A stretch of DNA of 64,000 bases from a virus (lineage: Duplodnaviria > Caudoviricetes). The notes beneath the pieces are model-generated. The model was not told where the DNA came from. It worked only from the letters and a program-made list of their open reading frames with translations, and searched no databases. The position numbers and the translations under genes were made by a program. This document shows positions 1-64,000 of the stretch, in pieces (position 1 is the first letter of the stretch; the number at the start of each line of letters is the position of its first letter). The DNA lies in IMG/VR virus record IMGVR_UViG_3300017913_001781, positions 58,951 through 122,950 of that record, one strand, 5' to 3'.

Positions 1-1
1 T

Positions 2-1711
2 TTACAAGAAGATGGTGAATACGATGTTGATGACGTTAGAATATCCGGTGCTTTAGATTTAAGTAACATTGATTCTAATTCTCCAGGACCATATATCGTT
101 AATGGTATAACTCATTTTGACGGTTCAGAACCCAATTTCTTAACACAAATATCTCCAAACTCTGATAACACATACGGACCCCTTAGTATAGATTATCAAA
201 TACTAGACGAGGACGGTAATCCTTTAATTTATCAAATACAAATAGTCAGTGTTATTTCAGATTCTCAATTGGTTATTGAAGGTTTACCGTTTAATGAAAA
301 CGGTGAAACTATAGATCCGGTCTATTTGCCACTTTCTTTACAAGAATTTGCTGAATATGTATATATGGGAGGTGGAGTAAATAATCATAGCTTACTACTA
401 AATAACATATCGATTAACAATATAGTTAATTTAATTAATGAAAATGATCCTTCTATAAAATATACAACAGTTACCAAAGAGGGAGAAATTCAATCTAATA
501 GATTTGTTATGTCTATTGATGATGGTAATGAAATAGTAAGAGCATCTAATTTAATAGCGGCGGCAGATAACAATAAACCTAAAAGCTATTCTTTATTTAA
601 CGGAACTATAGGATATGAATTACAGACAAGAAATTCATACTATCCATTCTTAATTAGACATTCTGGCAATTACGTATGTGATTTAAAACCAGTAGTAACA
701 TTTACTGATGTCTACTCTCATTTTAAAGTTAATAGAAACTATGCAAAGAATTCTTTCTTAGAAGAAAGAAACTTTAAAGATAAGTTCTATAGACACCCGT
801 CTTCATATATTGACGAAAGCTTTTATAAAAGGGTTCATAGAGCTGAGTCTTATTATATCAAATACAATAGAACTAATGTCGCATTTAATCTTGGATTTAT
901 ATCTGATGATGGTAGGCATGATTCAAATTGGGGAATGATAAAAAATCACTTTTATCACAAAGTAAACGAAGATAATTCAACAGGAGTTACAAAATTAAGT
1001 GAAAGTGGTGAAGCCTCTCCACTTTATCCTCTCATAGGGGAAATAGCGATTGATAAACGAGACGTAAACGTATTTAGGTCTTCTTGGGAGGATGATTATT
1101 ATAGAACCGCATTAGCTGGAGGGGAATCTTCTTCTTCGCCTGGAACTTTCTCTACTAAAGAGTCTAGATCTTATTTGTCTTCTACTGTGATGAAACTTAG
1201 AGAATCATATACTCTAACTTCATTTACTACTCAAAACGCAGGTACCTTTGAGAACTTAGATTTAATATTAAAGAATAATTCTCATGAAGCTAATGTGGTA
1301 TTTGCTGAAGATTCAGAAAGAGTGTACATTGATTTTTATATGACAGATTTAATATCAGATGTTCTTTCTGTATCTGGCGTTGCTAATGAAATTCAAAAAT
1401 ATGTAGATGCTGCATCTTCATTCCAAGATAAAACAGATTTAACTGATGACGTCAAGTCATATGTTAATACTAATTTAGTCAATTTATTTACAGTAGATGA
1501 AGTAGAAATATATACTAGACGATCGCAAAGCGAGTCTACATCTATTAATCCAGTTGAATCATTAGATCTTATAGATAACGGTGGATTTAAATTAGACATA
1601 AATTACACTATTAACCAACATGCTCAAAGGCCTATCAATTTTAGATTGATATATAATAAGAGCCAGGGATACTCTTATATTATAAGACCTATGATAAAAA
1701 TAAAGCAATAA
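2..1711 (+). CDS. C-terminal part of a large virion structural (tail/baseplate-region) protein, 5'-truncated by the window
   Basis: The frame is open from position 2 (LQEDGEYDVDD...) and continuous with the 269..1711 ORF. It is N/S/D/Y-rich and sits upstream of a fibre gene. Function is inferred from context only. Confidence 0.55.
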   Translation, partial: LQEDGEYDVDDVRISGALDLSNIDSNSPGPYIVNGITHFDGSEPNFLTQISPNSDNTYGPLSIDYQILDEDGNPLIYQIQIVSVISDSQLVIEGLPFNENGETIDPVYLPLSLQEFAEYVYMGGGVNNHSLLLNNISINNIVNLINENDPSIKYTTVTKEGEIQSNRFVMSIDDGNEIVRASNLIAAADNNKPKSYSLFNGTIGYELQTRNSYYPFLIRHSGNYVCDLKPVVTFTDVYSHFKVNRNYAKNSFLEERNFKDKFYRHPSSYIDESFYKRVHRAESYYIKYNRTNVAFNLGFISDDGRHDSNWGMIKNHFYHKVNEDNSTGVTKLSESGEASPLYPLIGEIAIDKRDVNVFRSSWEDDYYRTALAGGESSSSPGTFSTKESRSYLSSTVMKLRESYTLTSFTTQNAGTFENLDLILKNNSHEANVVFAEDSERVYIDFYMTDLISDVLSVSGVANEIQKYVDAASSFQDKTDLTDDVKSYVNTNLVNLFTVDEVEIYTRRSQSESTSINPVESLDLIDNGGFKLDINYTINQHAQRPINFRLIYNKSQGYSYIIRPMIKIKQ

Positions 1712-1712
1712 G

Positions 1713-3872
1713 ATGCCTATTAACTTAAAGGAAATATTTGTTAATGATTCTAATCAAATAAAAGTTGAAAAACTTAATTATAATTTTGATCAGATTATAG
1801 GAACCGGTGGACAGCTAGGGCCAAGAGGGCCACAGGGTGTTCAAGGTGGTATAGGACCAGTCGGTCCTCAAGGTGCTCAAGGTCCTGTTGGTGCAACTGG
1901 AGCAGATGGTAGTGATGGTAATGATGGTCAAGACAGATGGTATTCAATGCCGCATGCTGCAGTTACTAATGAAGAAAATACTGATTACGATACAACAATC
2001 ATTAAGCCCAAAATAGATAATAGTGCTAATCAACCTACTTCAGTTTATATAGGTGATCCAACATTTGATGATACAATTTCAGAAGAAGGAGATGATGAAG
2101 CTAGAGCTTCATTAGTTATAGGAAAAAAGGATCCGTTTGAAAATCATATCAGGCTCGTGTCTGAGGATGGATTTAATATGGTAGTTAGAGGAGATACTTT
2201 AACTCAAGGTAACTATGGAGGAGTATTTCATATTCAAAAAGGTTTAGCTTCTAATAATTTAAAGATTAAAGGAGATATTAGTTTTGACGACATTACGATA
2301 AAAGCAACTAACGATAACGCTGGAATGGGCGTTATAGAATTTTCAGCAAATAAAACAGAAGTAATTTCTACAGAAGATGGCTTTTATACAAGCGAAGGAA
2401 CTAAATCTTACTTTAATGACAGAGTCCATGTGGTCGATGCAGACTTATTAGTTCAAGGTACAGGTTTTACTAGAATCTCAAAAGGAACAACTGCTGAAAG
2501 AGGAGTTATTTCTTCAGGAGATTTATCTGGAGGAAATATAAGATATAACTCTCAAACTAATCAGTATGAAGCTTATTATGAGAACACCGACGAAGGCGAT
2601 ATTTGGTTAAATCTTAGACAACTAACAGACGCCGATGGAGATACCTATATTGAACTTCCATTAAATAATGGAGACTTTGATAGAATTCGTTTTATGGTCA
2701 AAGATGAACAATACATGAGAATAGGGGGAACTCAAAGATCATTAAAGTCAGAGTCATCTGCTAATAATACAGTACCTGCTATCGTAACGAATAAAACTTT
2801 ATTCTCAGTAGAAAATGTTCATTTTATATCTGATTTTAAAGGTATTTCATTTAAAGAGGGGCCGGCTGCAACAAACGTTAATTCACCAATTGGAGGTTCA
2901 GCTGTTAATTATAATACAAACATCGCCGATAGAACAATAGATGACTTTTTCTATAGACAAACTGGCCAATTTGAATTAGAGCCCGGAACTTTTGTCGAAG
3001 GAGGCGATGTTTTAGTAAATGGAGTTGAATTCCCAGGGGGTGTACCTGATTCTGCAATATTAACCGACTCATTTTTTAGATGCTATAACTCTACTGTTTC
3101 TGGAAATGTAGGTAATTCCAGGCCGGTTGATTCAGGAGACTCATCAGTTAGCTTAGCGGCAGCAAGTGGAAATAACGATCCTAATACTAGATTGTTAACT
3201 CTAGTGCATTCTTTAGACTCTCAAATTACTTATCAAAAGATTGGAAATACAGTTACTGTAAATTGTTCACTAACTTGGAGACCATATGTGTTCGCTCAAA
3301 ACGGAGTTGATATCGGTGGAGTATCTCAATCGGGATCTAGTGACGCAGATTGGAGTCCAGCGGCATGGCCTGCTACTTATTTTGACCAATTAAATGATGA
3401 AGCTCATACATATTGGAATGACCCGAGCATAGCTGACAAAGAATTCTATATTTGTATACCTGAACTTTTTGATAGATTACCAAATATATGTAAAATGGTT
3501 AGGTTTCCTATCACATTACGTGAATGTACAATAAATGCTCCAAACGGTCTTAGAGAATTAAACGGAATATTAAGAGGAGAAACTTCAGACAATAGCGGTA
3601 ATATTTTCTTTAAAATAGAAGCGATAGCAGCCAATGGCACACAATTCGGACCGAGTGTAACTATAGGTGAAGTAATAGAAGGATCATTTCAATCATATGC
3701 AAATAACGATGTATGGATTTATACTGATTTTACGTTTACTTATTTCTGTAAAACTAAAAAATCTTGGCAACCTAATTCTTCATTTAATGATTCTATAAAT
3801 AGCGGACCTCCTTCTTCAGGGTCTTCTAATAATGTATCAGAAGGCGCCGGTGGAACTGGATCTGGTAGGTAA
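1713..3872 (+). CDS. Tail fibre/appendage protein with a collagen-like segment
   Basis: 14 Gly-X-Y triplets near the N-terminus. The GTTAER...GNIRYN..TNQYEAY and DADGDTYI motifs are typical of T4-like fibre proteins. A late motif lies upstream at 1648. Confidence 0.7.
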   Translation: MPINLKEIFVNDSNQIKVEKLNYNFDQIIGTGGQLGPRGPQGVQGGIGPVGPQGAQGPVGATGADGSDGNDGQDRWYSMPHAAVTNEENTDYDTTIIKPKIDNSANQPTSVYIGDPTFDDTISEEGDDEARASLVIGKKDPFENHIRLVSEDGFNMVVRGDTLTQGNYGGVFHIQKGLASNNLKIKGDISFDDITIKATNDNAGMGVIEFSANKTEVISTEDGFYTSEGTKSYFNDRVHVVDADLLVQGTGFTRISKGTTAERGVISSGDLSGGNIRYNSQTNQYEAYYENTDEGDIWLNLRQLTDADGDTYIELPLNNGDFDRIRFMVKDEQYMRIGGTQRSLKSESSANNTVPAIVTNKTLFSVENVHFISDFKGISFKEGPAATNVNSPIGGSAVNYNTNIADRTIDDFFYRQTGQFELEPGTFVEGGDVLVNGVEFPGGVPDSAILTDSFFRCYNSTVSGNVGNSRPVDSGDSSVSLAAASGNNDPNTRLLTLVHSLDSQITYQKIGNTVTVNCSLTWRPYVFAQNGVDIGGVSQSGSSDADWSPAAWPATYFDQLNDEAHTYWNDPSIADKEFYICIPELFDRLPNICKMVRFPITLRECTINAPNGLRELNGILRGETSDNSGNIFFKIEAIAANGTQFGPSVTIGEVIEGSFQSYANNDVWIYTDFTFTYFCKTKKSWQPNSSFNDSINSGPPSSGSSNNVSEGAGGTGSGR
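1809..1934 (+). repeat. Collagen-like (Gly-X-Y)14 coding repeat
   Basis: GQL GPR GPQ GVQ GGI GPV GPQ GAQ GPV GAT GAD GSD GND GQD. Confidence 0.9.
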
Positions 3873-3875
3873 AGA

Positions 3876-4685
3876 TTGATGAAAAAACGAAACGACAAAT
3901 ATGGTATTGGAGCAATTGCTCTTCTTATTGCAGTTCTTTTCTTGCAGTGTAACCAGTCGCGTCGTTTAAAAAGGGATCTTCAGCTTGAAAAAGAAAGAGT
4001 TGAAAGAGAAGTTAACAATCGTGCAGCTGCAGAAGATAGTTTAAGACTTATTAGATTACAAAATGGTAATTTAGCTACTACTATAAGATCTTATGAGTTT
4101 GACATTAAAAATCTAAAAGAAAGTGAAGAAATTCTTTTAGAAAAATATAATAATTTAACAGCTGGTTATAAAAAGTTAAAAGGCATCAATTCTCTTATCA
4201 AAGCAGATCTTGAACTAACTGAAAAGATATTAGCAGAGACACAGGCTACTTTAATTAATGATACTACTATAGCTCTTACGTTTACAGAGTATGATATATT
4301 TAGTGAAGGTAATACTCGCTTAATTTCTGGCAAGTCTTCTCTTTCTATTAGTCAGTTAGACAAACCTAGGTTGATAAATACTGAAATTCAATTAGATCAA
4401 AGCATAAGATTAAAAGCTTTAATTGATGATTTAGAAGAAGGTCCAAGTTTAGTTATTTCAACCGATTATCCAGGTATTACAATAACCGATATTGAAAATA
4501 TTAATCTAATTAACTCTAAATTAAGAGCTAAAGAATTAAATAATCCAGTTTCCAATAGTGGAGCTATTGGTTTTGGCTTAGGTATAGGTTATGGCCTCAA
4601 CTACGTTGGAGAAGGTAATTTTAAAGTAAATCCAACATTAAACGTAGGACTTATGTGGTCCCCAAAAAAATTAAGATTTAAATAA
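3876..4685 (+). CDS. Membrane-anchored/lipoprotein coiled-coil protein, spanin (Rz)-like candidate
   Basis: Basic N-terminus, then a hydrophobic stretch ending LFLQC (lipobox-like), a long coiled coil, and a C-terminal amphipathic beta-hairpin GFGLGIGYG...PTLNVGLMW. Confidence 0.5.
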   Translation: MMKKRNDKYGIGAIALLIAVLFLQCNQSRRLKRDLQLEKERVEREVNNRAAAEDSLRLIRLQNGNLATTIRSYEFDIKNLKESEEILLEKYNNLTAGYKKLKGINSLIKADLELTEKILAETQATLINDTTIALTFTEYDIFSEGNTRLISGKSSLSISQLDKPRLINTEIQLDQSIRLKALIDDLEEGPSLVISTDYPGITITDIENINLINSKLRAKELNNPVSNSGAIGFGLGIGYGLNYVGEGNFKVNPTLNVGLMWSPKKLRFK

Positions 4686-6772
4686 TGGCTCAGTCATCTA
4701 GATACTTTAGAATAGACGATGATGTATTGTTAGAGTTTATTTACCACGATCAAGGCAACCCAGATGCACATTATATTGAGGTTGACGATAATGGTAGCGA
4801 GATAAAGAAACTAACAGTAAATCCTAACGACCCGTATACTGAGCACATTAATCACCTAATTTGTGAGCTTGGTAGTCAAGTAGTTAACTTTGATGTGACT
4901 GTAGCCGGAGCATATCTTTCTGTTGAGAATTTTGCTGGAAGAACTCTTCTACTCGAGGCTGGAAAAACATATAAGTTTAACTTAAGTGCTTTACCAGATC
5001 CTAGTTTATTTACTATTGATTCAAATTATGGAACATATAGCCTAAGTAGCGTAGGCATTGGTACATTTATACCTACAATTTATGGAACTATAAACTATAG
5101 CTATCCAGGATTAACAGGAGGTAAAATTGTTATAGCTGATAAGGCAAATCCTTTATTTTCTACGCCAGATGAAGATACCGGAAATGACATAAATCATTTA
5201 ATCGGTAGATTTCATGCAATACCTCATGTAGATGATAATGTCAAATATGCTCTTTTAGGATATGATGTTGATGGTCTTTACGATCAACCTTTAAAATATA
5301 TCAACTCTTATCCAGGTTGGAATGGATCTAACGAAGCTGATTTGCTTTCATCACAAACTGATGCTAATGCTATTAATCGTATTTACTATGATGATATTAG
5401 ACTTCATTTAAGATCTGGTTTTTCTTTTGCATCTAGAGGATATGAAGGATTTTTATTCGAGGTTAAGACTGAAAGAGATAATGGTATTAAAAATTATTTA
5501 ACTCAACTAGTTTACTTAAATCAAAGTAACTACGAGGTTTCTAATCCTAAGCCATTCCTATTAGGCGAAACTTTATTTACTAAGTTTGTAAATTTAAAGA
5601 TTCCAACCCTTGTTAATCAAAATTTTGAATTTGAAGATTTCTTCTACGGTAACGGAGTCATTGAGCCTGTTTCTAACCAAACTTCTAACCTAAACCCTAC
5701 ATCTAATTATGAGATTAGCTTTAAGCTTATTGATAGATTAGAAAATATAGACGGTTATAATTATTTCTATACGGCTGAAGTAAATACGTTTAGCGTAAGT
5801 AGAGAAGATGAATATACTGATTTTACAGTAGTTGTAGAAGAAGCAGAAGATGGAGATTACTTTGAAATTTATGGAGAAAAAGACAATGATGCTGCTGCAT
5901 TCGAAGGCTACATAACTAATAGAATTAATACATCAACGGATGACATTATTGTAATGTATGAAGTAGAAGTTTACGAGCAAGTTGGTATTTCTCAAATTAA
6001 AACATTCGATACAACATTTACACAAGTTGTTGATTTTGATACTCCAATTACATTTAGACCTGTTATTATAAATGGCAATGTAGCTGTTAACTTTTCTATT
6101 GATGTAACTATGAGAATAGTTAACGAAACTGATAATACGCAGATAGTTAAAAGAGCGAGCGTTACATTTGACAGAGCCGCTAAATATGCTAAGCGTATGC
6201 AATCTGTTAAGATTAATTCTGCTACTAGATTGACAGAAGTATTTAATACATTACCTAATTTATCAGCTAATAGAGCGGTTAAGGGTCTTATCAATAATTC
6301 ATTACCCAAATCAACTAGATATGTACCCGCTTTTGTAGAGACGACAAACATTGTTGCAGCTAATGTGCCGGTTAATATTACTAGTAATACCAATGCTGAT
6401 TTACCACCAGATGAAGTAGAGGATCTAGAGACTCCAAAATATAAGTCAAGCGGCGATGTTACAATATATGTACCTCCGTTTACAACCTATTATAAATTCT
6501 ATATCGCTAAAAAGAATGGAGATGATTTAGATCAACTTTCTTTAACAGGTGCTGATGATATAGTACTTTCGTTTGAAGATGGAGGTACTAAGAAGGTATT
6601 TAATCATCAAAGGAGTAAAGACATAGACTTAGGTAAAGGAGAAGTTCTATTCAAAGTAGACGAAGCTAACGCTAGTGCAATTAGAGGTATGCAAAATAAA
6701 CAATTCTATATTTCTTCTAAGAGTGGATCCGACAATACTGTGATTGCCCACGGAAAATTTACCATTGAATAA
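4685..6772 (+). CDS. Hypothetical virion structural protein
   Basis: 695-aa beta-rich ORF, translationally coupled within the structural operon. Confidence 0.5.
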   Translation: MAQSSRYFRIDDDVLLEFIYHDQGNPDAHYIEVDDNGSEIKKLTVNPNDPYTEHINHLICELGSQVVNFDVTVAGAYLSVENFAGRTLLLEAGKTYKFNLSALPDPSLFTIDSNYGTYSLSSVGIGTFIPTIYGTINYSYPGLTGGKIVIADKANPLFSTPDEDTGNDINHLIGRFHAIPHVDDNVKYALLGYDVDGLYDQPLKYINSYPGWNGSNEADLLSSQTDANAINRIYYDDIRLHLRSGFSFASRGYEGFLFEVKTERDNGIKNYLTQLVYLNQSNYEVSNPKPFLLGETLFTKFVNLKIPTLVNQNFEFEDFFYGNGVIEPVSNQTSNLNPTSNYEISFKLIDRLENIDGYNYFYTAEVNTFSVSREDEYTDFTVVVEEAEDGDYFEIYGEKDNDAAAFEGYITNRINTSTDDIIVMYEVEVYEQVGISQIKTFDTTFTQVVDFDTPITFRPVIINGNVAVNFSIDVTMRIVNETDNTQIVKRASVTFDRAAKYAKRMQSVKINSATRLTEVFNTLPNLSANRAVKGLINNSLPKSTRYVPAFVETTNIVAANVPVNITSNTNADLPPDEVEDLETPKYKSSGDVTIYVPPFTTYYKFYIAKKNGDDLDQLSLTGADDIVLSFEDGGTKKVFNHQRSKDIDLGKGEVLFKVDEANASAIRGMQNKQFYISSKSGSDNTVIAHGKFTIE

Positions 6773-7323
6773 TGATTCTAAATTCTAGAAATAATTTATT
6801 CTCATTTAGGTTTCCAAGAAACTTTATACCCGAGGAGGTAGCTAATAAATATGTTAAGTATTTAAATAGAATGCCGGGTAATCTAATGCAAAGACCCGTT
6901 GATTTCGTTAATTATTCTATTCAAGGCATTAATGTTCCGGGTGTTTCATTTGATCCTATTTCACAAGCTGATAATGACGGAACAACTAGATATCACAGAG
7001 GTGCAGTTCCCATTCAAAATACAGTAGAGCGACAATTTACAGTTACTATGCAACTTTTAGATGGTTACATTAATTATTGGATAATGTTAGATACCTTGCT
7101 TTACTATTATGCAAGATCAACCGAGCAACCATTTACTGAGAATCTAGTTATGAGAATCATGGATGCTGAAGGAATAGGTATGGCTTCTATGGTTTTTGAA
7201 CAACCTATCATGAACTCAATTAACGAGCTTAACCTAAACTTTGCCGAAAATGTTGCCGAATTTAGTACGTTTGAAGTCACATTCTACTATAACAAACTCA
7301 ACCTAAAGATAGAAATAGATTAA
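6772..7323 (+). CDS. T4 gp3-like tail tube terminator / tail-tube-fold protein
   Basis: The pattern SIQGINVPGVSF...FTVTMQLLDGYINY...LNF....FSTFEVTFYY matches gp3/gp19-fold proteins. Confidence 0.6.
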   Translation: MILNSRNNLFSFRFPRNFIPEEVANKYVKYLNRMPGNLMQRPVDFVNYSIQGINVPGVSFDPISQADNDGTTRYHRGAVPIQNTVERQFTVTMQLLDGYINYWIMLDTLLYYYARSTEQPFTENLVMRIMDAEGIGMASMVFEQPIMNSINELNLNFAENVAEFSTFEVTFYYNKLNLKIEID

Positions 7324-7333
7324 TATATAAGAT

Positions 7334-7702
7334 ATGAAAACATTTTTAGAATATCTAAACGAGCAAGACATTTCAGAAAAAGATCTTCTTATTTTAAACG
7401 AAGGTCTTCAAAGCGAGTGGACCGATGAATTAGAAGCTAAAGTCGATGAAGCTATAAATGCATTTGCGTCTGAATACATGCTAGAAGACGGAACTTATGA
7501 TATCGATAGATTCAATGAAGAAATGACCAATGAAGGTATATTGGGTAGTATTATAGGTGGTCTTACTGGTTTTGCTCTAGGTAAATCAGTTGGTAAATTA
7601 ATAGCTAAAGTTTTAGGTGTACAAAAGGGTGTATTATATGACCTTCTGACTTCAAGATTAGTTGGCGCAGCTTTAGGAGCTTCTCTGGGAAAAAGATTTT
7701 AA
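7334..7702 (+). CDS. Putative internal head protein with a capsid-targeting leader and a C-terminal glycine-zipper segment
   Basis: Starts MKTFLEYLNE. The C-terminal GILGSIIGGLTGFALG...LVGAALGASLG is hydrophobic and GxxxG-rich. Late motif at 7322. Confidence 0.5.
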   Translation: MKTFLEYLNEQDISEKDLLILNEGLQSEWTDELEAKVDEAINAFASEYMLEDGTYDIDRFNEEMTNEGILGSIIGGLTGFALGKSVGKLIAKVLGVQKGVLYDLLTSRLVGAALGASLGKRF

Positions 7703-7703
7703 A

Positions 7704-8354
7704 GTGAATTACGTAGCAGTAGACTTTTCTCTTAACTCTCCTGGCATTTGCATTTACAATGACAAGAGTAAAAAGTACCAATTTATAAGTTATATTAAAA
7801 CAAAAACGGGTACAAAGGCCGAACAAGCTTTTCAAGAAGACATATCTAAACTTAAGGATGTGGCCTTAATTTATCAACCTGACTTTACAACAAGCGATGC
7901 TTACTCAAGCCAAGAGTTGAATAAAATTAAAAGATATGATAAGATGGCAGATGATATTGTCAATCTTATATTACAAGAGTCTCAGCAAGGAGACGGTTAT
8001 ACTATAGCATTTGAGGGTACAAGCTATGGTTCAAAAATGGGAACTAATAATATGATTGATATGGCAGCCGGCGCTGCAATCTTAAAACTAAAAATGTTAA
8101 AGATCTTTAAACCTGAAGATATTCAAACAATTGCTCCAACTACAATCAAGAAATTTGCAGGTAAAGGTAATATGAATAAATTACAATTATGTCAGGCCTT
8201 TTTAGATAATGTAAATGGAGATCCATTTTTAATGAAGGGAGAATTATTTCATTTTGTTACTAATAACATAACCATTGAAAAGAAAATTCCAAAGCCATTA
8301 GATGACCTTATTGATGCTTATTTTCTTTCAGCTCTTTTGGCATCAAAAGCTTAA
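7704..8354 (+). CDS. RuvC-like Holliday junction resolvase
   Basis: Acidic catalytic motifs VAVDFSLNSPG, IAFEG, APTTIKKFA.GKGN..K and DDLIDAY. Confidence 0.8.
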   Translation: MNYVAVDFSLNSPGICIYNDKSKKYQFISYIKTKTGTKAEQAFQEDISKLKDVALIYQPDFTTSDAYSSQELNKIKRYDKMADDIVNLILQESQQGDGYTIAFEGTSYGSKMGTNNMIDMAAGAAILKLKMLKIFKPEDIQTIAPTTIKKFAGKGNMNKLQLCQAFLDNVNGDPFLMKGELFHFVTNNITIEKKIPKPLDDLIDAYFLSALLASKA

Positions 8355-8451
8355 AGCCTATTCTTTCCCTGAAACCTAAAACCATTTATTGTATGCTAGT
8401 TGCCACGTTATGTTTCATGAAGAAACAAAAAGAAAAAGAGATATATAAGAT

Positions 8452-8679
8452 ATGTTGATGATTGATATAAATTATCCTAACATGGACATAAACACGTATG
8501 AGTTTCTTCAACTCAATAAGATCCTCAATAAAATGGTGTCAAATGGCCTAATTTCTCAAGAAGAAAAAGAAGAGCTATTACACAAATCAGGGCTGATTAA
8601 GCTAGAGGATGGAAGTTGGAGACCTACGAAAGATGATCCATCGATGAAGACTAAGATATTTCTTTCTGAAACTCTTTAA
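8452..8679 (+). CDS. Small hypothetical protein
   Basis: 75-aa ORF immediately after the GATATATA late motif at 8440. The start codon is uncertain. Confidence 0.5.
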   Translation: MLMIDINYPNMDINTYEFLQLNKILNKMVSNGLISQEEKEELLHKSGLIKLEDGSWRPTKDDPSMKTKIFLSETL

Positions 8680-8694
8680 GATTTAAAGGTATAA
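8667..8694 (+). promoter_or_regulatory. Middle-type promoter TGAAAC-N17-TATAA (gp32 operon)
   Basis: Motif with conserved spacing upstream of replication genes. Confidence 0.6.
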
Positions 8695-8746
8695 CAAGCA
8701 ACTTAAAGCTAATTTTAAGGTATTAACAAATTAAAGGTTTTTTATT

Positions 8747-9658
8747 ATGGCAGATTTTGATATTTTCAATCTCGGAGTTGAGGACGTAGAAACACATACT
8801 CAACAAACAACTACCTCAGCAAATGAGGTTTACAAGCCTACCGCAGATGACGGTAAGGACGGAACTTATAAGGCGCTCGTTCGCTTCGTTCCAAACCCAG
8901 CTAACCCCCGTAATTCTCTTATTCAGAAGTACGTTCACTGGTTGGTTGATTCTAATGGTGATGGCAAGATTGTCGATTCACCTCAAACAATCGGCGAGAA
9001 GTGCCCAATTGCAGATGTTTTCTGGAAGCTTCGTAAGTCCGATTCAGCTGTTGATCGCAAGACTTCAGACAAGCTTAAGCGTCGTCAACAGTACTATGCA
9101 CTAATTAAGATTATCAAGGATCCTCAGAATCCGGATCTTGAAGGTCAATACAAAGTATTCAAATTCGGATATAAGATCAAAGAAAAGATCGATGCTGAGT
9201 TGAAGCCTGACTTTGGAGAACCAACACAAGTCTTTGACCTTTTTGAAGGTAAGAACTTTGAGTTGATTATCACTCGTCAAGGTGAATATAACAACTACGA
9301 TAAGTCTAAGTTCTCTGCATCTCGCTCTGCAGTCGTTATCAACGGCGAACCAGCTGAGCGTAGCAAAGAGGCTATGGAAACCATCAAGACTGAACTTGAA
9401 GGTGCTCCTGACTTGTCAATGTATGACTATCAAGCATGGGACGAGGACACCCGCGAGTTCGTCAACAACGTACTTCGCATGTACCTCAACCCAGGAGACT
9501 CTATTGCTGAAGTCACTCCAAGTGCTGCGCCTAAAACGCAAGCAAAGAAAGAGCCAGTCGCCACTCCGGTTACTGCTACCACCGAGTCAACATCAGACAC
9601 TACTTCGGTCAGCACTGATGACGACCTTGATTCTTTCTTGAATGACCTCGACATCTAA
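8747..9658 (+). CDS. Single-stranded DNA-binding protein (T4 gp32-like)
   Basis: YKPTADDGKDGTYKALVRFVP, CPI, VFKFGYKIKEKI, FDLFEGKNF, YNNYDKSKF and an acidic tail DDDLDSFLNDLDI. Confidence 0.9.
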   Translation: MADFDIFNLGVEDVETHTQQTTTSANEVYKPTADDGKDGTYKALVRFVPNPANPRNSLIQKYVHWLVDSNGDGKIVDSPQTIGEKCPIADVFWKLRKSDSAVDRKTSDKLKRRQQYYALIKIIKDPQNPDLEGQYKVFKFGYKIKEKIDAELKPDFGEPTQVFDLFEGKNFELIITRQGEYNNYDKSKFSASRSAVVINGEPAERSKEAMETIKTELEGAPDLSMYDYQAWDEDTREFVNNVLRMYLNPGDSIAEVTPSAAPKTQAKKEPVATPVTATTESTSDTTSVSTDDDLDSFLNDLDI

Positions 9659-10712
9659 TCTTACAGAGGATCTAAAGCACAAGATAAAGCTCGCGCTTAA
9701 GGAAGTAGTAGTTCAAGAACACGCTGCTTCCAATAAGCAAACCCTACGGGACATGTCAGGACGAATAGTCTTGGCATGTCCTTATTGTGGGGATTCCCAT
9801 AAAGATGATACCAAAAAAAGAGGTAACATATATTGGGATACGCTTCAGTATCATTGCTATAACTGTAGTCATCACACTAACCTATTTGGTTTCTTAAAGG
9901 ACCATGGTGTTAGAATGCCAAATACTGGCGATTCATTCGACGTTATAGACTATATTAAAGCTAATGAGAGAAGTGTTAAGAAGGTTGAAACACTTCGTCA
10001 CAATGTATTTACTAAGGCTGATGAACTTGCTATTCCTATAGATAAGTTTAAGCAGTATTTTGGAGCAGTCGATATTGAACCTGGAGATTGGATTTGGTTT
10101 AAGCTTAAAGAACGTTTGCTTCATCATATGGCCGATCACTTTTTATTTTCTAATAAGGATCAAAAATTATGGATTCTTAACAAGACTCCAGAGGGCAATA
10201 TATTGGCCGCTCAAAGTCGTCGTATGAAGGGCAAAGGTTCCAGATATCTTACGTATGATTTACCTAAGTTGTACGAAGAAATGAATATAGAACTAAACTT
10301 AGAAGAAGAAGATCTTGTTAAGGTAAGTAAAGTTTCAACTTTATTTGGCATTATGCAACTTAACTTTCAACGAGACGTTACTATTTTTGAAGGGCCATTA
10401 GACGCTAAGTTTATGTCTAACTCACTTGCATTAGCTACAGCCGGCAGATCAACTCAAGAGTTTGATGAGATGGCGACAGTAAGATATATGTTTGATAACG
10501 ATAAAACAGGCCGAGAAAAGATGGCAGAAAAACTTAAGAAAGGAAGGCCAGTATTTATGTGGTCCAAATTCTTAAGCGAAAATAAGCTAGATACATATAA
10601 CATAAAAGACTTAAACGATCTTATGATCGTGTGTTACCGAGAGGGGTCTAAGGCTTATAAAAGAATAAATGAATACTTCACTACAAGCCCGCTAGACTTA
10701 TGGTACGTATAG
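9642..10712 (+). CDS. DNA primase (T4 gp61-like)
   Basis: Zn finger CPYCGDS...YHCYNC, TOPRIM motifs IFEGPLDA and FDNDKTG, and KDLND. Confidence 0.9.
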   Translation: MTSTSNLTEDLKHKIKLALKEVVVQEHAASNKQTLRDMSGRIVLACPYCGDSHKDDTKKRGNIYWDTLQYHCYNCSHHTNLFGFLKDHGVRMPNTGDSFDVIDYIKANERSVKKVETLRHNVFTKADELAIPIDKFKQYFGAVDIEPGDWIWFKLKERLLHHMADHFLFSNKDQKLWILNKTPEGNILAAQSRRMKGKGSRYLTYDLPKLYEEMNIELNLEEEDLVKVSKVSTLFGIMQLNFQRDVTIFEGPLDAKFMSNSLALATAGRSTQEFDEMATVRYMFDNDKTGREKMAEKLKKGRPVFMWSKFLSENKLDTYNIKDLNDLMIVCYREGSKAYKRINEYFTTSPLDLWYV

Positions 10713-10921
10713 AAGATATAACAAAAATGGTTGAAGAAGATTTAGATAATTTCTATGAAGATGGAAAGAGATTTAAAGGTCATAAGTTATTACTTGACTT
10801 TGATAGCTCCGAATATGATGTAGAATTACCTGAAACAGAGTCTATAAAACCAAAGTTTAAAAAGAAAAAGAAGGCTAGCGTGTTCGTTAAGCCTAAATCG
10901 AATAGAAGATCGCTATTTTAA
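10700..10921 (+). CDS. Hypothetical protein
   Basis: 73-aa ORF coupled between primase and the UvsY-like gene, with a basic C-terminus. Confidence 0.5.
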   Translation: MVRIEDITKMVEEDLDNFYEDGKRFKGHKLLLDFDSSEYDVELPETESIKPKFKKKKKASVFVKPKSNRRSLF

Positions 10922-11346
10922 TGGGAAGTAAAGAAAAAATATTAGAAATCGATGAGCGCTTAGGTAAGCAAAGGGGTGAATGGTCTGAAAAGATCAAAGA
11001 ACTCGCTGATAGCCTTAAGTATATTAATGGTATGGAAGAAACCATTGCTAAAGTACTTTCGTCTCGCCAAACGCTAATCGACCAAATCGCATATATAAAC
11101 ACTAAGATTCGCGCGCAGAAGGCAACCCTTGCTAGTCGAAACCGCGAAGCTTATATTAGATATTTTGAGTATGACTATAAACTAGGAGAGAAGCAAAAAG
11201 TAATGTTTATGGAGGCAGACTTAGCCGATGACAATACTATATTAGCTCACTTAGAAAACCAACTCGAATTTCTAAAAGAGTCGGTAAAGACCCTAGATAA
11301 TATGGGTTTTGCCATCCGAAACAGACTTGCACTCAAGGATCTGTAA
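10921..11346 (+). CDS. uvsY: Recombination mediator, UvsY-like
   Basis: 141-aa helical protein immediately upstream of UvsW. The C-terminal FLKESVKTLDNMGFAIRN resembles UvsY. Confidence 0.7.
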   Translation: MGSKEKILEIDERLGKQRGEWSEKIKELADSLKYINGMEETIAKVLSSRQTLIDQIAYINTKIRAQKATLASRNREAYIRYFEYDYKLGEKQKVMFMEADLADDNTILAHLENQLEFLKESVKTLDNMGFAIRNRLALKDL

Positions 11347-11369
11347 GGAGAAGAAAACAACGAGTCAAT

Positions 11370-12878
11370 GTGGAACTTAGCTTAACAGAAAATAATCAGT
11401 TTCTAAGAGTAGATTCAGCGACAGAGTTAGAAATAGAACAACTCAACATCTCACTTACTAAGAGAATAGAATCATGGCGATTCAATCCTTTGGTCAAGCG
11501 AGGTGTCTGGGATGGTTACGTCTCGTATATTAAAGATGACAAATGGATTCCTTCTGGTTTATGGAAAGAAATTATGGATACGTGTAAGGAGTATTCATAT
11601 GACCTTAAATTAAACGGAGTCACTGATCTTTTTGATAAAAGCGTTAACCAAGAAGAATTTGAAGCTTGGGCTTTAGACTTCTTTAAAGACTCTGAGATTA
11701 CGCCACGCGACTATCAAATGGATGCAGCTTTTAACATCTTAAAGTTTAGAAGATGTTTGGCAGAATTAGCTACCTCAGCAGGTAAGACTCTTATTTCTTT
11801 CTTAGTAGTAGCATATATGCTTGAAAAGAAAAAGGCCAATAAGGTCTTATTTATAGTACCTAACGTTTCACTTGTAGTTCAAGCTACTGAAGACTTTATG
11901 GACTATAACTATAAGAATCAGGTTAGTATTAAGATTCAACAAATCTACTCAGGCCAAAAGATTAGAGCTGGCCGTAATGTTGTTATTGGAACGTATCAAT
12001 CTCTTGTTAAAAAGAACAAAGAGTATTTCGAGCAGTTTGATGCTGTTATCATTGACGAGACACATAAGGCTAAGTCTAATTCTATTAAGACTATCTTGCA
12101 GAAGTGTGTATCGGCTAAGTATCGTTTTGGTTTGTCAGGAACTATTCCTAAAAGAGGTAAGTTAGACAGACTCACTTTGATGGCTTACACCGGTCCTGTT
12201 ATTACAGAAGTCAGTGCTAATTTCTTGCAAAAACAAGGACATATTGCCGGTTGCAAAGTTAAAGTCATTGAAATGGATTATGCGCCAGATTCTACGAAAC
12301 AAGCTTTCATGGAAATGGCAATGAACAAATACGAAAGCAAAGACGTATTTAAATTTGAACAAAACTACGTAATAAATTCCCCCGGTAGACTAAACTTTAT
12401 TACGAATGTCATATCTAAAATTCCCCGAAATTCCCTTGTCTTGTTTCATCGCATCGAACATGGTAAAAAGCTTTATGAGAAGCTCAGACAGGATAGCGAT
12501 AAGGTTGTCTATTATGTAGATGGAGGTACTGATAAGGACATAAGAGAAGAATACAAGAAAAAGATGGAAGCCGGTGAAGAAGTAGTAATTGTAGCTTCAT
12601 ACGGCACTTTCTCTACTGGAATTTCTATTAAGAAAATACACAACATTTTCTTCACAGAATCATTCAAATCCGAGGTCATTATTAGACAATCTATTGGTCG
12701 TGGACTTAGACAACATAAATCAAAAGAAGAAGTTATTATTGTAGACTTTGTTGATGATTTATCTTCTCCAGAGTGGTTCAATTACTTAATGAGACATGCT
12801 AATGCGAGGCAGCGTATTTACAAGGAACAGAAGTTTAGCTATAGCGTGAAAAAGGTTCAATTTGAAGGAGATATATAG
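11370..12878 (+). CDS. uvsW: SF2 DNA helicase UvsW
   Basis: WDG, PRDYQ, LATSAGKT, IIDETH, GLSGT, STGISIK and QSIGRGLR motifs. Confidence 0.92.
   Translation: MELSLTENNQFLRVDSATELEIEQLNISLTKRIESWRFNPLVKRGVWDGYVSYIKDDKWIPSGLWKEIMDTCKEYSYDLKLNGVTDLFDKSVNQEEFEAWALDFFKDSEITPRDYQMDAAFNILKFRRCLAELATSAGKTLISFLVVAYMLEKKKANKVLFIVPNVSLVVQATEDFMDYNYKNQVSIKIQQIYSGQKIRAGRNVVIGTYQSLVKKNKEYFEQFDAVIIDETHKAKSNSIKTILQKCVSAKYRFGLSGTIPKRGKLDRLTLMAYTGPVITEVSANFLQKQGHIAGCKVKVIEMDYAPDSTKQAFMEMAMNKYESKDVFKFEQNYVINSPGRLNFITNVISKIPRNSLVLFHRIEHGKKLYEKLRQDSDKVVYYVDGGTDKDIREEYKKKMEAGEEVVIVASYGTFSTGISIKKIHNIFFTESFKSEVIIRQSIGRGLRQHKSKEEVIIVDFVDDLSSPEWFNYLMRHANARQRIYKEQKFSYSVKKVQFEGDI
12870..12877 (+). promoter_or_regulatory. 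Late promoter GATATATA
   Basis: Recurrent octamer shortly upstream of structural genes. Confidence 0.7.
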
Positions 12879-12902
12879 AAAAAGTAAAATATTACTATAA
12901 TC

Positions 12903-13532
12903 ATGAATAAATTACAAGACTTTAATAGCTTTGCTTCTGCTAAAAGACAAGAGGCTCAAATCAAGTTAGAGCAAGAGCAAGAAGCGAAAAGAACATCTAG
13001 TGCCGAAACATTTAAATCTCTTTTAGCAGAATACGGCGTAACAGATCTTAATGAATTAGATGAAGAACAAAAAACTTCTTTCTTTTTAAAGTTAAGAGGC
13101 GGAGAAGTAAACGAGGACGTTAACTATATGATTGATAGATTAGAAGAGGCATATTCAGTTACTGAAGCTGAAGTTAAGTCTGAAGAAGAGTTTCAAGAAT
13201 ATGCAATGACTGTCTTGAAAAAAGCATTTGGTGAAGATTTTGATGAAGCTAAAGCACAAGAAACTATCGATGGTATTCTTGGTAAGGCAAAAGGAGACTA
13301 TGGTGCAGCTATAGGTATGCTAACATCTTCTTTAGGAGAATCAGTAAAGGTCAATGAATCCGATATTAAATCAGACGAAGATTTTAAAGAGTATGCATTC
13401 TCAGTTCTTCAAAAAGCATTTGGAGACGAGTTTGACGAAGCAAAGGCTCAAGAAGTAGTAGACGGAATTCTATCTAAAGCCGGCGGTGATTATGGTGAAG
13501 CTGCGGGTATGCTACAAAGCTCACTTGGATAA
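12903..13532 (+). CDS. Putative internal head protein with two tandem 58-aa domains
   Basis: Late motif at 12870, leader MNKLQDFNSF, and an internal duplication. Confidence 0.55.
   Translation: MNKLQDFNSFASAKRQEAQIKLEQEQEAKRTSSAETFKSLLAEYGVTDLNELDEEQKTSFFLKLRGGEVNEDVNYMIDRLEEAYSVTEAEVKSEEEFQEYAMTVLKKAFGEDFDEAKAQETIDGILGKAKGDYGAAIGMLTSSLGESVKVNESDIKSDEDFKEYAFSVLQKAFGDEFDEAKAQEVVDGILSKAGGDYGEAAGMLQSSLG
13164..13529 (+). repeat. Two 58-codon intragenic repeats (13164-13337 and 13356-13529)
   Basis: EAEVKSEEEFQEYAMTVLKKAFGEDFDEAKAQETIDGILGKAKGDYGAAIGMLTSSLG versus ESDIKSDEDFKEYAFSVLQKAFGDEFDEAKAQEVVDGILSKAGGDYGEAAGMLQSSLG. Confidence 0.95.
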
Positions 13533-14821
13533 TGAATAAAATCCTATTATATAGAGATTTTTTAAATGAAAGAGCGCAGCCCATAGACATGGGCTATTCT
13601 CTTGTTATGGAGGGCGGTGCAGCTGGTCATATGAATCATCCATTTGATGATAAGTCTTTAACTTTTGGAGACTTTAAAAAGATTGTAGAATACGGTCTTA
13701 GAGGAGAACTTAATTTCGAAGAAGCTGCTACTGAAAAAACAGATGGACAAAACGTATTTGCCACTATTCAAGATGGTGAGGTAAAGTTCGCTAGAAACAA
13801 GACAGAACTAATCACGCCAATGGACTTGAATACATTTAAGCAAAAATTTGATAACCATGCAAGCGCTATGGTTGAAGAGACTTTTAAGTTGGCCGCTGAA
13901 GATTTAGCATCTCAGTTAATGAAATTACCAAATAATGTTCAAGAAGAAACATTTGAAAATGGACTTAATTGGATGAATATGGAATTGATCTATTCTAGAA
14001 ACCCAAATGTTATTTATTATGACAGAGATGTAATTCAATTCCATGGTATCAAGAAGACTGATGGTCAAGGTAATATTATCGGAGAAGATAATAAACCAGC
14101 ATCTTCATTAGTTAAAGCATTGGCAGCAGTTAAAGCGAATGTTGGTAAAACATTTACAATAATTCCCCCACAAATCATTAAGCTTGGTAAAGACATAGAT
14201 TTTGAAACCAATAGAACTAAATTCTTAAAACAAATTGAAGTACTTAGAAATAAGTATAATTTAACCGATGCTGATGAAGTATCGCGTTATCATGAGATGT
14301 GGTGGAGAGATCAAATTGAAGAAACTTTTGGCGAATTAACACAAGACCATAAAGAAGGGCTTTTACTAAGATGGGCTTATGGTGATAAAAAGACTCTTAA
14401 CCTAAGACAGCTTAAGAAAGAGGTTACTTCAGACCAAATGGATGCTATTAAAAAATATGATAAAGAAGACGTTAAGAAAAAGTACAAAGAAAACATTAGA
14501 CCATTTGAAGATTTATTCCTAGAATTGGGTTCTATTATTCTTAAGAACGCCTCTAACTTTGTCGCTGCTAATCCAAGCGCAGAAATGCAAAGATTACATA
14601 ATCAAATTAGAACAGAAGCTGAAAAAATTAAAAAAGGAGGCGACGTTAATCAAATTAAAAAGGTTGAAGCAGAGCTTGCAAGATTAGAAAGAATCGGAGG
14701 AGTAGAATCTATTATGCCAACCGAGGGTATAGTATTCGTGTATAAAGGTAAAACATTTAAGCTTACTGGAACTTTCGCTGCTATAAATCAACTTATGGGA
14801 ATTATAAAATACGGCAGATAA
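13532..14821 (+). CDS. RNA-ligase/capping-enzyme-fold covalent nucleotidyltransferase (DUF6267-like) with a capsid-targeting leader
   Basis: Motif I EKTDGQN, FARNK, III NMELIY, IIIa IQFHG, IV EGIVF, V FKLTG. Leader MNKILLYRDFLNE. Confidence 0.65.
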   Translation: MNKILLYRDFLNERAQPIDMGYSLVMEGGAAGHMNHPFDDKSLTFGDFKKIVEYGLRGELNFEEAATEKTDGQNVFATIQDGEVKFARNKTELITPMDLNTFKQKFDNHASAMVEETFKLAAEDLASQLMKLPNNVQEETFENGLNWMNMELIYSRNPNVIYYDRDVIQFHGIKKTDGQGNIIGEDNKPASSLVKALAAVKANVGKTFTIIPPQIIKLGKDIDFETNRTKFLKQIEVLRNKYNLTDADEVSRYHEMWWRDQIEETFGELTQDHKEGLLLRWAYGDKKTLNLRQLKKEVTSDQMDAIKKYDKEDVKKKYKENIRPFEDLFLELGSIILKNASNFVAANPSAEMQRLHNQIRTEAEKIKKGGDVNQIKKVEAELARLERIGGVESIMPTEGIVFVYKGKTFKLTGTFAAINQLMGIIKYGR

Positions 14822-16662
14822 TGGCACTTCAAGATCTAAGAAAACATTTTAATTCAGTTAATAGAAACGAGTTTATGGCTTTGTTAAAGCAAAGATGCTT
14901 GGTTACTGAAAAAATTCAAGCTTCTTCCTTTCATGTTAGAAATACAGATAAAGGCTATGACTACTATAAAAGCGGTTCTAAAACACCTATGAATAGGGTT
15001 GATAGAACAATAGTTAGGTATTATGAAAGTGCTATTGACTATTTTAGATCTATTCCTAAAGAAGTTAGAGAAGATATGCCAAAGGATTGGAAATTTGGTT
15101 TTGATTACATGACTGAAAAAAGAACAGTTGATATTCAATACGATGCTCTTCCCAAAAACAATCTTATATTAACACATATTCAAGTTTTAAATCCAACTGA
15201 CCCAACTCAAATTAAGAAAGTAATTAGAGACCCTAAAGTTCTTGAAAAATGGTCTAATATGTTACAAGTTCAGGCTCCTCCTATATTATTCAACGGAGTT
15301 TTAGATTCTAATCAAAAAGACATGTTAGTTGAGCTTTTAGAAATGAATAATGAATCATTTAAGAACGTATTTGAAAATACTTCCTTTACTAGAAAGGTCT
15401 ATAGTATTTTTAATCACATGGCAAATAAGACCGCTCTCAATGAAGGTTTAGATGGAGATATAGATTCGCTTATAGTTTCTTTTATAGACAAAAAGAATAT
15501 TAAGAACTTTAAACTTGGTAGATTTGATAAAGTTGAAGAAAAAGAAAGAGAAGCTTCCGACATGTATCAAATTACTATTCTAGATCTTGTCGAGTATATG
15601 ACTCAGTTCAATATGGATGATGTAAAATTGGTAGAAGAAGATACAGACTTAAGATACATTGAGCTAGTTTCAGAGATATTTAATCAATATATGTCTAAGA
15701 ACGCCGTCAAGTATATAGGCGCTGAGTTTGATTCGGCGGGTTTTTCTAGTAGAAAGGGATTTGAACTCAATAAAGACTTTATCAAAAACGAAGGCACGGT
15801 AAAGCTAATTCAAAACGAAGATTTATCGGAATTATTTAAGATTATGTTGGGATCATTTAGAAAAAAAAGAACAAAAGAAACCAAGATCATAAATGCCGAC
15901 CTTATGTCTCAAATGAACGAAATTGTAGAAAAGATAGAGTCCGCCGTCTTTGCAAAAAAGAATGAATCAGAGATTATGACATTTAATACTTACTTAAAGC
16001 AAGAAAAGCTAAAAACCCAAGTTAGTCCAATTATTGAAGCGCTAACAGTCGAACATCCTGATCAGGGGGCAAAGCCGGTTAATATGTTTGTTGGTAGATT
16101 CCAACCTTTTACATTAGGACACGCTAAAGTTATAGACGCTATTCATAAACAAAACGGTTATCCCGTTGTTATTTTCTTAGTTAAGTCAAAGACTAAGAAA
16201 AAAGAGGATGCATTTAAAAGACCCTATTCTGAAGAACTACAAATTGAAATGTTGGAAAAACTAAAAAAGAAGTATCCAATTGAAGAGGTATTTGTTATAC
16301 CTTCTGCAGCCATCGACAAAATGTTTAATGAAATGAGACCTAAATATGAACCGGTTCTTTGGGGAACTGGAACTGATAGATTAAAGGTTTATAGCTATCA
16401 AGTAGATAAGCAAGAATATAGAGATGATTTAGGCGTCAGAGATGATTTTGGACTGTTCGAGATACCAAGAACTGGTAAGAATATTTCAGCAACTCAAGTT
16501 AGAAATGCAATGTTAGCTGGAGATGAAAAAGAGTTTAAGAAGCTAACACCGAGGGAGATTCATTCGATGTATTTAAAACTTAAAGATACGTTAGAGCAAT
16601 CAATGGCAACAATGGAGTCCACGTCAAACATTATGACTTTCAATCAGTTCTTAAAATCCTAA
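14821..16662 (+). CDS. Fusion of a degenerate ligase-fold domain and an HxGH-family (cytidylyltransferase/NMNAT-like) nucleotidyltransferase
   Basis: N-terminal TEKIQASSF, APPILFNG, DIDSLIV, NFKL. C-terminal FVGRFQPFTLGH, GTDR, ISATQVR. Confidence 0.7.
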   Translation: MALQDLRKHFNSVNRNEFMALLKQRCLVTEKIQASSFHVRNTDKGYDYYKSGSKTPMNRVDRTIVRYYESAIDYFRSIPKEVREDMPKDWKFGFDYMTEKRTVDIQYDALPKNNLILTHIQVLNPTDPTQIKKVIRDPKVLEKWSNMLQVQAPPILFNGVLDSNQKDMLVELLEMNNESFKNVFENTSFTRKVYSIFNHMANKTALNEGLDGDIDSLIVSFIDKKNIKNFKLGRFDKVEEKEREASDMYQITILDLVEYMTQFNMDDVKLVEEDTDLRYIELVSEIFNQYMSKNAVKYIGAEFDSAGFSSRKGFELNKDFIKNEGTVKLIQNEDLSELFKIMLGSFRKKRTKETKIINADLMSQMNEIVEKIESAVFAKKNESEIMTFNTYLKQEKLKTQVSPIIEALTVEHPDQGAKPVNMFVGRFQPFTLGHAKVIDAIHKQNGYPVVIFLVKSKTKKKEDAFKRPYSEELQIEMLEKLKKKYPIEEVFVIPSAAIDKMFNEMRPKYEPVLWGTGTDRLKVYSYQVDKQEYRDDLGVRDDFGLFEIPRTGKNISATQVRNAMLAGDEKEFKKLTPREIHSMYLKLKDTLEQSMATMESTSNIMTFNQFLKS

Positions 16663-16668
16663 TATATA
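16661..16668 (+). promoter_or_regulatory. Late promoter AATATATA
   Basis: Recurrent octamer. Confidence 0.65.
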
Positions 16669-16693
16669 GAAAAAGAAAATAAACTACATAAAT

Positions 16694-19189
16694 ATGAAAT
16701 TCCAAGATTTCCTAAATGAAAAGAAAGTAACGTTAAAGAGACGTTACACTGAAAATCATCCAGCGATGGAAGCTGGTTTAACGGCAAGAGTCAGAAACAA
16801 AATGATAGAAGCGGTTGCTGATGGCACGTTAACTCAAGAAGAGTTTAATTCTATTTTATCTGAATTAAGCAATGATTCTAAAAGATGGATGACCAGAAAT
16901 GCAAAATACTTTAATGTATCAGAAGACGGTATCACATTATCTAGATTTGGTAAAAGAGTTCTTAAAACATTTGCAATTAATGAAAATGAAGGCTTTATTT
17001 TAGAATCTACGCGTTCTCAAATTGGTATCATTGATAGAAGAGGCGTTATTCACTCTACATATGTTCATAGCGATGGTTATCCAGAAGGTGTAGGCCAAAT
17101 GGCAAAAGATCATTTTTCTGACACTAAAAAGATGAAAGAACTATTAAAACTTGGAAAGAATGGTATTTCATATTTAGAGCCTGGTATTGAAGGTGGTGAA
17201 GGACACCACTTTAATACACCAATCGATGGTCAAACAGTATTTTATGGTAGAGATAGAGGCGAAACTAAATACAATATGACTCAAAAAAGAAAGTTAGAAG
17301 ATCTAGATGATTATCTACAAGATGTTGCCTTTGATGGTGCAGAATATGTTTATCTTTGGGATGAAAAAGAAAAAGAGTGGAAGTACGCAGTTGCTAAAAC
17401 TAAAGACGGTAGACAAATGGGTCTTCAAGTCCTAGAGTCTGAGTTAATAGAAGATGATGTTATAGAAGAAGGTAAATATGAAGATATGTTAGATAAAGGA
17501 GATGGACATATTCACTTTATTTTAAAGGATGAAAAGACTGCTGAAAAATTAGCTGATAAAATTGAAGAGGAAGGTTTAGGTGATTGTGATTTTTATCCTC
17601 AAGGTAAAAAGATTTACTTAAGAGTTTCTTTAACAGGGCAGGAAAATAAAGCAAATTCTAATATACCTAAGATAGAAAAGATTGTAGGTATGAAAGCTAA
17701 GTCTGGCTCACCAGAAACATGGGATGGTTCTATGTTGGGTGAAGGTAGAAACGCATTTATTACTGCAGCTAGAGCAGCTAAAGCAGAAGGTTTAAAAGAA
17801 TTTGAATTTAAGGGTAAAACCTTTCCGGTTACAGTAAAAGATGTAAGTGAGGAAGCTCCCGAAGTAGAAGAAACAAAAGAAGTTACAGAAAATAAATTAG
17901 TCTCAGAATCATTTGGAAAGTTTATTGCTTCTCTAAATGAAGAAAATGTTAATGAATGGGGAACTTCTGATAGCTATGCTATGAGTGAAGTAATTCACTA
18001 TATGATTAGAAAGCCTAAAAACATGCCATCTCCGTTTGATAAAAAACTAAGAGATGCGGCTGAAAGTGCAGTTGATAGATATTGGGATGAGTGGCCTGAA
18101 TACAAAACCAATTATGAAGGTTTAGTAGACGACGCCGTTAGAACTTATTTAAGACATTTTCATAGAGAAGAGTTTAAATTGGCCCAAAGAATGTTTGAGC
18201 CAGTAGAGTCAAATTCTATTGAAGTAGGAGAGGACGTTAACGAGGCATTTAAGTCAGCCAAATTAGCTCAACTTTTTAATACTAAAATATCTCGCAGTTG
18301 GTCTTCTAGCTCATTAAAGGACTTACCTAAAGCTTTTTATAACATGGCTAATATTGCTTTAGATAAAGTAGAGGATGAAGATATAATTGATATGAGTGCA
18401 GCTGAAGCGCATGCTATAACTAGAAAGGACAAAGATAATCGCTATGTTATATTTTACGTAGTAGATCAACAAAAAGAAAATCCGCATGCTGGTTACGAAG
18501 GGCAAAAAACTATCCCAGCTGGTATTTTGGCTATTGTTAAGGGTAATCAATTTCAAGGCATGGCATGGGGCCGTAATTCATCCGGCCACGGCCGAACTTT
18601 AGCATCTAGCGAACCTGGTGATAGCGTAGGTATTAGTAAAAAGTATAAAGGCTGGGATTCAACGGGCCTTTACAATCCTAAGAGAATTTCAGAGGTTGCA
18701 GATAGAGCAGTTGTCTTAGATACTGCGGTACTTAGAGATAAGTATTCAACTGCTGGAAAGATGGCTGATAGAGCAGCCGCTAAGAAAGGTGCAATCGCTT
18801 TTAAATCAGATAAAGATTTCAAAAGAGAAAATATGAAGCGATATAAAGAGATCTTAGCAGACAAAGCAGCTAACTTACCTCTAGATAAAATGGTTAAGGA
18901 CGCGGTAGATGCTTTAACTTTACAAATTCAACAGGGTCTAGCTAAAGGTGAAGTCGAAAATGGAGAGCCCTTAATCGGTAGAAATTCAAAGGGTAGAGCA
19001 GTAAAAATGAGAGACGCCGCTAATCATATGTCTCAGATTTTAGATAATTACTCAAACTATGTGAGATATTCTAATGAAGCTCAAAGCGGTCTTATTGGAT
19101 CTAGCTATTACGAAACAAGAGTTAAGGACGAAGCCAAGCTTATCAAAGACAGAATTGATAAAATTGAAAATATGGACTATGCCTGGTAA
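16694..19189 (+). CDS. Multidomain putative internal head polyprotein
   Basis: Late motif at 16661 and leader MKFQDFLNE. Domains are separated by acidic (I/L/V)xE-rich linkers and include an STRSQIG..YVHSDGYPEGVG domain and an EGRNAFITAARAAKAEGLKEFEF motif. Confidence 0.6.
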   Translation: MKFQDFLNEKKVTLKRRYTENHPAMEAGLTARVRNKMIEAVADGTLTQEEFNSILSELSNDSKRWMTRNAKYFNVSEDGITLSRFGKRVLKTFAINENEGFILESTRSQIGIIDRRGVIHSTYVHSDGYPEGVGQMAKDHFSDTKKMKELLKLGKNGISYLEPGIEGGEGHHFNTPIDGQTVFYGRDRGETKYNMTQKRKLEDLDDYLQDVAFDGAEYVYLWDEKEKEWKYAVAKTKDGRQMGLQVLESELIEDDVIEEGKYEDMLDKGDGHIHFILKDEKTAEKLADKIEEEGLGDCDFYPQGKKIYLRVSLTGQENKANSNIPKIEKIVGMKAKSGSPETWDGSMLGEGRNAFITAARAAKAEGLKEFEFKGKTFPVTVKDVSEEAPEVEETKEVTENKLVSESFGKFIASLNEENVNEWGTSDSYAMSEVIHYMIRKPKNMPSPFDKKLRDAAESAVDRYWDEWPEYKTNYEGLVDDAVRTYLRHFHREEFKLAQRMFEPVESNSIEVGEDVNEAFKSAKLAQLFNTKISRSWSSSSLKDLPKAFYNMANIALDKVEDEDIIDMSAAEAHAITRKDKDNRYVIFYVVDQQKENPHAGYEGQKTIPAGILAIVKGNQFQGMAWGRNSSGHGRTLASSEPGDSVGISKKYKGWDSTGLYNPKRISEVADRAVVLDTAVLRDKYSTAGKMADRAAAKKGAIAFKSDKDFKRENMKRYKEILADKAANLPLDKMVKDAVDALTLQIQQGLAKGEVENGEPLIGRNSKGRAVKMRDAANHMSQILDNYSNYVRYSNEAQSGLIGSSYYETRVKDEAKLIKDRIDKIENMDYAW

Positions 19190-19251
19190 AATTAAAAAAG
19201 TATTTTGGGAATATTGGATAAAACCATGGCACCCCATTTCAAATTAATATT

Positions 19252-20421
19252 ATGCCCGCTCTTAGTAAAGTACAACAAAGATTAATGGGAATGGCTTACG
19301 CTTATAAGAAGGGTGAGCTTGACTCTAAAGATGCTAGTCAAGAGGTTAAAGATCTCGCAGATTCTATGACTCTTAAGCAGCTTAAGAAATTTGCTGCAAC
19401 TAAACACGAAGGTTTACCAGAAAGAGTACCTGAAAATATTCAAGCCGGTCAAATTAATGGCATGGGTCCAATACAATTACCCGCTGACGGTTTACTTGGA
19501 TCTGGAGATGTACCTGCTGGTAGGGGCGACGCAGAAGAAGAATATAAAAAAAAGAAAAAGAAGATGGCAAACTTCGAAGAATTTATAAATGGGTTAAATA
19601 CTCAACCCAAATCAGGTGTTAATGAAACTAGATTTTACGCAATATTTCAAGGCGCAAAGCATGAAATTGAAGCAGATAGTCTATGGGCTGCAAAGCAAAA
19701 GGCTATCACAGATCTAAAGGTCAAAAAGAAAGATGTTGGATTATTGGCGATTGTAAATGCAGACGAACATGATGATTTTTCTAAGGGAAAGAAGGGACAA
19801 TTCCAATTTGAGTCTGATCAAGTCGACGAAGTTTATACCGGAACCGCATCTGATTTTAAATATGAATTTCCAAACCAATTTGAAGATGTCACGGGTTTTT
19901 CTGATAAAGCCATTAAAGGTATTAGAAAGAAAGGTAAAAATGGCTACGAAGTTAGAACTTCTACATATGCCGGTAAAGAATATATGGAAGCTGTTGGTAA
20001 ACAAATGGGTCTAGAACTTAAAAAGTTTGAGAAGCATAGTAATATGTGCATCACTGTTTATGAATCTGTTATCTCTGAAATCAGAACGTCTAGTTGGGGA
20101 GATTTAGAATATACAGAAGAAGATGTCAATAAAACTCACGGATGGTGTGGCACTTTAGCTAACGAATTAGGTGAAGATAAAGCTATGTTTTTAACTCATC
20201 AAGGAATTCATGACCTTCAAAAAAGACACATGGGTTTAACAGCTTGGGAAGCTTTAGCTGTTCTTAATTCAAAAGCAGGTAGACATGCGGCTGAAGCCTT
20301 TTTAGGAGGAGAAGCTGCCGCATCTGATACTACTTCAGCATTGATTTGGTACTTTGGTAGTAAAAGAAAGGTACAGCAAGCTGCTAAAGAAGAAGCAGAG
20401 CTTCAATTTCCAAGTAAGTAA
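19252..20421 (+). CDS. DUF3008-like N-terminal domain multidomain protein
   Basis: The N-terminus MPALSKVQQRLMGMA...SMTLKQLKKFAATKHEGLP matches the DUF3008 pattern. There is an internal MANFEEFING and VNE/VYE/ISE linkers. Confidence 0.6.
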   Translation: MPALSKVQQRLMGMAYAYKKGELDSKDASQEVKDLADSMTLKQLKKFAATKHEGLPERVPENIQAGQINGMGPIQLPADGLLGSGDVPAGRGDAEEEYKKKKKKMANFEEFINGLNTQPKSGVNETRFYAIFQGAKHEIEADSLWAAKQKAITDLKVKKKDVGLLAIVNADEHDDFSKGKKGQFQFESDQVDEVYTGTASDFKYEFPNQFEDVTGFSDKAIKGIRKKGKNGYEVRTSTYAGKEYMEAVGKQMGLELKKFEKHSNMCITVYESVISEIRTSSWGDLEYTEEDVNKTHGWCGTLANELGEDKAMFLTHQGIHDLQKRHMGLTAWEALAVLNSKAGRHAAEAFLGGEAAASDTTSALIWYFGSKRKVQQAAKEEAELQFPSK

Positions 20422-20442
20422 TTAACATTTTAACAAAATTTA

Positions 20443-20474
20443 AAAAGCCCAGACTTTTAAGTTTGGGCTTTTTT
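20443..20474 (+). terminator. Rho-independent terminator (possibly bidirectional)
   Basis: AAAAAGCCCAGAC-TTTTAA-GTTTGGGCTTTTTT hairpin plus T tract. Confidence 0.85.
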
Positions 20475-20493
20475 ATGTATATTAGATATGTAA
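20450..20493 (+). promoter_or_regulatory. Putative early (host sigma-type) promoter
   Basis: CAGACTTT...GTATATTAGA-TA-TGTAA, repeated at 20945-20987. TATATTAG resembles the Bacteroidota -7 element TAnnTTTG. Confidence 0.55.
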
Positions 20494-20645
20494 TGACAGA
20501 CAATAAAAAAGATAAAGATATTCTAAACGGCCTTAATTTGCGCCACGTCGCTCAAATTGTGCGCCGTAAGATGATTACAAAATCAGTGCCTTCTAAAAAG
20601 AATTACACTCGTAAGAAGAAGCATAAAAATCAAGACGATCAATGA
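20493..20645 (+). CDS. Small basic protein (ArfA-like C-terminal motif)
   Basis: MTDNKKDK...RRKMITKSVPSKKNYTRKKKHKN. The ATG at 20493 is preferred because the upstream TTG lies inside the terminator. Confidence 0.5.
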   Translation: MTDNKKDKDILNGLNLRHVAQIVRRKMITKSVPSKKNYTRKKKHKNQDDQ

Positions 20646-20929
20646 AGCTTTTAATGTGTACCGAATGTAAAGACATCTTTAATCTCAAGTATGAGACTAA
20701 AGCATGTACTTGTAAAAAAACTAAAGGACGTTATATTGATGAACTAAATGCAACATATAGCGGACCTGCTATTCCTATTGGTTTTGCAAATTCAAGCTTT
20801 TTAGAAGCAGCTAGTCGGCAAAATTTTATGAATATTATAGAGAGAGACTCTAAAGATGTTTGTTGTGCAGGCGAAGAATTCACAGCCTTTATTATTCCAG
20901 AGTGGGCCACCTCGCTTGAAAAAATTTAA
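20642..20929 (+). CDS. Small Cys-rich (Zn-ribbon) hypothetical protein
   Basis: CTECKD and CTCKK motifs. Confidence 0.6.
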   Translation: MKLLMCTECKDIFNLKYETKACTCKKTKGRYIDELNATYSGPAIPIGFANSSFLEAASRQNFMNIIERDSKDVCCAGEEFTAFIIPEWATSLEKI

Positions 20930-20944
20930 CACTTTTTAACATTT

Positions 20945-20987
20945 CAGATTTTCAGGTTGACCAGAATTTCGTATATTAGACCTGTAA
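20945..20987 (+). promoter_or_regulatory. Putative early (host sigma-type) promoter
   Basis: CAGATTTT...GTATATTAGA-CC-TGTAA, preceded by TTAACA x2 as at 20422. Confidence 0.6.
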
Positions 20988-21006
20988 CGTTAATCACAAA
21001 CAAACA

Positions 21007-21222
21007 ATGATTAGAGCAAAACAACCCAAAAACGAGATCGTTATCGACCTCACCGGCCCCGAAGGCAACGCCAATGTTATCCTCGCTTATGCTAACCGAT
21101 TTGCAAAGCAACTTGGCTATGACGCTGATAAGATTCTAGAAGAGATGACGAGCGGAGACTATGAAAATCTGATCAATGTCTTTGACTCTTACTTCGGTGA
21201 CTTTGTAATCCTTGAACGCTAA
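21007..21222 (+). CDS. Conserved small phage hypothetical protein (early)
   Basis: IDLTGPEGNA...MTSGDYENL pattern typical of a small phage protein family. Confidence 0.65.
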   Translation: MIRAKQPKNEIVIDLTGPEGNANVILAYANRFAKQLGYDADKILEEMTSGDYENLINVFDSYFGDFVILER

Positions 21223-21241
21223 TTAATAAATCTTAAAAGAT

Positions 21242-21625
21242 ATGAGTAACAAAATCAACTCCCTCGACCGCACTGCAGTCCGCCGTATTAATGACGATAT
21301 TCAATCTGCACTTGATGCAGTAGCTAAGCGTTATGGTGTTCAGATCAAAGTCGGTAACTCTCGCTTCTCTAATACTAATTGTACTACTAAGATTGACATC
21401 TCTACTGTTAATGAAGGCGGAACAGTTATGACCAAAGAAGCTACTGATTTTAATCGCTTTGCCTCTAGCTTTGGTATTACTAAGAAGTTGGGTGATACTT
21501 TTGACTTCCGCTACGATACTTATGAGATTGTCGGTCTCAAGCCTCGAAGCTCAAAATACCCGGTTTTGGCCAAGAACCTTTCTAACGGCAAGACCTTTAA
21601 GTTTCCTGCAAATGTCATCAACTAA
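21242..21625 (+). CDS. Hypothetical early protein
   Basis: 127-aa ORF with CGC/CGT-rich codon usage like its neighbours. Confidence 0.65.
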   Translation: MSNKINSLDRTAVRRINDDIQSALDAVAKRYGVQIKVGNSRFSNTNCTTKIDISTVNEGGTVMTKEATDFNRFASSFGITKKLGDTFDFRYDTYEIVGLKPRSSKYPVLAKNLSNGKTFKFPANVIN

Positions 21626-21767
21626 TCAACTCACGGAACGGCTCGCTCTCCTTCGTGGAGCGCGAGCTAATCTTGCTCAATCTATCTCAGTTATGGAAGA
21701 GCAATATGAAGAACTTAATGTTCAAATAGAAGAAACTTTAGAAGAAATTCAAAAACAAAAATCATGA
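21612..21767 (+). CDS. Small coiled-coil hypothetical protein
   Basis: MSSTNQLTERLALLRGARANLAQ.... The ATG at 21612 is in frame with track ORF 21459..21767 and avoids a long overlap. Confidence 0.55.
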   Translation: MSSTNQLTERLALLRGARANLAQSISVMEEQYEELNVQIEETLEEIQKQKS

Positions 21768-21901
21768 ATCAATACGCAATTAATCTCCTTAAAGAGGCGG
21801 GCTACTCACAGGCCACGATCGATCAAATGAACCCAAGTCAAATTCGAAACTTGGCTCTTGAAATTGAAGCCGAACTCGAACAATTTAAAATGCAATCATG
21901 A
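21764..21901 (+). CDS. Small hypothetical protein (45 aa, not in the ORF track)
   Basis: MNQYAINLLKEAGYSQATIDQMNPSQIRNLALEIEAELEQFKMQS, with ATGA overlaps on both sides. Confidence 0.6.
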   Translation: MNQYAINLLKEAGYSQATIDQMNPSQIRNLALEIEAELEQFKMQS

Positions 21902-22128
21902 TCTGTACAGTAAAAGATTTTGTAATGTTTGGCTTTAACTTTCCGTCAAACTTTGTTGAAAAAGCCTTTGAAAATCAAGGCGATTTGATGATTAATCATC
22001 TTAAAGAAAAATTTAATGCAGCTTACGATCAGGCTGGAAGTCGAGGTGCAATGAACACCTTTTATGCTCAGCTTGACGGTAAAAACCAATTTCTTTTGGA
22101 GAATTACGTTGCTGAATATTATTCTTGA
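21898..22128 (+). CDS. Hypothetical early protein
   Basis: 76-aa ORF coupled to the upstream ORF. Confidence 0.6.
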   Translation: MICTVKDFVMFGFNFPSNFVEKAFENQGDLMINHLKEKFNAAYDQAGSRGAMNTFYAQLDGKNQFLLENYVAEYYS

Positions 22129-22150
22129 TAATTAGCGTTACACCTAAGTT

Positions 22151-22179
22151 AAAGGCAGTGAAACTTTCGCTGCCTTTTT
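22151..22179 (+). terminator. Rho-independent terminator overlapping a middle-type promoter
   Basis: AAAGGCAGTGAAACTTTCGCTGCCTTTTT inverted repeat plus T tract. Confidence 0.8.
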
Positions 22180-22186
22180 CATATAA
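22159..22186 (+). promoter_or_regulatory. Middle-type promoter TGAAAC-N17-TATAA
   Basis: Same spacing as the sites at 8667, 26760 and 44723. Confidence 0.6.
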
Positions 22187-22201
22187 ATAAAAAGTTATGA
22201 T

Positions 22202-22501
22202 ATGGCCAATAATATACTAGACCAAGCAAATAAGATTATCAACGAACGATCAGAAGAGAAAGAACGCCAATATGGACCTTTCGAAGAAGGCATGCGTCGA
22301 GCTGCCATGATTTGTTCAGGAATGACAGGTAAAGAGTGGAATGGCTCTGATATGTACGCTGCTCTTGTTGCACTTAAGCTTAGCAGACACTCTTATAACT
22401 ATAAAGAAGACAACCTTCTTGATGCTGTAGCGTATCTCGGTGCTCTTAACAATTATGTTGAAAAGCACGGCTATGGCGAATCAGAAGATCCAATTAAATA
22501 A
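22202..22501 (+). CDS. DUF6378-like small helical protein (dNTP-pyrophosphatase-associated family)
   Basis: ILDQANKIIN.R...RQYG....ALKLSR...KEDNLLDAVAY pattern. Confidence 0.7.
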   Translation: MANNILDQANKIINERSEEKERQYGPFEEGMRRAAMICSGMTGKEWNGSDMYAALVALKLSRHSYNYKEDNLLDAVAYLGALNNYVEKHGYGESEDPIK

Positions 22502-22503
22502 GT

Positions 22504-23577
22504 ATGAGTGAACTAAAGTACCTATCGGATTATATTGGCGATAAGTCGTCTCGTATTGGTATTGTAGCTCTTGTCGGTAAGTTAAGTCCTAAGATTAGCT
22601 CACATAAATCAGGCTGGGCATATCACTTGGCAAATCAATGCGTAAACGCAGGTTATGAGAACGTTGATGTAATCACAGATACCAATATAGATTGGTCAGA
22701 TTACGACGCAATTCTACTAGAACATGGTATGGAATTTAAAGGCACCTTCAATATTTTTGGCGGTGCTAATGACGATTTGTATCATCAAATTATGCGCATC
22801 TTTAGCTCTACTGAGTTGTACAGTTTACACCATGATATGCCATGTATTGGTACTTTAATTGAGCAGCGTCTTCATACTGGTACAGATCTATTCAAGACGC
22901 TTGAAGACAAGATCGAAGATATTAAACGAATCTGTGAAAATGAGATTCCAAGAATTGACTGTATTGAAAAGACAGACAAGCTTTGTTTTGGAGATAGTCA
23001 TTCGTTTAGCCAATACACTCCAGGTTACATGACTCAGCGTCACGATGGTTTAACTATGCATGGCGCTCTTAAGCGAGGGTTGGACACATATGTTTATCCA
23101 TGGATCAAGTCACTTCGAGTTTATTTAGGTAATATTGATGTTCGTCATCATTTAATGAGACAGGATAATCCTTCGGCTTCTGTTAAGACACTGTTGAAGA
23201 ACTATGAGAGTGAATTACTAAAGCTTCAAGAAAATGGAGTTGAAGAGATTGAAGTAGTTCATGTTTTACCTATTGAACATGAAAGCCGACCATTGCCGAA
23301 GACCGGTTACTACAAAGATACACCATTCTTTGGTACATGGGCTGAACGCACAAGTCTTACTAAAGAGATTAATTCGGGCATTGATGAAATGTGTGCGCGT
23401 AACAATTGGAATGTTTACAAACACCCTGACGTTTACTTTAATGGAGATGGAGAATTGACATTTGACGTAATGGAAAAACCTAAGTCAGTTCATATCGCTA
23501 GAGAGTATTATCGTTGGGATTTAGTTGAAAACTGTCCTAATAAAAAACTAATTAAACAAACTATGTCATTATTCTAA
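22504..23577 (+). CDS. SGNH-hydrolase-like protein in the putative DNA modification operon
   Basis: Block I FGDSHS, G-L-T-M-H-G, block III YLGNIDVRHH, and C-terminal KSVH. Confidence 0.55.
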   Translation: MSELKYLSDYIGDKSSRIGIVALVGKLSPKISSHKSGWAYHLANQCVNAGYENVDVITDTNIDWSDYDAILLEHGMEFKGTFNIFGGANDDLYHQIMRIFSSTELYSLHHDMPCIGTLIEQRLHTGTDLFKTLEDKIEDIKRICENEIPRIDCIEKTDKLCFGDSHSFSQYTPGYMTQRHDGLTMHGALKRGLDTYVYPWIKSLRVYLGNIDVRHHLMRQDNPSASVKTLLKNYESELLKLQENGVEEIEVVHVLPIEHESRPLPKTGYYKDTPFFGTWAERTSLTKEINSGIDEMCARNNWNVYKHPDVYFNGDGELTFDVMEKPKSVHIAREYYRWDLVENCPNKKLIKQTMSLF

Positions 23578-24803
23578 TGGAGATTACAACAACCAAATAT
23601 TATGACGAGTTTATTAGGTACTTTAACTTAGCTCTTGATCAGCAACAGAAAAGCAATCTAGGTCATACACCTCACCAAGATTCAGATATGAACGATCCAT
23701 TGATGGAGCAGATTGAGCTCTATGATGTGGTCGAACGTAAGTTTGCTGGCTTTAGTCAAATTGTAAACGATGTATTTTATGGCTGGACAGAGGACCATCC
23801 ATATTGGTCTAGAATGGAAGAAGGGTTAGTGACTTCTCAAAGACTTGAGGTTGCTAAGAACTGGACAGGCAAGCAAGATGTATTTGGACTTGAAGAGTGG
23901 CTGTATGTTTTTATTCTACACAGAGTCTGTGGATCTGCAATTAATTATGCTACTAAGCCAAGTGGTTACCATAACACTATCCTATTTGATCTGTGGCAAT
24001 CTGATACTATTGAACAGATGTGTGAGCAAGTTAAATCTCGTACGACTCCATTCTATACGTCAGTAGGTTATCAATTTCCAGCTTTTCCAAAGCCACCTCA
24101 ACCAGAAGTTCAAGAGAATGTTTTTGTAGGCATGTCTGGTTTTGAAGCACCTAAGTTTACATATAAAAGAGGTGGCGATTACTTCTTATGCGAGTTTGCT
24201 CCGCGATTAGCCCGCGATATGGCCAACTATTTGAGAAAGGGGCCAAAGAAAGACTTACGAGAATTAGGAGAGTGGATGTTTAAGTGGAACACTGATAATG
24301 GTTTAAGAGCTTATCGATTCCAATATGCAGCTGTGATTGCCGATGTTTGTGATTGGTTCCCAGAGTTTATGAATCGCGAGTCTATGTTTTATTATGGTAC
24401 CAATGCGGTTGAATGTATCGGTTATTTGGCCGACACTAAAGACGGTAAAGGTAAGAAGTCTGAGCCATTCTTGGACGCAGTGATGACTAAGATATACGAA
24501 GAGACTGGTTCGTTACCCTATAATGCAGAAGATGTAGCATGTGACTTTATTCGTTGGATAGAAAACTACATGAGACCGGGCGCTGATTACAATCACATCA
24601 ATATGGATACTCTGTGGAATAGTTCTACTATATTGGATCACCCATACGGCCGACAAAAGGCTATGCTTGATTTAGGATTGGTCGAAACATTCAATGGTAT
24701 GACTCACCACCCCTCGGATGATAAGATTATCTCAGAAGCTGGCTTGACGGTAGAACAATATAAAAACAAAGTCAAAAAACTATACGAATGTCAAACAGCG
24801 TAA
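23577..24803 (+). CDS. Divergent aGPT-Pplase1/5hmdU-kinase-helical-like DNA base modification protein (paralogue 1)
   Basis: DPLMEQIELYDVVERKFAGFS, FQYAAVIAD, YYGTNAVECI and AEDVACDFIRW align by eye with the DPIL..YRF.NV.R / F.AYQ...D / GPGA..G / N..CE..KY pattern of this HhH-glycosylase-like family. Confidence 0.55.
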   Translation: MEITTTKYYDEFIRYFNLALDQQQKSNLGHTPHQDSDMNDPLMEQIELYDVVERKFAGFSQIVNDVFYGWTEDHPYWSRMEEGLVTSQRLEVAKNWTGKQDVFGLEEWLYVFILHRVCGSAINYATKPSGYHNTILFDLWQSDTIEQMCEQVKSRTTPFYTSVGYQFPAFPKPPQPEVQENVFVGMSGFEAPKFTYKRGGDYFLCEFAPRLARDMANYLRKGPKKDLRELGEWMFKWNTDNGLRAYRFQYAAVIADVCDWFPEFMNRESMFYYGTNAVECIGYLADTKDGKGKKSEPFLDAVMTKIYEETGSLPYNAEDVACDFIRWIENYMRPGADYNHINMDTLWNSSTILDHPYGRQKAMLDLGLVETFNGMTHHPSDDKIISEAGLTVEQYKNKVKKLYECQTA

Positions 24804-25876
24804 AAGAAAAAGAAACTATTATTATGCCTTTGTTTGACGAGGAAGGTATCAACGTATTTCCAACTAATAATATTAAGTATCCTAAAACGGTTGAAGTGCC
24901 TTTAAAAAATGGCAAGCCTAAAGAATCTTGGATGCAAAAATGGAGCGAAGAAGAAAGAATAGAAAAGTTCTTTGAGTTTTGTCGAGTCTTTGACTTGAGA
25001 GAAGACGAGCTATTGAGAACAGATTACCAAATCTTCTCGCATCGTTTACATTGGCACGAGCACTCTTACTGTGATTTTATGAAGAAGATCACTGATAATA
25101 AAGAGAGGTTATGGTACACTCTTGTCTTCTCATTTACAAACGAACATTGGAAGACTTTAACTACTCTTGTTGATAAGGGTGAAGAGGCTCTTGCTGAACG
25201 TTTTAAGAATCACAGGCACGCTCGTAATGACCTATTTCAGATATACTATCCAAAAGGAACAAACGTTAAGGAGTGGATCTTAGAAGGTCCAAAGAAGGCG
25301 GCTGAAGATATGTGTCATGTCTTAGAGAATCTCGATCGACCATATACGATGATGGAGTTTGCTAAGATTATGGAAAAGTACTTTAAAGAAAAGCAAGACT
25401 TTAGAAGTCCTTTATATCCATGTAAGAATACTGCCAGATATTTGGCTATGACTTGGCCAGAATTGGTTGACCCTAACTCAGTTTTGTTTGGTGGAACTGG
25501 TCACTTTGACGGCTTACATCAGATTTTTGGAGGTCAATATCTTAATGGTAAAGTTAAGTATTCTATTGATGCTGATGGTCAATTTGTTTGTGAGAATAAG
25601 CATGCTGAAGAATGGATTAGACAGATGGAAGTTTTAGCCCAACATCCTTCTAATCCTATTAGTGAGCAAATGTGGTTGAACTTAGAAGACAAAACTTGTT
25701 TCTTCTATAAACATATTGCTATTAGCCATGGTATCAAGTCAGCAACTAAGAGAATTCCATATAATTGGATTTTTGATTCTCAGTTTGATTTGGCCAAACA
25801 CCCAAGCAATAGCGTGCAGCTTAACTCCAACACAACAAAATATTTATGGGCTAAAGATTACCCAGAAGAATTATAA
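24788..25876 (+). CDS. Divergent aGPT-Pplase1-like DNA base modification protein (paralogue 2)
   Basis: DELLRTDYQIFSHR, YPCKNTARYLAM.WPELVDPNSVLFGGTGHFDGL and LEDKTCFFYK parallel the motifs of 23577..24803. Confidence 0.5.
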   Translation: MSNSVKEKETIIMPLFDEEGINVFPTNNIKYPKTVEVPLKNGKPKESWMQKWSEEERIEKFFEFCRVFDLREDELLRTDYQIFSHRLHWHEHSYCDFMKKITDNKERLWYTLVFSFTNEHWKTLTTLVDKGEEALAERFKNHRHARNDLFQIYYPKGTNVKEWILEGPKKAAEDMCHVLENLDRPYTMMEFAKIMEKYFKEKQDFRSPLYPCKNTARYLAMTWPELVDPNSVLFGGTGHFDGLHQIFGGQYLNGKVKYSIDADGQFVCENKHAEEWIRQMEVLAQHPSNPISEQMWLNLEDKTCFFYKHIAISHGIKSATKRIPYNWIFDSQFDLAKHPSNSVQLNSNTTKYLWAKDYPEEL

Positions 25877-25877
25877 C

Positions 25878-26762
25878 ATGTCACATAATAAACATACCGA
25901 TCAATTAATTAATCAAGACTTAAATCTAATGATGCCTAATAGACAGGCGTGGTTGGATTTAGCTGGTGATTGGAAGGATCCCTTTGAAGCTCCTGAGATT
26001 CACGAGCACATGGGCTTTAATGTAGTTAGAGAAGACCTAATGGGCTTTGGATCTAAGTGTAGATTCGGAGACATTTTGGTTAGCACATGTGAGAAAGACA
26101 CTTTAGTCTATGTTCAACCTCGATATGGCTTTGCAGGTATCTCACTAGCATATTTAGCTAAAAAGTACAATAAGAAGTTGGTTTTGTTTAGTCCAAGCCA
26201 AAAAGAGATTTCAGATCACCAAGCTATTTGTGTAGAACGAGGGGCTGAGATGAAGTTTAGAAGAGTTGCAGCTATGCCTAACCTAAATCGTATTGCAAAA
26301 GCATGGGCTGAAGATAATAACGCATTCTTTATTCCATTGGGTTTGAAGCATGAACTTGTAACAGCTGCAGCTGTAAAGGTAGCATATGACCTAGCAGAAA
26401 AACATGGTTATCCAGAAGAAGTATGGTCAGCTATATCAACTGGCGTTTTGCAACGTTCATTGCAAATTGCATGGCCAGACGCCAAATTTAATGCAGTTGC
26501 AGTAGCTCGCAATATTCAAACAGGCGAAAGAGGCAAAGCTACAATATGGTCACACCCCAAGGCATTTAACCAAAATGTAAATGTTGAATATTATCCTCCA
26601 TTCCCATCAGCTCTTAACTACGACGCTAAAGCTTGGGAATTTATGGTTAAGCATGGCAGCCCTGGTGCTTGGTTTTGGAATGTCGGCGGTGACCCTAAAC
26701 CAGAACAAGAAGAAACTAAAAAGAAAGTCGACTCACAAAGAGAGTGGGGAGAAGTTCGTTGA
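25878..26762 (+). CDS. PLP-dependent fold-type II enzyme (Trp-synthase-beta superfamily), probably DNA modification
   Basis: VVREDLMGFGSKCR (PLP Lys), SAISTGV (phosphate loop), NYDAKAW and FWNVG. The ATG at 25878 follows the upstream stop. Confidence 0.75.
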   Translation: MSHNKHTDQLINQDLNLMMPNRQAWLDLAGDWKDPFEAPEIHEHMGFNVVREDLMGFGSKCRFGDILVSTCEKDTLVYVQPRYGFAGISLAYLAKKYNKKLVLFSPSQKEISDHQAICVERGAEMKFRRVAAMPNLNRIAKAWAEDNNAFFIPLGLKHELVTAAAVKVAYDLAEKHGYPEEVWSAISTGVLQRSLQIAWPDAKFNAVAVARNIQTGERGKATIWSHPKAFNQNVNVEYYPPFPSALNYDAKAWEFMVKHGSPGAWFWNVGGDPKPEQEETKKKVDSQREWGEVR

Positions 26763-26787
26763 AACTTTAACACATAAACCAATAAAA
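26760..26787 (+). promoter_or_regulatory. Middle-type promoter TGAAAC-N17-TAAAA (dUTPase/polymerase)
   Basis: Motif and spacing match. Confidence 0.5.
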
Positions 26788-26792
26788 AAATC

Positions 26793-27257
26793 ATGGCAAA
26801 CTCAGATAATAAATGTGCAGATCTAGAAGTACAAGACTTCTACACTGACGTAAAAGACACGCTCGGCCTTGTATATAACAAACAGATCGAGCTACAAAGC
26901 AGACTCGGATTTAACTTCGAGAATTGGACCCTTAAAGAAATTGCAGATTTCTGGTGTGTTAACAAACATGCTATGAGCGATGAACTTAACGAAATGTTCG
27001 ATGCTCTTGGTGGAGTTAATGATGGTATTGCTTCAGCAGCATGGAAATACTGGAAAAAAGACAATGCTAAAGCGGCTACTATGACAGTAGCTGACCTTTC
27101 TAAAGAAGATCGCCTCGAACTATTTTACGAGTGGATCGATGGTCTTCACTTCTACATGAATTTTGCTATTTCAATTGGCATGACAGCAGAAGATATAGTA
27201 AACCTCTACATGGCTAAGAACGCAGAGAATCACGATCGCCAAAACCGAGGATACTAA
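26793..27257 (+). CDS. Dimeric all-alpha dUTPase/dCTPase (T4 gp56-like)
   Basis: DELNEMFDA, WKYWK, EWIDGLHF and YMAKNAENHDRQNRGY. Confidence 0.85.
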   Translation: MANSDNKCADLEVQDFYTDVKDTLGLVYNKQIELQSRLGFNFENWTLKEIADFWCVNKHAMSDELNEMFDALGGVNDGIASAAWKYWKKDNAKAATMTVADLSKEDRLELFYEWIDGLHFYMNFAISIGMTAEDIVNLYMAKNAENHDRQNRGY

Positions 27258-28684
27258 TGCTACTTGATATTGAACAAAGAGAAAATGAGCTTATTGTAAG
27301 CTACTATAATCGAGAAGGTAAAGTTGATTTCAAGAGATATCCTATTTCTCAATTTGAGAATTGGGTTGTCACAGATGAAAAAGATCGCTACAAGCATCCA
27401 CAGATCCTAAATTGGGATGGTCGACCTGTTAAAAAGAATCGTTCACGTTCTTATAATAAGTTTTCACTGATCTACTTTATGGATAATCTTCCAGAAAAGG
27501 ATCGAGAAGAAATCTTTGAGTTTAATGTACCTCGTACTTATTATGTAGATATTGAGACTGAGATTGTAGATGGTTTTCCTAAACCAGAGGAAGCTAAATC
27601 TAGGATCCTCACGTTCTCTATAATCACACCCGAAAGAAAGGCTATTGTACTAGGTCTAGAAGATCTTTCGGCTGAACAGATTGCTTCTATTGAGAAGGAC
27701 ACTAACGATCACTTTGAAGGTTATGATCAAGATTGGGAGTTTAGCTATTATAAGTTTAAGAATGAGTACGAGATGCTCTATAACTTCTTGCATAAGTTCT
27801 TGCCTAAGTTTCCTATGATGACAGGCTGGAACTTCATCAACTATGACTGGCAATATATCGTTAATCGATGTAAGCATTTGCAAATCGATTTGACTGAAGT
27901 AGCTATCACCGGTTCGCTTGATCGTAATGATAGTCGACCACTTCATATGGGTATTCTAGACTATATGCAATTATACGATAAGTATGATCGCTCGGTTAAA
28001 GTAAAAGAGTCTAATACACTTGATTATGTTTCTGGTCAAGTTCTTAATGTTAAGAAGATTAAGTATCAGGGTGGTCTACAAGATCTATACGAGAATGACT
28101 TTAAGAAATATGTTTTCTATAACGTAGTTGACTCTATTCTTGTTTATTATATTGATGAGAAGCTAAAAAGCATGGAGGTCTTGTTAACGCTTGCTACTAT
28201 TACAAAAATGCCTCTTTATAAAGCAGCTTCTCCTGTGGCTATGACAGAAGCTTTGATTGCTCGTAAATTGGTTGAGCAAAATAAACGAGTTGGCGTTGAA
28301 TACGATAAAGCAGATAGTCAAAAAGACGGTAAGTATGCTGGCGCATTTGTTAAAGAGCCTATTTCTGGTTATTATAGCGGAGTTAGTGCTTTTGACTTCG
28401 CCTCACTGTATCCCTCTATTATGAGACAGTTTAATATTTCACCTGACTCATATGTCGAAATGATACCTACTACACAGATAAATAGTCGTCGAAAGGATGA
28501 AAGTGTCATTGTGTGCGAAAACGGAGTTGTTTATGAAAAAGAAGACTCAATTCTGAAGAAGATTCTCTCTGATCTTTATGCTCAACGTAAACAATATAAG
28601 AAAACTTCGTACGATTATTATGAAAAGGCAAGAGAGCTGAAAAAAAAATTAAATGAGAAAAAAGTCGGAGAGTCAGCTGCCTAA
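27257..28684 (+). CDS. DNA polymerase family B, N-terminal subunit (3'-5' exonuclease and palm motif A), split gp43A
   Basis: ExoI DIETE, ExoII GWNFINYDW, ExoIII YNVVD, YAGAFVKEP and motif A FDFASLYPS. It ends after the first fingers helix. Confidence 0.9.
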   Translation: MLLDIEQRENELIVSYYNREGKVDFKRYPISQFENWVVTDEKDRYKHPQILNWDGRPVKKNRSRSYNKFSLIYFMDNLPEKDREEIFEFNVPRTYYVDIETEIVDGFPKPEEAKSRILTFSIITPERKAIVLGLEDLSAEQIASIEKDTNDHFEGYDQDWEFSYYKFKNEYEMLYNFLHKFLPKFPMMTGWNFINYDWQYIVNRCKHLQIDLTEVAITGSLDRNDSRPLHMGILDYMQLYDKYDRSVKVKESNTLDYVSGQVLNVKKIKYQGGLQDLYENDFKKYVFYNVVDSILVYYIDEKLKSMEVLLTLATITKMPLYKAASPVAMTEALIARKLVEQNKRVGVEYDKADSQKDGKYAGAFVKEPISGYYSGVSAFDFASLYPSIMRQFNISPDSYVEMIPTTQINSRRKDESVIVCENGVVYEKEDSILKKILSDLYAQRKQYKKTSYDYYEKARELKKKLNEKKVGESAA

Positions 28685-28718
28685 AATATATAAAACACTT
28701 ACTAAAATACATCTAAAT

Positions 28719-28745
28719 GGGCCGATCTCACGATAGGCCTTTTTT
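28719..28745 (+). terminator. Rho-independent terminator
   Basis: GGGCCGATC-TCAC-GATAGGCCT followed by TTTTT. Confidence 0.65.
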
Positions 28746-28775
28746 AGACTTCTAGGATAAAAAAATACAAACAAT

Positions 28776-29774
28776 ATGTCATTATTTAAAGATAGAATAG
28801 AATACAAACCATTTGAATACCCGGTCTATTATACAGAAGGCTGGTTAAAGCAAGCTCAAGCTTTCTGGCTTCACACAGAGATCTCTATGCAAGGAGATGT
28901 AAAAGACTGGAACGAAAACTTAATGCCACATGAGAAAAATCTTGTAGGTAATATTCTTTTGGGTTTTGCTCAAACCGAATGTGCCGTATCTGATTATTGG
29001 ACGACTATGGTTACGCAATGGTTTCCTAAGCATGAGATTAAGCAAATGGCTATGATGTTCGGTTCACAAGAGACTATTCATGCAACAGCATATTCATATC
29101 TAAATGAAACATTGGGATTAGAGGATTTCTCTGGTTTCTTGCACGAACCGGCAACCGCTAATAAATTTGAGATGCTGACCAGCACTGAGGCTGATTGGAC
29201 TCATGAGGATTTGGCTAAAGATGCCAGAGCAAGAAAGGATGTTGCTAGATCATTGGCTATTTTTTCAGCTTTTGCCGAAGGCGTTTCGCTTTATTCTTCG
29301 TTTGCGGTTCTTTACTCATTCCAAATGAGAAACCTTTTGAAGGGCATTGGTCAACAGATGAAGTGGTCAGTTCGCGATGAGTCATTGCACTCTAAGATGG
29401 GTTGCCAACTTTTCCGCCACATGTGTGAAGAATATGAGGAGCTAAAGGAGTTAGTTAGACCAGAGGTTGAACACGCTGCTGAATTAATGGTTCAAATGGA
29501 ACATAAGTTTATTGATAAGATGTTTGAGATGGGTGATCTAGACAATATGAAGGCTGCTGATCTTAAAAACTTTATTCTTAAAAGAGCTAATGAAAAGTTG
29601 GTCGAATTGGGTTACGAGCCTAAAATGCAATATGATGAAAAATCAGCATCTGAACTTGATTGGTTTTATCATTTAACCGGAGGACATACTCACACCGATT
29701 TCTTTGCTGTTAGACCAACTGATTATTCTAAAGCAGGTGAAGATGAAAATTGGGACGAAGATGATATATTCTAA
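28776..29774 (+). CDS. nrdB: Ribonucleotide reductase class Ia beta subunit
   Basis: ETIHATAY (radical Tyr), EGVSLYSSF, RDESLH and DFFAVRPTDYSK. Confidence 0.95.
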   Translation: MSLFKDRIEYKPFEYPVYYTEGWLKQAQAFWLHTEISMQGDVKDWNENLMPHEKNLVGNILLGFAQTECAVSDYWTTMVTQWFPKHEIKQMAMMFGSQETIHATAYSYLNETLGLEDFSGFLHEPATANKFEMLTSTEADWTHEDLAKDARARKDVARSLAIFSAFAEGVSLYSSFAVLYSFQMRNLLKGIGQQMKWSVRDESLHSKMGCQLFRHMCEEYEELKELVRPEVEHAAELMVQMEHKFIDKMFEMGDLDNMKAADLKNFILKRANEKLVELGYEPKMQYDEKSASELDWFYHLTGGHTHTDFFAVRPTDYSKAGEDENWDEDDIF

Positions 29775-29799
29775 ACAATTAACAGTTTAACACATATAA
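29772..29799 (+). promoter_or_regulatory. Middle-type promoter TAAAC-N18-TATAA (nrdA)
   Basis: Motif and spacing match. Confidence 0.5.
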
Positions 29800-29819
29800 A
29801 AGCTTATAGAATAAATTAA

Positions 29820-31643
29820 ATGGAAGAAGAAACAATTAATCACGGACAAGAATTGGGTTGGGAATTAGGTGTAGACTTTCCAACTTGGGGAAATACAGAG
29901 ATTTATGTTAAAACAATTAGCAGAGGTTATCTTTTAAGCGGAGAAACACCTAAAGACGCCTACTGGAGAGTAGCAACTGCAATTGCAAAAAGATTACGTA
30001 AGCCAGAATTGGCTTCTAAGTTTTTTGATTATATTTGGAAAGGCTGGCTAAATTTGGCTTCTCCAGTTCTTTCGAATACGGGAACTGAAAGAGGTTTGCC
30101 TATTTCATGCTTTGGTATTGATGTAGCCGACTCAATTCATGATATCGGTAATAAGAATCTTGAAATGATGCTTTTAGCTAAGCATGGCGGTGGTGTTGGC
30201 ATTGGCGTAAATCAAATCAGACCAGCTGGAGCGACTATTTCTCAAAATGGCACTTCAGATGGTGTTGTACCTTTTTGTAAGATTTATGATTCCGCTATTT
30301 TGGCCACAAACCAAGGTTCAGTTCGTCGCGGAGCAGCTTCTGTTAATATCGATATAGAACATGATGATTTTTGGGAATGGCTAGAAATTAGAGAGCCTAA
30401 AGGAGATGTTAATCGACAATGCTTGAATATGCACCAATGTGTTGTGGTTTCTGATGGATTTATGCAACGTATTGAAGCCGGTGAGAAAGAGGCTAGAAAA
30501 CGTTGGGCTGCAGTTCTTCGCAAGCGTAGAGCAACTGGAGAACCATATATCATGTTTAAAGGAAATGTAAATAACGTTAACCCAGACGCGTATAAAAAGA
30601 ATGGACTCAAGGTCTATATGACTAATATCTGTTCGGAGATTACTCTTCATACGGATGAGTCTCATTCTTTTGTCTGCTGTTTGAGCTCTGTTAATTTAGC
30701 TAAATATAACGAATGGAAAGACACTGATCTAATTTACACGGCAACGTGGTTCTTAGATGGTGTTCTTGAAGAGTTTATTACTAAGGCTAAATATATGAGA
30801 GGCTTTGAAAATGCAGTTAGATCTGCAGAGAAAGGTCGAGCAATTGGTCTTGGAGTTCTTGGATGGCATACATATCTACAAGACAATAATATTCCCTTTG
30901 AAGGTCTAATGTCGCAGTTTGAGACTAGAAAGATTTTTAGCCAGATCAAGACAGAATCTGAAAAGGCAAGTAGAGATCTAGCTCACGAGTATGGCGAACC
31001 ACTTTGGTGTGTTGGTACGGGTATGAGAAACTCACACTTAAGAGCAGTTGCTCCAACGGTTTCCAACTCTAAGCTTAGTGGTAACGTTTCGCCAGGCATT
31101 GAACCATGGGCGGCAAATGTATTTACAGAACAAACGGCTAAGGGTACTTTCATCAGAAAGAATAAGTCTTTGGAACGTGCGCTAGATCACCTAGGTAAAA
31201 ATGATAAAGAAACATGGGATCAAATTCTAATTGATGGTGGATCAGTTCAAGGTCTTAATTGGATCAAGGATTATTATGTGCATGCAGGTGAATCGCATGA
31301 TTCTGAATGGGGATTACCGATTCACTCTGATAAATTGAAGGAAGCTCCACAAGCAACGGCAGATAACTTTATTCCAATGGCTGATGTTTATAAGACGTTT
31401 AAAGAGATAAATCAACTTGAATTAGTTAAGCAAGCTGGCGTCAGACAACAATATGTTGATCAATCAGTTTCACTAAACTTAGCATTTCCAAAAGAAGCAA
31501 GTCCTAAGTTTATTAACCAAGTTCACTTAGAAGCCTATAATCAAGGCATTAAGACTCTATATTACATGAGAACGGAAAGTGTATTAAGAGGAGATATCGC
31601 CACTGCAGCAACAGACCCGGATTGTCTAAGCTGTGATGGCTAA
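29820..31643 (+). CDS. nrdA: Ribonucleotide reductase class Ia alpha subunit (no ATP cone)
   Basis: ASPVLSN, PISCF, TNICSEI, VCCLSS, APTVSNS, KTLYY and C-terminal CLSCDG. Confidence 0.95.
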   Translation: MEEETINHGQELGWELGVDFPTWGNTEIYVKTISRGYLLSGETPKDAYWRVATAIAKRLRKPELASKFFDYIWKGWLNLASPVLSNTGTERGLPISCFGIDVADSIHDIGNKNLEMMLLAKHGGGVGIGVNQIRPAGATISQNGTSDGVVPFCKIYDSAILATNQGSVRRGAASVNIDIEHDDFWEWLEIREPKGDVNRQCLNMHQCVVVSDGFMQRIEAGEKEARKRWAAVLRKRRATGEPYIMFKGNVNNVNPDAYKKNGLKVYMTNICSEITLHTDESHSFVCCLSSVNLAKYNEWKDTDLIYTATWFLDGVLEEFITKAKYMRGFENAVRSAEKGRAIGLGVLGWHTYLQDNNIPFEGLMSQFETRKIFSQIKTESEKASRDLAHEYGEPLWCVGTGMRNSHLRAVAPTVSNSKLSGNVSPGIEPWAANVFTEQTAKGTFIRKNKSLERALDHLGKNDKETWDQILIDGGSVQGLNWIKDYYVHAGESHDSEWGLPIHSDKLKEAPQATADNFIPMADVYKTFKEINQLELVKQAGVRQQYVDQSVSLNLAFPKEASPKFINQVHLEAYNQGIKTLYYMRTESVLRGDIATAATDPDCLSCDG

Positions 31644-31694
31644 CGAAGTCGAGGTTTGAAGACCTCTTCTTAGGACCGGGATAGTTCTCGGACA

Positions 31695-31732
31695 GAGGCC
31701 AGGAGTTCGCTACTTCCTGGCCTCATTTTTTT
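31695..31732 (+). terminator. Rho-independent terminator (last of three tandem hairpins)
   Basis: GAGGCCAGGA-GTTCGCTACT-TCCTGGCCTC followed by ATTTTTTT. Confidence 0.85.
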
Positions 31733-31737
31733 AAAAG

Positions 31738-31745
31738 GATATATA
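31738..31745 (+). promoter_or_regulatory. Late promoter GATATATA (holin-like gene)
   Basis: Recurrent octamer, just after a terminator. Confidence 0.7.
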
Positions 31746-31788
31746 GAAATGGATCCAATGTCGGATTTACTAAAAAATTATTAAAGAT

Positions 31789-32016
31789 ATGTTTTTAACT
31801 AAAGAACAAATTTTCGGTCTAATTAGACATGGCTTAACTGCGCTTGGCGGTGCTTTAGTCGCAAAGGGCGTTATTGATGAAGCTGGTCTAACTGAAGCTG
31901 TAGGTGCATTGGTTACTTTAATCGGTGTTGTTTGGTCAGCTGCTGACAAAAAAGGTCAGCCACAGGTGGAAGGAGCTGAAGCTGCTACTACTAAAGAGGA
32001 GGTCGGAAAGGAATAA
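31789..32016 (+). CDS. Small two-TM membrane protein, putative holin
   Basis: KEQIFGLIRHGLTALGGALVAKG...GALVTLIGVVWS, with its own late motif at 31738. Confidence 0.6.
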   Translation: MFLTKEQIFGLIRHGLTALGGALVAKGVIDEAGLTEAVGALVTLIGVVWSAADKKGQPQVEGAEAATTKEEVGKE

Positions 32017-32038
32017 TTTAATTAATTCCACAGGAATA

Positions 32039-32069
32039 AAGAGAGGCACTAACGTGCCCCTCTTTTTTT
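32039..32069 (+). terminator. Rho-independent terminator
   Basis: AAGAGAGGCAC-TAAC-GTGCCCCTCTT plus T tract. Confidence 0.8.
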
Positions 32070-32070
32070 A

Positions 32071-32099
32071 TGAAACAAAGCGTAGTTTTTAAGGTAAAA
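32071..32099 (+). promoter_or_regulatory. Middle-type promoter TGAAAC-N18-TAAAA (clamp/polymerase C-subunit)
   Basis: Motif and spacing match, immediately after a terminator. Confidence 0.55.
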
Positions 32100-32117
32100 A
32101 GAATAAATTAATTCAAC

Positions 32118-32867
32118 ATGAAACTAGTAGTTAATCGTATTGACCAACACGCGCTTTCCTCATTTATTAATCGAGTTAAGCTTATTGATTCTTTCATTTA
32201 TATGAAAATGGATCAAAATCGTACAACGTCTGCAGTCTATCTTCCACAGCGAGACGCAGTTAAGTATCACTCAGTTGAGACAAATCATTTGTTTCAAATT
32301 GATGAAGCATCTTGGACTCAAGGTGATAAAGAAATGAAGATTGCGTTCTTCGATGGAGGTAAAGTCATTGAAGCCATTAAGCACTTTGAAAGTGATGCTA
32401 TTCAAGGTGAAATTGAGTTTGTAGAAAATGAAGAAGACTTTGTAGCTTCTACCTTCCGCATTTTTAACGATGAACTCGAGATTACTCTTGCATGTTCTGA
32501 GCCTTCTCTTGGTTACAAAGATCTAACCAAAGATCAAATCTCTGCCATCTTTAGTAAAGACGGAAGTAAGTTTAACTTTGAACTCGACACTCACATGATC
32601 GGTAAAGTAAAAAATCTGTTTGGCCTTGATAAAGATGAGACATTCTCTATTAATGCAAACGGTAGTGGAGTTAATGTTAAGGGTAAGACATTTAGTGTTG
32701 TTATCAACCCGGAATCAACGGGTAATGGCGACGTAACGGTTTACAAAAAGTATTTGTCCCTACTTGACAAAGAAGAACAAAATGTTTATGTGTCTGATTC
32801 AAAGGTAGTGTTCTCGTCTAACGAGTCTGAAACACTGCTAACAATCTCTACTTGTCAGACTGCATAA
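32118..32867 (+). CDS. Sliding clamp (T4 gp45-like)
   Basis: 249-aa alpha/beta protein of clamp size, directly upstream of the polymerase C-terminal subunit. Confidence 0.65.
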   Translation: MKLVVNRIDQHALSSFINRVKLIDSFIYMKMDQNRTTSAVYLPQRDAVKYHSVETNHLFQIDEASWTQGDKEMKIAFFDGGKVIEAIKHFESDAIQGEIEFVENEEDFVASTFRIFNDELEITLACSEPSLGYKDLTKDQISAIFSKDGSKFNFELDTHMIGKVKNLFGLDKDETFSINANGSGVNVKGKTFSVVINPESTGNGDVTVYKKYLSLLDKEEQNVYVSDSKVVFSSNESETLLTISTCQTA

Positions 32868-32868
32868 T

Positions 32869-34074
32869 ATGAATGTAGAACTACTAGAAGAAAAAGCGAT
32901 TGAAGAGCTTTCTCCTGATGAGGGGAAAGCTCTCGTCGCACATTATGAGCAGCTAGCTGCTAAATATACGGCATATGAACAGGCTGTAAAACTTTCTTTG
33001 AATAGTATTTATGGAGCATTTGGTAATAAATGGTTTCACTTCTTTGATATTAATATCGCAGAATCCATTACTTTACAAGGTCAAAATGCAATTCTTTATT
33101 CTGAAACTATACTCAATAAGTATTTTCACGATTTCTTTTATAAAGATAAACCAGTACACGATCACTTAAACATAAGCGTTAGATATAAATTGGAAAGACC
33201 TTCAGTTATCTACATTGATACTGATTCGTGTTATGTCCAATTTGAAGAAATGTATAATTCAATTGATTGGCACGGAGATAAGCTTACAATTGATGAGTTT
33301 ATTTTAGAAATATATGATTTTAGACTTAGGGATTACATCGTTAAGTGTATGGAAAAATACGCTAAGCTAAGAAATACTGATAATTTTCTTGCATTTGAAT
33401 TAGAGACTATTGCTTACAATGGTATTTGGATGAGTAAGAAGAAGTACATTCAAAACATTGCATGGGACGATAAGCTTGAAACAACAGATCGACATCCTTC
33501 TCTTAAAAAGGTCAAAACAATCGGTTTTGATACTATTCAATCGTCAACTCCTAAGTTTGCTCGTGAAAAGTTGGTTGAAGCACTTAAGATTCTATTTAAG
33601 AAACAAGATAAGCCTTCGCCAGAAGATCTACAGGAGTTGGTTCAATTCATGAAAGAAACCAAAAAGCAATTTAAGCTTTGTAATGTCGATGATATTTCAT
33701 TCAATAAAAGAACTAACAATATTGACAAGTATATCGTTGATGATCAAATCGAGCTTCAGTTTGGCCTAAAGTGTCCGCCAAACGTAAAAGCTGCAGGTTA
33801 CTACAACTATTTGCTTAATCAAAATAAAAAGTACAAGAATAAGTATCGCTTGATTGGTAATGGTGAAAAACTTAAGATTTATCACTGTGCTGATACAGCA
33901 TTGAGCGATATGTTCTCATATTTACCGGGAGATTATCCTTATGAGTTTGCTCCACCTGTTGATTACGATGTGCAATTTGAAAAGTGCATGATTGATCCAC
34001 TTAATAGAGTACTTAAGGCTATTGGTCTTCAAAAATTGGACACTAACCTAATTTACGCAACAGCACTATTTTAA
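32869..34074 (+). CDS. DNA polymerase family B, C-terminal subunit (motifs B, C and thumb), split gp43B
   Basis: Motif B KLSLNSIYG, ITLQGQ, motif C YIDTDS, KKKY, SSTP and a C-terminal clamp-binding-like ALF. Confidence 0.92.
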   Translation: MNVELLEEKAIEELSPDEGKALVAHYEQLAAKYTAYEQAVKLSLNSIYGAFGNKWFHFFDINIAESITLQGQNAILYSETILNKYFHDFFYKDKPVHDHLNISVRYKLERPSVIYIDTDSCYVQFEEMYNSIDWHGDKLTIDEFILEIYDFRLRDYIVKCMEKYAKLRNTDNFLAFELETIAYNGIWMSKKKYIQNIAWDDKLETTDRHPSLKKVKTIGFDTIQSSTPKFAREKLVEALKILFKKQDKPSPEDLQELVQFMKETKKQFKLCNVDDISFNKRTNNIDKYIVDDQIELQFGLKCPPNVKAAGYYNYLLNQNKKYKNKYRLIGNGEKLKIYHCADTALSDMFSYLPGDYPYEFAPPVDYDVQFEKCMIDPLNRVLKAIGLQKLDTNLIYATALF

Positions 34075-34075
34075 T

Positions 34076-34243
34076 ATGGATTTACAAGAATTAGAACAAC
34101 TAGTACTCAAGTACCCAAACAACATGGAATTGGGCCAAGTCATTAGAATGATGTACTATGAGAAGAAGAAGGCTCTCGAAAGTCAAAATATGGTCAAGGG
34201 CCAATTAAACTTATTCAATGGATCTCAGCAAATTAACTCCTGA
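34076..34243 (+). CDS. Small hypothetical protein (55 aa, not in the track)
   Basis: MDLQELEQLVLKYPNNMELGQVIR..., fills the gap after the polymerase gene. Confidence 0.55.
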   Translation: MDLQELEQLVLKYPNNMELGQVIRMMYYEKKKALESQNMVKGQLNLFNGSQQINS

Positions 34244-34391
34244 TCAGGTTAAAATTATAACTAAATACAAGAGAATCCATGATGAATTGGGCTCTATTGA
34301 AAGGGATATAAAGAAACTAAACGAACGTTCTCGAGTATTAATAGAAGAACTACAACAATTAAGAGATTACGAACAGTCTCTAGAAAAATAA
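34218..34391 (+). CDS. Small coiled-coil hypothetical protein (57 aa, not in the track)
   Basis: MDLSKLTPDQVKIITKYKRIHDELGSIERDIKKL... Confidence 0.55.
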   Translation: MDLSKLTPDQVKIITKYKRIHDELGSIERDIKKLNERSRVLIEELQQLRDYEQSLEK

Positions 34392-34398
34392 TAAAAAT

Positions 34399-35511
34399 AT
34401 GGCAAAGAAAAAAGAATTTAGCTTCGATGATATTAACAGCGAACTAGCTAATCTAAATCCATTGGGCTCTGTTATGGAGCAATCTAATTTTAGTGAAGTT
34501 ACCGAATGGATTGACACTGGTAACTATCATTTAAATGCATGTATTTCAGGTTCTCTTTTTGGAGGATGGCCAAACAATAGATCTTGTTCAGTCGCTGGAC
34601 CCTCAGGAACTGGTAAAACATTCTTGGTTTTAAACTCAATTAAGCGAGCAATTGATATGGGTTATAGCATTATTTACTATGATTCTGAGGCTGCAGTTGA
34701 TAAGTCAACTATGACTAAGTTTGGTATTGATACGACTAAGGTTAACTATCAGCCTGTCAATACGGTTCAAGAATTTAGACAATCAGTTACGACTATTACT
34801 CGTCGTATGCAAGAGGCCAAAAGAGATGGAGCCGATATTCCAAAGGTTATGATTATTCTTGACTCGGCAGGTAACTTGGCAACTCAAAAAGAGATTGATG
34901 ACGCAGTGTCCGGTAATGAAAAGGCTGACATGACTCGGTCTAAGATTCTTAAGTCTATCTTTAGAATCATTATGACACCTATGGCTGACCTTAAGATTCC
35001 ATTTATTTTTACAAATCATACATACCAAACGCAAGACTTTATTTCACGCCAAGTCGCTGGCGGTGGAACTGGACCAGAATATGCAGCGTCTATTGTTCTA
35101 TTCTTGAATAAAGCACAGCTTAAAGACTCAAGTGGAGATAAAGCCGGTATTATTGTAACAGCAAAACCAAATAAGAATCGCTTTGCTAAGCCGCAAAACA
35201 TTAAGTTTCACTTACACTATACGGAAGGTATGAATCGCTTTGTTGGTCTTGAAAACTATATTGACTGGGAAGACATCGGCATCACTAAGGGCGTAATTGA
35301 AAAAGGAAAAAAGGTTCCTAAAAAGACAGCCCGAGGTTGGATTTGCAAGCATCTTGATGAGACGGTTCCTAATTCTGAGTTTTTCAGTGAAAAAGTATTT
35401 ACACAAGAGATTCTACAAAAGATTGATGAGAAAATTCACGATCTATTTAACTACAGTACAAATACTGAAATTGATGTAGATGAGTTAATCGAAGCCGAAG
35501 ATGCGAATTAA
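34399..35511 (+). CDS. uvsX: RecA-like recombinase UvsX
   Basis: DTGNYHLNA, Walker A GPSGTGKT, YYDSE, ILDSAGNL, TNHTY and GGGTGPEYAAS. Confidence 0.92.
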   Translation: MAKKKEFSFDDINSELANLNPLGSVMEQSNFSEVTEWIDTGNYHLNACISGSLFGGWPNNRSCSVAGPSGTGKTFLVLNSIKRAIDMGYSIIYYDSEAAVDKSTMTKFGIDTTKVNYQPVNTVQEFRQSVTTITRRMQEAKRDGADIPKVMIILDSAGNLATQKEIDDAVSGNEKADMTRSKILKSIFRIIMTPMADLKIPFIFTNHTYQTQDFISRQVAGGGTGPEYAASIVLFLNKAQLKDSSGDKAGIIVTAKPNKNRFAKPQNIKFHLHYTEGMNRFVGLENYIDWEDIGITKGVIEKGKKVPKKTARGWICKHLDETVPNSEFFSEKVFTQEILQKIDEKIHDLFNYSTNTEIDVDELIEAEDAN

Positions 35512-35800
35512 TGAGGATAAGCTGCCAATAAAGTACATCCTCGGTATAGAATCAACGCTCGAAGGTTATCCAACTGGACTAGATGTTTTGTATCACGAGG
35601 TGACTTTATGTCAAAGACACCCTGACAGATATAAAGGTAAGTTTACGCTTCATGCGTTAAACAAGTATCATTTCCCTGATACAACAAAGGAGCATCTCAA
35701 GACTTCTATTGAGGATCTCTTAAATGAAGGATTGATTGAACAAGTCAATCAAGAAGAAGGTAAGGAGTCATATAAAATACTAATAAATCCATTTGAATAA
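35501..35800 (+). CDS. Hypothetical (winged-helix-like) protein
   Basis: 99 aa with a C-terminal IEDLLNEGLIEQ...SYKI wHTH-like pattern. Confidence 0.5.
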   Translation: MRINEDKLPIKYILGIESTLEGYPTGLDVLYHEVTLCQRHPDRYKGKFTLHALNKYHFPDTTKEHLKTSIEDLLNEGLIEQVNQEEGKESYKILINPFE

Positions 35801-37116
35801 TGCAGTTCGGTCAAGACTTTGAAAAGACATTCTTTAGGCTTTCACTTGAAAAGCCTAAGTATTTGCAGTCTATTAAGACAGGATTCTACACGTCTGATGA
35901 GATTGATACGTTAAGTTATTTGGCCAATGCATTTTACGCTAAGTTTAACGAGACCCCAACGAAGGATCAACTTAAGCTTCTTATTCAAAGGTCAGATAAA
36001 GCTAGAGAAAAGGTAAGTGATGATATCTTAAACATGATATTTGATGTTGACCTTGATCAATACGATGAAGAATGGCTTTCAGGTACGGCAGAATCATGGA
36101 TTAAGTGGAGAAACTTTGACACATCTCTTATTGATACTATTGAGTTTATTAAGACAACTAAGGTAACTCCAGAGAATGCTGAGTCAATTATTACCAAAGT
36201 TAAGGGTCTTATCAATGATCGTAATAATCTTAACTTTAACTCTGACCTTGGTCTTGACTTCTTTGATGTAGAATCGCACTCGCAAAGAGAAGAAGAAAAG
36301 GTTTCTACTGGTTACAACTTCTTAGATAGAGTTTTAGGAGGTGGTTATGATAAAGGCGGAAATCTAATCGTTTATGCAGGTGAGCAAAACATTGGTAAGT
36401 CAATTTACTTGGCCAATGATGCAGCTAACTTTGTTAAGATGGGTACAAATACAGCTGTAATTACTGCCGAAATGGCAGCTCATAAGTTCGTCAAGCGTAT
36501 TGGCGCTAATCTACTTAGTGTACCTATCAATGACTATGCTGAGAAGGCCAAGAACTCTGAATACATTAAGAGAAGACTAGAAACTGTGGGTGATGGATTC
36601 ACTCCTCCTGGTCAACTATTTGTTAAGCAATTTCCAACTTCTCAAGCTACGGTTCTTGATATTGAAGCTTATCTAAATCAAATCGAGGAGGAGAGGCAAA
36701 TTAAGTTAGGCGCCGTAGTTATTGACTATATCAATATTTTGGCTAACTATAGAAACCAAAATACTGAAAACACATATATGAAAATTAAACAGATCGCAGA
36801 GGATTTGAGAGCTATGGGTATCAGAAACAATTGGCTTATAGTTACAGCTACTCAAATTACGCGATCTGGTTATAACGCATCTGATATTACCATGACAGAT
36901 ATCGCAGAATCAGCAGGCTTGTCACATACAGCAGACGTTATGTTAGGTATTATTCAAGATGACCTAATGAGAGCGAGCGAGGAATATTGGTTAAAGATCT
37001 TGAAGATTAGAGATGGAGAAGGTAAAGGCGTCAAATGTAAGTTGAATATTAACTACAACTATATGCGATTGACTGAGACCGATGATATAACAAACAGCAA
37101 TTTACACAGTATTTAA
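35800..37116 (+). CDS. Replicative DnaB-like helicase (T4 gp41)
   Basis: STGYNFLD..LGGG, GEQNIGKS, TAEMA, VIDYINI, TATQITR and AESAGL. Confidence 0.92.
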   Translation: MQFGQDFEKTFFRLSLEKPKYLQSIKTGFYTSDEIDTLSYLANAFYAKFNETPTKDQLKLLIQRSDKAREKVSDDILNMIFDVDLDQYDEEWLSGTAESWIKWRNFDTSLIDTIEFIKTTKVTPENAESIITKVKGLINDRNNLNFNSDLGLDFFDVESHSQREEEKVSTGYNFLDRVLGGGYDKGGNLIVYAGEQNIGKSIYLANDAANFVKMGTNTAVITAEMAAHKFVKRIGANLLSVPINDYAEKAKNSEYIKRRLETVGDGFTPPGQLFVKQFPTSQATVLDIEAYLNQIEEERQIKLGAVVIDYINILANYRNQNTENTYMKIKQIAEDLRAMGIRNNWLIVTATQITRSGYNASDITMTDIAESAGLSHTADVMLGIIQDDLMRASEEYWLKILKIRDGEGKGVKCKLNINYNYMRLTETDDITNSNLHSI

Positions 37117-37117
37117 A

Positions 37118-37555
37118 ATGAGAAGAGATAAAATATTTGATAATAATTTCGATAGTCCAGAATTTGAGCATCTATCTAATTTTACATTCGATTTAGATCC
37201 AGTCCACAAAGATTTGAGATCTGAAGAAGAAAAGATTCAAGTCGAAATGATTTCTAGAGATATTCATCAATTAATCGAGGTTTCTAGATTTAAGGTTTTT
37301 AATGTAGTTGATGAACAAGGTAAAACAGCTAAACTTAAGAAGGTCGATATCAACGAAGTTTACGGATATATCATTGATGAGATAGCCAAAGACTACACTC
37401 TCATTGACATTTTTAGTGAGATGTGTGTTTACTTCGATATCAACCCATCTAAGTTCTATAACTCTTTGTCAAACGCATACAAGGAAGAACTTGTTGCAGA
37501 GCTTGACAAAAAGACAAATATTCTTGATAAAAAGAACATTAAAAAACTATTCTGA
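37118..37555 (+). CDS. Late transcription co-activator, gp33-like
   Basis: The C-terminal TLIDIFSEMCVYFDINPSKFYNSLSNAYKEELVAEL...NIL parallels the gp33 helical signature. Confidence 0.5.
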   Translation: MRRDKIFDNNFDSPEFEHLSNFTFDLDPVHKDLRSEEEKIQVEMISRDIHQLIEVSRFKVFNVVDEQGKTAKLKKVDINEVYGYIIDEIAKDYTLIDIFSEMCVYFDINPSKFYNSLSNAYKEELVAELDKKTNILDKKNIKKLF

Positions 37556-38673
37556 TGATAGACAACTCTACTTTAAGTAAACCAGTAAAGAGAGTTTGGA
37601 TCCTTGGAGATATTCACTTTGGCGTTAGAGCCAACTCTTTAGAATGGTTAGATATTCAAAAAGACTTCTTTGAGAATTATTTTATTCCAACTCTTGAAAA
37701 ACATGTTCAGCCTGGCGATGTGTTGGTTCAAGTTGGTGATACATTTGATAATAGACAATCGATTAATATTCGAGTCTTAAACTATGCTGTTAATCTATTT
37801 GAAAGGCTGGGTAAAATATTACCAGTTCATATTATTGTTGGTAATCACGATATTTGGGCTAAAAAGTCTAATGAGATAACCTCTATTGACTCTCTTAAGT
37901 GGATTCCTAACGTTCATATTTACACTGATTGTCAAACGTACGAGTGGTATGATAAAAAGATTTTATTGATGCCATGGAGGAGAGATTCAGAGCACGAGGC
38001 TGAAACTCTTGCAGATCATCCAACAACAGATATCGTCTTTTGCCACTCTGAAGTAGCAGGCGTTAAACTAAACTCAAAAGTTAAGAACGAACATGGCACT
38101 TCTACTAATGCATATAAGAACTTTACTAGAGTTTATTCGGGACACATTCACTATCGCCAAGAGCAAGGTAAGTTATTGTTAGTTGGTACTCCATATGAGC
38201 TGACCAGATCAGACCGAGGCAATTCTAAGGGTTTCTATCTAACTGACTTGGCCACCATGGAAGAGACATTCTTTGAGAATCACATTTCTCCAAAGTTTCT
38301 TAAGTACAACGTGACACAGCTTTACGATATGCCTCTTGGCCAATTTAAGAATCAAATTAGAAACAACTTTGTTGACTTATTTGTTCCATCTAGAATTGCA
38401 ACAACTAATGCACTATCGCATCTTGTCAATAAGATTCAAAAAATAAGTCGACGCTTAGATCCTACGATTTATAATGAAGATGACTATATCGATAAGGATT
38501 TTTATGATATTGACGAGATTGAAGAAATGTATAAGAATTATAACATTATGAATTTGTGTAATACTTATATAGATGGTCTTAGCTATGACGATGAAATGAA
38601 ACAAAAGCTAAAAGAAAAGCTAAAAGATCTATACACACAATGTGCGTATAATTATGATATAACTGATAGATGA
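37555..38673 (+). CDS. Mre11/SbcD-like nuclease (T4 gp47)
   Basis: GDIHFG, GDTFDNR, GNHD and SGHIH. Confidence 0.92.
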   Translation: MIDNSTLSKPVKRVWILGDIHFGVRANSLEWLDIQKDFFENYFIPTLEKHVQPGDVLVQVGDTFDNRQSINIRVLNYAVNLFERLGKILPVHIIVGNHDIWAKKSNEITSIDSLKWIPNVHIYTDCQTYEWYDKKILLMPWRRDSEHEAETLADHPTTDIVFCHSEVAGVKLNSKVKNEHGTSTNAYKNFTRVYSGHIHYRQEQGKLLLVGTPYELTRSDRGNSKGFYLTDLATMEETFFENHISPKFLKYNVTQLYDMPLGQFKNQIRNNFVDLFVPSRIATTNALSHLVNKIQKISRRLDPTIYNEDDYIDKDFYDIDEIEEMYKNYNIMNLCNTYIDGLSYDDEMKQKLKEKLKDLYTQCAYNYDITDR

Positions 38674-40340
38674 GAATAACCTCCATAGAGTTTAAGAATT
38701 TTGCATCTTATGGTAATCAGGTTCAGTCCCTAAGCTTTGAAGATGATAAGTCAGAATTGTTCTTGACGCTTGGTAAGAATGGTGATGGCAAAACTACTAT
38801 TGCAAATGCAATCATTTTTGCATTGTATGGTAAAGTCGAAGGCGTTAGATTATCTGATTTACCTAATAGAATTAATGGCGAGCTTTGGGTTCGAGTTAAA
38901 CTGCAATGTGGTACTATGCAAGTTGAGATTGAACGTGGTTTGGCACCTAGTAAATTTGAAGTTTTAATTAATGGAGTAGAATTTGACAAAGCAGGTAAAA
39001 AGTCGGTTCAAGATTATTTAGAAGAAGAGGTTTACGGTATTCCATATCATGTCTTTAAGAATATTATTATTCTTTCCATTAATGACTTTAAGTCTTTTTT
39101 GACTATGACGCCTTCTGATAAGAAGCAAATCATTGATAGAATGTTTGGGTTTTCTATCTTAAATGATATGCAACGAAGCATTAAAGATGAAAGAAAGTCG
39201 GTTAAAATGGATATCGAAGTCTATGACTCTGAGCTAAATCAGATTATGGATTCTATTGGGTCTGTTAAACTTAAACTAAACACACTTATCGAGGAGTCTA
39301 GTGAAAAGAATAAAAAGAAGCTTAAATTTTTAAAAGAAACGCTTACGTCAATGGGCGAAGAGGCTAAAGAACTTTTAGTCGAAAAAGGTGATGTCGAAAA
39401 GCAAATCGGTAGTAACAAAAAAGACTACGATGCTAATCGTTCATCTGCAGTTTCTCTTAAACATGAAATTGAGTATCTTAAGAAGAAGGTTGCATTATAT
39501 GAAGGCGGTCATTGTCCAACATGTGAAACCAAACTAGATACTGATTGGCACACTCAACAGCTTGGTGGCTTTCAGTCACAGATTAGTGATAAGACTAATC
39601 AGATCAAAACCTTGAAAGAAACCATAGACAACATTACTGCTCATATGCAGAGCTTAAGGGAGTCTAAGGGTGACATCGAGGCAAAGGTCTCTGATATTAA
39701 ATATCAAATGAAAAATATGAAAGCTGAATTTACTAAGCTTTCTACTTCTACTGATGAAGAAGAATTTCAACACCTTAAGAACCTAATTAAGGAGTTTGAA
39801 GAAAAAGAAAAAGAAAAGTCATCATTAAGAGATGGCCTAGATGGAGACTACAACTTTATGGAGATTGTAGAACAAGTTCTTGGTGAAGACGGAGTTAAGA
39901 ACTTGGCAGTTAAGACTATTTTACCAGGTCTTAATACTAATATTGCAGCTATGGCTCAGACCATGCACTTACCGTTTCAAATTAGGTTTGATGAAAAGTT
40001 TAATTGTATCATCAACCACTTAGGCGAGGAGATTAATCCTATGACTCTTTCTACTGGAGAGAGAAAGAAGGCTGATTTTATCATTGTGATTGCTATCATA
40101 AAAATACTTAAGCTAAGGTTCCCTCAAATCAATCTATTATTCTTAGATGAGCTACTAAGTTCTGTCGATCACGATGGAGTCTATAATATACTAAAGATTC
40201 TAAAGCAAGTTATCACAGAGCATAAGATAAATACATTCGTTATTAACCACACGGTTCTGCCACATGAAATATTTGATAAGAAACTGCAGATTTATCGTGA
40301 GAATGGTTTTTCAAAGTTCGCAATAGAAACAATAGAATAA
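38670..40340 (+). CDS. Rad50/SbcC-like ATPase (T4 gp46)
   Basis: FKNFASYG, GKNGDGKT, Zn hook CPTC, LSTGE and LFLDE. Confidence 0.92.
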   Translation: MRITSIEFKNFASYGNQVQSLSFEDDKSELFLTLGKNGDGKTTIANAIIFALYGKVEGVRLSDLPNRINGELWVRVKLQCGTMQVEIERGLAPSKFEVLINGVEFDKAGKKSVQDYLEEEVYGIPYHVFKNIIILSINDFKSFLTMTPSDKKQIIDRMFGFSILNDMQRSIKDERKSVKMDIEVYDSELNQIMDSIGSVKLKLNTLIEESSEKNKKKLKFLKETLTSMGEEAKELLVEKGDVEKQIGSNKKDYDANRSSAVSLKHEIEYLKKKVALYEGGHCPTCETKLDTDWHTQQLGGFQSQISDKTNQIKTLKETIDNITAHMQSLRESKGDIEAKVSDIKYQMKNMKAEFTKLSTSTDEEEFQHLKNLIKEFEEKEKEKSSLRDGLDGDYNFMEIVEQVLGEDGVKNLAVKTILPGLNTNIAAMAQTMHLPFQIRFDEKFNCIINHLGEEINPMTLSTGERKKADFIIVIAIIKILKLRFPQINLLFLDELLSSVDHDGVYNILKILKQVITEHKINTFVINHTVLPHEIFDKKLQIYRENGFSKFAIETIE

Positions 40341-41213
40341 ATGATTGAATACGTAGGAAACACCCCAATTATCAAATTCAAAGTAGATGGAGTTACCATC
40401 TTGGGCAAAGCAGAGTTTTTAAATCCAAGCGGATCTGTTAAGGATCGATTAGTTTCACGAGTTATTACTGAAGCTGAAGAGCGAGGACTAATCTTTCAAG
40501 GCGATACTTTAGTTGAAGCCACTAGTGGAAACACAGGTATTGCCTTTGCTATGTTTGCGGCTTTAAGAGGCTATAAAATGAAAATAGTTATGCCTAGTAA
40601 TATGAGCGAAGAACGTAAACAAATGTTTAGGTATTATGGCGCTGAGTTAATTGAGGTTGGGGCTGGTGATTTTGAAGGAGCTATTGTCGTTAGAGATCAA
40701 TTAGCCGAAGAACACGGTTGGTTTAATTGTAATCAATTTCATACTCAATGGAATATTGATGCGCATTATGATACGACCGGTCCTGAAATTAGAGAATGGA
40801 TTGATGAAACTGACTGGATTCCACAAGCTTTTGTAGCTGGAACCGGTACCGGCGGAACTATTACTGGAACAGGAAGGTATTTAAAAGAGTGGTATCATGA
40901 CATTAAAGTTGTAGCGGTTGAACCTGCTGAATCTCCAGTTATGTCTGGTGGAGATCCAGGTATTCATGGTATTCAAGGTATCGGAGACGGTTCTAAATAT
41001 TTAGTTGAGTTGGATGAGGTTGAAGATATAGAAGTTATATCAACTGAAGATGCTAAAGAAATGGCAAGAAAACTTGCAAAAATGGGGTATTTTGTAGGTA
41101 TTTCAGCAGGCGCTAATGTTTTAGCATCCATAAGGTATGCTAAAAAGAATGACATTGATTTCATAGTGACTATTCTATGCGATAGAGGTGAAAGATATAT
41201 GTCGTGTCTTTGA
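40341..41213 (+). CDS. cysK: Cysteine synthase (O-acetylserine sulfhydrylase family), auxiliary metabolic gene
   Basis: VGNTP, KAEFLNPSGSVKDR, EATSGNTG, GTGTGGT, HGIQGIG, GISAGAN and DRGERY. Confidence 0.88.
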   Translation: MIEYVGNTPIIKFKVDGVTILGKAEFLNPSGSVKDRLVSRVITEAEERGLIFQGDTLVEATSGNTGIAFAMFAALRGYKMKIVMPSNMSEERKQMFRYYGAELIEVGAGDFEGAIVVRDQLAEEHGWFNCNQFHTQWNIDAHYDTTGPEIREWIDETDWIPQAFVAGTGTGGTITGTGRYLKEWYHDIKVVAVEPAESPVMSGGDPGIHGIQGIGDGSKYLVELDEVEDIEVISTEDAKEMARKLAKMGYFVGISAGANVLASIRYAKKNDIDFIVTILCDRGERYMSCL

Positions 41214-41219
41214 TATATA
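41212..41219 (+). promoter_or_regulatory. Late promoter GATATATA
   Basis: Recurrent octamer. Confidence 0.7.
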
Positions 41220-41244
41220 AAGCAAATAAAATACTATAATATAA

Positions 41245-42618
41245 ATGCGTTATTTAGATTTTAACCAATTTGTAAACGAATCAAATTCAATTAATGAAGC
41301 TATTACTATGGCTTCTGATCCGAAGCTACGCAAAGCGGCAGACCTTATTTTTGCTTATATGAATAAGCACACTAAGATGAATTTTAAAGCTATTCAATTT
41401 GACGAAATAGCTTTATTCGATGGTACAGAGACGGTTGGAAATATAGCGGTTAGTGATAAAGGTAAATTTCCAGCAATAAGAGTTGTCGCAAATAGTAATG
41501 CTAATAGACCTGGAATTGTTGGACAAATTGAATATTATTCTGAGATTGGACCTAATACTCAATGTGATTTTGTATTTTCATCAGAAAGTTTTCCAATTGT
41601 ACAATTAGTTACTGAGGCTGCTAGAATTATAAGCGATAAAAAATATGCAGCTGAGGCTGAGGCCGCAATGAACGAGTCTATAGTAAATGAAGCTTCTGCT
41701 AAATTAACTACAGAAGAAGTTAAAATGGTTTCTCAGCAGCTTAGGGCTGGAAAATCAGCTAAGCAAATTTCACAGGATCTTGGAGTTCCTTATTATAAGA
41801 TTCTTAAAATTAGAAAGAACGCTCCGGTAACTACTAAAGATCACCCCGCCGTTGCTATGAACGAAGAAACTTTAGAAGATAAAGTAAAGTTTCTTGAGGA
41901 GACAATGGAAGATATCTATCAGATCTCTAGAAAAGTTGCAGCTGGGGCTTTTAACTCTCTATTTATTTCAGGTAGAGCCGGTACAGGTAAGACATATAAT
42001 GTTGAAAAAGCGATGAAAGATGAAGGTCTAGTTGAAGAAGACGACTTTATGTTAATTTCAGGAGCTGTTTCAGTTATTATGATGTATAAGAAAATGTATC
42101 AATATAGAGATAAGACTCTTATCTTTGATGACTGTGATGCAGTATTTAGAGATGAGAACGGCCGTAATATGTTGAAGGCTGCTCTTGATACCAAGAAGAT
42201 TAGAAAGATTTCATACTTAAAAAGATCTAGCTTAGTTTTCGACCCTAAAGATTTTGAGAATGATCCACAGGGAGAATATGAAGCAATTGAAAACGGCTTA
42301 GTACCGGCATATTTTGAGTTCTCAGGTAGAGTTATTTTTATCTCTAACCTAGATAAAGATAAAGCTGACCCCGATGGAGCTATTAGATCTAGATCTATTC
42401 TTGTTGATGTTAATCCTGACGATGCGACTCTAATGGAAAGAATGAGAAAGCTTTTACCTCATTTAGAGCCAAAAGATATGGCTTTAAATGAAAAGGAAGA
42501 AATATATGAGTTTATGAAAGAGGCTGACGATGTTTCTATGAGAACTTTCGTTAAGGCGGCTGGCTTTAAGATGGCTGGACTTTCTAATTGGAAAAGAATG
42601 GCTCAACGCTATCTATAA
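41245..42618 (+). CDS. AAA+ ATPase with a capsid-targeting-like leader and HTH
   Basis: Leader MRYLDFNQFVNE, HTH-like GKSAKQISQDLGVPYYKI, Walker A GRAGTGKT, Walker B LIFDDCD, FISN and AIRSRS. Late motif at 41212. Confidence 0.75.
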   Translation: MRYLDFNQFVNESNSINEAITMASDPKLRKAADLIFAYMNKHTKMNFKAIQFDEIALFDGTETVGNIAVSDKGKFPAIRVVANSNANRPGIVGQIEYYSEIGPNTQCDFVFSSESFPIVQLVTEAARIISDKKYAAEAEAAMNESIVNEASAKLTTEEVKMVSQQLRAGKSAKQISQDLGVPYYKILKIRKNAPVTTKDHPAVAMNEETLEDKVKFLEETMEDIYQISRKVAAGAFNSLFISGRAGTGKTYNVEKAMKDEGLVEEDDFMLISGAVSVIMMYKKMYQYRDKTLIFDDCDAVFRDENGRNMLKAALDTKKIRKISYLKRSSLVFDPKDFENDPQGEYEAIENGLVPAYFEFSGRVIFISNLDKDKADPDGAIRSRSILVDVNPDDATLMERMRKLLPHLEPKDMALNEKEEIYEFMKEADDVSMRTFVKAAGFKMAGLSNWKRMAQRYL

Positions 42619-42633
42619 TATTAATAAAAATGC

Positions 42634-43488
42634 ATGGCCAGTTATAACCTTAAATTTAACAAGGACGATTCTGTTGTCAGGCATCTTATTATTGGACTAC
42701 TTTCAGATTTAAACGACAAGTTAAGCTTCTTTAGACAAACATCCAATGATGAGAGGGTAATTGTCGATGTACCATTCTTTTATTCTATTACCGGTGATGA
42801 GAACTTTCTAAGAGATAATTTCTTATTCTCGACTATTAATGGCATTGGCTGTGATCCGGATTTGGATAAAGCCGATGGTAACTATGATAAAGTACCAAGA
42901 GGCATAGTTAACTTAACTTCTCTTAACGTTGATCCAAGTAAATTGGTAAATAAGAGAAATATGGGTCATTATTCAAAATTAGATGCCAACGGAGAAATGC
43001 AAGGCTTCGTTTCAGAGTTTGAGATGATTCCTGTCGTTATAGGAATGGATGTTGAATTACTTCTATCAAGTCAATTGGATCTTTTTAAAGTAACCGAAGC
43101 TATAGTTAAAAAAATGTATAAGTCTAATTACTACAATGTAGAAGTTGGACATATTGAAGAAGGTCTTTATAGACTTGCAGCTTATTATGCTATGCCCGAT
43201 GATTATAGTATAGAAAGACCTATTGAATACGGCTTTGACGATAAAGGAAATCATAAGGTTACTTTTGGATTAGAAGTCAATTCATTTATTCCATCGTTTG
43301 ACTACTCAACTGAAAGACACGTTGGTAATAGAATGTTTACTATTGGAGGAGCAACCCCAACGGGGGGCACAACAACGAGAGTTACAACAGTTGAGGGCGT
43401 AGAAGATGAACAATTACCTCCGGTTGGAGAAAACTATAGAGTTAAGTCTACTAGACTCCCATTCGATAAGAAGAACTATTTCGGTTGA
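42634..43488 (+). CDS. Tail sheath stabiliser/terminator (T4 gp15-like)
   Basis: VRHLIIG.L...VDVPFFY...VPRG...DPSKL...PV.I.MD pattern. Confidence 0.65.
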   Translation: MASYNLKFNKDDSVVRHLIIGLLSDLNDKLSFFRQTSNDERVIVDVPFFYSITGDENFLRDNFLFSTINGIGCDPDLDKADGNYDKVPRGIVNLTSLNVDPSKLVNKRNMGHYSKLDANGEMQGFVSEFEMIPVVIGMDVELLLSSQLDLFKVTEAIVKKMYKSNYYNVEVGHIEEGLYRLAAYYAMPDDYSIERPIEYGFDDKGNHKVTFGLEVNSFIPSFDYSTERHVGNRMFTIGGATPTGGTTTRVTTVEGVEDEQLPPVGENYRVKSTRLPFDKKNYFG

Positions 43489-43494
43489 TATATA
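43487..43494 (+). promoter_or_regulatory. Late promoter GATATATA
   Basis: Recurrent octamer. Confidence 0.7.
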
Positions 43495-43517
43495 TAGAAA
43501 ATCATAAAATTTAAGAT

Positions 43518-44690
43518 ATGACTAATTCAAATAATAGAGTATTTTCTCCGGTTTTAGGAGATCAAGGCGTAGCTCAATTTCATGCTTCTGGAGCAAGCTT
43601 TGCCGTCAATGAAAATCAAATAGTACAAATAAGAAATGTGGATAGAACATTTGACGCATTAGTAGAAGCAATGTATACATTTGATGTTAGCGAATCAGGA
43701 ATTAAAGCATACTATGACCTACGTAATAATATGTTTGTTAAGCAAGCTGACCAAACCAGTTTAGATAATTCTAATAATTTCTTTAAGTTAACAGAGATGA
43801 AGCAATTTTTAACTGAAAAGAAAAAAGAGGTTAAACTAGCAAATAATATTTCGGTTTTAGAAGATATAGAGAATGAATTAGTAGAAGTCGACAATAAGCT
43901 ATCAGAGTCTAACAAAATGCCTATGGTAACGAGTTTTACATATGACGCATCTAACAATAAAGCGTATATTAATACAACTGAAATTTTAGATGAAAACATT
44001 GCAGAGCACATTTTTGCAACAGGTCACGTTGTATATGAACATAAGCAATATTTAAGCCTATTTGAAATTGCAGCCAGAAACTTCAAGGCATATCAAGAAT
44101 TACCATTTGTTAAAGAGATTGTAGAGGGTACGATTTCTTACTCGGTTATGAGAAAAGATAATACCGCATATGTTTATAGATTTAATTCTGCTACTAAGAT
44201 TTCAAAATTAACAAATATGGCAATTACTGAAGCAATAGAATATGTTTTAGAAAATACCGGAGTTGATGTTACCGATCTTTTTGAAGATATTATAGACGCA
44301 GCTAATCAAAATAAGGCAGAAATAGATAAAAAGATTTCTAACTTACATGAAATGATTTCTTTTTTAAAGGATAAAAGAGGAGATTTAGCAGGGACGAATA
44401 AGGCCATTCAAGAGATTAAAGAAGCAGATCATATGATTAACCAAGAAATTGAAAGATTGGCAAAAGAAATTAAAATTCTAGAAAACGAGGGTATTACTAG
44501 AAACGATGGATATGTTCCTGGTACAATTGAAGTTGAAATCGAGGGACTTTCTTCAGGAGATGAAGTTATGGTCGATGCAGTTGCATATGCTGCGGCTGGA
44601 TCAGAAGATCCAATTACATTCTTTGTAGAAGATAGGCCATTTAAAATTGAAAAAAGATTTATTGAGTTAGCTGTTGGTGAAACAGTTTAA
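43518..44690 (+). CDS. Hypothetical late protein (coiled-coil)
   Basis: Late motif at 43487. No recognised domain. Confidence 0.5.
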   Translation: MTNSNNRVFSPVLGDQGVAQFHASGASFAVNENQIVQIRNVDRTFDALVEAMYTFDVSESGIKAYYDLRNNMFVKQADQTSLDNSNNFFKLTEMKQFLTEKKKEVKLANNISVLEDIENELVEVDNKLSESNKMPMVTSFTYDASNNKAYINTTEILDENIAEHIFATGHVVYEHKQYLSLFEIAARNFKAYQELPFVKEIVEGTISYSVMRKDNTAYVYRFNSATKISKLTNMAITEAIEYVLENTGVDVTDLFEDIIDAANQNKAEIDKKISNLHEMISFLKDKRGDLAGTNKAIQEIKEADHMINQEIERLAKEIKILENEGITRNDGYVPGTIEVEIEGLSSGDEVMVDAVAYAAAGSEDPITFFVEDRPFKIEKRFIELAVGETV

Positions 44691-44710
44691 ACTACAAACA
44701 AATATATGTT

Positions 44711-44742
44711 AAGGGCCGGTTTTAAACAAATCGGCCTTTTTT
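44711..44742 (+). terminator. Terminator hairpin overlapping a middle-type promoter (TAAAC 44723-N17-TATAA 44745)
   Basis: AAGGGCCGGTTT-TAAAC-AAATCGGCCTTTTTT. Confidence 0.75.
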
Positions 44743-44775
44743 CGTATAATGTTAAATAAATTTAACAATATCAAC

Positions 44776-45147
44776 GTGCCTAGAAAAAAGAATTACTTAA
44801 ACAATAGGGACTTATATGACGAAATAGTAAAATCAAAGGAACAAGAGAAACTAACACCCAAGGCAGAAAAGATGTTGGTTATGATAGCCGAAAGAGCTAT
44901 TAGAAAATTAAGTTACTTAAATGAAGACGATAGACAAGATTGTCTTCAATTTGCTATTTTAGATCTACTTAAGTATTGGAGAAACTTTAATCCACAATAC
45001 CCTAACGCATTCGCGTACTTTACAGAAATAGCTAAGCGAGGCTATGCTAAAGGATGGAATAAAATTCATCCACAAAAATATAAAGACACTCTTTCAATTG
45101 ATAGATCCAATTCATCCGATGGTGAAGGAGGATTATTTAATATCTGA
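44776..45147 (+). CDS. Late-transcription sigma factor (T4 gp55-like)
   Basis: NYLNNRDL, IAERA, DCLQFA..DLLKYWRNFNP and NAFAYFTEIA. The GTG start at 44776 is preferred because the ATG at 44749 overlaps the -10 element. Confidence 0.85.
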   Translation: MPRKKNYLNNRDLYDEIVKSKEQEKLTPKAEKMLVMIAERAIRKLSYLNEDDRQDCLQFAILDLLKYWRNFNPQYPNAFAYFTEIAKRGYAKGWNKIHPQKYKDTLSIDRSNSSDGEGGLFNI

Positions 45148-45620
45148 TGTCTATTAAGAATGTCAAACCCACTAAAAATTCAGGATTCATTCAAGGTTAT
45201 TTTAACCCTAAGAATCCTGAAAAATATTCTGGTAAAACACCTATCATTTATAGATCATCTTGGGAAAGAAAGTTTATGATTATGTGTGATACTAAGGATG
45301 AGGTTTTGACATGGTCTAGTGAACCAGTAGAAATTAAATATTGGTCTAGTCTAGATAGTAAAGAGCATAGATATTACCCAGATTTCTTTATGAGAGTCAA
45401 GAAGGAAGATACATACGAAGACTTTTTAGTTGAGATAAAACCGGAAGCACAGATTAAGAAACCGGAGCCTCCTAAAAAGAACTCTAAAAAAGCTCTCAAG
45501 TCGTATAAGTTTTTGGCCGAACAGTATATTAAGAATAGAGATAAATATGCATATGCTAAAAGATGGGCAGAAGATAGAGGATGGAGATTTATAGTTCTTA
45601 CTGAAAATAGCTTAAAATAA
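45147..45620 (+). CDS. Head completion nuclease (T4 gp4-like, TnsA-like fold)
   Basis: PKNPEKY.G, IIYRSSWERKFM, WSSE, YYPDF, VEIKP and F.VLTE. Confidence 0.9.
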   Translation: MSIKNVKPTKNSGFIQGYFNPKNPEKYSGKTPIIYRSSWERKFMIMCDTKDEVLTWSSEPVEIKYWSSLDSKEHRYYPDFFMRVKKEDTYEDFLVEIKPEAQIKKPEPPKKNSKKALKSYKFLAEQYIKNRDKYAYAKRWAEDRGWRFIVLTENSLK

Positions 45621-46231
45621 TGGGATATATTAAGAAGACTATACGACAATTATCTAAAGAAGCGGGTAGTAAAAGATTAGCTAGAAAAGAAGCCGAAACT
45701 TGGTTTGAAACTTCTAGAAAAAAAATGAATGAAAAAGCCGTAGCAAAAACTTCGGCTAGATTTTTACCAGGTAAAATATATGTTTTTAGATATGACGATC
45801 CTAAATATAAAGATACATTAGAGTGGTGGGATAAAAATCCAGTGGTTTTAGCATTAAACTCAAAAGATAGTAATGATTTAGGCATAAATTTAAATTTATT
45901 ACCCATTATGGTAAAAGAAGAGCTATTAGATTTTGTTTATGACAGATTGGAAGGATCGATAAAATCAAAAACAATGGGCACTGGAGCCAATAATGCTATA
46001 GCTCAAGGTCATCTTTCTTTAACATATGAAGGAGCTTCTGCATTTTTAGAGCAATTTGGTTTTGATTTTGCTATTAGAAAATACATTCCAAATAGAAAGG
46101 CTAATCAAGCGGTTGTAGCTTATGAAGAATGGCCTAGAATAACTCTTTGCGATTTCATAGATTTAAACGGAGCTACGGTTGGCTCAATAAAGTGGAGGTT
46201 TAGAAACAACCTCGGAAAGAAGAATATATAA
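45620..46231 (+). CDS. DNA end protector (T4 gp2-like)
   Basis: PGKIYVFRYD, WWDKNPVVL, GINLNLLP and AIRKY. Confidence 0.8.
   Translation: MGYIKKTIRQLSKEAGSKRLARKEAETWFETSRKKMNEKAVAKTSARFLPGKIYVFRYDDPKYKDTLEWWDKNPVVLALNSKDSNDLGINLNLLPIMVKEELLDFVYDRLEGSIKSKTMGTGANNAIAQGHLSLTYEGASAFLEQFGFDFAIRKYIPNRKANQAVVAYEEWPRITLCDFIDLNGATVGSIKWRFRNNLGKKNI
46223..46230 (+). promoter_or_regulatory. Late promoter AATATATA (portal)
   Basis: Recurrent octamer. Confidence 0.7.
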
Positions 46232-46253
46232 AACCAATACAATATTGTAAAAA

Positions 46254-47852
46254 ATGGCAGGATTTACAGACAGAAACGGGCCTTTGAGCACTGGCAGAAG
46301 GCCATTTAAGTTACGTGACTCGCTAAAGACGCTATCGTCCTTTGGTATGAGATACGATGACCTTGTCATACGCCAATCGCAGGCTATAGGTCCAATGGAG
46401 GATCTTTTTGGCTATGGTCAAATAAACCCAATGGGCGTAGATAATGATGACATCTACTCGGCATTTGCAGCAATGTCACTTACTGATATGCAGCTTAGAA
46501 AGAATATTCCTTTCTTTGACCAAGATTATGTCGCCAAGAGAGATGAGCTTAGAGAATTTTCACTACATGATGAAGTTGAAGACATTTTAGATATCCTTTG
46601 TGATGAAACTATAGTTTATGACGAGAAGAATTTCTTTGCTAGACCAGAGATTTTAGGTATGGAAGTTTCTGATAAAGTTGATAAGGATTTACTTAGCTAT
46701 TTTAATCAAATCTATCACTATTTTGGTTTTAACCAAGACCAATCAGCATGGTACTTTTTTAGAAAGTTCTTGATAGATGGTTATTTGTCTTTTGAGATTG
46801 TTTATAATCCTGACCAAACTGAGATTATTGGATTTAAAGAGTTAGACCCAACTACTTTGATTCCAGGTTATAACGATGATGATGGTAAAAAGGTTTGGGT
46901 TCAATTTAAAGATGATCCAATGAAAGAGAGAAAGCTTTATGATTCTCAAATTATTTACTTATCTTATTCTTCGATTACCACTGCTTCTAGAGTTTCTTAT
47001 GTTGAGCGTTTGATTAGAGCGTTTAATCTATTAAGAATTATGGAGCATACTAGAGTTATTTGGGCTGTAACTAACGCTTCATTTAGAATGAAGTTTATTA
47101 TTCCAGTTGGAGGTAAATCTAAGACTCGTGCTAAGCAATCTCTTGCCCAGCTTATGAATTCATACAAAGAAACAGTTGACTTTGATTGGGATTCTGGCAC
47201 TTTAGCAACCGATGGTAAGCCTATGCTTCAATTCAATAAAGAATATTGGTTGCCTTCTAAAGATGGAGATCAGCCAGAGATTGAAACACTTGGCGGAGAA
47301 GGTCCGGACTTATCTGACACCGAGGCGCTTAAGTACTTCTCAGATAAGTTAAAGCATGTTTCTAAGATTCCTTATTCTAGATTTTTATATGAAGATGGAG
47401 GAGGAGACTTTAACCTTGCGGCCGATGGTATGATTAGAGATGAAATTAAGTTTAGTAAGTTTATTAATAGACTTCGATCTGTATTCCAAGAGATTCTTGT
47501 TAAGCCGCTTTATATTCAAATGTGCTTAAAATATCCTGAGTTTGCCGAGGATCCTCAGTTTAAAACTCAAGTTTCTATGAAATTTAATGAGGATAATGCA
47601 TTTGCAGAACTTAAGACTATGGAAATTATGGAGCGCAGGCTTGACTTTATTTCATCTATGAGAGATAGCTTGATGATAACTAATCAAGAAACAATGGAAG
47701 AAGAATATTACTTTGATATGGAATTCCTAGTCAAGCGTTACCTCAATCTAACACCAGATGATATTGCAGCTAATGATGCAGCTAAATCAAAAACAAGCAA
47801 AAAAGATGCTGAAGCACCTATACCTGATGACGATATGGGATTTGGCTTCTAA
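46254..47852 (+). CDS. Portal protein (T4 gp20)
   Basis: EVEDILDILCDE, FRKFLIDG, SYVERLIRAFNLLRIME, EYWLP, IETLGG, IRDEIKFSKFINRLR. Confidence 0.93.
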   Translation: MAGFTDRNGPLSTGRRPFKLRDSLKTLSSFGMRYDDLVIRQSQAIGPMEDLFGYGQINPMGVDNDDIYSAFAAMSLTDMQLRKNIPFFDQDYVAKRDELREFSLHDEVEDILDILCDETIVYDEKNFFARPEILGMEVSDKVDKDLLSYFNQIYHYFGFNQDQSAWYFFRKFLIDGYLSFEIVYNPDQTEIIGFKELDPTTLIPGYNDDDGKKVWVQFKDDPMKERKLYDSQIIYLSYSSITTASRVSYVERLIRAFNLLRIMEHTRVIWAVTNASFRMKFIIPVGGKSKTRAKQSLAQLMNSYKETVDFDWDSGTLATDGKPMLQFNKEYWLPSKDGDQPEIETLGGEGPDLSDTEALKYFSDKLKHVSKIPYSRFLYEDGGGDFNLAADGMIRDEIKFSKFINRLRSVFQEILVKPLYIQMCLKYPEFAEDPQFKTQVSMKFNEDNAFAELKTMEIMERRLDFISSMRDSLMITNQETMEEEYYFDMEFLVKRYLNLTPDDIAANDAAKSKTSKKDAEAPIPDDDMGFGF

Positions 47853-47865
47853 CTTATAATTAATT

Positions 47866-48204
47866 ATGAAATATTTAAGACTATTTGAACAATTTATAAA
47901 AGAGGCTAAAGATTCAGTTTTAGCTGGAGATGACTCTAAAGTAGAAGTAGATTCCGTTATTACAGTAAAGGGCAAAAAGATTTCTGCTCAAGAAATTTTA
48001 GGGGCTATTATTTCTTCAGATACAGAGAAAGAAATTGAACAATATTTTTATGATAAGTATGGTGAAGGATCATTCTCTATTGAAGCTATGTCGGCTATAA
48101 AAAAAGCCTTTAACGACTATGGCGCCGAACAAGCTGAAGAAGAAAAGGAAAAAGAAAAAGAGGAGAAAGAAGCAGAAGAGGATGACGGCGGATTAGGTAT
48201 CTAA
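47866..48204 (+). CDS. Putative prohead core/internal protein
   Basis: Lies between portal and protease (the gp67/68 position), with leader MKYLRLFEQFIKE and an acidic tail. Confidence 0.55.
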   Translation: MKYLRLFEQFIKEAKDSVLAGDDSKVEVDSVITVKGKKISAQEILGAIISSDTEKEIEQYFYDKYGEGSFSIEAMSAIKKAFNDYGAEQAEEEKEKEKEEKEAEEDDGGLGI

Positions 48205-48235
48205 TCATTTGATGATTTTTACTACAAAGAAAGCA

Positions 48236-48243
48236 GATATATA
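48236..48243 (+). promoter_or_regulatory. Late promoter GATATATA (protease-scaffold)
   Basis: Recurrent octamer. Confidence 0.75.
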
Positions 48244-48262
48244 ACAAAAATAGACCCATATA

Positions 48263-50212
48263 ATGGCAGATTTAAAAAATTTATTGATAGTCGAGAGATC
48301 GTCTGGCAGCTTATCAGTTGCTGGTGAATCTAAAGACTATGTGCTAGAGGGTATTTTTGGAGAAATTGACTCTAAAAATAAAAACAATCGTATTTATACA
48401 GAAAGTGAATACGTCCCCCAAATTGAAGCACTACAAAATAAAATCAAGTCGTCTAAGCTTCTAGGAGAATTAGACCACCCTCAGCAATTTGATATTTCAT
48501 TAAAAAATGTTTCTCACGTGATCGAGGAACTTTTTTATGATGGAGACTCTAAGCAAGTAAGAGGTAGAATTAGACTACTTGATACTGATGCTGGAAGACA
48601 AGCTAAAGCGCTGGTTGATGCTGGTGTCCCATTGCAAATTTCTTCTAGAGCTGCTGGTACTGTAGAGTCCAGCGGAAAAGTAAAAATCAAGCAACTATTT
48701 ACTTATGACTTAGTTGCAGATCCTGGTTTCGAGAATGCCGAACTCTCAAGAGTAAATGAGTCATACGGTTTCTCTAATGATGAAAATTTATTCATCTACG
48801 AGATCGGATCTTCTCAAGTATTAGAAACAACAAACTCAAATCAAAATAATATTGAAAAAATGGAAGAATTTGTAAACGCAAATGACTTCAATAAGTATAC
48901 AGAGTACTTGGCTGAAGAGATTAAGACTCTAAAGAACTCTATCGATGAAGTCAAGACAGGATCTGATAACACTCCAGTTACAGAACAAATCCAAGAGGTT
49001 ATTGCTCATAACGATCACTTAGTTGAAAACATTAACAGAATCTCCGAGTACACTCAGTACTTGGCAGAACAGTTAGACAAGAATATTCAATATACTGAAT
49101 ACGTTGCTGAGCAGGCTGATAATGGTATTCAATACGCTGAGCACGTCGCAGAAAAGTTGGATCAGTCTATTCAATACTCTGAGCATATTGCAGAAAAGGC
49201 GGATCAAGGCATCCAATATTCTGAGCATGTTGCAGAAAAAGTTGATCAGTCTATTCAGTATACTGAAACTGTCGCTGAGTCAGTAAACAAGTTAAAAGAG
49301 TATGCTAACTATATTGCAGAAGCTAGCAACGAAGGTTTCACCGAGAACGATAAGTTGATTGAATATGTTGACTACTTGAAAGAGAACCTAGAATCAGTTA
49401 CAGAATATGCGCAATACATTGCTGAGTCTATCAACGAGAATCTAGTTACTGAAGAAGAAGGTACTGAGGCTGGTAAAGAAGTTGAAGATCTTGAAAAGGA
49501 CACTGAGGTTGGAGATAACTCTAAAGAAGGTGATGTATCTAAAGACATTGAAGATGCAACTACTGATGCAGAAGATCTAAAAGCTGATCTTAAAAAGTCA
49601 GACTCTGAAGTTGAAGATGAGACTAAGGATGGAGAAGATCCAGCTAAGTCTGATGTTGGCGAAGACGGAGCTCATGATCCACTAGAAGCTTACAAGACTG
49701 AGATTAGTTCTAAGCTTGATACTCTAGTTGAGAAGGCGCTAATTAAAGAAAACGAAAACCCATCATTCTTTAGAATCGTTTCAGGTTCTACTCAGTCTAA
49801 GTACAATGAGTTGAATGAGGATGCTAAGAAAGAAGTTAGACAAGCTGTTGCAAAGCGCGGTTTTATGACTGAGGCACAAATCGTTTCTCTAATCGAGTCT
49901 TCGCAGTTGATTGTTGAAAACAGAAATGCAGAGCCATTTGTTCTATCAGCAATGCCTTCTGAGTACAGAGAGCAATGGGAATCATTGTCAGAATCTAAGC
50001 AAGCACAAGTTCTTGCTCAGTCTAAGTACTTTACTCTAAACACTGAGTATCAAGTAGCTAACTTCTGGCAAACTAGAGACCTAAGAGAGTCTAAGCCTAA
50101 TATGGAAAGACTTGAAATGGTCAACGAAAAGAAGTCAGTTCAAGAAGAGACTAAGCCAATGTACGATGTTTCTGCTTATGCTGATCAATTAAAAAAGAGA
50201 TTTAAGAAATAA
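48263..50212 (+). CDS. Prohead protease (gp21-like) fused to scaffold (gp22-like)
   Basis: Protease motifs LEGIF, NKNNRIY, LGELDHP, VSH, ISSRAAG and YDLVADPGF, followed by about 450 aa of acidic coiled coil with 14-aa repeats. Confidence 0.88.
   Translation: MADLKNLLIVERSSGSLSVAGESKDYVLEGIFGEIDSKNKNNRIYTESEYVPQIEALQNKIKSSKLLGELDHPQQFDISLKNVSHVIEELFYDGDSKQVRGRIRLLDTDAGRQAKALVDAGVPLQISSRAAGTVESSGKVKIKQLFTYDLVADPGFENAELSRVNESYGFSNDENLFIYEIGSSQVLETTNSNQNNIEKMEEFVNANDFNKYTEYLAEEIKTLKNSIDEVKTGSDNTPVTEQIQEVIAHNDHLVENINRISEYTQYLAEQLDKNIQYTEYVAEQADNGIQYAEHVAEKLDQSIQYSEHIAEKADQGIQYSEHVAEKVDQSIQYTETVAESVNKLKEYANYIAEASNEGFTENDKLIEYVDYLKENLESVTEYAQYIAESINENLVTEEEGTEAGKEVEDLEKDTEVGDNSKEGDVSKDIEDATTDAEDLKADLKKSDSEVEDETKDGEDPAKSDVGEDGAHDPLEAYKTEISSKLDTLVEKALIKENENPSFFRIVSGSTQSKYNELNEDAKKEVRQAVAKRGFMTEAQIVSLIESSQLIVENRNAEPFVLSAMPSEYREQWESLSESKQAQVLAQSKYFTLNTEYQVANFWQTRDLRESKPNMERLEMVNEKKSVQEETKPMYDVSAYADQLKKRFKK
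49046..49321 (+). repeat. 42-bp (14-aa) tandem repeat, about 6.5 copies
   Basis: EYTQYLAEQLDKNI / QYTEYVAEQADNGI / QYAEHVAEKLDQSI / QYSEHIAEKADQGI / QYSEHVAEKVDQSI / QYTETVAESVNKLK / EYANYIAE. Confidence 0.92.
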
Positions 50213-50628
50213 TGAAATACGTAAAATTATTCGAACAGTTTCTCATAGCTGAGAAGTCAATTGACGTTCATGATAAAGTAAGGACTGACCCTGCATTTGC
50301 TAAAAAGATGTTACGCTATGCAGATGAAGAATCCGAAGGCGGCGCAGATTACCAAGAAAGCTACACTGTACAAACTAAACCACCTAATTGGGATGGACCT
50401 TTAATGACTTTCGGTACACTCGATGCTATATTTGGTATGTTAGGTCGTGATGTTGACGAGGCTCCTTTTGATTGGGGTGTAAATGTCCACCGCGAAGACG
50501 GAATTGAATACTTTGCTTATGATGAAGAGCATGTAATACCTTTTAAATTAAAAGGTGCTAAATTGGTAGATGTAATTAAAGTAATTACGCTTGCAATGAA
50601 AAAGGCTAAAGCATTATACGACAAATAA
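50212..50628 (+). CDS. Putative internal head protein
   Basis: Leader MKYVKLFEQFLIAE, located between scaffold and capsid genes. Confidence 0.55.
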   Translation: MKYVKLFEQFLIAEKSIDVHDKVRTDPAFAKKMLRYADEESEGGADYQESYTVQTKPPNWDGPLMTFGTLDAIFGMLGRDVDEAPFDWGVNVHREDGIEYFAYDEEHVIPFKLKGAKLVDVIKVITLAMKKAKALYDK

Positions 50629-50657
50629 CGAAAAGGATAAGAAAAATAATCAATAAA

Positions 50658-50665
50658 AATATATA
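50658..50665 (+). promoter_or_regulatory. Late promoter AATATATA (major capsid)
   Basis: Recurrent octamer. Confidence 0.7.
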
Positions 50666-50752
50666 AAACTATCGACGAATAGGGCGACAGAAGCAGAAAG
50701 CCCAAGTAAATGTCGAATTTAAACAAACCGCAAAAAAATAAAAAATTTAATT

Positions 50753-52285
50753 ATGCAAAAAATTAATGAAGCGGAAATCAGAAACACTTGGGCTCCAATT
50801 ATCGAGGAGGCTACTGGTATCTCTGATTCTAACAAATTGGCTTGGATGAGCGAATACTGCCACAATCACAAGCTTTACGAGGACGCAAACATCATGTCCT
50901 TATCAAACAACCCTGGTCCTATGAACCTAACCGGTATGGGCGCAGTTACTTTCCCAGGTGCAGCTAACACTGCAAATGTTGGAGGTTCTGGCACTAATGG
51001 TTCAGGCGACAAGGCTCCAACTCTATTGCCATTGGCAATGCAAGTTGCAGCTCAGACTATCGGTCTAGACTTGGTACCTGTTGTACCAATGGCTGGTCCT
51101 ATGGGTCTACTATCTTACCTAGACTTCACTTACGAAGGAGGTACAGTTGGTTTACAAAACAACGCAGCTTCAGAAGCACCTACTTACATCAAGGTTGCTG
51201 CTACTACAGCAACAGCTGACATCGCTGCTGCTGCAGACCACGCAGGTTACACCCACGAGGCTGCATCAAGAATTGATGGTAAGCAAATCTTTAAAGTAGA
51301 AGGCGCTATTGTTCAAACTACTGTTGCTCTTGACTTAGCATTTGCTTTAGGGGATGCCGAAGTTCCAGCAGAAGATGCAGACGAAGCTGCTGTTGCTGCA
51401 CAGGCAGAGGAAAATGCCGCTGCAGCTGATGCACTAGAAGTCGAATTGGTTAAGGCTCTTGACGATCACATCCCAGGTTTCTCTGGTAATGCTGATGGTT
51501 CTCCTTACTCAAGAGAAGACGGCGAAAGAACGGCTGACAGACTAATGGGCATGAGCCTATTCAGCAAGTCAGTTGCTGCTGAAACTTTCCAAGTTGCAGC
51601 TGCTGTTACTCGTGAGCAGGTTCAAGACTTGAAGCAATTCGGTGTTGACGCTGTTGCTCAGGTTGAGTCAGTTCTAACCAACGAGTTAACTCAGTCTATC
51701 AACGCTCACATCCTAAGATCAATGAGAGCACTTGCATCTGATAACGCTACTAAGGCTGGATTCACAGCATCTGTAAACCTTTCTGTTGCTGGATCTATTT
51801 ACGGTGGTGACACTAGAGGTGAAGCTCACAGAAGAATGTTAACTAACATCTTGGCTGCAGCTAACTTGATTGCTAACAGAGGTAGAAGAGGTGCTGGTAA
51901 CTTCGCTATCGTTGACGCTAAAGTTGCTTCAGCTATGCAGGGTATCGCTGGTTTCGTACCAAACCCAATGGCTAACACATTCAACCAGGTTGCAGGTGCA
52001 ATCTACCCAGTTGGATCTGTTGCAGGTATCAACCTTTACACTGATCCTCTAATGCCATTCAACGGTGTTGATAATAAGCACGAAATTCTAGTTGGTCGTA
52101 AGGGTGACGGTAACGGTCCTGGTCTAGTATTCATGCCTTACTTGATGGCTGAATCAGTACAAACTATCGCTGAGGGTACTATGGCTCCTAAGGTTGCAGT
52201 TAAGTCTCGCTATGCACTAGTTGAGGCTGGCTTCCACCCAGAGACTCAGTACATCTCATTCGATGTTGAAGGTCTAGAGCTATAA
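50753..52285 (+). CDS. Major capsid protein (T4 gp23-like)
   Basis: TWAPIIE, VPVVPMAGPMG, EQVQDLK..GVDA, ELTQSIN, RRGAGNF, FMPY and KSRYAL. Highly biased codon usage. Confidence 0.95.
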   Translation: MQKINEAEIRNTWAPIIEEATGISDSNKLAWMSEYCHNHKLYEDANIMSLSNNPGPMNLTGMGAVTFPGAANTANVGGSGTNGSGDKAPTLLPLAMQVAAQTIGLDLVPVVPMAGPMGLLSYLDFTYEGGTVGLQNNAASEAPTYIKVAATTATADIAAAADHAGYTHEAASRIDGKQIFKVEGAIVQTTVALDLAFALGDAEVPAEDADEAAVAAQAEENAAAADALEVELVKALDDHIPGFSGNADGSPYSREDGERTADRLMGMSLFSKSVAAETFQVAAAVTREQVQDLKQFGVDAVAQVESVLTNELTQSINAHILRSMRALASDNATKAGFTASVNLSVAGSIYGGDTRGEAHRRMLTNILAAANLIANRGRRGAGNFAIVDAKVASAMQGIAGFVPNPMANTFNQVAGAIYPVGSVAGINLYTDPLMPFNGVDNKHEILVGRKGDGNGPGLVFMPYLMAESVQTIAEGTMAPKVAVKSRYALVEAGFHPETQYISFDVEGLEL

Positions 52286-52316
52286 TCTTAAAGATTAGAA
52301 TTCAATACAATATAAG

Positions 52317-52345
52317 GAAAGCCCGCAAATGCGGGCTTTCTTTTT
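52317..52345 (+). terminator. Rho-independent terminator after the capsid gene
   Basis: GAAAGCCCGC-AAAT-GCGGGCTTTC-TTTTT. Confidence 0.9.
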
Positions 52346-52370
52346 GCTTCAAATTTAGATTTAACAAGAG

Positions 52371-52378
52371 GATATATA
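52371..52378 (+). promoter_or_regulatory. Late promoter GATATATA
   Basis: Recurrent octamer, after the capsid terminator. Confidence 0.75.
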
Positions 52379-52406
52379 CAAAAACGATAATACAATAATT
52401 ATTAAC

Positions 52407-54011
52407 ATGAAACTAAAGAATAAACTAAAAATGTTTGAGGAGTTTACTTCCGCTGAGAAGAACACTAAAACAACAATCGACTCAAAGGGAGCAGTAAAGA
52501 CTTCATCAAATCGAACTACAGCTATTTTAGATGACGTAGACGGCATTTTAAATAATTTAGAGGCTTTGTCTAAGCAAATTGACGAGGGTCAGTTGTTCGA
52601 AGCTGAAGGAGGTTTAGATGCACTATTTAAAAAACTAAATAGTATGATGGCTATAGCCCAATGCAGAGGTAAATGGAGAGAATATGAAAAATTAATGCAA
52701 GAGGCTAACGCTGATTTAATAGAAGTTCTTACATATGAAAAGGGAAAGAAAATAGCAGAAGCTATTGAAGCTTTAGAAAATAAAGCAGAATCAGCAGACG
52801 CAGATCAAAAGATAAAAATCAAAAAGAAAATAGCACAGGCTAAAGAACAAAAAGCTGAATTAAAAGCTATGATCGATTCTGATACTGTTAAAAAACAACA
52901 AAAATTAGATCAGTTTAAAACAGAATTAGGACAAGATGAACAGGAAATTATAAAGGATAACGGCGTAGGTCAGATTTACTTTAATGAAAAAAAGCAGCTT
53001 GAGGATAAAGTAACTTTAGAAGGTAAGACTAGTAAAGCTAAAATGGAACAAGAAAAGGGCAATAAAGAGGCTGCCCAAAAGCTTGCAGAAGAAATACAAA
53101 AAATAGAAAAAGCTGCAAAAGAAACTGCTAAAAAAATAGCAGATGGAGAAGCTGAATCAGAAGAAGATATTAAAGAGTTAAGAGGAGCGGCTCCATATCA
53201 ACAAGAAATAGTAGCTATTATTAGGAATAATAAACAAGTTAAAGTTATACAAAAAGAGGCAAAAGCTGCAGCTGAAAAATTAATAGCTACACCTAATGAA
53301 TCTTTAGAATTAAATAGTCTTCAAAGCATAAATGAAAATTTAGCTACTCTTATTTCAAAAGCAAAGGGTAAGGCAAATAAAAAGGCTTTACAAGATGCAA
53401 TTGATCTTGGAAAAAAACTTAAAACTGCAAGAGAAAAAGAATTAGAACTTAAAAAAGCACTAGCAGATAAAATAAAGGGTAAAGAAGTGCCCAAATCTAT
53501 TATTCAAATAGCGGGCGGAGATCCTGAGGCTGCAGAAGAAAAAGAAAACGGATTTGTTTTAAAAACATTTATTCAAAAATTTGGAGGAGGAACAGACATG
53601 CCATCTCCTGAAGAATTTGATAGTGTAAAATCTGTTAATAAACAAATTGAAGATGCCCAGGATGCCATAGCTCAAATAGATGGCGGCAGCCCCCCGCCGT
53701 CCCCAGCCGATGGCGGTGACGATCAACTAACCGACGATCAAAAACGAAGAATTCGAGAGGAAGAAACTGTAAGAGATGAACGTCAACGAGATTTGGACGC
53801 AGAAAAAGCTAAACCTGAATCAGAACAAAACCAACAAAGAATTCAAGGCTTGGAAGCTGGAATTGCTCAAAATAATGCAGATATTGAGGCTATTAGAAAT
53901 GAAGAACCACCTGCGGAATCTGTAAGTGTACCTAATTTTAATCAGTCTATTACAGAATCATATGCATTTAAATCAGGCTCTATTGCTGATAGATTTAAAA
54001 GATTACTATAA
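52407..54011 (+). CDS. Coiled-coil putative internal head protein
   Basis: Late motif at 52371, leader ...KMFEEFTSAE, K/E/A-rich helical sequence with LFE/INE/ITE sites. Confidence 0.55.
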   Translation: MKLKNKLKMFEEFTSAEKNTKTTIDSKGAVKTSSNRTTAILDDVDGILNNLEALSKQIDEGQLFEAEGGLDALFKKLNSMMAIAQCRGKWREYEKLMQEANADLIEVLTYEKGKKIAEAIEALENKAESADADQKIKIKKKIAQAKEQKAELKAMIDSDTVKKQQKLDQFKTELGQDEQEIIKDNGVGQIYFNEKKQLEDKVTLEGKTSKAKMEQEKGNKEAAQKLAEEIQKIEKAAKETAKKIADGEAESEEDIKELRGAAPYQQEIVAIIRNNKQVKVIQKEAKAAAEKLIATPNESLELNSLQSINENLATLISKAKGKANKKALQDAIDLGKKLKTAREKELELKKALADKIKGKEVPKSIIQIAGGDPEAAEEKENGFVLKTFIQKFGGGTDMPSPEEFDSVKSVNKQIEDAQDAIAQIDGGSPPPSPADGGDDQLTDDQKRRIREEETVRDERQRDLDAEKAKPESEQNQQRIQGLEAGIAQNNADIEAIRNEEPPAESVSVPNFNQSITESYAFKSGSIADRFKRLL

Positions 54012-54014
54012 ATA

Positions 54015-54521
54015 TTAAAGACGGCGTTTAGCGCCTTTCTTTGCAACTTTAAGGAACTCCTGTCTCTCATTGAGCAGGAGTTCTTTGCATTTCTTGCGAA
54101 ACTCAATTGAACTTTTAAGTATACGACTGTCCACCATTGGGGCGTTCAAAGTATCGTGATACTCTGGATGGACAAAGTTTTCTAAATCAAAATTCATAAA
54201 CTTGGCTTTGATGGGTCTTAGGCTTATAGCGCATTGCCAATCTATGTAGTTGGTCACTTCCTTAAACTCTTCTAAGCTGACAGGCTTCTTATTTTCCCAG
54301 TCATAATAAAGCCTAACTGAGGCGGCATCGCGCTGCCCAGGTCTTTGCATTTTTATGGCACACTCTATAAACTGATCGCTTTCGGCCCATCTTTTTATGT
54401 GTCTATGTTCAACTAGAAACTTTCTATGAACTTTTAATAGATTTCTTAGTATAACACCGTAACGATTTTTTGGGTAAGGCCCATTTGTCCTTTCTATCTT
54501 AATCCTTCTCCAATCTATCAT
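54015..54521 (-). CDS. Basic hypothetical protein, the only credible minus-strand gene
   Basis: Fills an otherwise empty 0.5-kb gap. The likely start is MIDWRRIKIE at 54521, after a GATAGATA late-like motif. The track start 54587 overlaps the next gene. Confidence 0.65.
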   Translation of the reverse strand: MIDWRRIKIERTNGPYPKNRYGVILRNLLKVHRKFLVEHRHIKRWAESDQFIECAIKMQRPGQRDAASVRLYYDWENKKPVSLEEFKEVTNYIDWQCAISLRPIKAKFMNFDLENFVHPEYHDTLNAPMVDSRILKSSIEFRKKCKELLLNERQEFLKVAKKGAKRRL

Positions 54522-54536
54522 ATAATATCTATCACG

Positions 54537-54564
54537 TAAACAATTTGTGCCTTTAGGCATATAA
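54537..54564 (+). promoter_or_regulatory. Middle-type promoter TAAAC-N18-TATAA (clamp loader)
   Basis: Motif and spacing match. Confidence 0.55.
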
Positions 54565-54581
54565 CTTACAAAGCTATAAAT

Positions 54582-55538
54582 ATGCAATCGATCAATCAGC
54601 TCTTTACAGAAAAGTACCGACCTAAAAATCTAGACGATCTCATTTTGCCAGATCGAGTTATGACTAAGTTTAAAGATGGCCTAGTTCAAAACATGCTTTT
54701 TGCAGGTTCGCCCGGTACTGGTAAGACTTCAACAGCTAAAGCAGTCGTTAATCAATTTAATCTACCGTATCTTTACATTAACGCCTCAACCGATACTTCG
54801 GTCGATGTGATTCGTACACGTATCATTGACTTTTGTTCTACTGTCTCTATTATGGATGATCCGGGTGCATTTAAGGTTGTGATTCTCGATGAGGTTGATG
54901 GAGTTTCTGATCAATTCTTTAAGGCATTGCGTGCTACTATGGAGCAATTTGCATCTAATAGTCGATTTATTGCTACATGTAACTACATCAATAAGATTCC
55001 AGACCCCGTCTTAAGTCGATTCGAGGTTATTAACTTTGACTTTGATAAGCAAGAGGAGTCCGAATTGACTAAGAAATATATCAAGAGAGTTTATCACATC
55101 TGTAAGCAAGAGGGTTTGACTATTGAAAAGGATGCTCTTGTCGAATTTGTTCGTAGAAACTTTCCAGATCTTAGAAGCACTCTCAACAAGTTGCAAGGTT
55201 TTAAGACTCAAGGCACTACTACAATTAAAGTTGATGATGTTAAGCGATTCAACTCGGTCTTTAAAGATGTATTTGAGTTGATATTTAACGAGACTGATCC
55301 AGCTAAAAACTATCAAATGTTGGTTAGCAATTATGCCAATCGAGTCGATGACGTTCTTCAGTCACTTGGAGAAGAATTTATTGAATACATAAACCAAGAA
55401 CAAACTCAAAGTAATAAACATATTCCACAAGTTATTATTTCGGTTGCTAAACACCAGGCTCAAAGAGTTGATGTGATCGACCCGGTAATTACAATGTTAA
55501 GTTGTGTTTATGACATACAAACGATAATTCGTTCGTAA
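54582..55538 (+). CDS. Clamp loader large subunit (T4 gp44/RFC-like)
   Basis: EKYRP, GSPGTGKT, INAS, ILDEVD, ATCNY, SRF and FPDLR. Confidence 0.93.
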   Translation: MQSINQLFTEKYRPKNLDDLILPDRVMTKFKDGLVQNMLFAGSPGTGKTSTAKAVVNQFNLPYLYINASTDTSVDVIRTRIIDFCSTVSIMDDPGAFKVVILDEVDGVSDQFFKALRATMEQFASNSRFIATCNYINKIPDPVLSRFEVINFDFDKQEESELTKKYIKRVYHICKQEGLTIEKDALVEFVRRNFPDLRSTLNKLQGFKTQGTTTIKVDDVKRFNSVFKDVFELIFNETDPAKNYQMLVSNYANRVDDVLQSLGEEFIEYINQEQTQSNKHIPQVIISVAKHQAQRVDVIDPVITMLSCVYDIQTIIRS

Positions 55539-55586
55539 AAAAATGTTAAAATGCTTTCAAGTTAATCTTGAATTCGTTATATTTAA

Positions 55587-56855
55587 ATGAAAGAAGAAAT
55601 GAAGGTGGGAAAACATACTCTATTAATAGACGGAAACTACTTCGTCTTTAGCAGGCTCTTTGTGATGCCTAAACCAAAATCAGGTAAGCTCTTAGGAGAT
55701 GATAAAGCTCGTGCTCAATTTATGAGAAAGCTATGCATTGACTTTGCTTCTGAAATGCGTAAACTTAATGCCTTCGTCGATGACGTGGTTATTGCAGTTG
55801 ACTCTAAATCATGGCGTAAAGATCTATATCCTGAGAGTGATTATAAAGGCACTAGGAAGCAATCGTCCGATGTAGATTGGAATGCAGTCTATGGCACTTA
55901 CGAACAGTTCCAAGAGATCCTAAAGACTAAGGGTGTTACGATTCATCAAACTCAAGGAGCAGAAGCAGACGATGTGCTCTTTGGTTGGTCCACTATGCTT
56001 AACGGTCGTGGTAAATCATGTATTGTTTGGACTGGCGATCGAGATTTGATTCAGTTGGTTAACTATTCAGAAGCCAATGACGCTCACACTATCTGGTACT
56101 ACAACACTAAAAAAAGCTTGTATGCCTTTGAAGGCTTTACTCAGGCGATGGAAGCTTCTGCTTCTTCTGATCTATCAAATGATGACATGCTTTTCAATAT
56201 GGGAGGTCAACATATGATGCGCGACCGCTATCAAGGAGATATCTTGCAATGGGTCAAAGACAATAAGGTTGAAATTACAGAAGTCGATTGTGACCTGTTT
56301 ATCTTGAATAAGATTTTAGTAGGTGATAAGTCAGATAATATTCCTTCGGTTGTTACATGGCAAAAGGAGATGAAAAACGGCAAGCTTCGTAATTATTCTA
56401 TTACTGATAAAACAGCTAACAAGATTATTGATCAATTCTTAAAGGAGCATAAAGATTTTAAGATTGATTATCTCTTTTCTAAAGAAGCTAAACAATCTAT
56501 ATGCGATATCATCTATCGTGTAGTTGGTCACAGTAATTTGGCTTTGATTCAAGCAAATCTAAATAGTAATATCTCGCTTATGTTACTTCATACTAAGACT
56601 ATTCCAGACGCTATTCAAAGCGCTATTTATGAAACTATCGATAGAGAATGGGAAGGCGCTGTTGATAACATCGAGGTCTTGCTTGACAAAGATAAAATTC
56701 TAGAAGGCACTGATTGGTTGAAGGGCAGCTCAGCTCCAGCTTCGGTTGATCCATTTGCAAACATGGAAATTCCTGAAGAGCCTATTAAGAAGGTCGAAGG
56801 TCGAAAGGAGGTAGAAAATAATCCTAAAACTAGAAAACTAAGTGACTTATTCTAA
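55587..56855 (+). CDS. rnh: RNase H / 5'-3' flap exonuclease (T4 rnh-like)
   Basis: LIDGN, SWRKDLYP..YKGTR, EADD, TGDRDLIQL and GDKSDNIP, plus a C-terminal LSDLF clamp motif. Confidence 0.88.
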   Translation: MKEEMKVGKHTLLIDGNYFVFSRLFVMPKPKSGKLLGDDKARAQFMRKLCIDFASEMRKLNAFVDDVVIAVDSKSWRKDLYPESDYKGTRKQSSDVDWNAVYGTYEQFQEILKTKGVTIHQTQGAEADDVLFGWSTMLNGRGKSCIVWTGDRDLIQLVNYSEANDAHTIWYYNTKKSLYAFEGFTQAMEASASSDLSNDDMLFNMGGQHMMRDRYQGDILQWVKDNKVEITEVDCDLFILNKILVGDKSDNIPSVVTWQKEMKNGKLRNYSITDKTANKIIDQFLKEHKDFKIDYLFSKEAKQSICDIIYRVVGHSNLALIQANLNSNISLMLLHTKTIPDAIQSAIYETIDREWEGAVDNIEVLLDKDKILEGTDWLKGSSAPASVDPFANMEIPEEPIKKVEGRKEVENNPKTRKLSDLF

Positions 56856-56865
56856 GTATAAAGAT

Positions 56866-57015
56866 ATGGAAACAGTAGAGCTTATTTTAAAGGAAGCATC
56901 GGCATATGGCCTTCAAGAAGAGGTAAAACTTTGGGCTAATAAAATGATGCAAGATCACCCTCAGCTTAACGAGGTAGATGCATATACGTTTGCATATCAC
57001 GAATGGGTTAAATAA
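56866..57015 (+). CDS. Small hypothetical protein (49 aa, not in the track)
   Basis: METVELILKEASAYGLQEEVKLWA...AYHEWVK, TAATG-coupled to the next gene. Confidence 0.55.
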   Translation: METVELILKEASAYGLQEEVKLWANKMMQDHPQLNEVDAYTFAYHEWVK

Positions 57016-57443
57016 TGCTAGACGAAACTAAACTTTTTGACTTCGTAAAAATTATGTTTACGAAGCGAGCTGACTATACTAAAATTAAACAACATAGTAA
57101 AAAGCGACATCATTTTATGATTAATCGCTTCTTCGCTATTAAGTATCCGGCTAACGCTAACGAATTTAACGTTAATGGCATTAATGGTGCATCGGTTATT
57201 GATTGCTGGTCAATGGTAGCTGGTAGATTTAAATCTGTTCCGGGTTGGTTTTACACTAAAACCAAAAAAGCGGCTAAACAAAAGCCTGATAAATATATTC
57301 CATCGGAAGAAGCAGTCCAACTCTATTTAGATAAAAACGAAATAGGAAAGCGCGAATATCAAGAATTGATTACATTTGCAAAGGAAGAGCTTTACTCCGA
57401 TCTTAAAAAGATAGAGGAGCAAATCAATGTTTACGGAAAATAA
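57015..57443 (+). CDS. Clamp loader small subunit (T4 gp62-like)
   Basis: LFDFVK, FMINRFFA and ANEFN pattern, near gp44. Confidence 0.6.
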   Translation: MLDETKLFDFVKIMFTKRADYTKIKQHSKKRHHFMINRFFAIKYPANANEFNVNGINGASVIDCWSMVAGRFKSVPGWFYTKTKKAAKQKPDKYIPSEEAVQLYLDKNEIGKREYQELITFAKEELYSDLKKIEEQINVYGK

Positions 57444-58068
57444 AGATACTTTTGCCGAAGTTGTAGATATTACTCTATATCGATATAATTCGGTAGATAA
57501 TCGTATTTGGGCTATACTTAAGAATAGCGAAGCTCATAAAAAATTGAGTACGCATTCTATTTTAGTTTCTAGTGATTCGCTTAAAGAAATTCTATTAGCT
57601 CATTTTAGAAAAGAGATTAATAGAGTTGAATCTTTACACAGTTCTATAGTCCATAAAGAGGCAACTTCTGTTTATTTCTTATGGAAAATGCTGGAAGATC
57701 TTTTAGGATTAAGGTGGGTTAAGTTTACACTTAACTCTAATGTTGCTTATAACCGTGTCGTTGATATAGATGACATGAAGACGATTAAGTATTCGGTCAA
57801 AGTTGTTAGAGGTACATTAAGAATGTTCGATATCTTTAACCCAGCTCAACTGCCCTTAATCAATACTATACTGCATAAGGCAAATATATTAAAGCCTAAT
57901 CAACAATTCACAATTATTAAGGTTGAGGATTTTATGACTAAGCTAGATATTCTTTTGGCTAAAAATAACTCTAGCGAAATCGCAACTCCGGTTAATGCCA
58001 TTTTAGCAGAAATAGATCAATACCACACAGATAATCCCGAATTGCTATTAGTGACTGATTTCGACTAA
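57427..58068 (+). CDS. Hypothetical protein
   Basis: 213-aa ORF with no recognised motif. Confidence 0.5.
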   Translation: MFTENKDTFAEVVDITLYRYNSVDNRIWAILKNSEAHKKLSTHSILVSSDSLKEILLAHFRKEINRVESLHSSIVHKEATSVYFLWKMLEDLLGLRWVKFTLNSNVAYNRVVDIDDMKTIKYSVKVVRGTLRMFDIFNPAQLPLINTILHKANILKPNQQFTIIKVEDFMTKLDILLAKNNSSEIATPVNAILAEIDQYHTDNPELLLVTDFD

Positions 58069-58076
58069 GATATATA
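58069..58076 (+). promoter_or_regulatory. Late promoter GATATATA
   Basis: Recurrent octamer. Confidence 0.7.
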
Positions 58077-58093
58077 AAAGAAAGTCGAACACT

Positions 58094-58486
58094 ATGGGAA
58101 AACGCGAAGGTCTTGTTTATTTAGTAGTTGCTCTTTGGGTTATATTAGGAGCTTTAGGTGCTTTTAGAGAAACAACTTTATCTGAACTTTCAGTCTATTT
58201 TGGTTCACTAACGGCTTATGTTGGTGTTTATGTTTGGTCAGAGACCAAAAAACCTTCGGTCAAAACTAGTGTTTTTAAAAAGGGTCCAACTTCAAGAAGA
58301 GAGGCTATGATATACATAGTAACTTTATTATGGGCTCTTGCTGGCGGATTGACTATGTGGTACGATCAAAGCTTAAATGATTTGACAGTCTATTTTGTTT
58401 CTTTGTCTGGCTTTGTAACAAGCTGGATTTTAGGAGAAGTTTATAAACCAGAAGACGAAGTCAAGAAAAATATTGCTAAAAAGTAA
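58094..58486 (+). CDS. Four-TM membrane protein with an internal duplication
   Basis: The two halves REGLVYLVVALW...LSVYFGSL...WSETKKP and REAMIYIVTLLW...LTVYFVSL...LGEVYKP are homologous. Late motif at 58069. Confidence 0.65.
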   Translation: MGKREGLVYLVVALWVILGALGAFRETTLSELSVYFGSLTAYVGVYVWSETKKPSVKTSVFKKGPTSRREAMIYIVTLLWALAGGLTMWYDQSLNDLTVYFVSLSGFVTSWILGEVYKPEDEVKKNIAKK

Positions 58487-60507
58487 TGGTAACTGGCTTT
58501 ACAGCTAATGAGGTAGGAGACGTTTTAATAGCTAGACTTAAAGAGCCATATAATGGAATTCTAAGAGTTTTAGGCTGGCAAATAGTTGCAGGTTTAACTA
58601 CTAATAGAACTGATGGTATAACCTTACTTTTTACACAAGGATCTACAACGGTTCAAGCTACTCAAAATATTACATTGAGTGCTGGTGAAAGAATCATCGT
58701 AGGTAATCAATATTTTACTATTGCTTCAGTTAACGGTACTCAGTTTGAAGTTGAAGAGATTCCATCTTTTACAGCCGGAGGACTTAAGTTTTATGAAGAG
58801 ACTAACGAAAACAATAAGTTTGCCTATGAATATAGATGGTCTCAAAACAAAGATGCTAATGGTGGTGAAATGTCAGAATTTAGGCCCTTGACAGAAGATC
58901 TAAATTCAGGCGATTTATTTACTCTAAACTTTAATTCTACTCTACCTCTTTGGTTAGATGTTAGGGCTACTGTTGATAGAATGTCAGTTGGTGGATCTGT
59001 CAAATCATTAAGTATATTAAGTATAACGTATGAACTTGAAACTGCTGACGGCACAATTGAAGCATGCCCTCAATTCTGTGCAGATTGTGAAGATCCATGG
59101 GCGTTTGTAGGTTGTGAAGGCATTACTGTTGAGTGTGAGACTAACTTATTTAATCCTTACGAATTACAAAGACCAGTTAATCTTTATAAGCAAATTACAG
59201 ATATTTCTACTTCTATATGGGGACATGAAGTACGTTACTTTAGGGTTGAGCCTGATCAAAGATCTAAGGATGTAATCTTAATGGAATATTCTCTTTACAA
59301 CGTGATAGAAGAAGGCATGGTCAAGATTATGGTTCCCGATAATGAATTTCCTACTGAAGAGTTTAGTTATGATATTTTCGGTATGGGTTTTGAAAACTTT
59401 GAGATTCATATTACTAAGACCGAATTTAACAATGTATTTGGTATTGGACCATCGCCTAGAAGTAGAGACTACTTATTTTTCCCATTCAATAATAGAATGT
59501 ATGAAGTTGTCTCAGTTACGTTTGCTGACGAGTTTAATAGAAGCTTAACATATTGGAGAGTTCAGCTTAAGAAATACGAGGATAGAACCTCTAGCATTCA
59601 CACCGACGACGTCGTTGAACAAACAGTTGATGATTTAGTTGTTGGGGTAGAAGAAGTATTTGGTGAAGAAATTCAGGAGGAGTATGAGAAGGTTACGAAG
59701 CCACAGCAATATAAAACGGTATTTCATGTCGTACAAGATGGAATTAGATCAGCGATTCATAAGAAGTTAAAGATTGCCGATATAGATTTAAGAAACAGAT
59801 GGACAGTTGTTTCTAGAAACTACTATGACTTAACTACGGCAGGTGACAAAGTAGAACAACTGGACGGTACATATGCCTTTGAGTTTGATGAAGCTATCAT
59901 CTATAACTTAAACTCTTCATTGGCTGCCGATAATAATTTAGCTTATACTGGATGGTTTAAGCCAGCCTTAAATACAACATTTGCAAATACGCATCAAACG
60001 CTACTTGATGGTTTAGATGGAGATAAGGGTATTATGGTTGAGACTTCAAGAGTTGAATTTAGAATAACTCTTAACGATCAGGTTTATACATATGATTTTG
60101 GAGCAGCAGATAGCCAAGATAATCCGTTCTTTGAGGCTACAGATACGATGTGGTTCTCTATGGTTATCAATATAAGCAACCAATACAATGAAATGTCTGT
60201 AAACATTTATAGACTAAATGATGAGGTTAATGAAGGATTACCTCAAAATGCACCTAATAGATTAGATCTTGTATTTAAAGAAATTACCACTATTCCTACT
60301 GATTTGGCTTGGGAAACTGATAAACAGTATACTTTAAGAGGCGGTTATATGTACATGACTAATATTAGAATCTTTACTAAAACTATTGAAGCTGAACAAC
60401 ATACAAACGTATTACAACAATATGTTGTTAGAGATTCGCACCTTAACATTTTAACTGACAACGCTATACCGAGCATTATGCTTAGAAAGTATAGTCAAGG
60501 CAGATAA
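58486..60507 (+). CDS. Neck protein gp14-like core with N- and C-terminal extra domains
   Basis: Central WGHEVRYFR...DVILMEY...FGMG....EIHI...F...PRSRDYLFFP....MYEV. The C-terminus is LamG-like (YTGWFKP, TNIRIF). Confidence 0.6.
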   Translation: MVTGFTANEVGDVLIARLKEPYNGILRVLGWQIVAGLTTNRTDGITLLFTQGSTTVQATQNITLSAGERIIVGNQYFTIASVNGTQFEVEEIPSFTAGGLKFYEETNENNKFAYEYRWSQNKDANGGEMSEFRPLTEDLNSGDLFTLNFNSTLPLWLDVRATVDRMSVGGSVKSLSILSITYELETADGTIEACPQFCADCEDPWAFVGCEGITVECETNLFNPYELQRPVNLYKQITDISTSIWGHEVRYFRVEPDQRSKDVILMEYSLYNVIEEGMVKIMVPDNEFPTEEFSYDIFGMGFENFEIHITKTEFNNVFGIGPSPRSRDYLFFPFNNRMYEVVSVTFADEFNRSLTYWRVQLKKYEDRTSSIHTDDVVEQTVDDLVVGVEEVFGEEIQEEYEKVTKPQQYKTVFHVVQDGIRSAIHKKLKIADIDLRNRWTVVSRNYYDLTTAGDKVEQLDGTYAFEFDEAIIYNLNSSLAADNNLAYTGWFKPALNTTFANTHQTLLDGLDGDKGIMVETSRVEFRITLNDQVYTYDFGAADSQDNPFFEATDTMWFSMVINISNQYNEMSVNIYRLNDEVNEGLPQNAPNRLDLVFKEITTIPTDLAWETDKQYTLRGGYMYMTNIRIFTKTIEAEQHTNVLQQYVVRDSHLNILTDNAIPSIMLRKYSQGR

Positions 60508-60540
60508 TTTAATCTATATTCTCTTACTTTGATAAGTGTA

Positions 60541-60548
60541 GATATATA
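60541..60548 (+). promoter_or_regulatory. Late promoter GATATATA (terminase)
   Basis: Recurrent octamer. Confidence 0.75.
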
Positions 60549-60565
60549 GAATATAATATCATAAT

Positions 60566-61228
60566 ATGAGCGAGAATAAGAAAACAATCTCTGAACAAGC
60601 TGATGAGATACGAAAGGAATTAGATGACTTGATAGGAGGAGACGAAGAACTTGATATAGATTCTGATCCTGCTGATTTGCCTATAATTAATCAATCGATG
60701 ACGCCTTCGGTAAATTATACTGAAATGAAAGGTAAAGCTAGTAAGCAGGCTCAAAAGACTATTACTAGTTTGATGAAGTTTTATCTTGACGCTGAGATTA
60801 TAGAAAAGGACGAGTATATTGCAGCTAAGAAAAAGATGGATGAGATGACGATGGCTTCTCTCATTTATCAATTACAGGCTGGAGAAAAAGCTTTGACTAC
60901 TTTACTTGAGACCATTGACGGGGGTGAATTGGCTCCAAGAATGTTTGAAGTTTTGGCTACTTTGCAAAAGTCAATGCTTGATATCATTAAGTCACAAACC
61001 ATGTATTTGATGGCGGCTGAAGAAGCAACTAAAAGAATTGCACGCGATGTTGAGATTTACAACAAAAGAGTTAGCGATAAAGAAATAGAAGAGGCCACTG
61101 GAAGTAGCAGTAATGACAACTCAAATATCATGAGAGGCACAAAAGACCTAATGGCTCAAATTCAAGCCGGTATTGCAAATGCCAATGAAAACATTGAAGA
61201 CGCAGAAATAGAAGACATCGACACTTAA
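60566..61228 (+). CDS. Terminase small subunit (T4 gp16-like)
   Basis: APRMFEVLATLQK and RGTKDLM motifs, directly upstream of the large subunit. Confidence 0.75.
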   Translation: MSENKKTISEQADEIRKELDDLIGGDEELDIDSDPADLPIINQSMTPSVNYTEMKGKASKQAQKTITSLMKFYLDAEIIEKDEYIAAKKKMDEMTMASLIYQLQAGEKALTTLLETIDGGELAPRMFEVLATLQKSMLDIIKSQTMYLMAAEEATKRIARDVEIYNKRVSDKEIEEATGSSSNDNSNIMRGTKDLMAQIQAGIANANENIEDAEIEDIDT

Positions 61229-63054
61229 TGAGTGATTACGTTGGAGATAATAAATGGATTCCTAAAGGAGAAAGCTCTGTAGAATCTGAAAGAACTATAT
61301 GGTCAACCAAACAAATTAATGACCTTATGGTTGCTCTTGACCAGGGTTATAGACCTAAAGTCAAGATGCCTTTCTATGAAGGTAAGCAATTCTTGAAGAA
61401 GGGTAATATTGTTTTTGAATATACAGATGAAGAAATAGCTGAATTGGCTAGATGCGCTGCTGATATCAATTATTTTGCAGAAAGGTATGCTGTTGTTATG
61501 ACAGATGAAGGTATTCAAAAAGTTGAGCTCAGGGATTATCAAAAGACTATGCTTAAGAACTTCCAACATGATAGATTTAATATTGTGTTGGCCTCAAGAC
61601 AAATGGGTAAAACAGTTACGGCATCTATTTTTAATGCATGGTACTTAACTTTTAACAACGATAAAAACACTCTACTTTTGGCTAATAAAAGTGAGACGAC
61701 TAAGGAAATCATTGATAAAGCTAAAATTGTAATTGAGAATTTACCGTTCTTTATGAAACCCGGTATTATCAAGTACGACGTTATGAATGTCAAATGTGAC
61801 AATGGTTGTCGATTAGTTGGTCAAGCTACTACTGCTAAGGCGGGTATTGGTTTTACTATTCACAACCTATATCTAGACGAGTTTGCACACATTCATCACA
61901 CTATCGTTGATACATTTTATGAAAACGTTTATCCAACGCTTTCAGCTTCTAAGATATCCAGAATCAATATCACTTCAACCCCCAATGGCTTTAACAAATT
62001 CTATCAAATTTATTCGGCTGCTGAAAGAGGTGATAATGAATATACGCCGTTGCGCATCGATTGGTGGCAGCACCCAGATAGAGACGACGCATGGTACGAT
62101 AGAGAACTTAAAAACTTAGGTTCTATAGAAGCCTTTAATAGACAATATGGTAATGAGTTTGTTAGTTCTTCTAATTTGCTTTTAGATCCAGCTGACATGA
62201 AAGTTATGCGTAAGGGTATGAAGAAATACGTTTGGCATGACATGGAAGAATTTGATGTAGCTAAGTTAGATACTAAAGGATTTTTAGGCTTTCATCCTGA
62301 TTTCGATACAGAGGACGCTAGATATAGTGAAAATTATTGGTTATTTACTGTTGATATTGCAGAGGGTAATGGAGGTGACTATTCAGTTATCAATGTATTT
62401 AAAGTTTCTCCTATGGAAGATAGAGAAATCGAGCATGCTAACAATCCAGGTGCCATGTACGACTTCTTTAAATTAGAACAAGTATGTGTTTTTAGATCTA
62501 ACGAGCATGTTATTGAAGACTTTGCTAAAATATTATATGTTTTAGCTATAGATATATTTTATTTTGAAAATGTCAAAATGATAATAGAATACAATACATA
62601 TGGTACGGTCCTTTTACAATACTTAAGATCTATTTTCCCTCAAAGAAATGATTTTGATGACGATATGATTGTGCGCTTTAAGCATAGGCACGATTCTAAA
62701 ACCTTAAAGCCGGGCATTAAGTTAAGATCTGATAATAAAGCTATTTTTTGTCAAAACTTTGCTAAATTGCATAAAACAAATAGAATTAAACTTACTGATG
62801 AAGAAACCATTAAAGAAGCAAGTTTATTCGGCACATTACCTAATGGTTCTTATGGTGCTCAAATGGGCAACGATGATATTATAATGACAGCTATTACGGC
62901 AACAGAATTCTTTAATACTACTGACTATGCAGATTATATAGAAGAATTATTAGACTTTATCGATCAAAGCAAACATGTTAAAATGGAAGAGGTTCTTTAT
63001 AGAGATACTCAAGATCAAGGAGATTTACAATATGACATCTATGACTTGATATAA
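61228..63054 (+). CDS. Terminase large subunit (T4 gp17)
   Basis: LRDYQ, SRQMGKT, LYLDEFA, TSTPNG, VDIAEG.GGDYS and NDD. Confidence 0.95.
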   Translation: MSDYVGDNKWIPKGESSVESERTIWSTKQINDLMVALDQGYRPKVKMPFYEGKQFLKKGNIVFEYTDEEIAELARCAADINYFAERYAVVMTDEGIQKVELRDYQKTMLKNFQHDRFNIVLASRQMGKTVTASIFNAWYLTFNNDKNTLLLANKSETTKEIIDKAKIVIENLPFFMKPGIIKYDVMNVKCDNGCRLVGQATTAKAGIGFTIHNLYLDEFAHIHHTIVDTFYENVYPTLSASKISRINITSTPNGFNKFYQIYSAAERGDNEYTPLRIDWWQHPDRDDAWYDRELKNLGSIEAFNRQYGNEFVSSSNLLLDPADMKVMRKGMKKYVWHDMEEFDVAKLDTKGFLGFHPDFDTEDARYSENYWLFTVDIAEGNGGDYSVINVFKVSPMEDREIEHANNPGAMYDFFKLEQVCVFRSNEHVIEDFAKILYVLAIDIFYFENVKMIIEYNTYGTVLLQYLRSIFPQRNDFDDDMIVRFKHRHDSKTLKPGIKLRSDNKAIFCQNFAKLHKTNRIKLTDEETIKEASLFGTLPNGSYGAQMGNDDIIMTAITATEFFNTTDYADYIEELLDFIDQSKHVKMEEVLYRDTQDQGDLQYDIYDLI

Positions 63055-63075
63055 GTAAAAACATCTAAGAAGACA

Positions 63076-63083
63076 GATATATA
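63076..63083 (+). promoter_or_regulatory. Late promoter GATATATA (tail sheath)
   Basis: Recurrent octamer. Confidence 0.75.
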
Positions 63084-63110
63084 CAAAAAGAAAAAATAAA
63101 TTAAAAAGAA

Positions 63111-64000
63111 ATGGCAATAAGTCCCGAACTACAACAGTTTAAAAGCTCTGGTGTTTATAGACTAGAGTTTGATAAATCACAAACGGTAAATGTTCCACAG
63201 GAGACTATTAGATTAGTCGTTGGTCACTCACAGACTGGCCCATATAATACTCCAGTGTTCATTGAGAACACAGAACAATTTATTCAAGCTTTCGGTTCTG
63301 TTGATAAGAACCTAGAAAGAAGAGGAATGTACTTCCACAGATCTGCTTTAGAGGCTCTTTCAAGAGGACCAATTTTAGCAGTAAACTTACTTAACGTCGA
63401 AGAAGGTGATGAAGCTTCTTGGGCATCTGTAGTCACAAATGGTTCTAAGCAAGGTCTCACTTCTGATAATGGAGAGTCTAGCTTTGCAAGCTATCACGAT
63501 ACTGAAAGATTTTGGATTCCAACTGACGATAAGCTATTAAGAGTTGTTAGAGAATCATATGGCGTAGAAGGAGCCGAGGCTGCTATGCAAGACAGAACTT
63601 TAAACTTTGTTAATATCAAGCAAGATCCAATCACAGTTATTGTTAGACAAGCTGCTGATACAAGAGGTTTTGAAATTACAGCAAGAGAGTGGTATGGAGA
63701 AGGAAATCAACCTGAAGGCGTTGATCCTTTGGACTACATTTCAGAGTATATGGTAGACGTGCTTGTGTTTAAAGGTAAATTTGAAGCTTCTGAATTAAAT
63801 AATGATCCAATTTATGGCGCATATTTCGATGAAGACGGTCTTGAAAAAGATAAGCTTGCTGCATTTGCTAACTTAAGAGAAGTTTCTCTAATTGCAAATT
63901 ACACAGGATCTTTAATTCCAGACTTTATTGATCTAGAAGGCAGACAAATGTATATTGAGGCTCTAATTAACTTAGAGACTAGAAAAACAGGTCTTTTCTG
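63111..64000 (+). CDS. Tail sheath protein (T4 gp18-like), 3'-truncated by the window
   Basis: MAISPELQQFKSSGVYRLEFDKS...VVGHSQTGPYNTPVFI...F...FG is a sheath N-terminal pattern. Late motif at 63076. It is absent from the ORF track, consistent with a frame open to the window end. Confidence 0.85.
   Translation, partial: MAISPELQQFKSSGVYRLEFDKSQTVNVPQETIRLVVGHSQTGPYNTPVFIENTEQFIQAFGSVDKNLERRGMYFHRSALEALSRGPILAVNLLNVEEGDEASWASVVTNGSKQGLTSDNGESSFASYHDTERFWIPTDDKLLRVVRESYGVEGAEAAMQDRTLNFVNIKQDPITVIVRQAADTRGFEITAREWYGEGNQPEGVDPLDYISEYMVDVLVFKGKFEASELNNDPIYGAYFDEDGLEKDKLAAFANLREVSLIANYTGSLIPDFIDLEGRQMYIEALINLETRKTGLF

Follow-up and report, generated by a model that had tools for sequence, protein, structure and literature searches.

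The capsid targeting sequence (CTS) of phage T4 is 10-19 residues long, and its cleavage follows the rule (L/I)-x-E. It is carried by IPI, IPII, IPIII and Alt and is removed by the prohead protease gp21 (Mullaney and Black, 1996, via the reviews PMC9026906 and PMC5694885). For IPIII, whose leader is MKTYQEFIAE, the targeting function was mapped to residues 4 and 7 and the processing function to 8 and 10, and an Asp at position 10 stops the cleavage while targeting is unaffected (PMC9026906). The classical internal proteins of T4 were described as basic (PMC9026906). In phiKZ, 201phi2-1 and SPN3US, many head-internal proteins, including enzymes, are cut after Glu by a T4-related prohead protease, and the propeptides are believed to guide these proteins into the head (PMC5694885). 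Furthermore, the polyvalent proteins of phages and conjugative elements are long late-gene proteins composed of many small exchangeable modules (Iyer et al., 2017, PMC5512222), which are believed to be delivered along with the DNA and afterwards split into separate units (PMC5512222).

We analyzed a window of 64,000 nt, which covers positions 58,951-122,950 of the record of a marine, T4-related phage. Bare coordinates refer to this window, and genome coordinates to the 122,950-bp genome. The first-pass annotation had likened a recurrent N-terminal leader in this window to the T4 CTS. The comparison holds well with regard to the four determinant positions, the gp21-family protease, the putative late-type promoters, the location of several of the genes in the head module and the unrelatedness of the tagged proteins. 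As in T4, the leader of about 10-17 residues lies directly after the start Met, the same determinants (aromatic, aromatic, aliphatic, Glu) occur together with a gp21-family protease in the genome, and the tag is found on unrelated, fast-changing proteins with enzymes among the putative cargo, as with Alt. Unlike T4, to which this phage is very distant (capsid protein 22% identical, protease domain 29%), the tag family is much larger, with 10-15 genes here and 10-32 in relatives compared to 3 pattern matches in T4. The candidate cargo is mostly acidic or neutral (pI 4.1-8.7) rather than basic, and the protease is fused to a pattern-repeating scaffold, while T4 gp22 has no such repeats. A literature search found no paper quoting the motif. 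New here, and also unlike T4, are conserved C-terminal copies of the motif without the cleavage Glu, internal copies beside [ILV]xE sites in multi-module proteins, and the scaffold repeats of the same pattern. In comparison with phiKZ, 201phi2-1 and SPN3US, whose propeptides are mostly at least 100 residues long with no shared short tag and an S/A/G-x-E site (PMC5694885), this phage reuses one short portable peptide.

A leader shared by unrelated genes

The pattern [FY]xx[FY][LIVT]x(1-2)E, beginning no later than residue 15, was searched in the 134 ORFs of the whole 122,950-bp genome and was found at the start of 10 of them. The expected count was 0.59 after shuffling each whole protein, 0.66 when only residues 2-24 were shuffled (maximum 4 in 5,000 shuffles), and 0.82 when the N-terminal columns were shuffled between proteins (maximum 5 in 5,000). 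Since the shuffles gave only 0.59-0.82, the motif is unexplained by the AT-rich N-terminal composition. The leader consensus is M-K-x-[IVL]-K-[LT]-[FY]-E-x-F-[ILV]-x-E. The leaders follow the initiator Met directly and end at residues 9-17, and most of them are 13 residues long.

Eight N-termini had been listed before, at 7334, 12903, 13532, 16694, 41245, 47866, 50212 and 52407, and all of them read exactly as quoted. The gene at 12903 is a partial case: the aromatic pair is present, but [LIV]xE is absent, and its leader is weak in this genome. The replication proteins, which had been described as free of the motif, indeed have none at their start. Moreover, the family is larger than was claimed. 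The part of the genome ahead of the window adds members at 3237, 11312 and 22872 (genome coordinates), the last of which carries a HEIEH motif, and looser ones at 10668 and 24351. The first genes in the window, together with the tagged ATPase gene, are as follows (in this text, a slash stands after the Glu of a site).

7334..7702, + strand: tagged protein, 122 aa; leader MKTFLEYLNE at 7334-7363; AATATATA 4 nt upstream
12903..13532, + strand: acidic protein, 209 aa; weak leader MNKLQDFNSFASAK with the aromatic pair and no [LIV]xE; GATATATA 25 nt upstream
13532..14821, + strand: tagged protein, 429 aa, ligase-like nucleotidyltransferase (putative); leader MNKILLYRDFLNE at 13532-13570
41245..42618, + strand: tagged P-loop ATPase (predicted), 457 aa; leader MRYLDFNQFVNE at 41245-41280, then SINE/A

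After its leader, the 7334 protein has an acidic stretch and then a C-terminal glycine-zipper or membrane-like segment (glycine-zipper Pfam matches below threshold), and its mature part belongs to a 44-member leader-bearing family in relatives. The positional counterparts of the 12903 protein in relatives have similar Ar-x-x-F N-termini, such as M.KLKSF.QF.

A ligase-fold enzyme, a nucleotidyltransferase and an AAA ATPase had been named among the tagged proteins. The ATPase has both Walker motifs and the cytidylyltransferase-like domain is above the Pfam threshold, while the ligase fold is suggested by an invariant KxDG and weak structural matches. The 13532 protein has at least 1,205 homologues, and the leader pattern is present in about 115 of the top 120. 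Its segment E68-K-T-D-G-Q-N74, which contains the KxDG of motif I, is invariant in 51 sequences. Residues 70-209 of its model (mean pLDDT 64.6) align to the nucleotidyltransferase domains of RNA/DNA ligases with Z of 5.6-6.4 (5.9-6.4 for 5cot, 6rce and 1xdn), and the best Foldseek matches were RNA ligases, weakly (E 0.07). No sequence match to this protein was found in Pfam or PDB. In the 41245 ATPase, Walker A (GRAGTGKT) is at 243 and Walker B (LIFDD) at 292, and the protein matches phrog_1250 with an E of 2.5e-41. Its C-terminal half is 29.9% identical to T4 NrdC.10, a homologue without the leader, though the leader is retained in ATPase orthologues at 59% identity. The Pfam domains differ between the tagged or copy-bearing proteins (ATP-grasp, cytidylyltransferase-like, and a GNAT match below threshold).

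The leader is portable and heads at least 54 unrelated families in relatives. The 295 distinct tagged proteins were grouped into 54 families with no detectable similarity between their mature parts, and among orthologues the tag is retained while the bodies diverge. In five larger relatives (contigs of 167-236 kb), there were 10-32 pattern matches on the main coding strand, whereas the opposite strand gave 0-2 and controls with the reversed pattern 0-4. The canonical leader had 4 matches in 596 Gb of prokaryote genomes versus at least 120 stretches in viral contigs. Tenacibaculum phage PTm1, a flavobacterial jumbo phage, has no such leader family.

The conserved positions in 229 distinct leaders are the four determinants of T4 IPIII, namely F/Y, F/Y, I/L/V and E. 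The equivalents of the targeting positions 4 and 7 were F183/Y46 and F189/Y40, and those of the processing positions 8 and 10 were I/L/V in 227 and Glu in all 229 leaders, figures that are partly by construction because the collecting pattern fixes all four positions. Synonymous codons vary freely there (TTT/TTC, GAA/GAG and AAT/AAC). As a positive control, the same DNA-level pattern on the T4 genome retrieved ipII, ipIII and one other gene. It also matches T4 gp61.1, whose gene adjoins that of primase, so the motif alone is not fully specific.

Head module and putative late promoters

The genes that neighbour those of the protease-scaffold fusion and the capsid protein carry leaders.

47866..48204, + strand: acidic tagged protein, 112 aa; leader MKYLRLFEQFIKE at 47866-47904
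48263..50212, + strand: prohead protease-scaffold fusion, 649 aa; protease at about residues 25-140
48890..49444, + strand: scaffold repeat region, residues 210-394; 14-residue repeats I-Q-Y-[TSA]-E-[YH]-[VIL]-A-E
50212..50628, + strand: tagged protein, 138 aa, between the scaffold and capsid genes; leader MKYVKLFEQFLIAE at 50212-50253
50753..52285, + strand: major capsid protein of gp23 type; aligns with T4 gp23 along its full length, N-terminal propeptide included, at 22% identity
52407..54011, + strand: Lys/Glu-rich tagged protein, 534 aa; leader MKLKNKLKMFEEFTSAE at 52407-52457; GATATATA 28 nt upstream

The protease scored 46.1 bits with Peptidase_S77 of Pfam against a cutoff of 27. It is 29% identical to T4 gp21, and its GELDHP and ISSRAAG align with GELNHP and VSSRGLG of T4. 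The major capsid protein is likely a substrate of the same prohead protease, as suggested by L[IL]NE/A at the N-terminus and NHKLYE/[DE]A, which are conserved in the sequences shown from a 57-protein alignment. The T4-type homologues encoded also include portal, gp4, gp2 and gp55 besides the capsid protein. The motif [GA]ATATATA was found upstream of the portal, protease, capsid and baseplate genes and of 10 of the 15 leader genes. Judged from the gp55 homologue, it would be a late promoter, and the tagged genes would be expressed late.

The 47866 gene lies between portal and protease, which is the slot of gp67/gp68 in T4; its homologues in other head loci mostly retain the leader, and 49 counterparts passed the strict motif. 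In the slot of the 50212 gene, the relatives have non-homologous proteins bearing the same leader. The counterparts of the 52407 protein at the same position retain the leader with a divergent body, and its C-terminal tail resembles the scaffold tail.

The scaffold repeats occur in 6-11 copies in all 61 distinct orthologues, and the predicted model has one long helix over residues 240-356. The pattern Ar-x-x-Ar-aliphatic-x-Glu is common to these repeats and the leader, and 6 of the 25 internal motif matches of the whole proteome lie in the repeat region. A strict profile of the repeats did not retrieve the leaders, and a BLOSUM-weighted profile gave a modest leader enrichment (5 versus 1.4 expected). 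From these comparisons, the likeness between leader and repeat is at the level of the residue pattern only.

Internal and C-terminal copies

Internal copies of the motif had been reported in three proteins and a C-terminal copy in one of them, and all were confirmed: internal at residues 385-395 of the 14821 protein, 406-416 of the 16694 protein and 105-114 of the 19252 protein, and C-terminal at residues 604-613 of the 14821 protein.

14821..16662, + strand: 613-aa protein with no N-terminal tag; decayed ligase-like half and cytidylyltransferase-like domain (predicted)
15973..16005, + strand: internal leader-like motif IMTFNTYLKQE of the 14821 protein
16630..16659, + strand: C-terminal leader-like motif IMTFNQFLKS of the 14821 protein; no Glu at the cleavage position
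16694..19189, + strand: modular tagged protein, 831 aa; leader MKFQDFLNE at 16694-16720; internal SFGKFIASLNE at 17909-17941
19252..20421, + strand: modular protein, 389 aa; N-terminal DUF3008 (42.6 bits); internal MANFEEFING at 19564-19593, then GVNE/TRFYAIF

The CTP_transf_like domain of the 14821 protein covers residues 422-562 (40.2 bits, cutoff 21). About 15 residues after IMTFNTYLKQE, just ahead of this nucleotidyltransferase domain, there is SPIIE/AL, and the internal motif with the downstream [ILV]xE/[AG]L site is kept across 46 aligned proteins. Of 62 orthologues, 59 have the C-terminal ending [MLIF][TS]F..[FY][LIVMN] followed by 2-6 residues, and another residue takes the position of the leader Glu in every distinct tail printed. 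Because these 59 copies keep the aromatics and the aliphatic without the Glu, there is selection on the non-cleavage half alone. The C-terminal copy thereby appears to separate docking from cleavage, as in T4. Its closest working analogy is the encapsulin cargo-loading peptide, to which it has no sequence relationship. Encapsulin peptides are short and usually C-terminal, and they load unrelated enzymes into an HK97-fold protein shell. They bind the shell protein directly, with no protease or scaffold.

The 16694 gene follows AATATATA, which overlaps the stop codon of the preceding gene. Between close relatives, modules of its protein are inserted, deleted or duplicated, often beside Glu-ending junctions such as VNE. 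One module, TRFYAIF, moves between proteins and is found in the 16694-type protein of L087, L088 and L090. Moreover, the tagged proteins contain six times as many internal [LIV]NE[AGS] sites as expected (8 versus 1.3, p = 6e-5). Module shuffling of this kind recalls the polyvalent proteins, which as described are processed by their own metallopeptidase domain (PMC5512222), whereas the junctions here fit the prohead serine protease and carry leader-like motifs. Pfam recovered only DUF3008, and no defining polyvalent-protein domain, in the 16694 and 19252 proteins.

Probable capsid targeting and alternative readings

We consider the N-terminal peptide to be a capsid-targeting and processing tag of the T4 kind, with a probability of roughly 0.75. 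About a dozen unrelated late proteins, enzymes included, are probably cargo loaded into the head. The analysis shows the motif with its enrichment, conservation, portability and genomic setting, whereas docking, packaging, cleavage and injection of the tagged proteins are inferences, and the anti-defence role proposed in the first-pass annotation is speculative. After late expression, the two aromatics and the next aliphatic would dock each protein to the assembling prohead core, which would consist of the protease-scaffold fusion with its long helix of 6-11 repeats of the same residue pattern. After closure of the shell, the gp21-family serine protease would cut after the Glu of [ILV]-x-E and at the downstream [ILV]-N-E sites, which would free the mature proteins inside the head. 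C-terminal copies, with docking residues and no Glu, would let a protein be loaded without that cut, and proteins of several modules, with internal copies beside [ILV]-x-E sites, would be loaded first and split into their modules afterwards. The enzymes and modular proteins, as part of the cargo, would probably exit with the DNA at infection. Several strongly acidic tagged proteins look more likely to be transient core components, such as gp67 and gp68 of T4, than injected effectors.

Should the tag act as it does in T4, capsid targeting through this peptide would predate the T-even phages and be found more widely than they are, in a large marine phage clade and in a 462-kb uncultured phage. 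The tag would then be a computable label for particle-carried proteins of phages not yet growable, and would give a candidate list of first-strike effectors: the ATP-grasp enzyme, the RNA-ligase-like enzyme paired with a nucleotidyltransferase, the P-loop ATPase and dozens of orphan proteins. The C-terminal copy, which has no Glu, and the internal copies point to simple design rules for packing a protein into the head with or without releasing it later, and such rules are relevant to phage heads as protein carriers.

A more specific form of this reading is possible, though we hold it only tentatively. The tag may be one unit of the 14-residue scaffold repeat. Cargo would then join the scaffold helix during assembly by means of the aromatic and aliphatic contacts that also keep the scaffold together, and later removal of the tag would depend on the Glu. 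Just as tentatively, there would be three modes, in which N-terminal copies are cut off, internal copies are cut apart and C-terminal copies stay. The likeness between repeat and tag offers a testable idea for the binding partner of the T4 targeting sequence, and would explain that partner if true. In that case, a 13-residue string would reliably mark the packaged proteins in hundreds of marine and giant phages that are uncultured, and a conserved RNA-ligase-like enzyme system would be among these packaged proteins.

Alternatively, the motif might be only the recognition and cleavage site of the prohead protease, a propeptide, with head entry through other parts of each protein. In favour of this, all N-terminal copies close with [ILV]-x-E. 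The pattern also recurs 6-11 times in the scaffold, which in T4 is a known substrate of the protease, and known T4 cleavage sites have Phe just before the aliphatic (FLTE in gp23, FIAE in the internal proteins). We regard this as unlikely, because the C-terminal copy keeps the aromatic pair and the aliphatic without Glu in 59 of 62 orthologues, the aromatic positions of T4 were mapped to targeting and not to cleavage (PMC9026906), and a separate route of head entry for each of 54 unrelated families is improbable.

Similarly doubtful is a docking tag unrelated to the capsid, which would bring the proteins to the phage's own Hsp70/DnaJ pair, an intracellular compartment or a shared regulatory partner, so that they act in the infected cell. 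Judged by their N-termini, putative DnaK-like and DnaJ-like proteins are encoded at genome coordinates 8267 and 12071, with two tagged genes (10668 and 11312) between them. Several tagged enzymes have no known virion role (the NrdC.10-like ATPase, the ATP-grasp enzyme and the GNAT-like protein), and T4 gp61.1 bears the motif in an early-gene region. However, putative late-type promoters lie upstream of the tagged genes, and the tag is carried by the small proteins encoded next to protease, scaffold and capsid. In addition, the mapped T4 determinants are matched with the cleavage half included, and the tagged proteins are enriched in further [ILV]NE sites.

Finally, an artefact of AT-rich codon usage, wrong start codons or common descent was rejected as very improbable: G+C makes up about 35% of the genome, and its N-termini are rich in Lys, Phe, Tyr, Asn and Glu, but the composition-preserving N-terminal shuffles gave 0.66-0.82 against 10 observed, the 54 families are unrelated in their mature parts, the starts come directly after late-promoter motifs or a preceding stop codon, and PTm1 has no such family.

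The leader family and its carriers

The eight leader-bearing N-termini quoted in the first-pass annotation were all read out of the sequence as written, and the internal and C-terminal copies that it named were found as well. When the motif [FY]xx[FY][LIVT]x(1-2)E was required to start within the first 15 residues, it was present in 10 of the 134 ORFs of the whole genome. Whole-protein shuffles gave an expectation of 0.59 (maximum 6 in 2,000), shuffling of residues 2-24 only gave 0.66 (maximum 4 in 5,000), and shuffling of N-terminal columns between proteins gave 0.82 (maximum 5 in 5,000). The AT-rich N-terminal composition therefore does not explain the motif, and the leader is a real and strongly non-random feature. 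The leader of 12903 is a weak one, because it lacks [LIV]xE. The leader-bearing (tagged) genes and one neighbour with assignable features are as follows, in window coordinates unless marked as genome coordinates of the whole record; the members with genome coordinates all lie ahead of the window.

13532: ligase-like nucleotidyltransferase with an invariant KxDG motif (moderate support)
14821: neighbouring gene, cytidylyltransferase-like domain (above the Pfam threshold)
41245: P-loop ATPase with Walker A and Walker B motifs
genome 3237: tagged ATP-grasp enzyme (Pfam R2K_3, 29.1 bits; cutoff 26.3)
genome 10668: looser leader member
genome 11312: tagged GNAT-like protein (Pfam match below threshold)
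genome 22872-23585 (3872-4585 of the upstream locus L002): tagged 237-residue protein containing VRHEIEHITQG, a zincin-type HExxH motif
genome 24351-25148 (5351-6148 of L002): looser leader member, hyper-acidic 265-residue protein with the leader MRKKILSFEEFSTK

The protein at genome 22872, for which the Pfam search gave no significant match, may be a packaged metallopeptidase. The protein at genome 24351 contains 121 Asp/Glu among its 265 residues, including PE[VI]EEEP repeats and a poly-Asp run, a charge reminiscent of that of the acidic T4 gp67 tail. The C-terminal half of the 41245 ATPase resembles T4 NrdC.10, which does not carry a leader. For the 13532 protein, a predicted model of medium quality (mean pLDDT 64.6) gave ligase matches with Z of 5.6-6.4 over residues 70-209, and the Foldseek list was headed by RNA ligases (E 0.07). 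Sequence searches of the PDB with the ligase-like protein and the ATPase gave no useful match. The Microcystis phage Mel-JY01 has a 639-residue CDS (locus L097, 2302-4221) with a cytidylyltransferase-like annotation, and the homologue of 13532 lies within its C-terminal two thirds. The presence of both in a single CDS suggests one system in which the ligase-like activity and the HxGH-type nucleotidyltransferase activity work together.

Before the window, two proteins have DnaK-like (L001 8267-10123) and DnaJ-like (12071-12895) N-termini, as judged from their N-terminal sequences (genome coordinates), and the leader-bearing genes 10668 and 11312 sit between them.

The tag as a probable T4-type capsid targeting sequence

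The window makes up the second half of one virus record of 122,950 bp (genome coordinates 58,951-122,950). Nearly all of its genes lie on the + strand, and the G+C content is about 35%. Its gene content places the phage as a distant member of the T4 superfamily. Homologues of gp55 (late sigma factor), gp4 (head-completion), gp2 (DNA-end protector) and the clamp loader are all present, together with a head module that includes the following genes.

46254: portal
48263: prohead protease fused to scaffold
50753: gp23-type major capsid protein

A full-length comparison of the capsid protein with T4 gp23 gives 22% identity. Among deposited sequences, it is closest to those of a 462-kb uncultured phage (49.8%), of the Lak megaphages and of the Tenacibaculum phage PTm1. 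In IMG/VR, at least 583 stretches encode relatives of it; the best 80 share 63-82% identity with it and come from contigs whose length reaches 236 kb. The 48263 protease has a Peptidase_S77 match above threshold and is 29% identical to T4 gp21, and its GELDHP and ISSRAAG motifs align to GELNHP and VSSRGLG of T4.

The best explanation of the tag is a role in capsid loading and processing as in T4, here in a T4-related but distant clade of marine phages. For T4 IPIII (MKTYQEFIAE), a review (PMC9026906) gives residues 4 and 7 as the main determinants of targeting and residues 8 and 10 as those of processing; with Asp at position 10, the protein is reported to be targeted but no longer cleaved. 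These four determinant positions are the four that are conserved in the leaders here. The dominant upstream motif, [GA]ATATATA, lies ahead of 10 of 15 leader genes and also of the genes for portal, protease, capsid and baseplate; the leader genes without a copy of their own follow directly in the same gene runs. Moreover, [LIV]NE[AGS] is enriched six-fold inside the tagged proteins (8 observed vs. 1.3 expected, p = 6e-5, with the first 15 residues excluded). The first-pass annotation had gone on to propose that the tagged proteins are delivered with the DNA as anti-defence or takeover effectors; packaging, cleavage, injection and anti-defence roles are putative. The tagged proteins are mostly acidic or neutral, whereas the T4 internal proteins are described as basic. 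The most acidic of them (47866, 12903, 7334 and genome 24351) may belong to the core only transiently, as T4 gp67 and gp68 do.

A control run on the T4 genome with the DNA-level form of the leader pattern returned ipII, ipIII and also gp61.1. The latter (NC_000866, 18966-19130, L094) is a 54-residue hypothetical protein adjoining the primase gene, and it starts with MKTFKEFIKE, a full match to the pattern. Either gp61.1 is packaged and has been overlooked as such, or the motif does not have full specificity by itself.

Literature searches with the motif strings found no paper, and a search on the capsid targeting sequence in other T4-like phages listed none on this clade. The paper on Molly and Colly (124-kb flavobacterial phages, for which no kinship to this genome is implied) reports no virion proteomics. 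What is new is the size of the family, the presence of enzymes within the probable cargo, the existence of C-terminal and internal forms, and a scaffold whose repeats follow the same pattern.

Conservation and portability in relatives

Among relatives, the head-module loci contain 49 tagged counterparts of the small acidic protein encoded between portal and protease and 12 of the tagged ATPase, and a leader also heads the protein after the capsid gene. Several non-homologous proteins that take up the slot between the scaffold and capsid genes in these relatives are leader-headed too. Orthologues of the ATPase with 59% identity retain the leader (e.g., M.ILDFNGFLNEA). The ligase-like family of 13532 has at least 1,205 proteins, and the leader pattern is kept in about 115 of the best 120, with variable residues; around genes of this type, 255 of 1,476 ORFs from 80 loci carry a leader. 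The 295 distinct tagged proteins collected from all the sampled loci group into 54 families, between which the mature parts have no similarity, and a Pfam search with ten orphan tagged proteins from relatives gave no match above threshold. A set of 229 distinct leaders has almost no variation at the two aromatic positions, at the aliphatic one and at the Glu, which is partly by construction of the collecting pattern. The synonymous codons of the leaders vary freely, and the constraint is therefore on the peptide and not on the RNA. These comparisons indicate that the tag is portable and under selection.

In five larger relatives (contigs of 167-236 kb), the pattern matches 10-32 times on the main coding strand, compared with 0-2 times on the other strand and 0-4 times with reversed-pattern controls, and part of these matches are tandem arrays of small tagged genes. 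In the 462-kb phage LR756500, a Tyr variant of the leader, MKYIKEYEEF[ILV]xE, occurs in about 20 in-frame copies of 13 codons each. By this pattern no clear leader family was found in Lak-C1 and Mel-JY01, and PTm1 had none, either by the pattern or when its N-termini were compared de novo in a crude way. The DNA pattern of the canonical leader had 4 matches in 596 Gb of prokaryote genomes, and at least 120 stretches with it were found in viral contigs. All four prokaryote matches lie on MAG contigs of 3-6 kb, in bins labelled Flavobacteriales, Pseudomonas, Promethearchaeota and unclassified bacterium, and are probably mis-binned phage fragments.

A second type of leader, M..F[EQSK].W[YL].S[IV].E, in which Trp is the second aromatic residue, was observed on the protein after the capsid gene in some of the relatives' head-module loci (e.g., MKTFEQWYNS and MDKFEKWLEVINEE).

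Internal copies, candidate maturation sites and scaffold repeats

The 14821 protein has no N-terminal tag and consists of a decayed ligase-like half and the cytidylyltransferase-like domain. In 59 of 62 orthologues, the protein ends with [MLIF][TS]F..[FY][LIVMN] followed by 2-6 residues, and the position of the leader Glu is taken by another residue in every distinct tail printed. Selection thus keeps the docking half while the cleavage half is absent, in line with the dissection of the T4 sequence, where targeting is separable from cleavage. A conserved leader-like motif also lies in the linker before the nucleotidyltransferase domain, with a conserved [ILV]xE|[AG]L site about 15 residues further on. 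In two relatives (L089 and L090), the 14821-type protein is 426 residues long, carries the two motifs about 25 residues apart and has no nucleotidyltransferase domain, and next to it is a separate cytidylyltransferase-like gene whose product has an N-terminal leader of the normal kind. The same two loci contain one extra tagged gene that is missing from this genome, and tagged genes are therefore gained and lost at the locus.

The 16694 protein differs between close relatives by whole modules, which one relative may have, lack or carry twice, often beside Glu-ending junctions such as VNE. The small module TRFYAIFQGAKHEIEA (TRFYAIF...), preceded by VNE, is in the DUF3008 protein at 19252-20421 here and in the 16694-type protein in L087, L088 and L090, and the module AFKSAKLAQLF... 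is duplicated in L089. These placements show that modules change from one protein to another, frequently where a junction ends in Glu.

The capsid protein keeps a T4-like N-terminal propeptide. Among the sequences shown of a 57-protein alignment, L[IL]NE|AE at residues 3-8 and NHKLYE|[DE]ANIM are both kept in this region (window 50753-50890). The latter, at about residue 43, is a candidate maturation site, and the candidate propeptide would thus be shorter than the 65-residue propeptide of T4 gp23.

Residues 210-394 of the protease-scaffold contain 14-residue repeats of I-Q-Y-[TSA]-E-[YH]-[VIL]-A-E, which account for 6 of the 25 internal motif matches in the proteome. All 61 distinct scaffold orthologues have 6-11 repeats. 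In a predicted model of the protein (mean pLDDT 54.6, with low confidence in the protease domain), the repeats lie in one long helix. T4 gp22 has no such repeats, yet it starts with MLKEQLIAEA. A strict position-specific profile of nine repeats had no leader in its top 30 matches, while a BLOSUM-weighted profile had 5 N-terminal matches in the top 40 vs. 1.4 expected, a modest enrichment. Because of these results, the likeness of leader and scaffold is kept as a pattern-level observation only. Either both would be substrates with an extended recognition pattern of the protease, or the leader would dock by imitating one scaffold repeat. When leader and scaffold repeat were compared for covariation, LR756500 had the Tyr-type leader (MKYIKEYEEF..), yet the same type of scaffold repeat as this phage; PTm1 had a different repeat type and no leader family.

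The tagged coiled-coil protein after the capsid gene (52407-54011) may bind the shell via its tail and serve as another scaffold-like protein of the core. This tail resembles the conserved tail of the scaffold, ...YADQLKKRFKK (C-terminus of 48263-50212), and beside both can be set the end of T4 gp22, ...VYAKVASRF. The leader itself is not a copy of the scaffold tail. The 52407 protein itself ends with ...SIADRFKRLL, and its counterparts in relatives end with [ST][IV]A[DEQ][RK]F.[AKR]L[LMI].

Follow-up and report, generated by a model that had tools for sequence, protein, structure and literature searches.

What do two coupled genes do for an uncultured marine jumbo phage when one of them encodes an intact ligase-fold protein (P1) and the other a degenerate ligase-like domain fused to a HIGH nucleotidyltransferase domain (P2)? 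The genes lie in a window of 64,000 nucleotides, by which we mean the whole stretch of DNA that was analysed, from a phage genome that is 41% complete. The answer we favour, with somewhat better than even confidence, is that P1 and P2 form a viral RNA end-joining or repair module, composed of three enzyme modules in two coupled genes; that RNA is the substrate, and what P2 contributes, is what we infer. The genes concerned are the following.

12903-13532, plus strand: acidic ORF of 209 aa with an internal duplication, TAATG-coupled to P1
13532-14821, plus strand: P1, ORF of 429 aa, predicted RNA-ligase-fold covalent nucleotidyltransferase of a new family (AF2 model, motif conservation)
14821-16662, plus strand: P2, ORF of 613 aa, Rnl2-like domain fused to a HIGH nucleotidyltransferase

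The preliminary description had presented P1 and P2 as a pair coupled by TAATG. The overlap between them does read TAATG (14817-14823), but the same sequence joins the 209-aa ORF to P1 (13528-13534), and the coupled set is one of three genes. No family match was found for the 209-aa ORF in family-model searches; by synteny, most of the 80 related IMG/VR loci have it upstream of P1. P2 follows P1 in all 80 loci and also in the complete related phage LR756500.1, whose pair shows 33-36% identity.

All the motifs that had been quoted for the two proteins are present in their translations, and in P1 they comprise EKTDG (residues 68-72), FARNK (86-90), NMEL (149-152), QFHG (169-172), EGIV (398-401) and KLTG (410-413). 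The claim that P1 keeps every covalent nucleotidyltransferase motif is upheld by strict conservation in 268 P1-family domains with identities down to about 35%: K69, D71, G72, R88 and K410 are conserved in 268/268, and E151, E398 and G399 in 267/268. These motifs are more than chance, because the catalytic residues are invariant or nearly so across such divergent domains. An N-terminal element, GGxxGHMxHPFD, is invariant as well.

13733-13747, plus strand: P1 motif I, EKTDG, with K69 as the predicted AMP-accepting lysine (K69, D71 and G72 in 268/268)
14201-14695, plus strand: all-helical domain of P1 (residues 224-388), inserted after motif IIIa and before motifs IV/V (model secondary structure)
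14723-14770, plus strand: P1 motifs IV and V, E398-G399 ... K410-x-T-G (residue conservation)

Structure prediction was run for P1 and for residues 1-405 of P2 and matched RNA ligases in both cases, which agrees with the ligase fold proposed for the two proteins. The AF2 model of P1 (pLDDT 85.5, pTM 0.81) is closest to NgrRnl (VIA Z 9.9 over 188 residues, rmsd 3.9), with Trl1-LIG (Z 9.1), TbREL1 (8.6), T4 Rnl1 (8.4) and T4 Rnl2 (8.2) below it; the top ranks are all RNA ligases, and DNA ligases reach Z-scores of 5-7. The 188 aligned residues are spread over model residues 24-422, and the alignments skip the helical stretch 224-388. Motif V is not followed by an OB domain in the model. No model of Pfam, PHROG or NCBIfam matches P1, and none of the RNA ligase family sequence models reaches it. 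The assignment is drawn from a predicted structure with middling Z-scores and from motif order, according to which P1 is most likely an ATP-dependent RNA ligase that is competent in catalysis and represents a family not yet described.

Two known systems, T4 Rnl1 with Pnkp and Trl1, place this prediction in context. P1 shares with both ligases the nucleotidyltransferase fold, the KxDG lysine, motifs III, IV and V in identical order, an N-terminal element ahead of the motifs and an accessory domain made up entirely of helices. Like the T4 ligase it is phage-encoded and accompanied by a PNKP-type phosphatase (HAD_PNKP, E 2e-31) and a P-loop kinase (AAA_33), both encoded in the same genome, and its relatives, like Trl1, include fusions of ligase and kinase. 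In contrast, there is no detectable sequence similarity to either ligase (PF09511 gives no match), the helical domain of P1 is inserted before motifs IV/V and not after motif V, the GGxxGHMxHPFD element and a CTS-like leader belong to P1, and it usually goes with a HIGH nucleotidyltransferase, an enzyme missing from both of these systems.

P2 has a more complex organization, with EKIQA at residues 30-34, DIDS at 213-216, GRFQPFTLGH at 425-434 and ISATQVR at 555-561.

14821-15531, plus strand: P2 residues 1-237, degenerate RNA-ligase nucleotidyltransferase domain with EKIQAS, D95, DIDS and K231 (Foldseek, VIA)
15538-15972, plus strand: P2 residues 240-384, helical C-terminal domain of the ligase-like module (model secondary structure)
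16075-16620, plus strand: P2 residues 419-600, cytidylyltransferase-superfamily (HIGH) domain, GRFQPFTLGH ... ISATQVR (PF01467)

In the model of residues 1-405 (pLDDT 85.9), the ligase-like domain matches T4 Rnl2 (Foldseek E 8e-8, probability 1.0) and superposes on it with a VIA Z-score of 9.7 over 191 residues (Trl1 9.3, NgrRnl 9.0), the helical domain following in P2; two relatives (P0510 and P0503) reach 26 of the 27 bits required by PF09414. Within the helical domain, D247, R278, Y279, N317 and K348 vary little or not at all among relatives. Motif I of T4 Rnl2 reads EKIHGTN, and that of P2 reads EKIQASSF. Compared with T4 Rnl2 and NgrRnl, P2 lacks the His and Gly of motif I, has Asp for Glu in motif III (Gln in 42% of relatives) and DS for EG in motif IV, and is fused to a HIGH nucleotidyltransferase. 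It keeps E30, R62 and the motif V lysine, and an acidic motif IV residue is found in 240/241 relatives. The motif I lysine (K31) is missing in 21 of these 241 (9%), and 17 of the 21 are fused to a HIGH domain that retains its (T/N)xGH motif; among all P2-type domains, 45% lack a HIGH fusion partner. The description of this domain as decayed is therefore supported by its degenerate motifs and by the loss of the lysine in part of the family, but the stronger term pseudo-ligase may not apply to this copy, in which K31, D95, D215 and K231 are conservative replacements and not losses.

The HIGH domain is recognized by PF01467 (E 4.8e-10, 40.2 bits, cut-off 21), and its best profile match in the PDB is the archaeal NMNAT MJ0541 (1f9a; E 1.7e-3), followed by NadM-Nudix (2qjo). 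With these enzymes and phage NatV it shares the superfamily and the nucleotide-binding motifs GRFQPF-x-x-GH and ISxTxxR; it differs from them in having Thr for the first His, and an RNA-ligase-fold fusion in place of a Nudix or kinase partner domain. PPAT also has Thr at this position, which in 163 relatives is T in 131, H in 27 and N in 5. The proposed NMNAT-like fusion was thus correct as to the superfamily and its nearest members, but the motif is T-L-G-H and not HxGH.

Similar pairs had been said to occur in T4-like phages. This was not borne out among cultured phages, since only three records of the phage collection match P1. Elsewhere, P1 is usually the C-terminal module of viral proteins of 600-2000 aa, about half of which also have a HIGH domain. 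In a Pfam scan of 59 such long proteins, 29 carry PF01467, five a Zeta_toxin/AAA_33 kinase, three a PolyA_pol/CCA-adding head domain (one of them with an HD domain too) and one a 2H phosphoesterase. With our own HMMs, 29 of the proteins fetched have the HIGH domain fused to P1, and 138 have it fused to the ligase-like domain of P2 (167 altogether), and fusions of HIGH and ligase-fold domains exist in both orders; Microcystis phage Mel-JY01 has a HIGH-P1 fusion.

The fusions of P1 to a HIGH domain, a P-loop kinase, a CCA-adding enzyme and a 2H phosphoesterase point to RNA end-healing and sealing. RNA repair was one of three functions suggested in the preliminary description, and it is favoured by these partners together with the phosphatase and kinase genes; capping of DNA ends, another of the three, has found no support. 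A putative heterodimer of the two proteins had been suggested there as well. In the proposed mechanism, healing of the broken ends would come first, through the PNKP-type phosphatase and the P-loop kinase, which are encoded separately. K69 of P1 would accept AMP, with motifs III, IV and V (E151, E398-G399, K410) completing the active site, and the GGxxGHMxHPFD element and the nested helical domain of about 165 residues would probably provide nucleotide and RNA contacts. P1 would then seal RNA breaks with 5'-phosphate and 3'-OH ends, most plausibly in tRNA cut by host anticodon nucleases. The Rnl2-like domain of P2, with its weakened motifs, would probably bind or position the broken ends and may seal activated ones. 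As a guess, the HIGH domain would adenylylate a phosphate acceptor from an NTP, which could be the phosphate at the end of the broken RNA or else a small co-substrate, for instance NMN. Several observations weigh against this reading: the phage has no known tRNA genes or anticodon-nuclease target, P1 and the P2 ligase-like domain are each found without the other in other huge phages (tblastn E <= 1e-5), and LR756500.1 has two canonical PF09414 ligases besides the pair, which would make the pair dispensable there for ordinary RNA sealing.

The substrate could also be DNA or something else, given that the genes lie in a replication region. Upstream of the pair lie UvsW helicase, primase and SSB, downstream of it a DNA modification cassette and DNA polymerase, and the UvsW synteny is retained in LR756500.1, as would be expected if P1 were a DNA ligase for Okazaki fragments or modified-DNA repair, with P2 as an accessory and an N-terminal motif unrelated to packaging. 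We consider this very unlikely: DNA ligases fall below all the RNA ligase families in the structural comparison (Z 5-7 against 8-10), the P1 model has no OB domain, its fusion partners are RNA-end enzymes (CCA-adding, polynucleotide-kinase-like, 2H), and in other lineages P1 adjoins terminase and portal, not replication genes.

The remaining alternatives concern the HIGH domain. It has been suggested that NAD+ is rebuilt here; the domain would be a true NMNAT, making NAD+ from NMN and ATP either against NAD+-depleting defences or for a step of RNA repair, such as the removal of a 2'-phosphate by Tpt1 after a Trl1-like P1, or an NAD+-dependent P1. The archaeal and NadM NMNATs are its nearest solved and curated relatives, its two motifs are NadM-like, P1 resembles Trl1-LIG, and LR756500.1, which retains the pair, encodes both Tpt1/KptA (E 5e-48) and Nampt (E 6e-60). 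However, the domain scores far under the cut-offs of the NMNAT equivalogs (28 bits against 181 for the NCBIfam archaeal NMNAT, 31.5 against 127 for another), and in LR756500.1 the Nampt gene adjoins a 310-aa NMNAT-Nudix gene and a third HIGH protein is present, so that a further, ligase-fused NMNAT would not be needed for salvage. The partner of the phage NAD+ salvage enzymes known so far is Nampt and not a ligase (PMC7824862), and the fusion of HIGH domains to ligase-fold modules in 167 proteins suggests that the domain acts on the substrate of the ligase. NAD+ supply as the main role is consequently improbable.

If the HIGH domain does act on RNA, it could adenylylate 5'-phosphate RNA to AppRNA, the same chemistry as that from NMN to NAD+, or join NMN to 5'-pppA to give NAD-capped RNA, while the Rnl2-like domain, its lysine no longer needed, would hold the end and contribute only phosphodiester formation or binding. 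Enzymes of the NMNAT type have been put forward as post-transcriptional NAD-capping enzymes, though never demonstrated to be such (PMC8131947). Such a division of labour would fit the residues that P2 keeps (E30, R62, acidic motif IV, motif V lysine), its altered motifs III and IV, the coincidence of lysine loss with intact HIGH domains and the fusions in both orders. Against it, P2 of this phage retains K31, so that a lysine-independent route is not forced here, and nearly half of the P2-type domains have no fused HIGH domain. No enzyme of the HIGH superfamily is known to act on a polynucleotide phosphate, and we regard this route as a doubtful one.

Returning to the favoured RNA-repair module, its possible delivery with the phage DNA is suggested by the following features.

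13532-13570, plus strand: P1 N-terminal tag MNKILLYRDFLNE, CTS-like, ending L-N-E (YRDFLNE)
15973-16005, plus strand: P2 linker IMTFNTYLKQE (residues 385-395), internal CTS-like motif preceding the HIGH domain
16630-16659, plus strand: P2 C-terminal tag-like motif IMTFNQFLKS (residues 604-613)
48263-50212, plus strand: head maturation protease (T4 gp21/S77 family) with six internal YxxY[LIV]AE repeats (PF03420, phrog_207)
12872-12881, plus strand: promoter-like motif TATATAGAAA, 22 nt ahead of the first gene of the coupled trio
16663-16672, plus strand: second copy of this motif, ahead of a tagged ORF of 831 aa (16694-19189)

Both proteins had been described as tagged for packaging. P1 indeed has an N-terminal CTS-like tag (pLDDT <50 in residues 1-31) and the phage a gp21-type protease (PF03420 48.8 bits, above the cut-off; phrog_207 E 1.9e-35), but P2 begins with a folded stretch that belongs to its ligase domain (pLDDT 83-93, aligned to T4 Rnl2 from residue 1), and its tag-like motifs are confined to the linker (pLDDT <50 around residues 380-386) and the C-terminus. 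The pattern [FY]xx[FY][LIV]xE is N-terminal in 7/131 ORFs against 0.49 expected (about 14-fold), several genes near P1 having the same kind of leader, and in 113/130 stand-alone P1 homologues; the distant homologue of LR756500.1 begins MKFLKSYEEFLNE. Two relatives, L062 and L065, encode the HIGH domain as a gene of its own that starts with its own tag, MKYLKLFETFINE, and IMTFNQFLKS also terminates the stand-alone 426-aa form in relatives. On the other hand, the tag precedes the P1 module in only 2/125 long fusion forms, and its purpose might not be capsid targeting.

In T4, the first 10 residues are sufficient for capsid targeting, positions 4 and 7 serving for targeting and 8 and 10 for cleavage, and Alt is processed at both termini (PMC9026906). 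The P1 leader resembles those of the CTS-tagged T4 proteins IPI-III and Alt in its aromatics three apart, followed by an aliphatic residue, x and Glu, and its genome, like that of T4, has the gp21/S77 protease. It differs in an offset of three residues, and the P2 motif is only internal and C-terminal; the proposed cargo is RNA-processing enzymes, as opposed to the anti-restriction and ADP-ribosylating proteins of T4. At least P1 is probably packaged, because of its CTS-like leader, the leader of the separate HIGH gene and a promoter-like motif common to structural genes, and it would enter the prohead, be cut back by the gp21-type protease and be injected along with the DNA. That motif, TATATA[GC]AAA, which may act as a promoter, has six exact sites in the window (1.28 expected by chance), all on the plus strand and 18-40 nt ahead of a start codon, preceding 12903, 16694, 31789, 43518, 52407 and the tail sheath gene at 63111; the exact 13-mer TATATAGAAAAAG is found only at the 12872 and 16663-16672 copies.

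The TAATG overlap that joins the two genes of interest, referred to here as P1 and P2, occurs again where P1 meets the open reading frame upstream of it, and since the overlap is present at both junctions the three genes can be regarded as translationally coupled:

12903-13532, plus strand: acidic ORF of 209 residues
13532-14821, plus strand: P1, 429 residues, intact ligase-like motifs
14821-16662, plus strand: P2, 613 residues, a degenerate Rnl2-like domain (residues 1-405) followed by a HIGH domain (residues 419-600)

The coupled pair and the motifs quoted for it in the preliminary description were all found in the translations, the coupling extending to a third, upstream gene; the "HxGH" assigned to P2 actually reads T-L-G-H. 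The source contig measures 122,950 bp, its right-hand 64 kb being the window, and CheckV estimates it to be 41% complete; no tRNA genes were found in the 123-kb contig. The pair is preceded by genes for an SSB, a primase and a UvsW-type helicase, and followed by a DNA modification cassette, a split family B polymerase and a ribonucleotide reductase; farther downstream are the portal, head maturation protease, major head and tail sheath genes, the protease being of the gp21/S77 type. In its major head protein the phage comes nearest to LR756500.1, a huge phage (50% identity), and to the Lak megaphages (45%). The order P1 then P2 is kept in all 80 IMG/VR loci of the lineage and in LR756500.1, where the pair also lies 3' of UvsW. 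In two other phage lineages (L092, 9395-17333; L001, 5302-11425) a P1-bearing protein is encoded just 5' of the large terminase and portal genes and not in a replication region. The 209-residue ORF contains two copies of a repeat of about 50 residues; its counterparts are far longer in many relatives (598 residues in locus L181, 4166-5962), with inserts that resemble the 831-residue ORF at 16694-19189. Elsewhere on the contig, outside the window, a UvdE-type UV damage endonuclease is encoded (G000:C1 21633-22553; PF03851, E 4e-59).

P1 gave no match in Pfam, PHROG or NCBIfam, PF09414 and PF09511 included, nor in a sequence search of the PDB, and a scan of its own genome with PF09414 and PF09511 was empty. 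Given that it matches no curated RNA ligase sequence family, P1 represents a new family within the covalent nucleotidyltransferase superfamily. When 1.84 billion representatives were scanned in full with HMMER, 1,802 clusters (50% identity) were recovered at E <= 1e-3 and 496 with the stricter limit of E <= 1e-30; the family comes from public metagenomes and is almost entirely viral. The fold was recognised in an AlphaFold model built from 20 diverse homologues (pLDDT 85.5, pTM 0.81), for which the top Foldseek matches are all ATP-dependent RNA ligases, T4 Rnl1 being the first (E 1.7e-3). Structural alignment with VIA gave the highest Z-score with Naegleria NgrRnl (Z 9.9, 188 residues, rmsd 3.9), followed by the ligase domain of fungal Trl1 (9.1), TbREL1 (8.6), T4 Rnl1 (8.4) and T4 Rnl2 (8.2). 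Altogether, 36 RNA and DNA ligase entries aligned with Z from 9.9 to 7.0 over 160-199 residues, DNA ligases lay below the RNA ligases (Z 5-7), and mRNA capping enzymes were absent from the 50 VIA matches listed. With Z values in this middling range, the fold assignment draws on the motifs too.

The motifs follow the order K69-T-D71-G72, E151, F170-H171, E398-G399 and K410, which correspond to motifs I, III, IIIa, IV and V when numbered by order and strand position. Among 268 family domains, with identities down to about 35%, K69, D71, G72, R88, G144 and K410 show no variation, E151, E398 and G399 vary once, and H171 is kept in 264. The preliminary claim of an intact ligase fold is thus borne out by the predicted structure and by motifs that are nearly invariant. 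Conservation of about 98% is seen in an extra element at residues 28-39, GGxxGHMxHPFD. The sole additional domain in the model is helical: about 165 residues (224-388) are predicted to lie between the strand that follows motif IIIa and motifs IV and V, while the OB-fold domain is absent after motif V, where there is just one helix (415-427). We know of no such nested arrangement among the ligases described so far. Judging from the model and the motifs, P1 is predicted to be an ATP-dependent RNA ligase with a covalent nucleotidyltransferase fold.

The first 405 residues of P2, modelled from 24 homologues (pLDDT 85.9), are predicted to adopt an Rnl2-type fold, that is, a nucleotidyltransferase domain followed by a helical C-domain. 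Foldseek matched this model to T4 Rnl2 with E 8e-8 and probability 1.0, and VIA aligned residues 1-237 with the same enzyme (Z 9.7, 191 residues, rmsd 3.9). P2 does not match PF09414 (RNA_ligase); two of its relatives, P0510 and P0503, come close to the cut-off of 27 bits with 26.1 and 26.2. The catalytic positions are K31 (within EKIQAS), D95 in place of the motif III Glu, D215-S216 in place of the motif IV E-G, and K231 in motif V, a departure from the canonical Rnl2 motifs (K-x-H/D-G, motif III Glu, motif IV E-G). Across 241 P2-type domains, E30, R62, Y68, Y107, P111, Q165 and N317 are invariant; position 31 is Lys in 91% and Gln, Asn or Met in 21 domains; position 95 is Asp in 121 and Gln in 102; position 215 is acidic throughout except for one Asn; and position 216 is Ser in 176 and Gly in 44. 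The term "pseudo-ligase" is plausible for the family, whose motifs are degenerate, but would be premature for the window's own copy, where the catalytic positions are weakened rather than erased. In P0409, P0481 and about 60 other proteins the P2-type ligase domain is the N-terminal part of chains of 900-1140 residues, whose C-terminal parts of 500 residues have no Pfam match; in the relative P0498 this part is replaced by a PD-(D/E)XK nuclease domain.

A common origin of P1 and the ligase-like domain of P2 rests on fold and not on sequence, since BLASTP between the two proteins gave nothing significant and hhalign, which did align the motif I regions of the two families with each other, returned E 0.14 (probability 0.4). 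Profile searches of both alignments against solved structures produced no meaningful matches, and DUF6267, a lead from the protein atlas, matched none of the 20 family members scanned, nor anything in the phage's own genome. A complex prediction for P1 with residues 1-405 of P2 returned "no answer" (score 0.01), which counts neither way. The two domains are also separable, as each occurs without the other: at the same search sensitivity, five huge phages have the P2-type ligase domain with no P1 match, and LR756508 and the Microcystis phage Mel-JY01 have P1 with no P2-type domain. Only three records of the phage collection match P1, and eight match P2. Cellular homologues amount to 17 loci among 185,579 species genomes, all of them on MAG contigs.

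The P1 module usually forms the C-terminal part of viral proteins 600-2000 residues long, and a Pfam scan of 59 long P1-bearing proteins gave the following tally:

Pfam domains fused to P1
HIGH domain (PF01467): 29 of 59 proteins
Zeta-toxin/AAA_33 P-loop kinase: 5 of 59
PolyA_pol/CCA-adding head domain: 3 of 59, best E 1.6e-64, one with HD as well
2H phosphoesterase: 1 of 59

When all the proteins fetched were searched with our own HMMs, the HIGH domain was found fused to the P2-type ligase domain in 138 proteins and to P1 in 29, the latter with either domain first; P1 and the P2-type domain never shared one protein, and a relaxed hmmsearch revealed no P2-type domain concealed in the long P1 fusions. 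Mel-JY01 has a HIGH-P1 fusion. In loci L062 and L065 the HIGH domain is a gene of its own, between P1 and the P2-type ligase gene. The genome itself encodes a HAD_PNKP phosphatase (E 2e-31) and an AAA_33 kinase of 146 residues, each as a protein of its own. The standard parts of RNA repair are a kinase, a phosphatase or 2H esterase, a CCA-adding enzyme and a ligase (PMC7824862), and because these are what accompanies P1, both in its fusions and in the genome, RNA end-joining is the best-supported role of the pair. The split kinase-phosphatase lies outside the window, phosphatase and kinase being 14 kb apart (G000:C1 6459-6935 and 20963-21403), and a weak second HAD_PNKP match is found at G000:C1 2873-3100. 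A module of about 50 residues, PVNVGDTIL.GRFKNKK..VKSIGKDE.G.PTINGK, recurs in the long P1 fusions (P0348, P0303, P0313, P0255, P0257 and P0258), often just N-terminal to the P1 domain, and belongs to no assigned family.

Residues 419-600 of P2, the HIGH domain, match PF01467 with E 4.8e-10 (40.2 bits, cut-off 21) and carry T431-L-G-H434 and I555-S-A-T-Q-V-R561; of 163 relatives, 160 share G433 and 159 share R561. The nearest solved relatives are the archaeal NMNAT 1f9a (E 1.7e-3, family profile) and NadM-Nudix; the NCBIfam NMNAT models score far below their cut-offs (TIGR01527 28.1 against 181.2, NF002243 31.5 against 127, NF003786 25 against 397). By its sequence the domain is a member of the cytidylyltransferase (HIGH) superfamily, PF01467, with no recognisable NMNAT identity. 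The preliminary description had listed the rebuilding of NAD among the possible roles of the pair, and as simple salvage this is disfavoured, by the missed NMNAT cut-offs and by LR756500.1 (W01, complete, 462 kb). This phage keeps the P1-P2 pair and also has a Nampt, an adjoining protein of 310 residues that matches PF01467 weakly and Nudix clearly (NMNAT-Nudix), a third protein of the HIGH kind, Tpt1/KptA, and two RNA ligases of the canonical PF09414 type, at 25.7, 35.6, 45-48.5, 82 and 363 kb. Simple NAD+ salvage by the HIGH domain is therefore unlikely, and the pair would be an extra, specialised set.

HIGH enzymes transfer an NMP to a phosphate, and the acceptor could be a small molecule linked to ligation or, purely as a hypothesis, a terminal RNA phosphate, which would be new chemistry. 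According to a review, an enzyme that NAD-caps RNA after transcription is not known, NMNATs being candidates that have yet to be tested (PMC8131947). A more ambitious proposal, which we regard as improbable, is an injected RNA-end-processing kit in marine jumbo phages, in which the HIGH domain would adenylylate 5'-phosphate RNA or NAD-cap 5'-triphosphate RNA alongside a lysine-independent ligase-fold domain; if true, ligation or capping would here proceed without an enzyme-AMP intermediate, and RNA termini would for the first time be the substrate of a HIGH-superfamily enzyme. We lean, by a little better than even chances, towards phage RNA ligation and repair by an abundant, undescribed ligase family with a nested helical domain, joined by an Rnl2-like partner whose motifs are degenerate and by a HIGH nucleotidyltransferase that recurs beside it. 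The earlier interpretation is supported in part: in its ligase folds, in the tag on P1 and, among the roles it proposed, in RNA repair as the favoured one, but not in an N-terminal tag on P2 or in simple NAD+ salvage. P1 stands for a large unnamed family that has no Pfam, PHROG or NCBIfam model; its ligase active site is perfectly conserved, and its nested-domain topology is unusual. The literature searched contained no description of its recurrent link with HIGH nucleotidyltransferases, a pairing that may represent new nucleic-acid end chemistry. The P1 family is tractable: its members are small and look soluble, and it is plain which active-site mutants to make.

Both proteins had been described as tagged for packaging. 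In P1, residues 1-31 are disordered in the model and contain a leader, YRDFLNE, at residues 7-13; the N-terminus of P2, in contrast, belongs to the fold and is no tag, and its tag-like motifs are found at residues 385-395 and 604-613. The pattern [FY]xx[FY][LIV]xE starts no later than residue 10 in 7 of the 131 contig ORFs, with 0.49 expected (12 in a looser form), including small proteins on either side of the protease gene. The tag is kept in 113 of 130 stand-alone P1 homologues; that of LR756500.1 begins MKFLKSYEEFLNE, immediately before the domain, and the stand-alone HIGH gene of L065 begins MKYLKLFETFINE. In the long fusions a tag lies ahead of the P1 module in only 2 of 125, and a hydrophobic-x-Glu site occurs at most 13 residues upstream of the module in 58% (20% expected). 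The likely processing enzyme and the sites of a promoter-like motif are:

48263-50212, plus strand: head maturation protease, S77/gp21 family, 649 residues (PF03420 above cut-off at 48329-48676; phrog_207, E 1.9e-35)
12872, 16663, 31740, 43491, 52373 and 63078, plus strand: TATATA[GC]AAA

The C-terminal half of the protease ORF has six YxxY[LIV]AE repeats, similar to the N-terminal tag motif, and the ORF may be a protease-scaffold fusion. The six copies of TATATA[GC]AAA in the window (1.28 expected) all lie shortly 5' of start codons, and the genes that follow them include the three coupled ones, the tagged ORF behind these, the ORF next to the major head gene on its 3' side and the gene for the tail sheath. 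The T4 late promoter TATAAATA was not enriched (6 sites against 10 expected). In T4, a leader made up of the first 10 residues of IPIII is enough to target the capsid; its residues 4 and 7 are responsible for targeting and its residues 8 and 10 for gp21 cleavage, and Alt loses sequence from its two ends (PMC9026906). Given the tag, its enrichment and conservation, the protease, the T4 precedent and the promoter-like motif, packaging of P1 is plausible, though unproven; by analogy, the same may be said of the HIGH module.

The cargo that phages are known to inject comprises anti-restriction proteins, ADP-ribosyltransferases and RNA polymerases. If capsid targeting is true, RNA repair enzymes would be delivered with the phage DNA as a new class of head cargo, which would bear on how marine phages escape tRNA-cleaving defences. 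In L065 (5971-8744) and L062, a tagged, separate HIGH gene lies 5' of the ligase-like gene with a tagged ORF of 294 residues between them, and in these loci the modules seem to have been shuffled at the tag-coding sequences.

What the first reader, a model, noticed from the sequence alone, without database searches (positions are those of the whole stretch)
22202..27257. Candidate novel DNA base hypermodification operon (DUF6378 + SGNH-like + two aGPT-Pplase1-like paralogues + PLP enzyme + gp56-like dNTPase) feeding into the DNA polymerase
Seen: six tightly packed genes behind a middle-type promoter, ending at the polymerase. The 408-aa and 362-aa proteins share a parallel motif series (DPLM/DELL; FQYAAVIAD/YPCKNTARY; YYGTNA/FGGTGH; AEDVAC/LEDKTC), so they look like paralogues. 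Established: thymidine-hypermodifying phages (ViI, M6, PhiW-14, SP10) use HhH-glycosylase-like aGPT-Pplase proteins to act on 5-hydroxymethyluracil DNA. ViI and M6 also use PLP enzymes to tailor the attached amino acid, and gp56-type pyrophosphatases purge the canonical dNTP. Inference: this phage makes a hypermodified base by a variant route. It has two very divergent paralogues plus an SGNH acyl-esterase/transferase-like protein, which I do not recall as part of those pathways. No P-loop 5hmdU kinase, dUMP hydroxymethylase or radical SAM gene is in this window, so the chemistry may be new.
Basis: partly seen in the sequence, partly recalled or inferred. Interest (0 to 1): 0.88.

Follow-up and report, generated by a model that had tools for sequence, protein, structure and literature searches.

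The report
Kinase-less hydroxymethylcytosine DNA hypermodification cassette
An uncultured marine T4-like jumbo phage carries, just upstream of its DNA polymerase, enzymes related to those that attach amino acids to thymine in other phages' DNA, but here they are tied to T4-style hydroxymethylcytosine and have an esterase-fold partner where the usual DNA kinase would be, so the DNA probably carries a decorated cytosine that has not been described.

Summary

The PLP enzyme is in the same PHROG as the M6 gp52 DNA decarboxylase, and its Lys is invariant. The 357-aa protein has a weakly T4 beta-glucosyltransferase (BGT) N-domain-like N-terminal domain and a clear SGNH C-terminal domain. It is fused to the 408-aa type in other phages. 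The 154-aa protein is a T4 gp56 dCTPase homologue.

The base is probably 5-hydroxymethylcytosine, not 5-hydroxymethyluracil. Related genomes have ThyA or ThyX plus a second thymidylate-synthase (TS) family gene with the cytosine-specifying Asp, often next to the cassette. None has a dUMP hydroxymethylase, and a single-sequence probe found no 5-hmdU DNA kinase.

The chemistry and the role of the SGNH protein are inferred. This scan has found the same cassette before on other genomes, with the same reading. I rate it a new variant of a known kind.

The parts
22151..22189 (+). Terminator-like hairpin (AAAGGCAG...CTGCCTTT plus T-run, 22151-22179), then TATAAATA (22182-22189). It marks the start of a new transcription unit. 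The promoter class is unverified.
   Evidence: Read from the sequence. TATAAATA is not enriched in the window. The promoter scan is no richer than shuffles.
22202..22501 (+). DUF6378 protein, 99 aa, role unknown. It travels with the cassette only in the closest lineage.
   Evidence: Pfam PF19905 2.1e-10. Found in 15 of 80 related loci, always directly upstream of P1.
22504..23577 (+). P1, 357 aa. The N-terminal alpha/beta domain (about residues 1-150) weakly resembles the T4 beta-glucosyltransferase N-domain. The C-terminal domain (about 153-346) is an SGNH hydrolase/acyltransferase fold with invariant GDSHS (S165), GNID (N210) and H330. Proposed to replace the 5-hmdU DNA kinase step, or to tailor the adduct.
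23577..24803 (+). P2, 408 aa. HhH-glycosylase-fold protein of the aGPT-Pplase/AADT superfamily, nearest to clade 1 (HMUDK_hel type). Invariant D256, G274, E318 and C322 (EDVxCD).
24788..25876 (+). P3, 362 aa. Distant paralogue of P2 over its C-terminal half, with invariant E300, D301 and C304 (EDKTC). Candidate second transferase. The true start may be an internal Met, because homologues cover only about 86% of the ORF.
   Evidence: hhalign P2 family vs P3 family E 2e-6. Invariant residues. Atlas neighbours carry HMUDK_hel/ADDT (a lead only). Present in 70 of 80 related loci beside P2.
25878..26762 (+). Fold-type II PLP enzyme, 294 aa, of the M6 gp52 family of DNA-adduct decarboxylases. Lys60 is the putative internal aldimine residue.
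   Evidence: phrog_7093 at 2.6e-39; M6 gp52 hits the same PHROG at 2.2e-159. PALP 1.5e-5, below the gathering score. Lys60 aligns with M6 gp52 K36 and is invariant in 26 of 26 sequences. K36 is named in PMC8989533.
26793..27257 (+). gp56-like all-alpha NTP pyrophosphatase, 154 aa. Probably a dCTPase/dUTPase that purges canonical dCTP.
   Evidence: tblastn: 33-40% identity over 97% to T-even dCTPases, including T4 (1e-17); 1446 records, nearly all T4-like. Pfam dUTPase_2 at 34.4 bits, cut-off 22.9. phrog_173.
27257..28684 (+). N-terminal half (exonuclease plus start of palm) of a split family B DNA polymerase. Its start overlaps the stop of the dCTPase gene.
   Evidence: Pfam DNA_pol_B_exo1 and DNA_pol_B, positions 23-137 of 453. 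phrog_2062. The C-terminal half is at 32869-34074.

Best explanation
The cluster is a post-replicative DNA hypermodification cassette of a marine T4-like jumbo phage. It most likely acts on 5-hydroxymethylcytosine.

**Proposed scheme**
1. The gp56-like dCTPase removes dCTP. A cytosine-specific TS-family hydroxymethylase supplies hmdCTP. That gene is seen in related genomes and is presumably in the missing 59% of this one. The polymerase then builds hmC DNA, as in T4.
2. P1 binds hmC in DNA through its BGT-N-like domain. Its SGNH domain (Ser165/Asn210/His330) either esterifies the 5-hydroxymethyl group, giving the leaving group that the P-loop 5-hmdU DNA kinase provides in thymidine systems, or trims an ester on the adduct. 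P1 works together with P2, to which it is fused in other phages.
3. P2 and/or P3 flip the base into an HhH-glycosylase-type pocket. The Glu-x3-Cys cysteine attacks C6, the leaving group departs, and an amino acid or other amine/hydroxyl nucleophile adds to the exocyclic methylene, as in the amino-acid:DNA transferases M6 gp51 and PaMx11 gp46.
4. The gp52-like PLP enzyme tailors the attached amino acid, probably by decarboxylation.

**Shown here:** gene content, folds, conserved catalytic residues, paralogy, the fusion, synteny, and co-occurrence with Asp-type TS genes.

**Inferred:** the substrate base, the order of steps, the acyl-activation role of P1, and the identity of the adduct.
For: **P2 and P3**
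- Glu-x3-Cys is invariant in both families (E318/C322, E300/C304). It has the same spacing as the catalytic E243/C247 of gp46 and gp51 (PMC8989533 and PMC11472151).
- P2-P3 paralogy: E 2e-6.
- P2 vs M6 gp55-like clade 1: E 6.3e-4 with collinear motifs. The known-related clade 1 vs clade 2 pair gives only E 0.029 with the same method.

**PLP enzyme**
- Same PHROG as M6 gp52, with an invariant Lys.

**P1**
- 8 of 24 family members hit the T4 BGT N-domain family.
- P1-P2 fusion proteins exist: P0287 at 1e-53, and the 795-aa phrog_17781.

**Module behaviour**
- P1, P2, P3 and PLP co-occur in at least three gene orders.

**Pointers to hmC**
- The 154-aa protein is a T4 gp56 dCTPase homologue.
- Related records G001, G002, G005, G006 and G008 each have a TS-family gene with Asp at the Asn177 position and a gp42-like Cys motif.
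- In at least 10 loci that gene sits next to the cassette, in the block NTP-PPase, DUF1599-like, TS-like, P2-P3-PLP-P1.
- G001 also has ThyA, and G002 and G005 have ThyX, so thymine is made normally.
- The cultured gp42-encoding Aeromonas T4-like phage 44RR2.8t carries a P1-type fusion protein, and other Aeromonas T4-like phages also match P1.
Against: - No TS-family gene lies in this 123-kb fragment (41% complete), so the hmC link rests on relatives that are 52-87% identical.
- Neither P2 nor P3 reaches any Pfam ADDT or HMUDK_hel threshold; only 1 of 50 P2 relatives reaches E 1e-3.
- Every characterised member of the superfamily acts on 5-hmdU derivatives, none on cytosine.
- An Asp-type TS enzyme could be a dCMP methylase rather than a hydroxymethylase.
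- A third lineage has P2+P3 with an HhH-GPD gene but no P1 or PLP. Its complete 174-kb genome (G004) has no TS, ThyX or gp56 homologue. The P2/P3 pair therefore does not always depend on a phage hydroxymethylase.
- The BGT-N resemblance is below threshold in every single protein, and the N-domain was not searched on its own.
- No acyl donor is evident for the proposed SGNH activation.
- P3 was not folded.
Confidence: 0.6

Rival explanations
1. The cassette hypermodifies thymidine through 5-hmdU in DNA, as in ViI, M6, PaMx11 and PhiW-14, with a variant activation step.
For: All experimentally characterised aGPT-Pplase/AADT enzymes and gp52-type PLP decarboxylases act on 5-hmdU-derived bases (PMC8989533). 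The solved structure most similar to P2 is a 5-PmdU glycinyltransferase. T4 gp56 also has dUTPase activity (my own knowledge). A dCMP deaminase is present in the genome.
Against: No Asn-type dUMP hydroxymethylase appears in any of 10 related records. The TS-like genes found carry Asp, as in gp42. ThyA or ThyX is retained. No 5-hmdU DNA kinase was found with an M6 gp54 probe (a weak test). The P1 N-domain resembles the hmC-specific T4 BGT. No Tet/JBP hit was found (the control was silent).
Confidence: 0.12
2. P2 and P3 are DNA glycosylase-like repair or anti-host enzymes that excise or only bind bases. The SGNH and PLP genes are unrelated neighbours, and no new base is made.
Against: The best structural match is the transferase, not a glycosylase. 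The invariant Glu-x3-Cys is the transferase signature. P1 is physically fused to P2-type domains. The PLP enzyme belongs to the DNA-adduct decarboxylase PHROG. The four genes keep together through at least three rearrangements.
Confidence: 0.08
3. The cassette works on free nucleotides before replication, or on another polymer such as RNA, not on DNA after replication.
For: It lies among nucleotide-pool genes (dCTPase, RNR, and the TS-like gene in relatives). SGNH and PLP enzymes usually act on small molecules.
Against: The HhH base-flipping fold and the relation to enzymes shown to act on polymeric DNA (PMC8989533, PMC11472151). The BGT-like domain of P1 belongs to an enzyme that acts on DNA.
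Confidence: 0.06

Closest known systems
Thymidine hypermodification pathways of phages M6, ViI, PaMx11, PhiW-14 and SP10 (dUMP hydroxymethylase, 5-hmdU DNA kinase, aGPT-Pplase clades 1 and 2 / amino-acid:DNA transferase, gp52/gp226 PLP decarboxylase)
   Same: A paralogous pair of HhH-fold aGPT-Pplase-type proteins with Glu-x3-Cys. A PLP enzyme of the same PHROG as M6 gp52, with the same Lys. A clustered layout next to nucleotide-pool genes. The logic of modification after replication.
   Different: No Pfam-level membership for P2 or P3. A single-sequence probe found no P-loop kinase. A BGT-N-like/SGNH protein stands in its place and is fused to the P2 type in some phages. The linked TS-family gene is of the cytosine (Asp) type and thymidylate synthase is retained, so the base is probably C, not T.
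PaMx11 gp46 (PUGT), 5-PmdU glycinyltransferase, PDB 8Z2M
   Different: 7% sequence identity. P2 is 120 residues longer. The residue after the Glu is Asp (ED) in P2 and P3, and Thr (ET) in gp46, where Glu and Thr hold the metal that contacts thymine O4. No residue-level superposition was available.
T4 hydroxymethylcytosine system (gp42 dCMP hydroxymethylase, gp56 dCTPase, alpha- and beta-glucosyltransferases)
   Same: A gp56 homologue directly upstream of the polymerase. gp42-like Asp-type TS genes in relatives. The P1 N-domain weakly resembles the BGT N-domain. T4-like replication genes all around.
   Different: No glucosyltransferase reaches the family's cut-off in this fragment or in four related genomes. 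In P1, an SGNH domain stands where T4 BGT has its sugar-donor (C-terminal) domain, and transferase-like plus PLP enzymes are added.
Aeromonas phage 44RR2.8t ORF233c (795 aa, hypothetical) and phrog_17781
   Same: The N-terminal 330 residues are homologous to P1 (35% identity, E 8e-56). It lies in a cultured T4-like phage that encodes gp42.
   Different: Its C-terminal half is not detectably P2-like (hhalign E 0.44). No P3 or PLP gene stands beside it. Its function has never been studied.

Membership tests
aGPT-Pplase / amino-acid:DNA transferase superfamily (Pfam ADDT PF18724, HMUDK_hel PF18723) | Match to the Pfam family models above the gathering score | tested here: not met
   P2 and P3 give no Pfam hit even at E<=10. 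Only 1 of 50 P2 relatives hits ADDT, at E 1e-3. Six-frame searches of the genome with both HMMs find nothing.
aGPT-Pplase / amino-acid:DNA transferase superfamily | HhH-glycosylase-like two-bundle helical fold, closest to a solved AADT | tested here: met
aGPT-Pplase / amino-acid:DNA transferase superfamily | Conserved catalytic Cys with a Glu four residues upstream | tested here: met
   E318 and C322 are invariant in 50 P2 relatives. E300 and C304 are invariant in 28 P3 relatives. The motif is aligned to DIEHxLCEF of M6 gp55-like proteins. The E243/C247 roles come from PMC8989533 and PMC11472151. Structural equivalence of the residues was not checked atom by atom.
aGPT-Pplase / amino-acid:DNA transferase superfamily | Genomic partnership with a P-loop 5-hmdU DNA kinase | tested here: inconclusive
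   The M6 gp54 probe found nothing in this fragment or in four related genomes, three of them at least 91% complete. This is a single-sequence probe with no positive control.
aGPT-Pplase / amino-acid:DNA transferase superfamily | Partnership with a dUMP (Asn-type) hydroxymethylase | tested here: not met
   The non-canonical TS-family genes in G001, G002, G005, G006, G008 and in most cassette-adjacent copies carry Asp, as in 44RR gp42. The only Asn-type TS seen is a canonical ThyA-like gene (G003), and the SH-Ab 15599 dUMP hydroxymethylase used as a comparison has Asn.
aGPT-Pplase / amino-acid:DNA transferase superfamily | Transfer of an amino acid or amine to a 5-substituted pyrimidine in DNA | not testable with these tools
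   Needs biochemistry or nucleoside mass spectrometry.
SGNH/GDSL hydrolase-acyltransferase fold (P1 residues about 153-346) | SGNH fold with block I Ser, block III Asn and block V His | tested here: met
T4 beta-glucosyltransferase N-terminal domain (PF09198) | Match to the family model, or a shared fold of the N-domain | tested here: inconclusive
   8 of 24 P1 family members hit PF09198, the most frequent family, but the best E is 0.002 and all hits are below the cut-off. One weak hit in G005 falls inside its P1 homologue. P0001 itself does not hit. The N-domain was not folded or searched alone.
M6 gp52 / ViI gp226-type PLP decarboxylases acting on DNA adducts (phrog_7093; fold-type II PLP) | Family profile match and conserved Schiff-base Lys | tested here: met
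   phrog_7093 at 2.6e-39 over profile positions 7-278 of 279, and M6 gp52 hits the same PHROG. Lys60 aligns with gp52 K36 and is invariant in 26 of 26 sequences. Pfam PALP scores only 25 bits against a cut-off of 35. The type of reaction was not tested.
T4 gp56 dCTPase/dUTPase (all-alpha NTP pyrophosphatase) | Full-length similarity to gp56 and a Pfam dUTPase_2 match | tested here: met
   33-40% identity over 87-97% of the protein to T-even dCTPases, including T4. PF08761 at 34.4 bits, cut-off 22.9. Substrate preference was not tested.
dCMP hydroxymethylase (gp42-type TS family) as source of the substrate base | Presence in the same genome, catalytic Cys, and Asp at the TS Asn177 position | tested here: inconclusive
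   Absent from this 41%-complete fragment. Present, with the Cys motif and the Asp, in five related records and adjacent to the cassette in at least 10 loci. Hydroxymethylase and methylase cannot be told apart here.

The most novel reading that the evidence does not exclude
P1 is a DNA-hmC O-acyltransferase: a T4 BGT-type hmC-DNA-binding domain whose sugar-donor half has been replaced by an SGNH acyl-transfer domain. It activates 5-hydroxymethylcytosine as an ester. The Cys-dependent P2/P3 transferases then swap the ester for an amino acid, and the PLP enzyme decarboxylates it. The product would be the first amino-acid-derived hypermodified cytosine, made without any DNA kinase, and would be widespread in marine T4-like phages.
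Probability: 0.3. Interest if true: 0.9.

Novelty: new variant of a known kind. Interest (0 to 1): 0.72.

Why it matters
Known pathways that build amino-acid or polyamine adducts on phage DNA all start from 5-hydroxymethyluracil and need a DNA kinase. The known decorations of hydroxymethylcytosine are sugars (my own knowledge).

This cassette would join the two worlds: thymidine-type transferase chemistry applied to T4-type hmC DNA, with an esterase-fold enzyme in the activation or tailoring step.

It is abundant. There are 922 protein clusters for P2 and 556 IMG/VR loci, and the window itself comes from seawater. An undescribed base may therefore be common in ocean viromes. That would affect restriction and CRISPR evasion, sequencing bias, and enzyme tools for hmC labelling.

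It is directly testable on hmC DNA from glucosylation-deficient T4, and a cultured Aeromonas phage carries the P1-type protein.

Tried and rejected
- **P2 vs P3 as single sequences.** BLASTP: nothing.
- **Cultured-phage records.** Megablast of the whole cluster and tblastn of P2 found no match.
- **PDB by sequence.** phmmer of P2 and P3, and the P1 family profile, found nothing usable.
- **Single M6 proteins.** hhalign of the P2 and P3 families against M6 gp51 or gp55 gave no meaningful hit. Against a local clade 2 profile there was also none. The method is weak: the known-related clade 1 and clade 2 profiles score only E 0.029 against each other.
- **PLP enzyme vs M6 gp52.** BLASTP aligns only a short C-terminal piece, E 0.009.
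- **Tet/JBP family in five related genomes.** Nothing, but the control genomes were silent too.
- **M6 gp54 kinase probe.** Nothing, with no positive control.
- **T4 BGT family in the genomes.** Only one sub-threshold hit.
- **DUF6378 vs the DUF1599-like neighbour of the other lineage.** No similarity.
- **Complex prediction of P1 with P2.** No verdict.
- **The look-up of sequencing runs.** No RNA holder listed.
- **Promoter class.** The consensus scan is at chance level and TATAAATA is not enriched.
- **Literature.** Searches for an AADT-type system on hydroxymethylcytosine found no paper. The library lacks most subscription journals.
- **Atlas neighbours.** Used only as leads.

Full report
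**Setting.** The window is bases 58951-122950 of a 122,950-bp IMG/VR virus record that CheckV rates 41% complete. Its family B polymerase is nearest to uncultured huge phages (47% identity) and to Lak, PAU and T4-type phages. The replication genes around it are T4-like: RNR, UvsX-like RecA and a split polymerase. The stretch is held almost whole by one seawater metagenome, probably its source.

**Observation.** One search confirms seven co-directional ORFs from 22202 to 28684. They are separated by at most 30 nt or overlap by 1-16 nt. Upstream, the sequence shows a terminator-like hairpin with a T-run (22151-22179) and then TATAAATA. The 'middle promoter' could not be verified. The easy family calls hold:
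- DUF6378.
- A fold-type II PLP enzyme.
- A gp56-like NTP pyrophosphatase.
- The N-terminal half of PolB.

**The two unknowns (P2, 408 aa; P3, 362 aa).** Neither has a Pfam or PHROG hit, and BLASTP does not relate them to each other.

Both are very widespread and well conserved in metagenomes: 922 and 397 clusters, mostly 60-90% identical. A HMMER search of 1.84 billion representatives gave 141 more distant P2 relatives. An alignment of 50 of them (A1) shows invariant G119, S120, G130, N133, F248, D256, G274, E318 and C322. The P3 family (A2) has invariant E300, D301 and C304, among many others.

Profile-profile comparison relates the C-terminal halves of the two families (probability 89%, E 2e-6). 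The result is stable with a larger P3 alignment. The paralogy claim is therefore right, although it is invisible to pairwise BLAST.

**Fold of P2.** AlphaFold2 with A1 gave pLDDT 93.3.
- Against BFVD, the closest hit (56% identical) is named an amino-acid:DNA-transferase-domain protein. The weaker hits are named aGPT-Pplase clade 1, 5-hmdU DNA kinase helical domain (PhiW-14, SP10, phiRSL1) and endonuclease III.
- Foldseek against the PDB was weak.

**Catalytic motif.** Lee et al. (PMC8989533) showed that a conserved Cys and a nearby Glu are essential in M6 gp51 and ViI gp247. The gp46 structure paper (PMC11472151) assigns Cys247 as the C6 nucleophile. It also shows Glu243 and Thr244 holding the metal that contacts thymine O4.
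- M6 gp51 reads E-x3-C at 243-247.
- P2 has E318-D-V-A-C322, and P3 has E300-D-K-T-C304. The spacing is the same and the residues are invariant in both families.
- M6 gp55-like clade 1 proteins read DIEHxLCEF.
- My local hhalign aligns P2 to clade 1 over 162 columns (E 6.3e-4), with the F..D, G.NA/GPGA and E..C blocks collinear. As a calibration, clade 1 against clade 2 scores only E 0.029 by the same method.

P2 and P3 are thus a new, divergent branch of the aGPT-Pplase superfamily, nearer to clade 1. They are not members of the Pfam families by score.

**The PLP enzyme.** It hits phrog_7093 at 2.6e-39 over the whole profile. M6 gp52, the experimentally shown decarboxylase of glycinyl-thymine in DNA, is in the same PHROG. 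Lys60 aligns with gp52 K36 and is invariant in 26 sequences.

**P1 (357 aa).**
- It belongs to phrog_13881 and to the N-terminal part of the 795-aa phrog_17781.
- GDSHS (Ser165) and His330 are invariant, and Asn210 of GNID is nearly invariant, even across lineages only about 30% identical.
- The N-terminal alpha/beta domain filled none of the structure hit lists. A first-reader note on another genome called it 'BGT-N', so I scanned 24 diverse family members. Eight hit the T4 beta-glucosyltransferase family PF09198 (best E 0.002). It is the most frequent family, ahead of Lipase_GDSL with three hits. A sub-threshold BGT hit in genome G005 falls inside its P1 homologue. This is suggestive but below threshold.
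- Several representatives are fusions of a P1-type and a P2-type domain. An example is P0287: residues 7-332 are 33% identical to P1 (E 1e-53), and residues 361-700 are P2-like.
- This resembles the known fusion of a P-loop kinase with the HMUDK_hel domain in SP10 gp186 (named).
- A structure-based complex prediction of P1 with P2 gave no verdict.

**Which base?**
- The 154-aa protein is 33-40% identical over nearly its whole length to T-even dCTPases, T4 gp56 included.
- The fragment has no TS-family gene. Its relatives do.
- G001 (256 kb, terminal repeats, 100% complete) has the same gene order, at 52-87% amino-acid identity. It has a canonical ThyA plus a second, divergent TS-family gene.
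- In that second gene the catalytic Cys motif is DFVCT. The position of TS Asn177 is Asp (LTFD), as in dCMP hydroxymethylase gp42 of phage 44RR (RND). A dUMP hydroxymethylase (SH-Ab 15599) and a canonical ThyA have Asn there.
- G002, G005, G006 and G008 also have Asp-type genes. G002 and G005 keep ThyX.
- In a second lineage the pathway lies in one block: PRA-PH-type NTP pyrophosphatase, DUF1599-like ('nucleotide modification associated domain 1', weak), gp42-type TS gene, sometimes dCMP deaminase, then P2-P3-PLP-P1.
- Cultured Aeromonas T4-like phages carry a P1-type fusion protein, and 44RR2.8t, which I checked, also encodes gp42.
- No glucosyltransferase reaching its family threshold was found.

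Taken together, thymine is made normally and the modified base is most likely a 5-hydroxymethylcytosine derivative. That Asp marks cytosine specificity in the TS family is established knowledge from T4 gp42. Whether these enzymes are hydroxymethylases or methylases cannot be told from sequence here.

**Module behaviour.**
- Among 80 IMG/VR loci, P2 is accompanied by P3 in 70 and by P1 and PLP in 38 each. Many loci are truncated.
- The genes occur in the orders P1-P2-P3-PLP, P2-P3-PLP-P1, P1-P2-PLP and P2-PLP-P1. This is the signature of a functional unit.
- DUF6378 and gp56-polymerase adjacency are confined to the closest lineage.

**Caveats.**
- A third lineage has HhH-GPD-P2-c7-P3, with homing endonucleases nearby but no P1 or PLP. 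Its complete genome G004 has no TS, ThyX or gp56 homologue. The P2/P3 pair can therefore work in another context.
- The hmC link for this window rests on relatives.
- The activation role of P1 is an inference with no identified acyl donor.
- P3 and the P1 N-domain were not folded.

**Prior knowledge and novelty.**
- I found no paper that ties aGPT-Pplase-type enzymes to hydroxymethylcytosine or to an SGNH partner.
- Earlier follow-up reports of this scan on other genomes describe the same 'kinase-less hydroxymethylcytosine hypermodification cassette'. I had reached the hmC reading before consulting them (note). The finding is therefore a repeat within this scan, but it is not in the literature I could search.

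I rate it a new variant of a known kind.

Noticed in passing
window 27257-28684 and 32869-34074: The family B DNA polymerase is split into two genes. They are separated by nrdB (28776-29774), nrdA (29820-31643) and a 249-aa ORF with no Pfam hit (32118-32867). Split gp43 is annotated in Aeromonas phage 44RR2.8t (43B fragment seen), but there the halves are not separated by RNR genes as far as I saw.
   Followed up: partly
L035 (G004), L025, L029, L042 and similar loci: A third lineage carries HhH-GPD (PF00730, 7.5e-10), then P2, a 186-aa unknown and P3, without P1 or PLP. The complete 174-kb genome G004 has no ThyA, ThyX, TS-like or gp56 homologue. What P2 and P3 act on there is unexplained.
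   Followed up: partly
L025:10260-13346 (- strand): A 1028-aa protein combining an FkbM methyltransferase, an HtrL_YibB domain and a GT2 glycosyltransferase domain recurs a few kb from the P2/P3 pair in 13 loci of that lineage.
   Followed up: no
L028:2925-3515, L035:4834-5337 and relatives: SegE-type GIY-YIG and T5orf172 homing-endonuclease genes are inserted around and between the cassette genes in many related loci. This explains the variable gaps between P2 and P3.
   Followed up: no
L174 (Aeromonas phage 44RR2.8t, record 160422-164402): The P1-type fusion protein ORF233c (795 aa) lies directly after a phage-encoded sodium:solute symporter homologue (ORF234c) and motA. The C-terminal 460 residues of ORF233c have no detectable family.
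   Followed up: partly
G001:C1:6-524 and 255882-256442: The canonical thymidylate synthase gene of the complete relative G001 runs across the ends of the record, within or at its direct terminal repeats.
   Followed up: no
G000:C1:25219-25623 (outside the window, upstream): A dCMP deaminase homologue (46% identical to the copy next to the cassette in other lineages) lies far from the cassette in this genome.
   Followed up: no
window 24788-24930: The first 40 or so residues of the 362-aa ORF are not conserved in homologues, which are typically about 330 aa and cover 86% of it. The real start may be an internal Met, which would remove the 16-nt overlap with the 408-aa gene.
   Followed up: no
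window 19252-20421 and L003:1088-1846: A DUF3008 protein precedes the cassette region here and in the closest relatives. Those relatives have an extra HhH-GPD gene between it and DUF6378. It is missing from this window, where only small ORFs (20642-22128) fill the space.
   Followed up: partly
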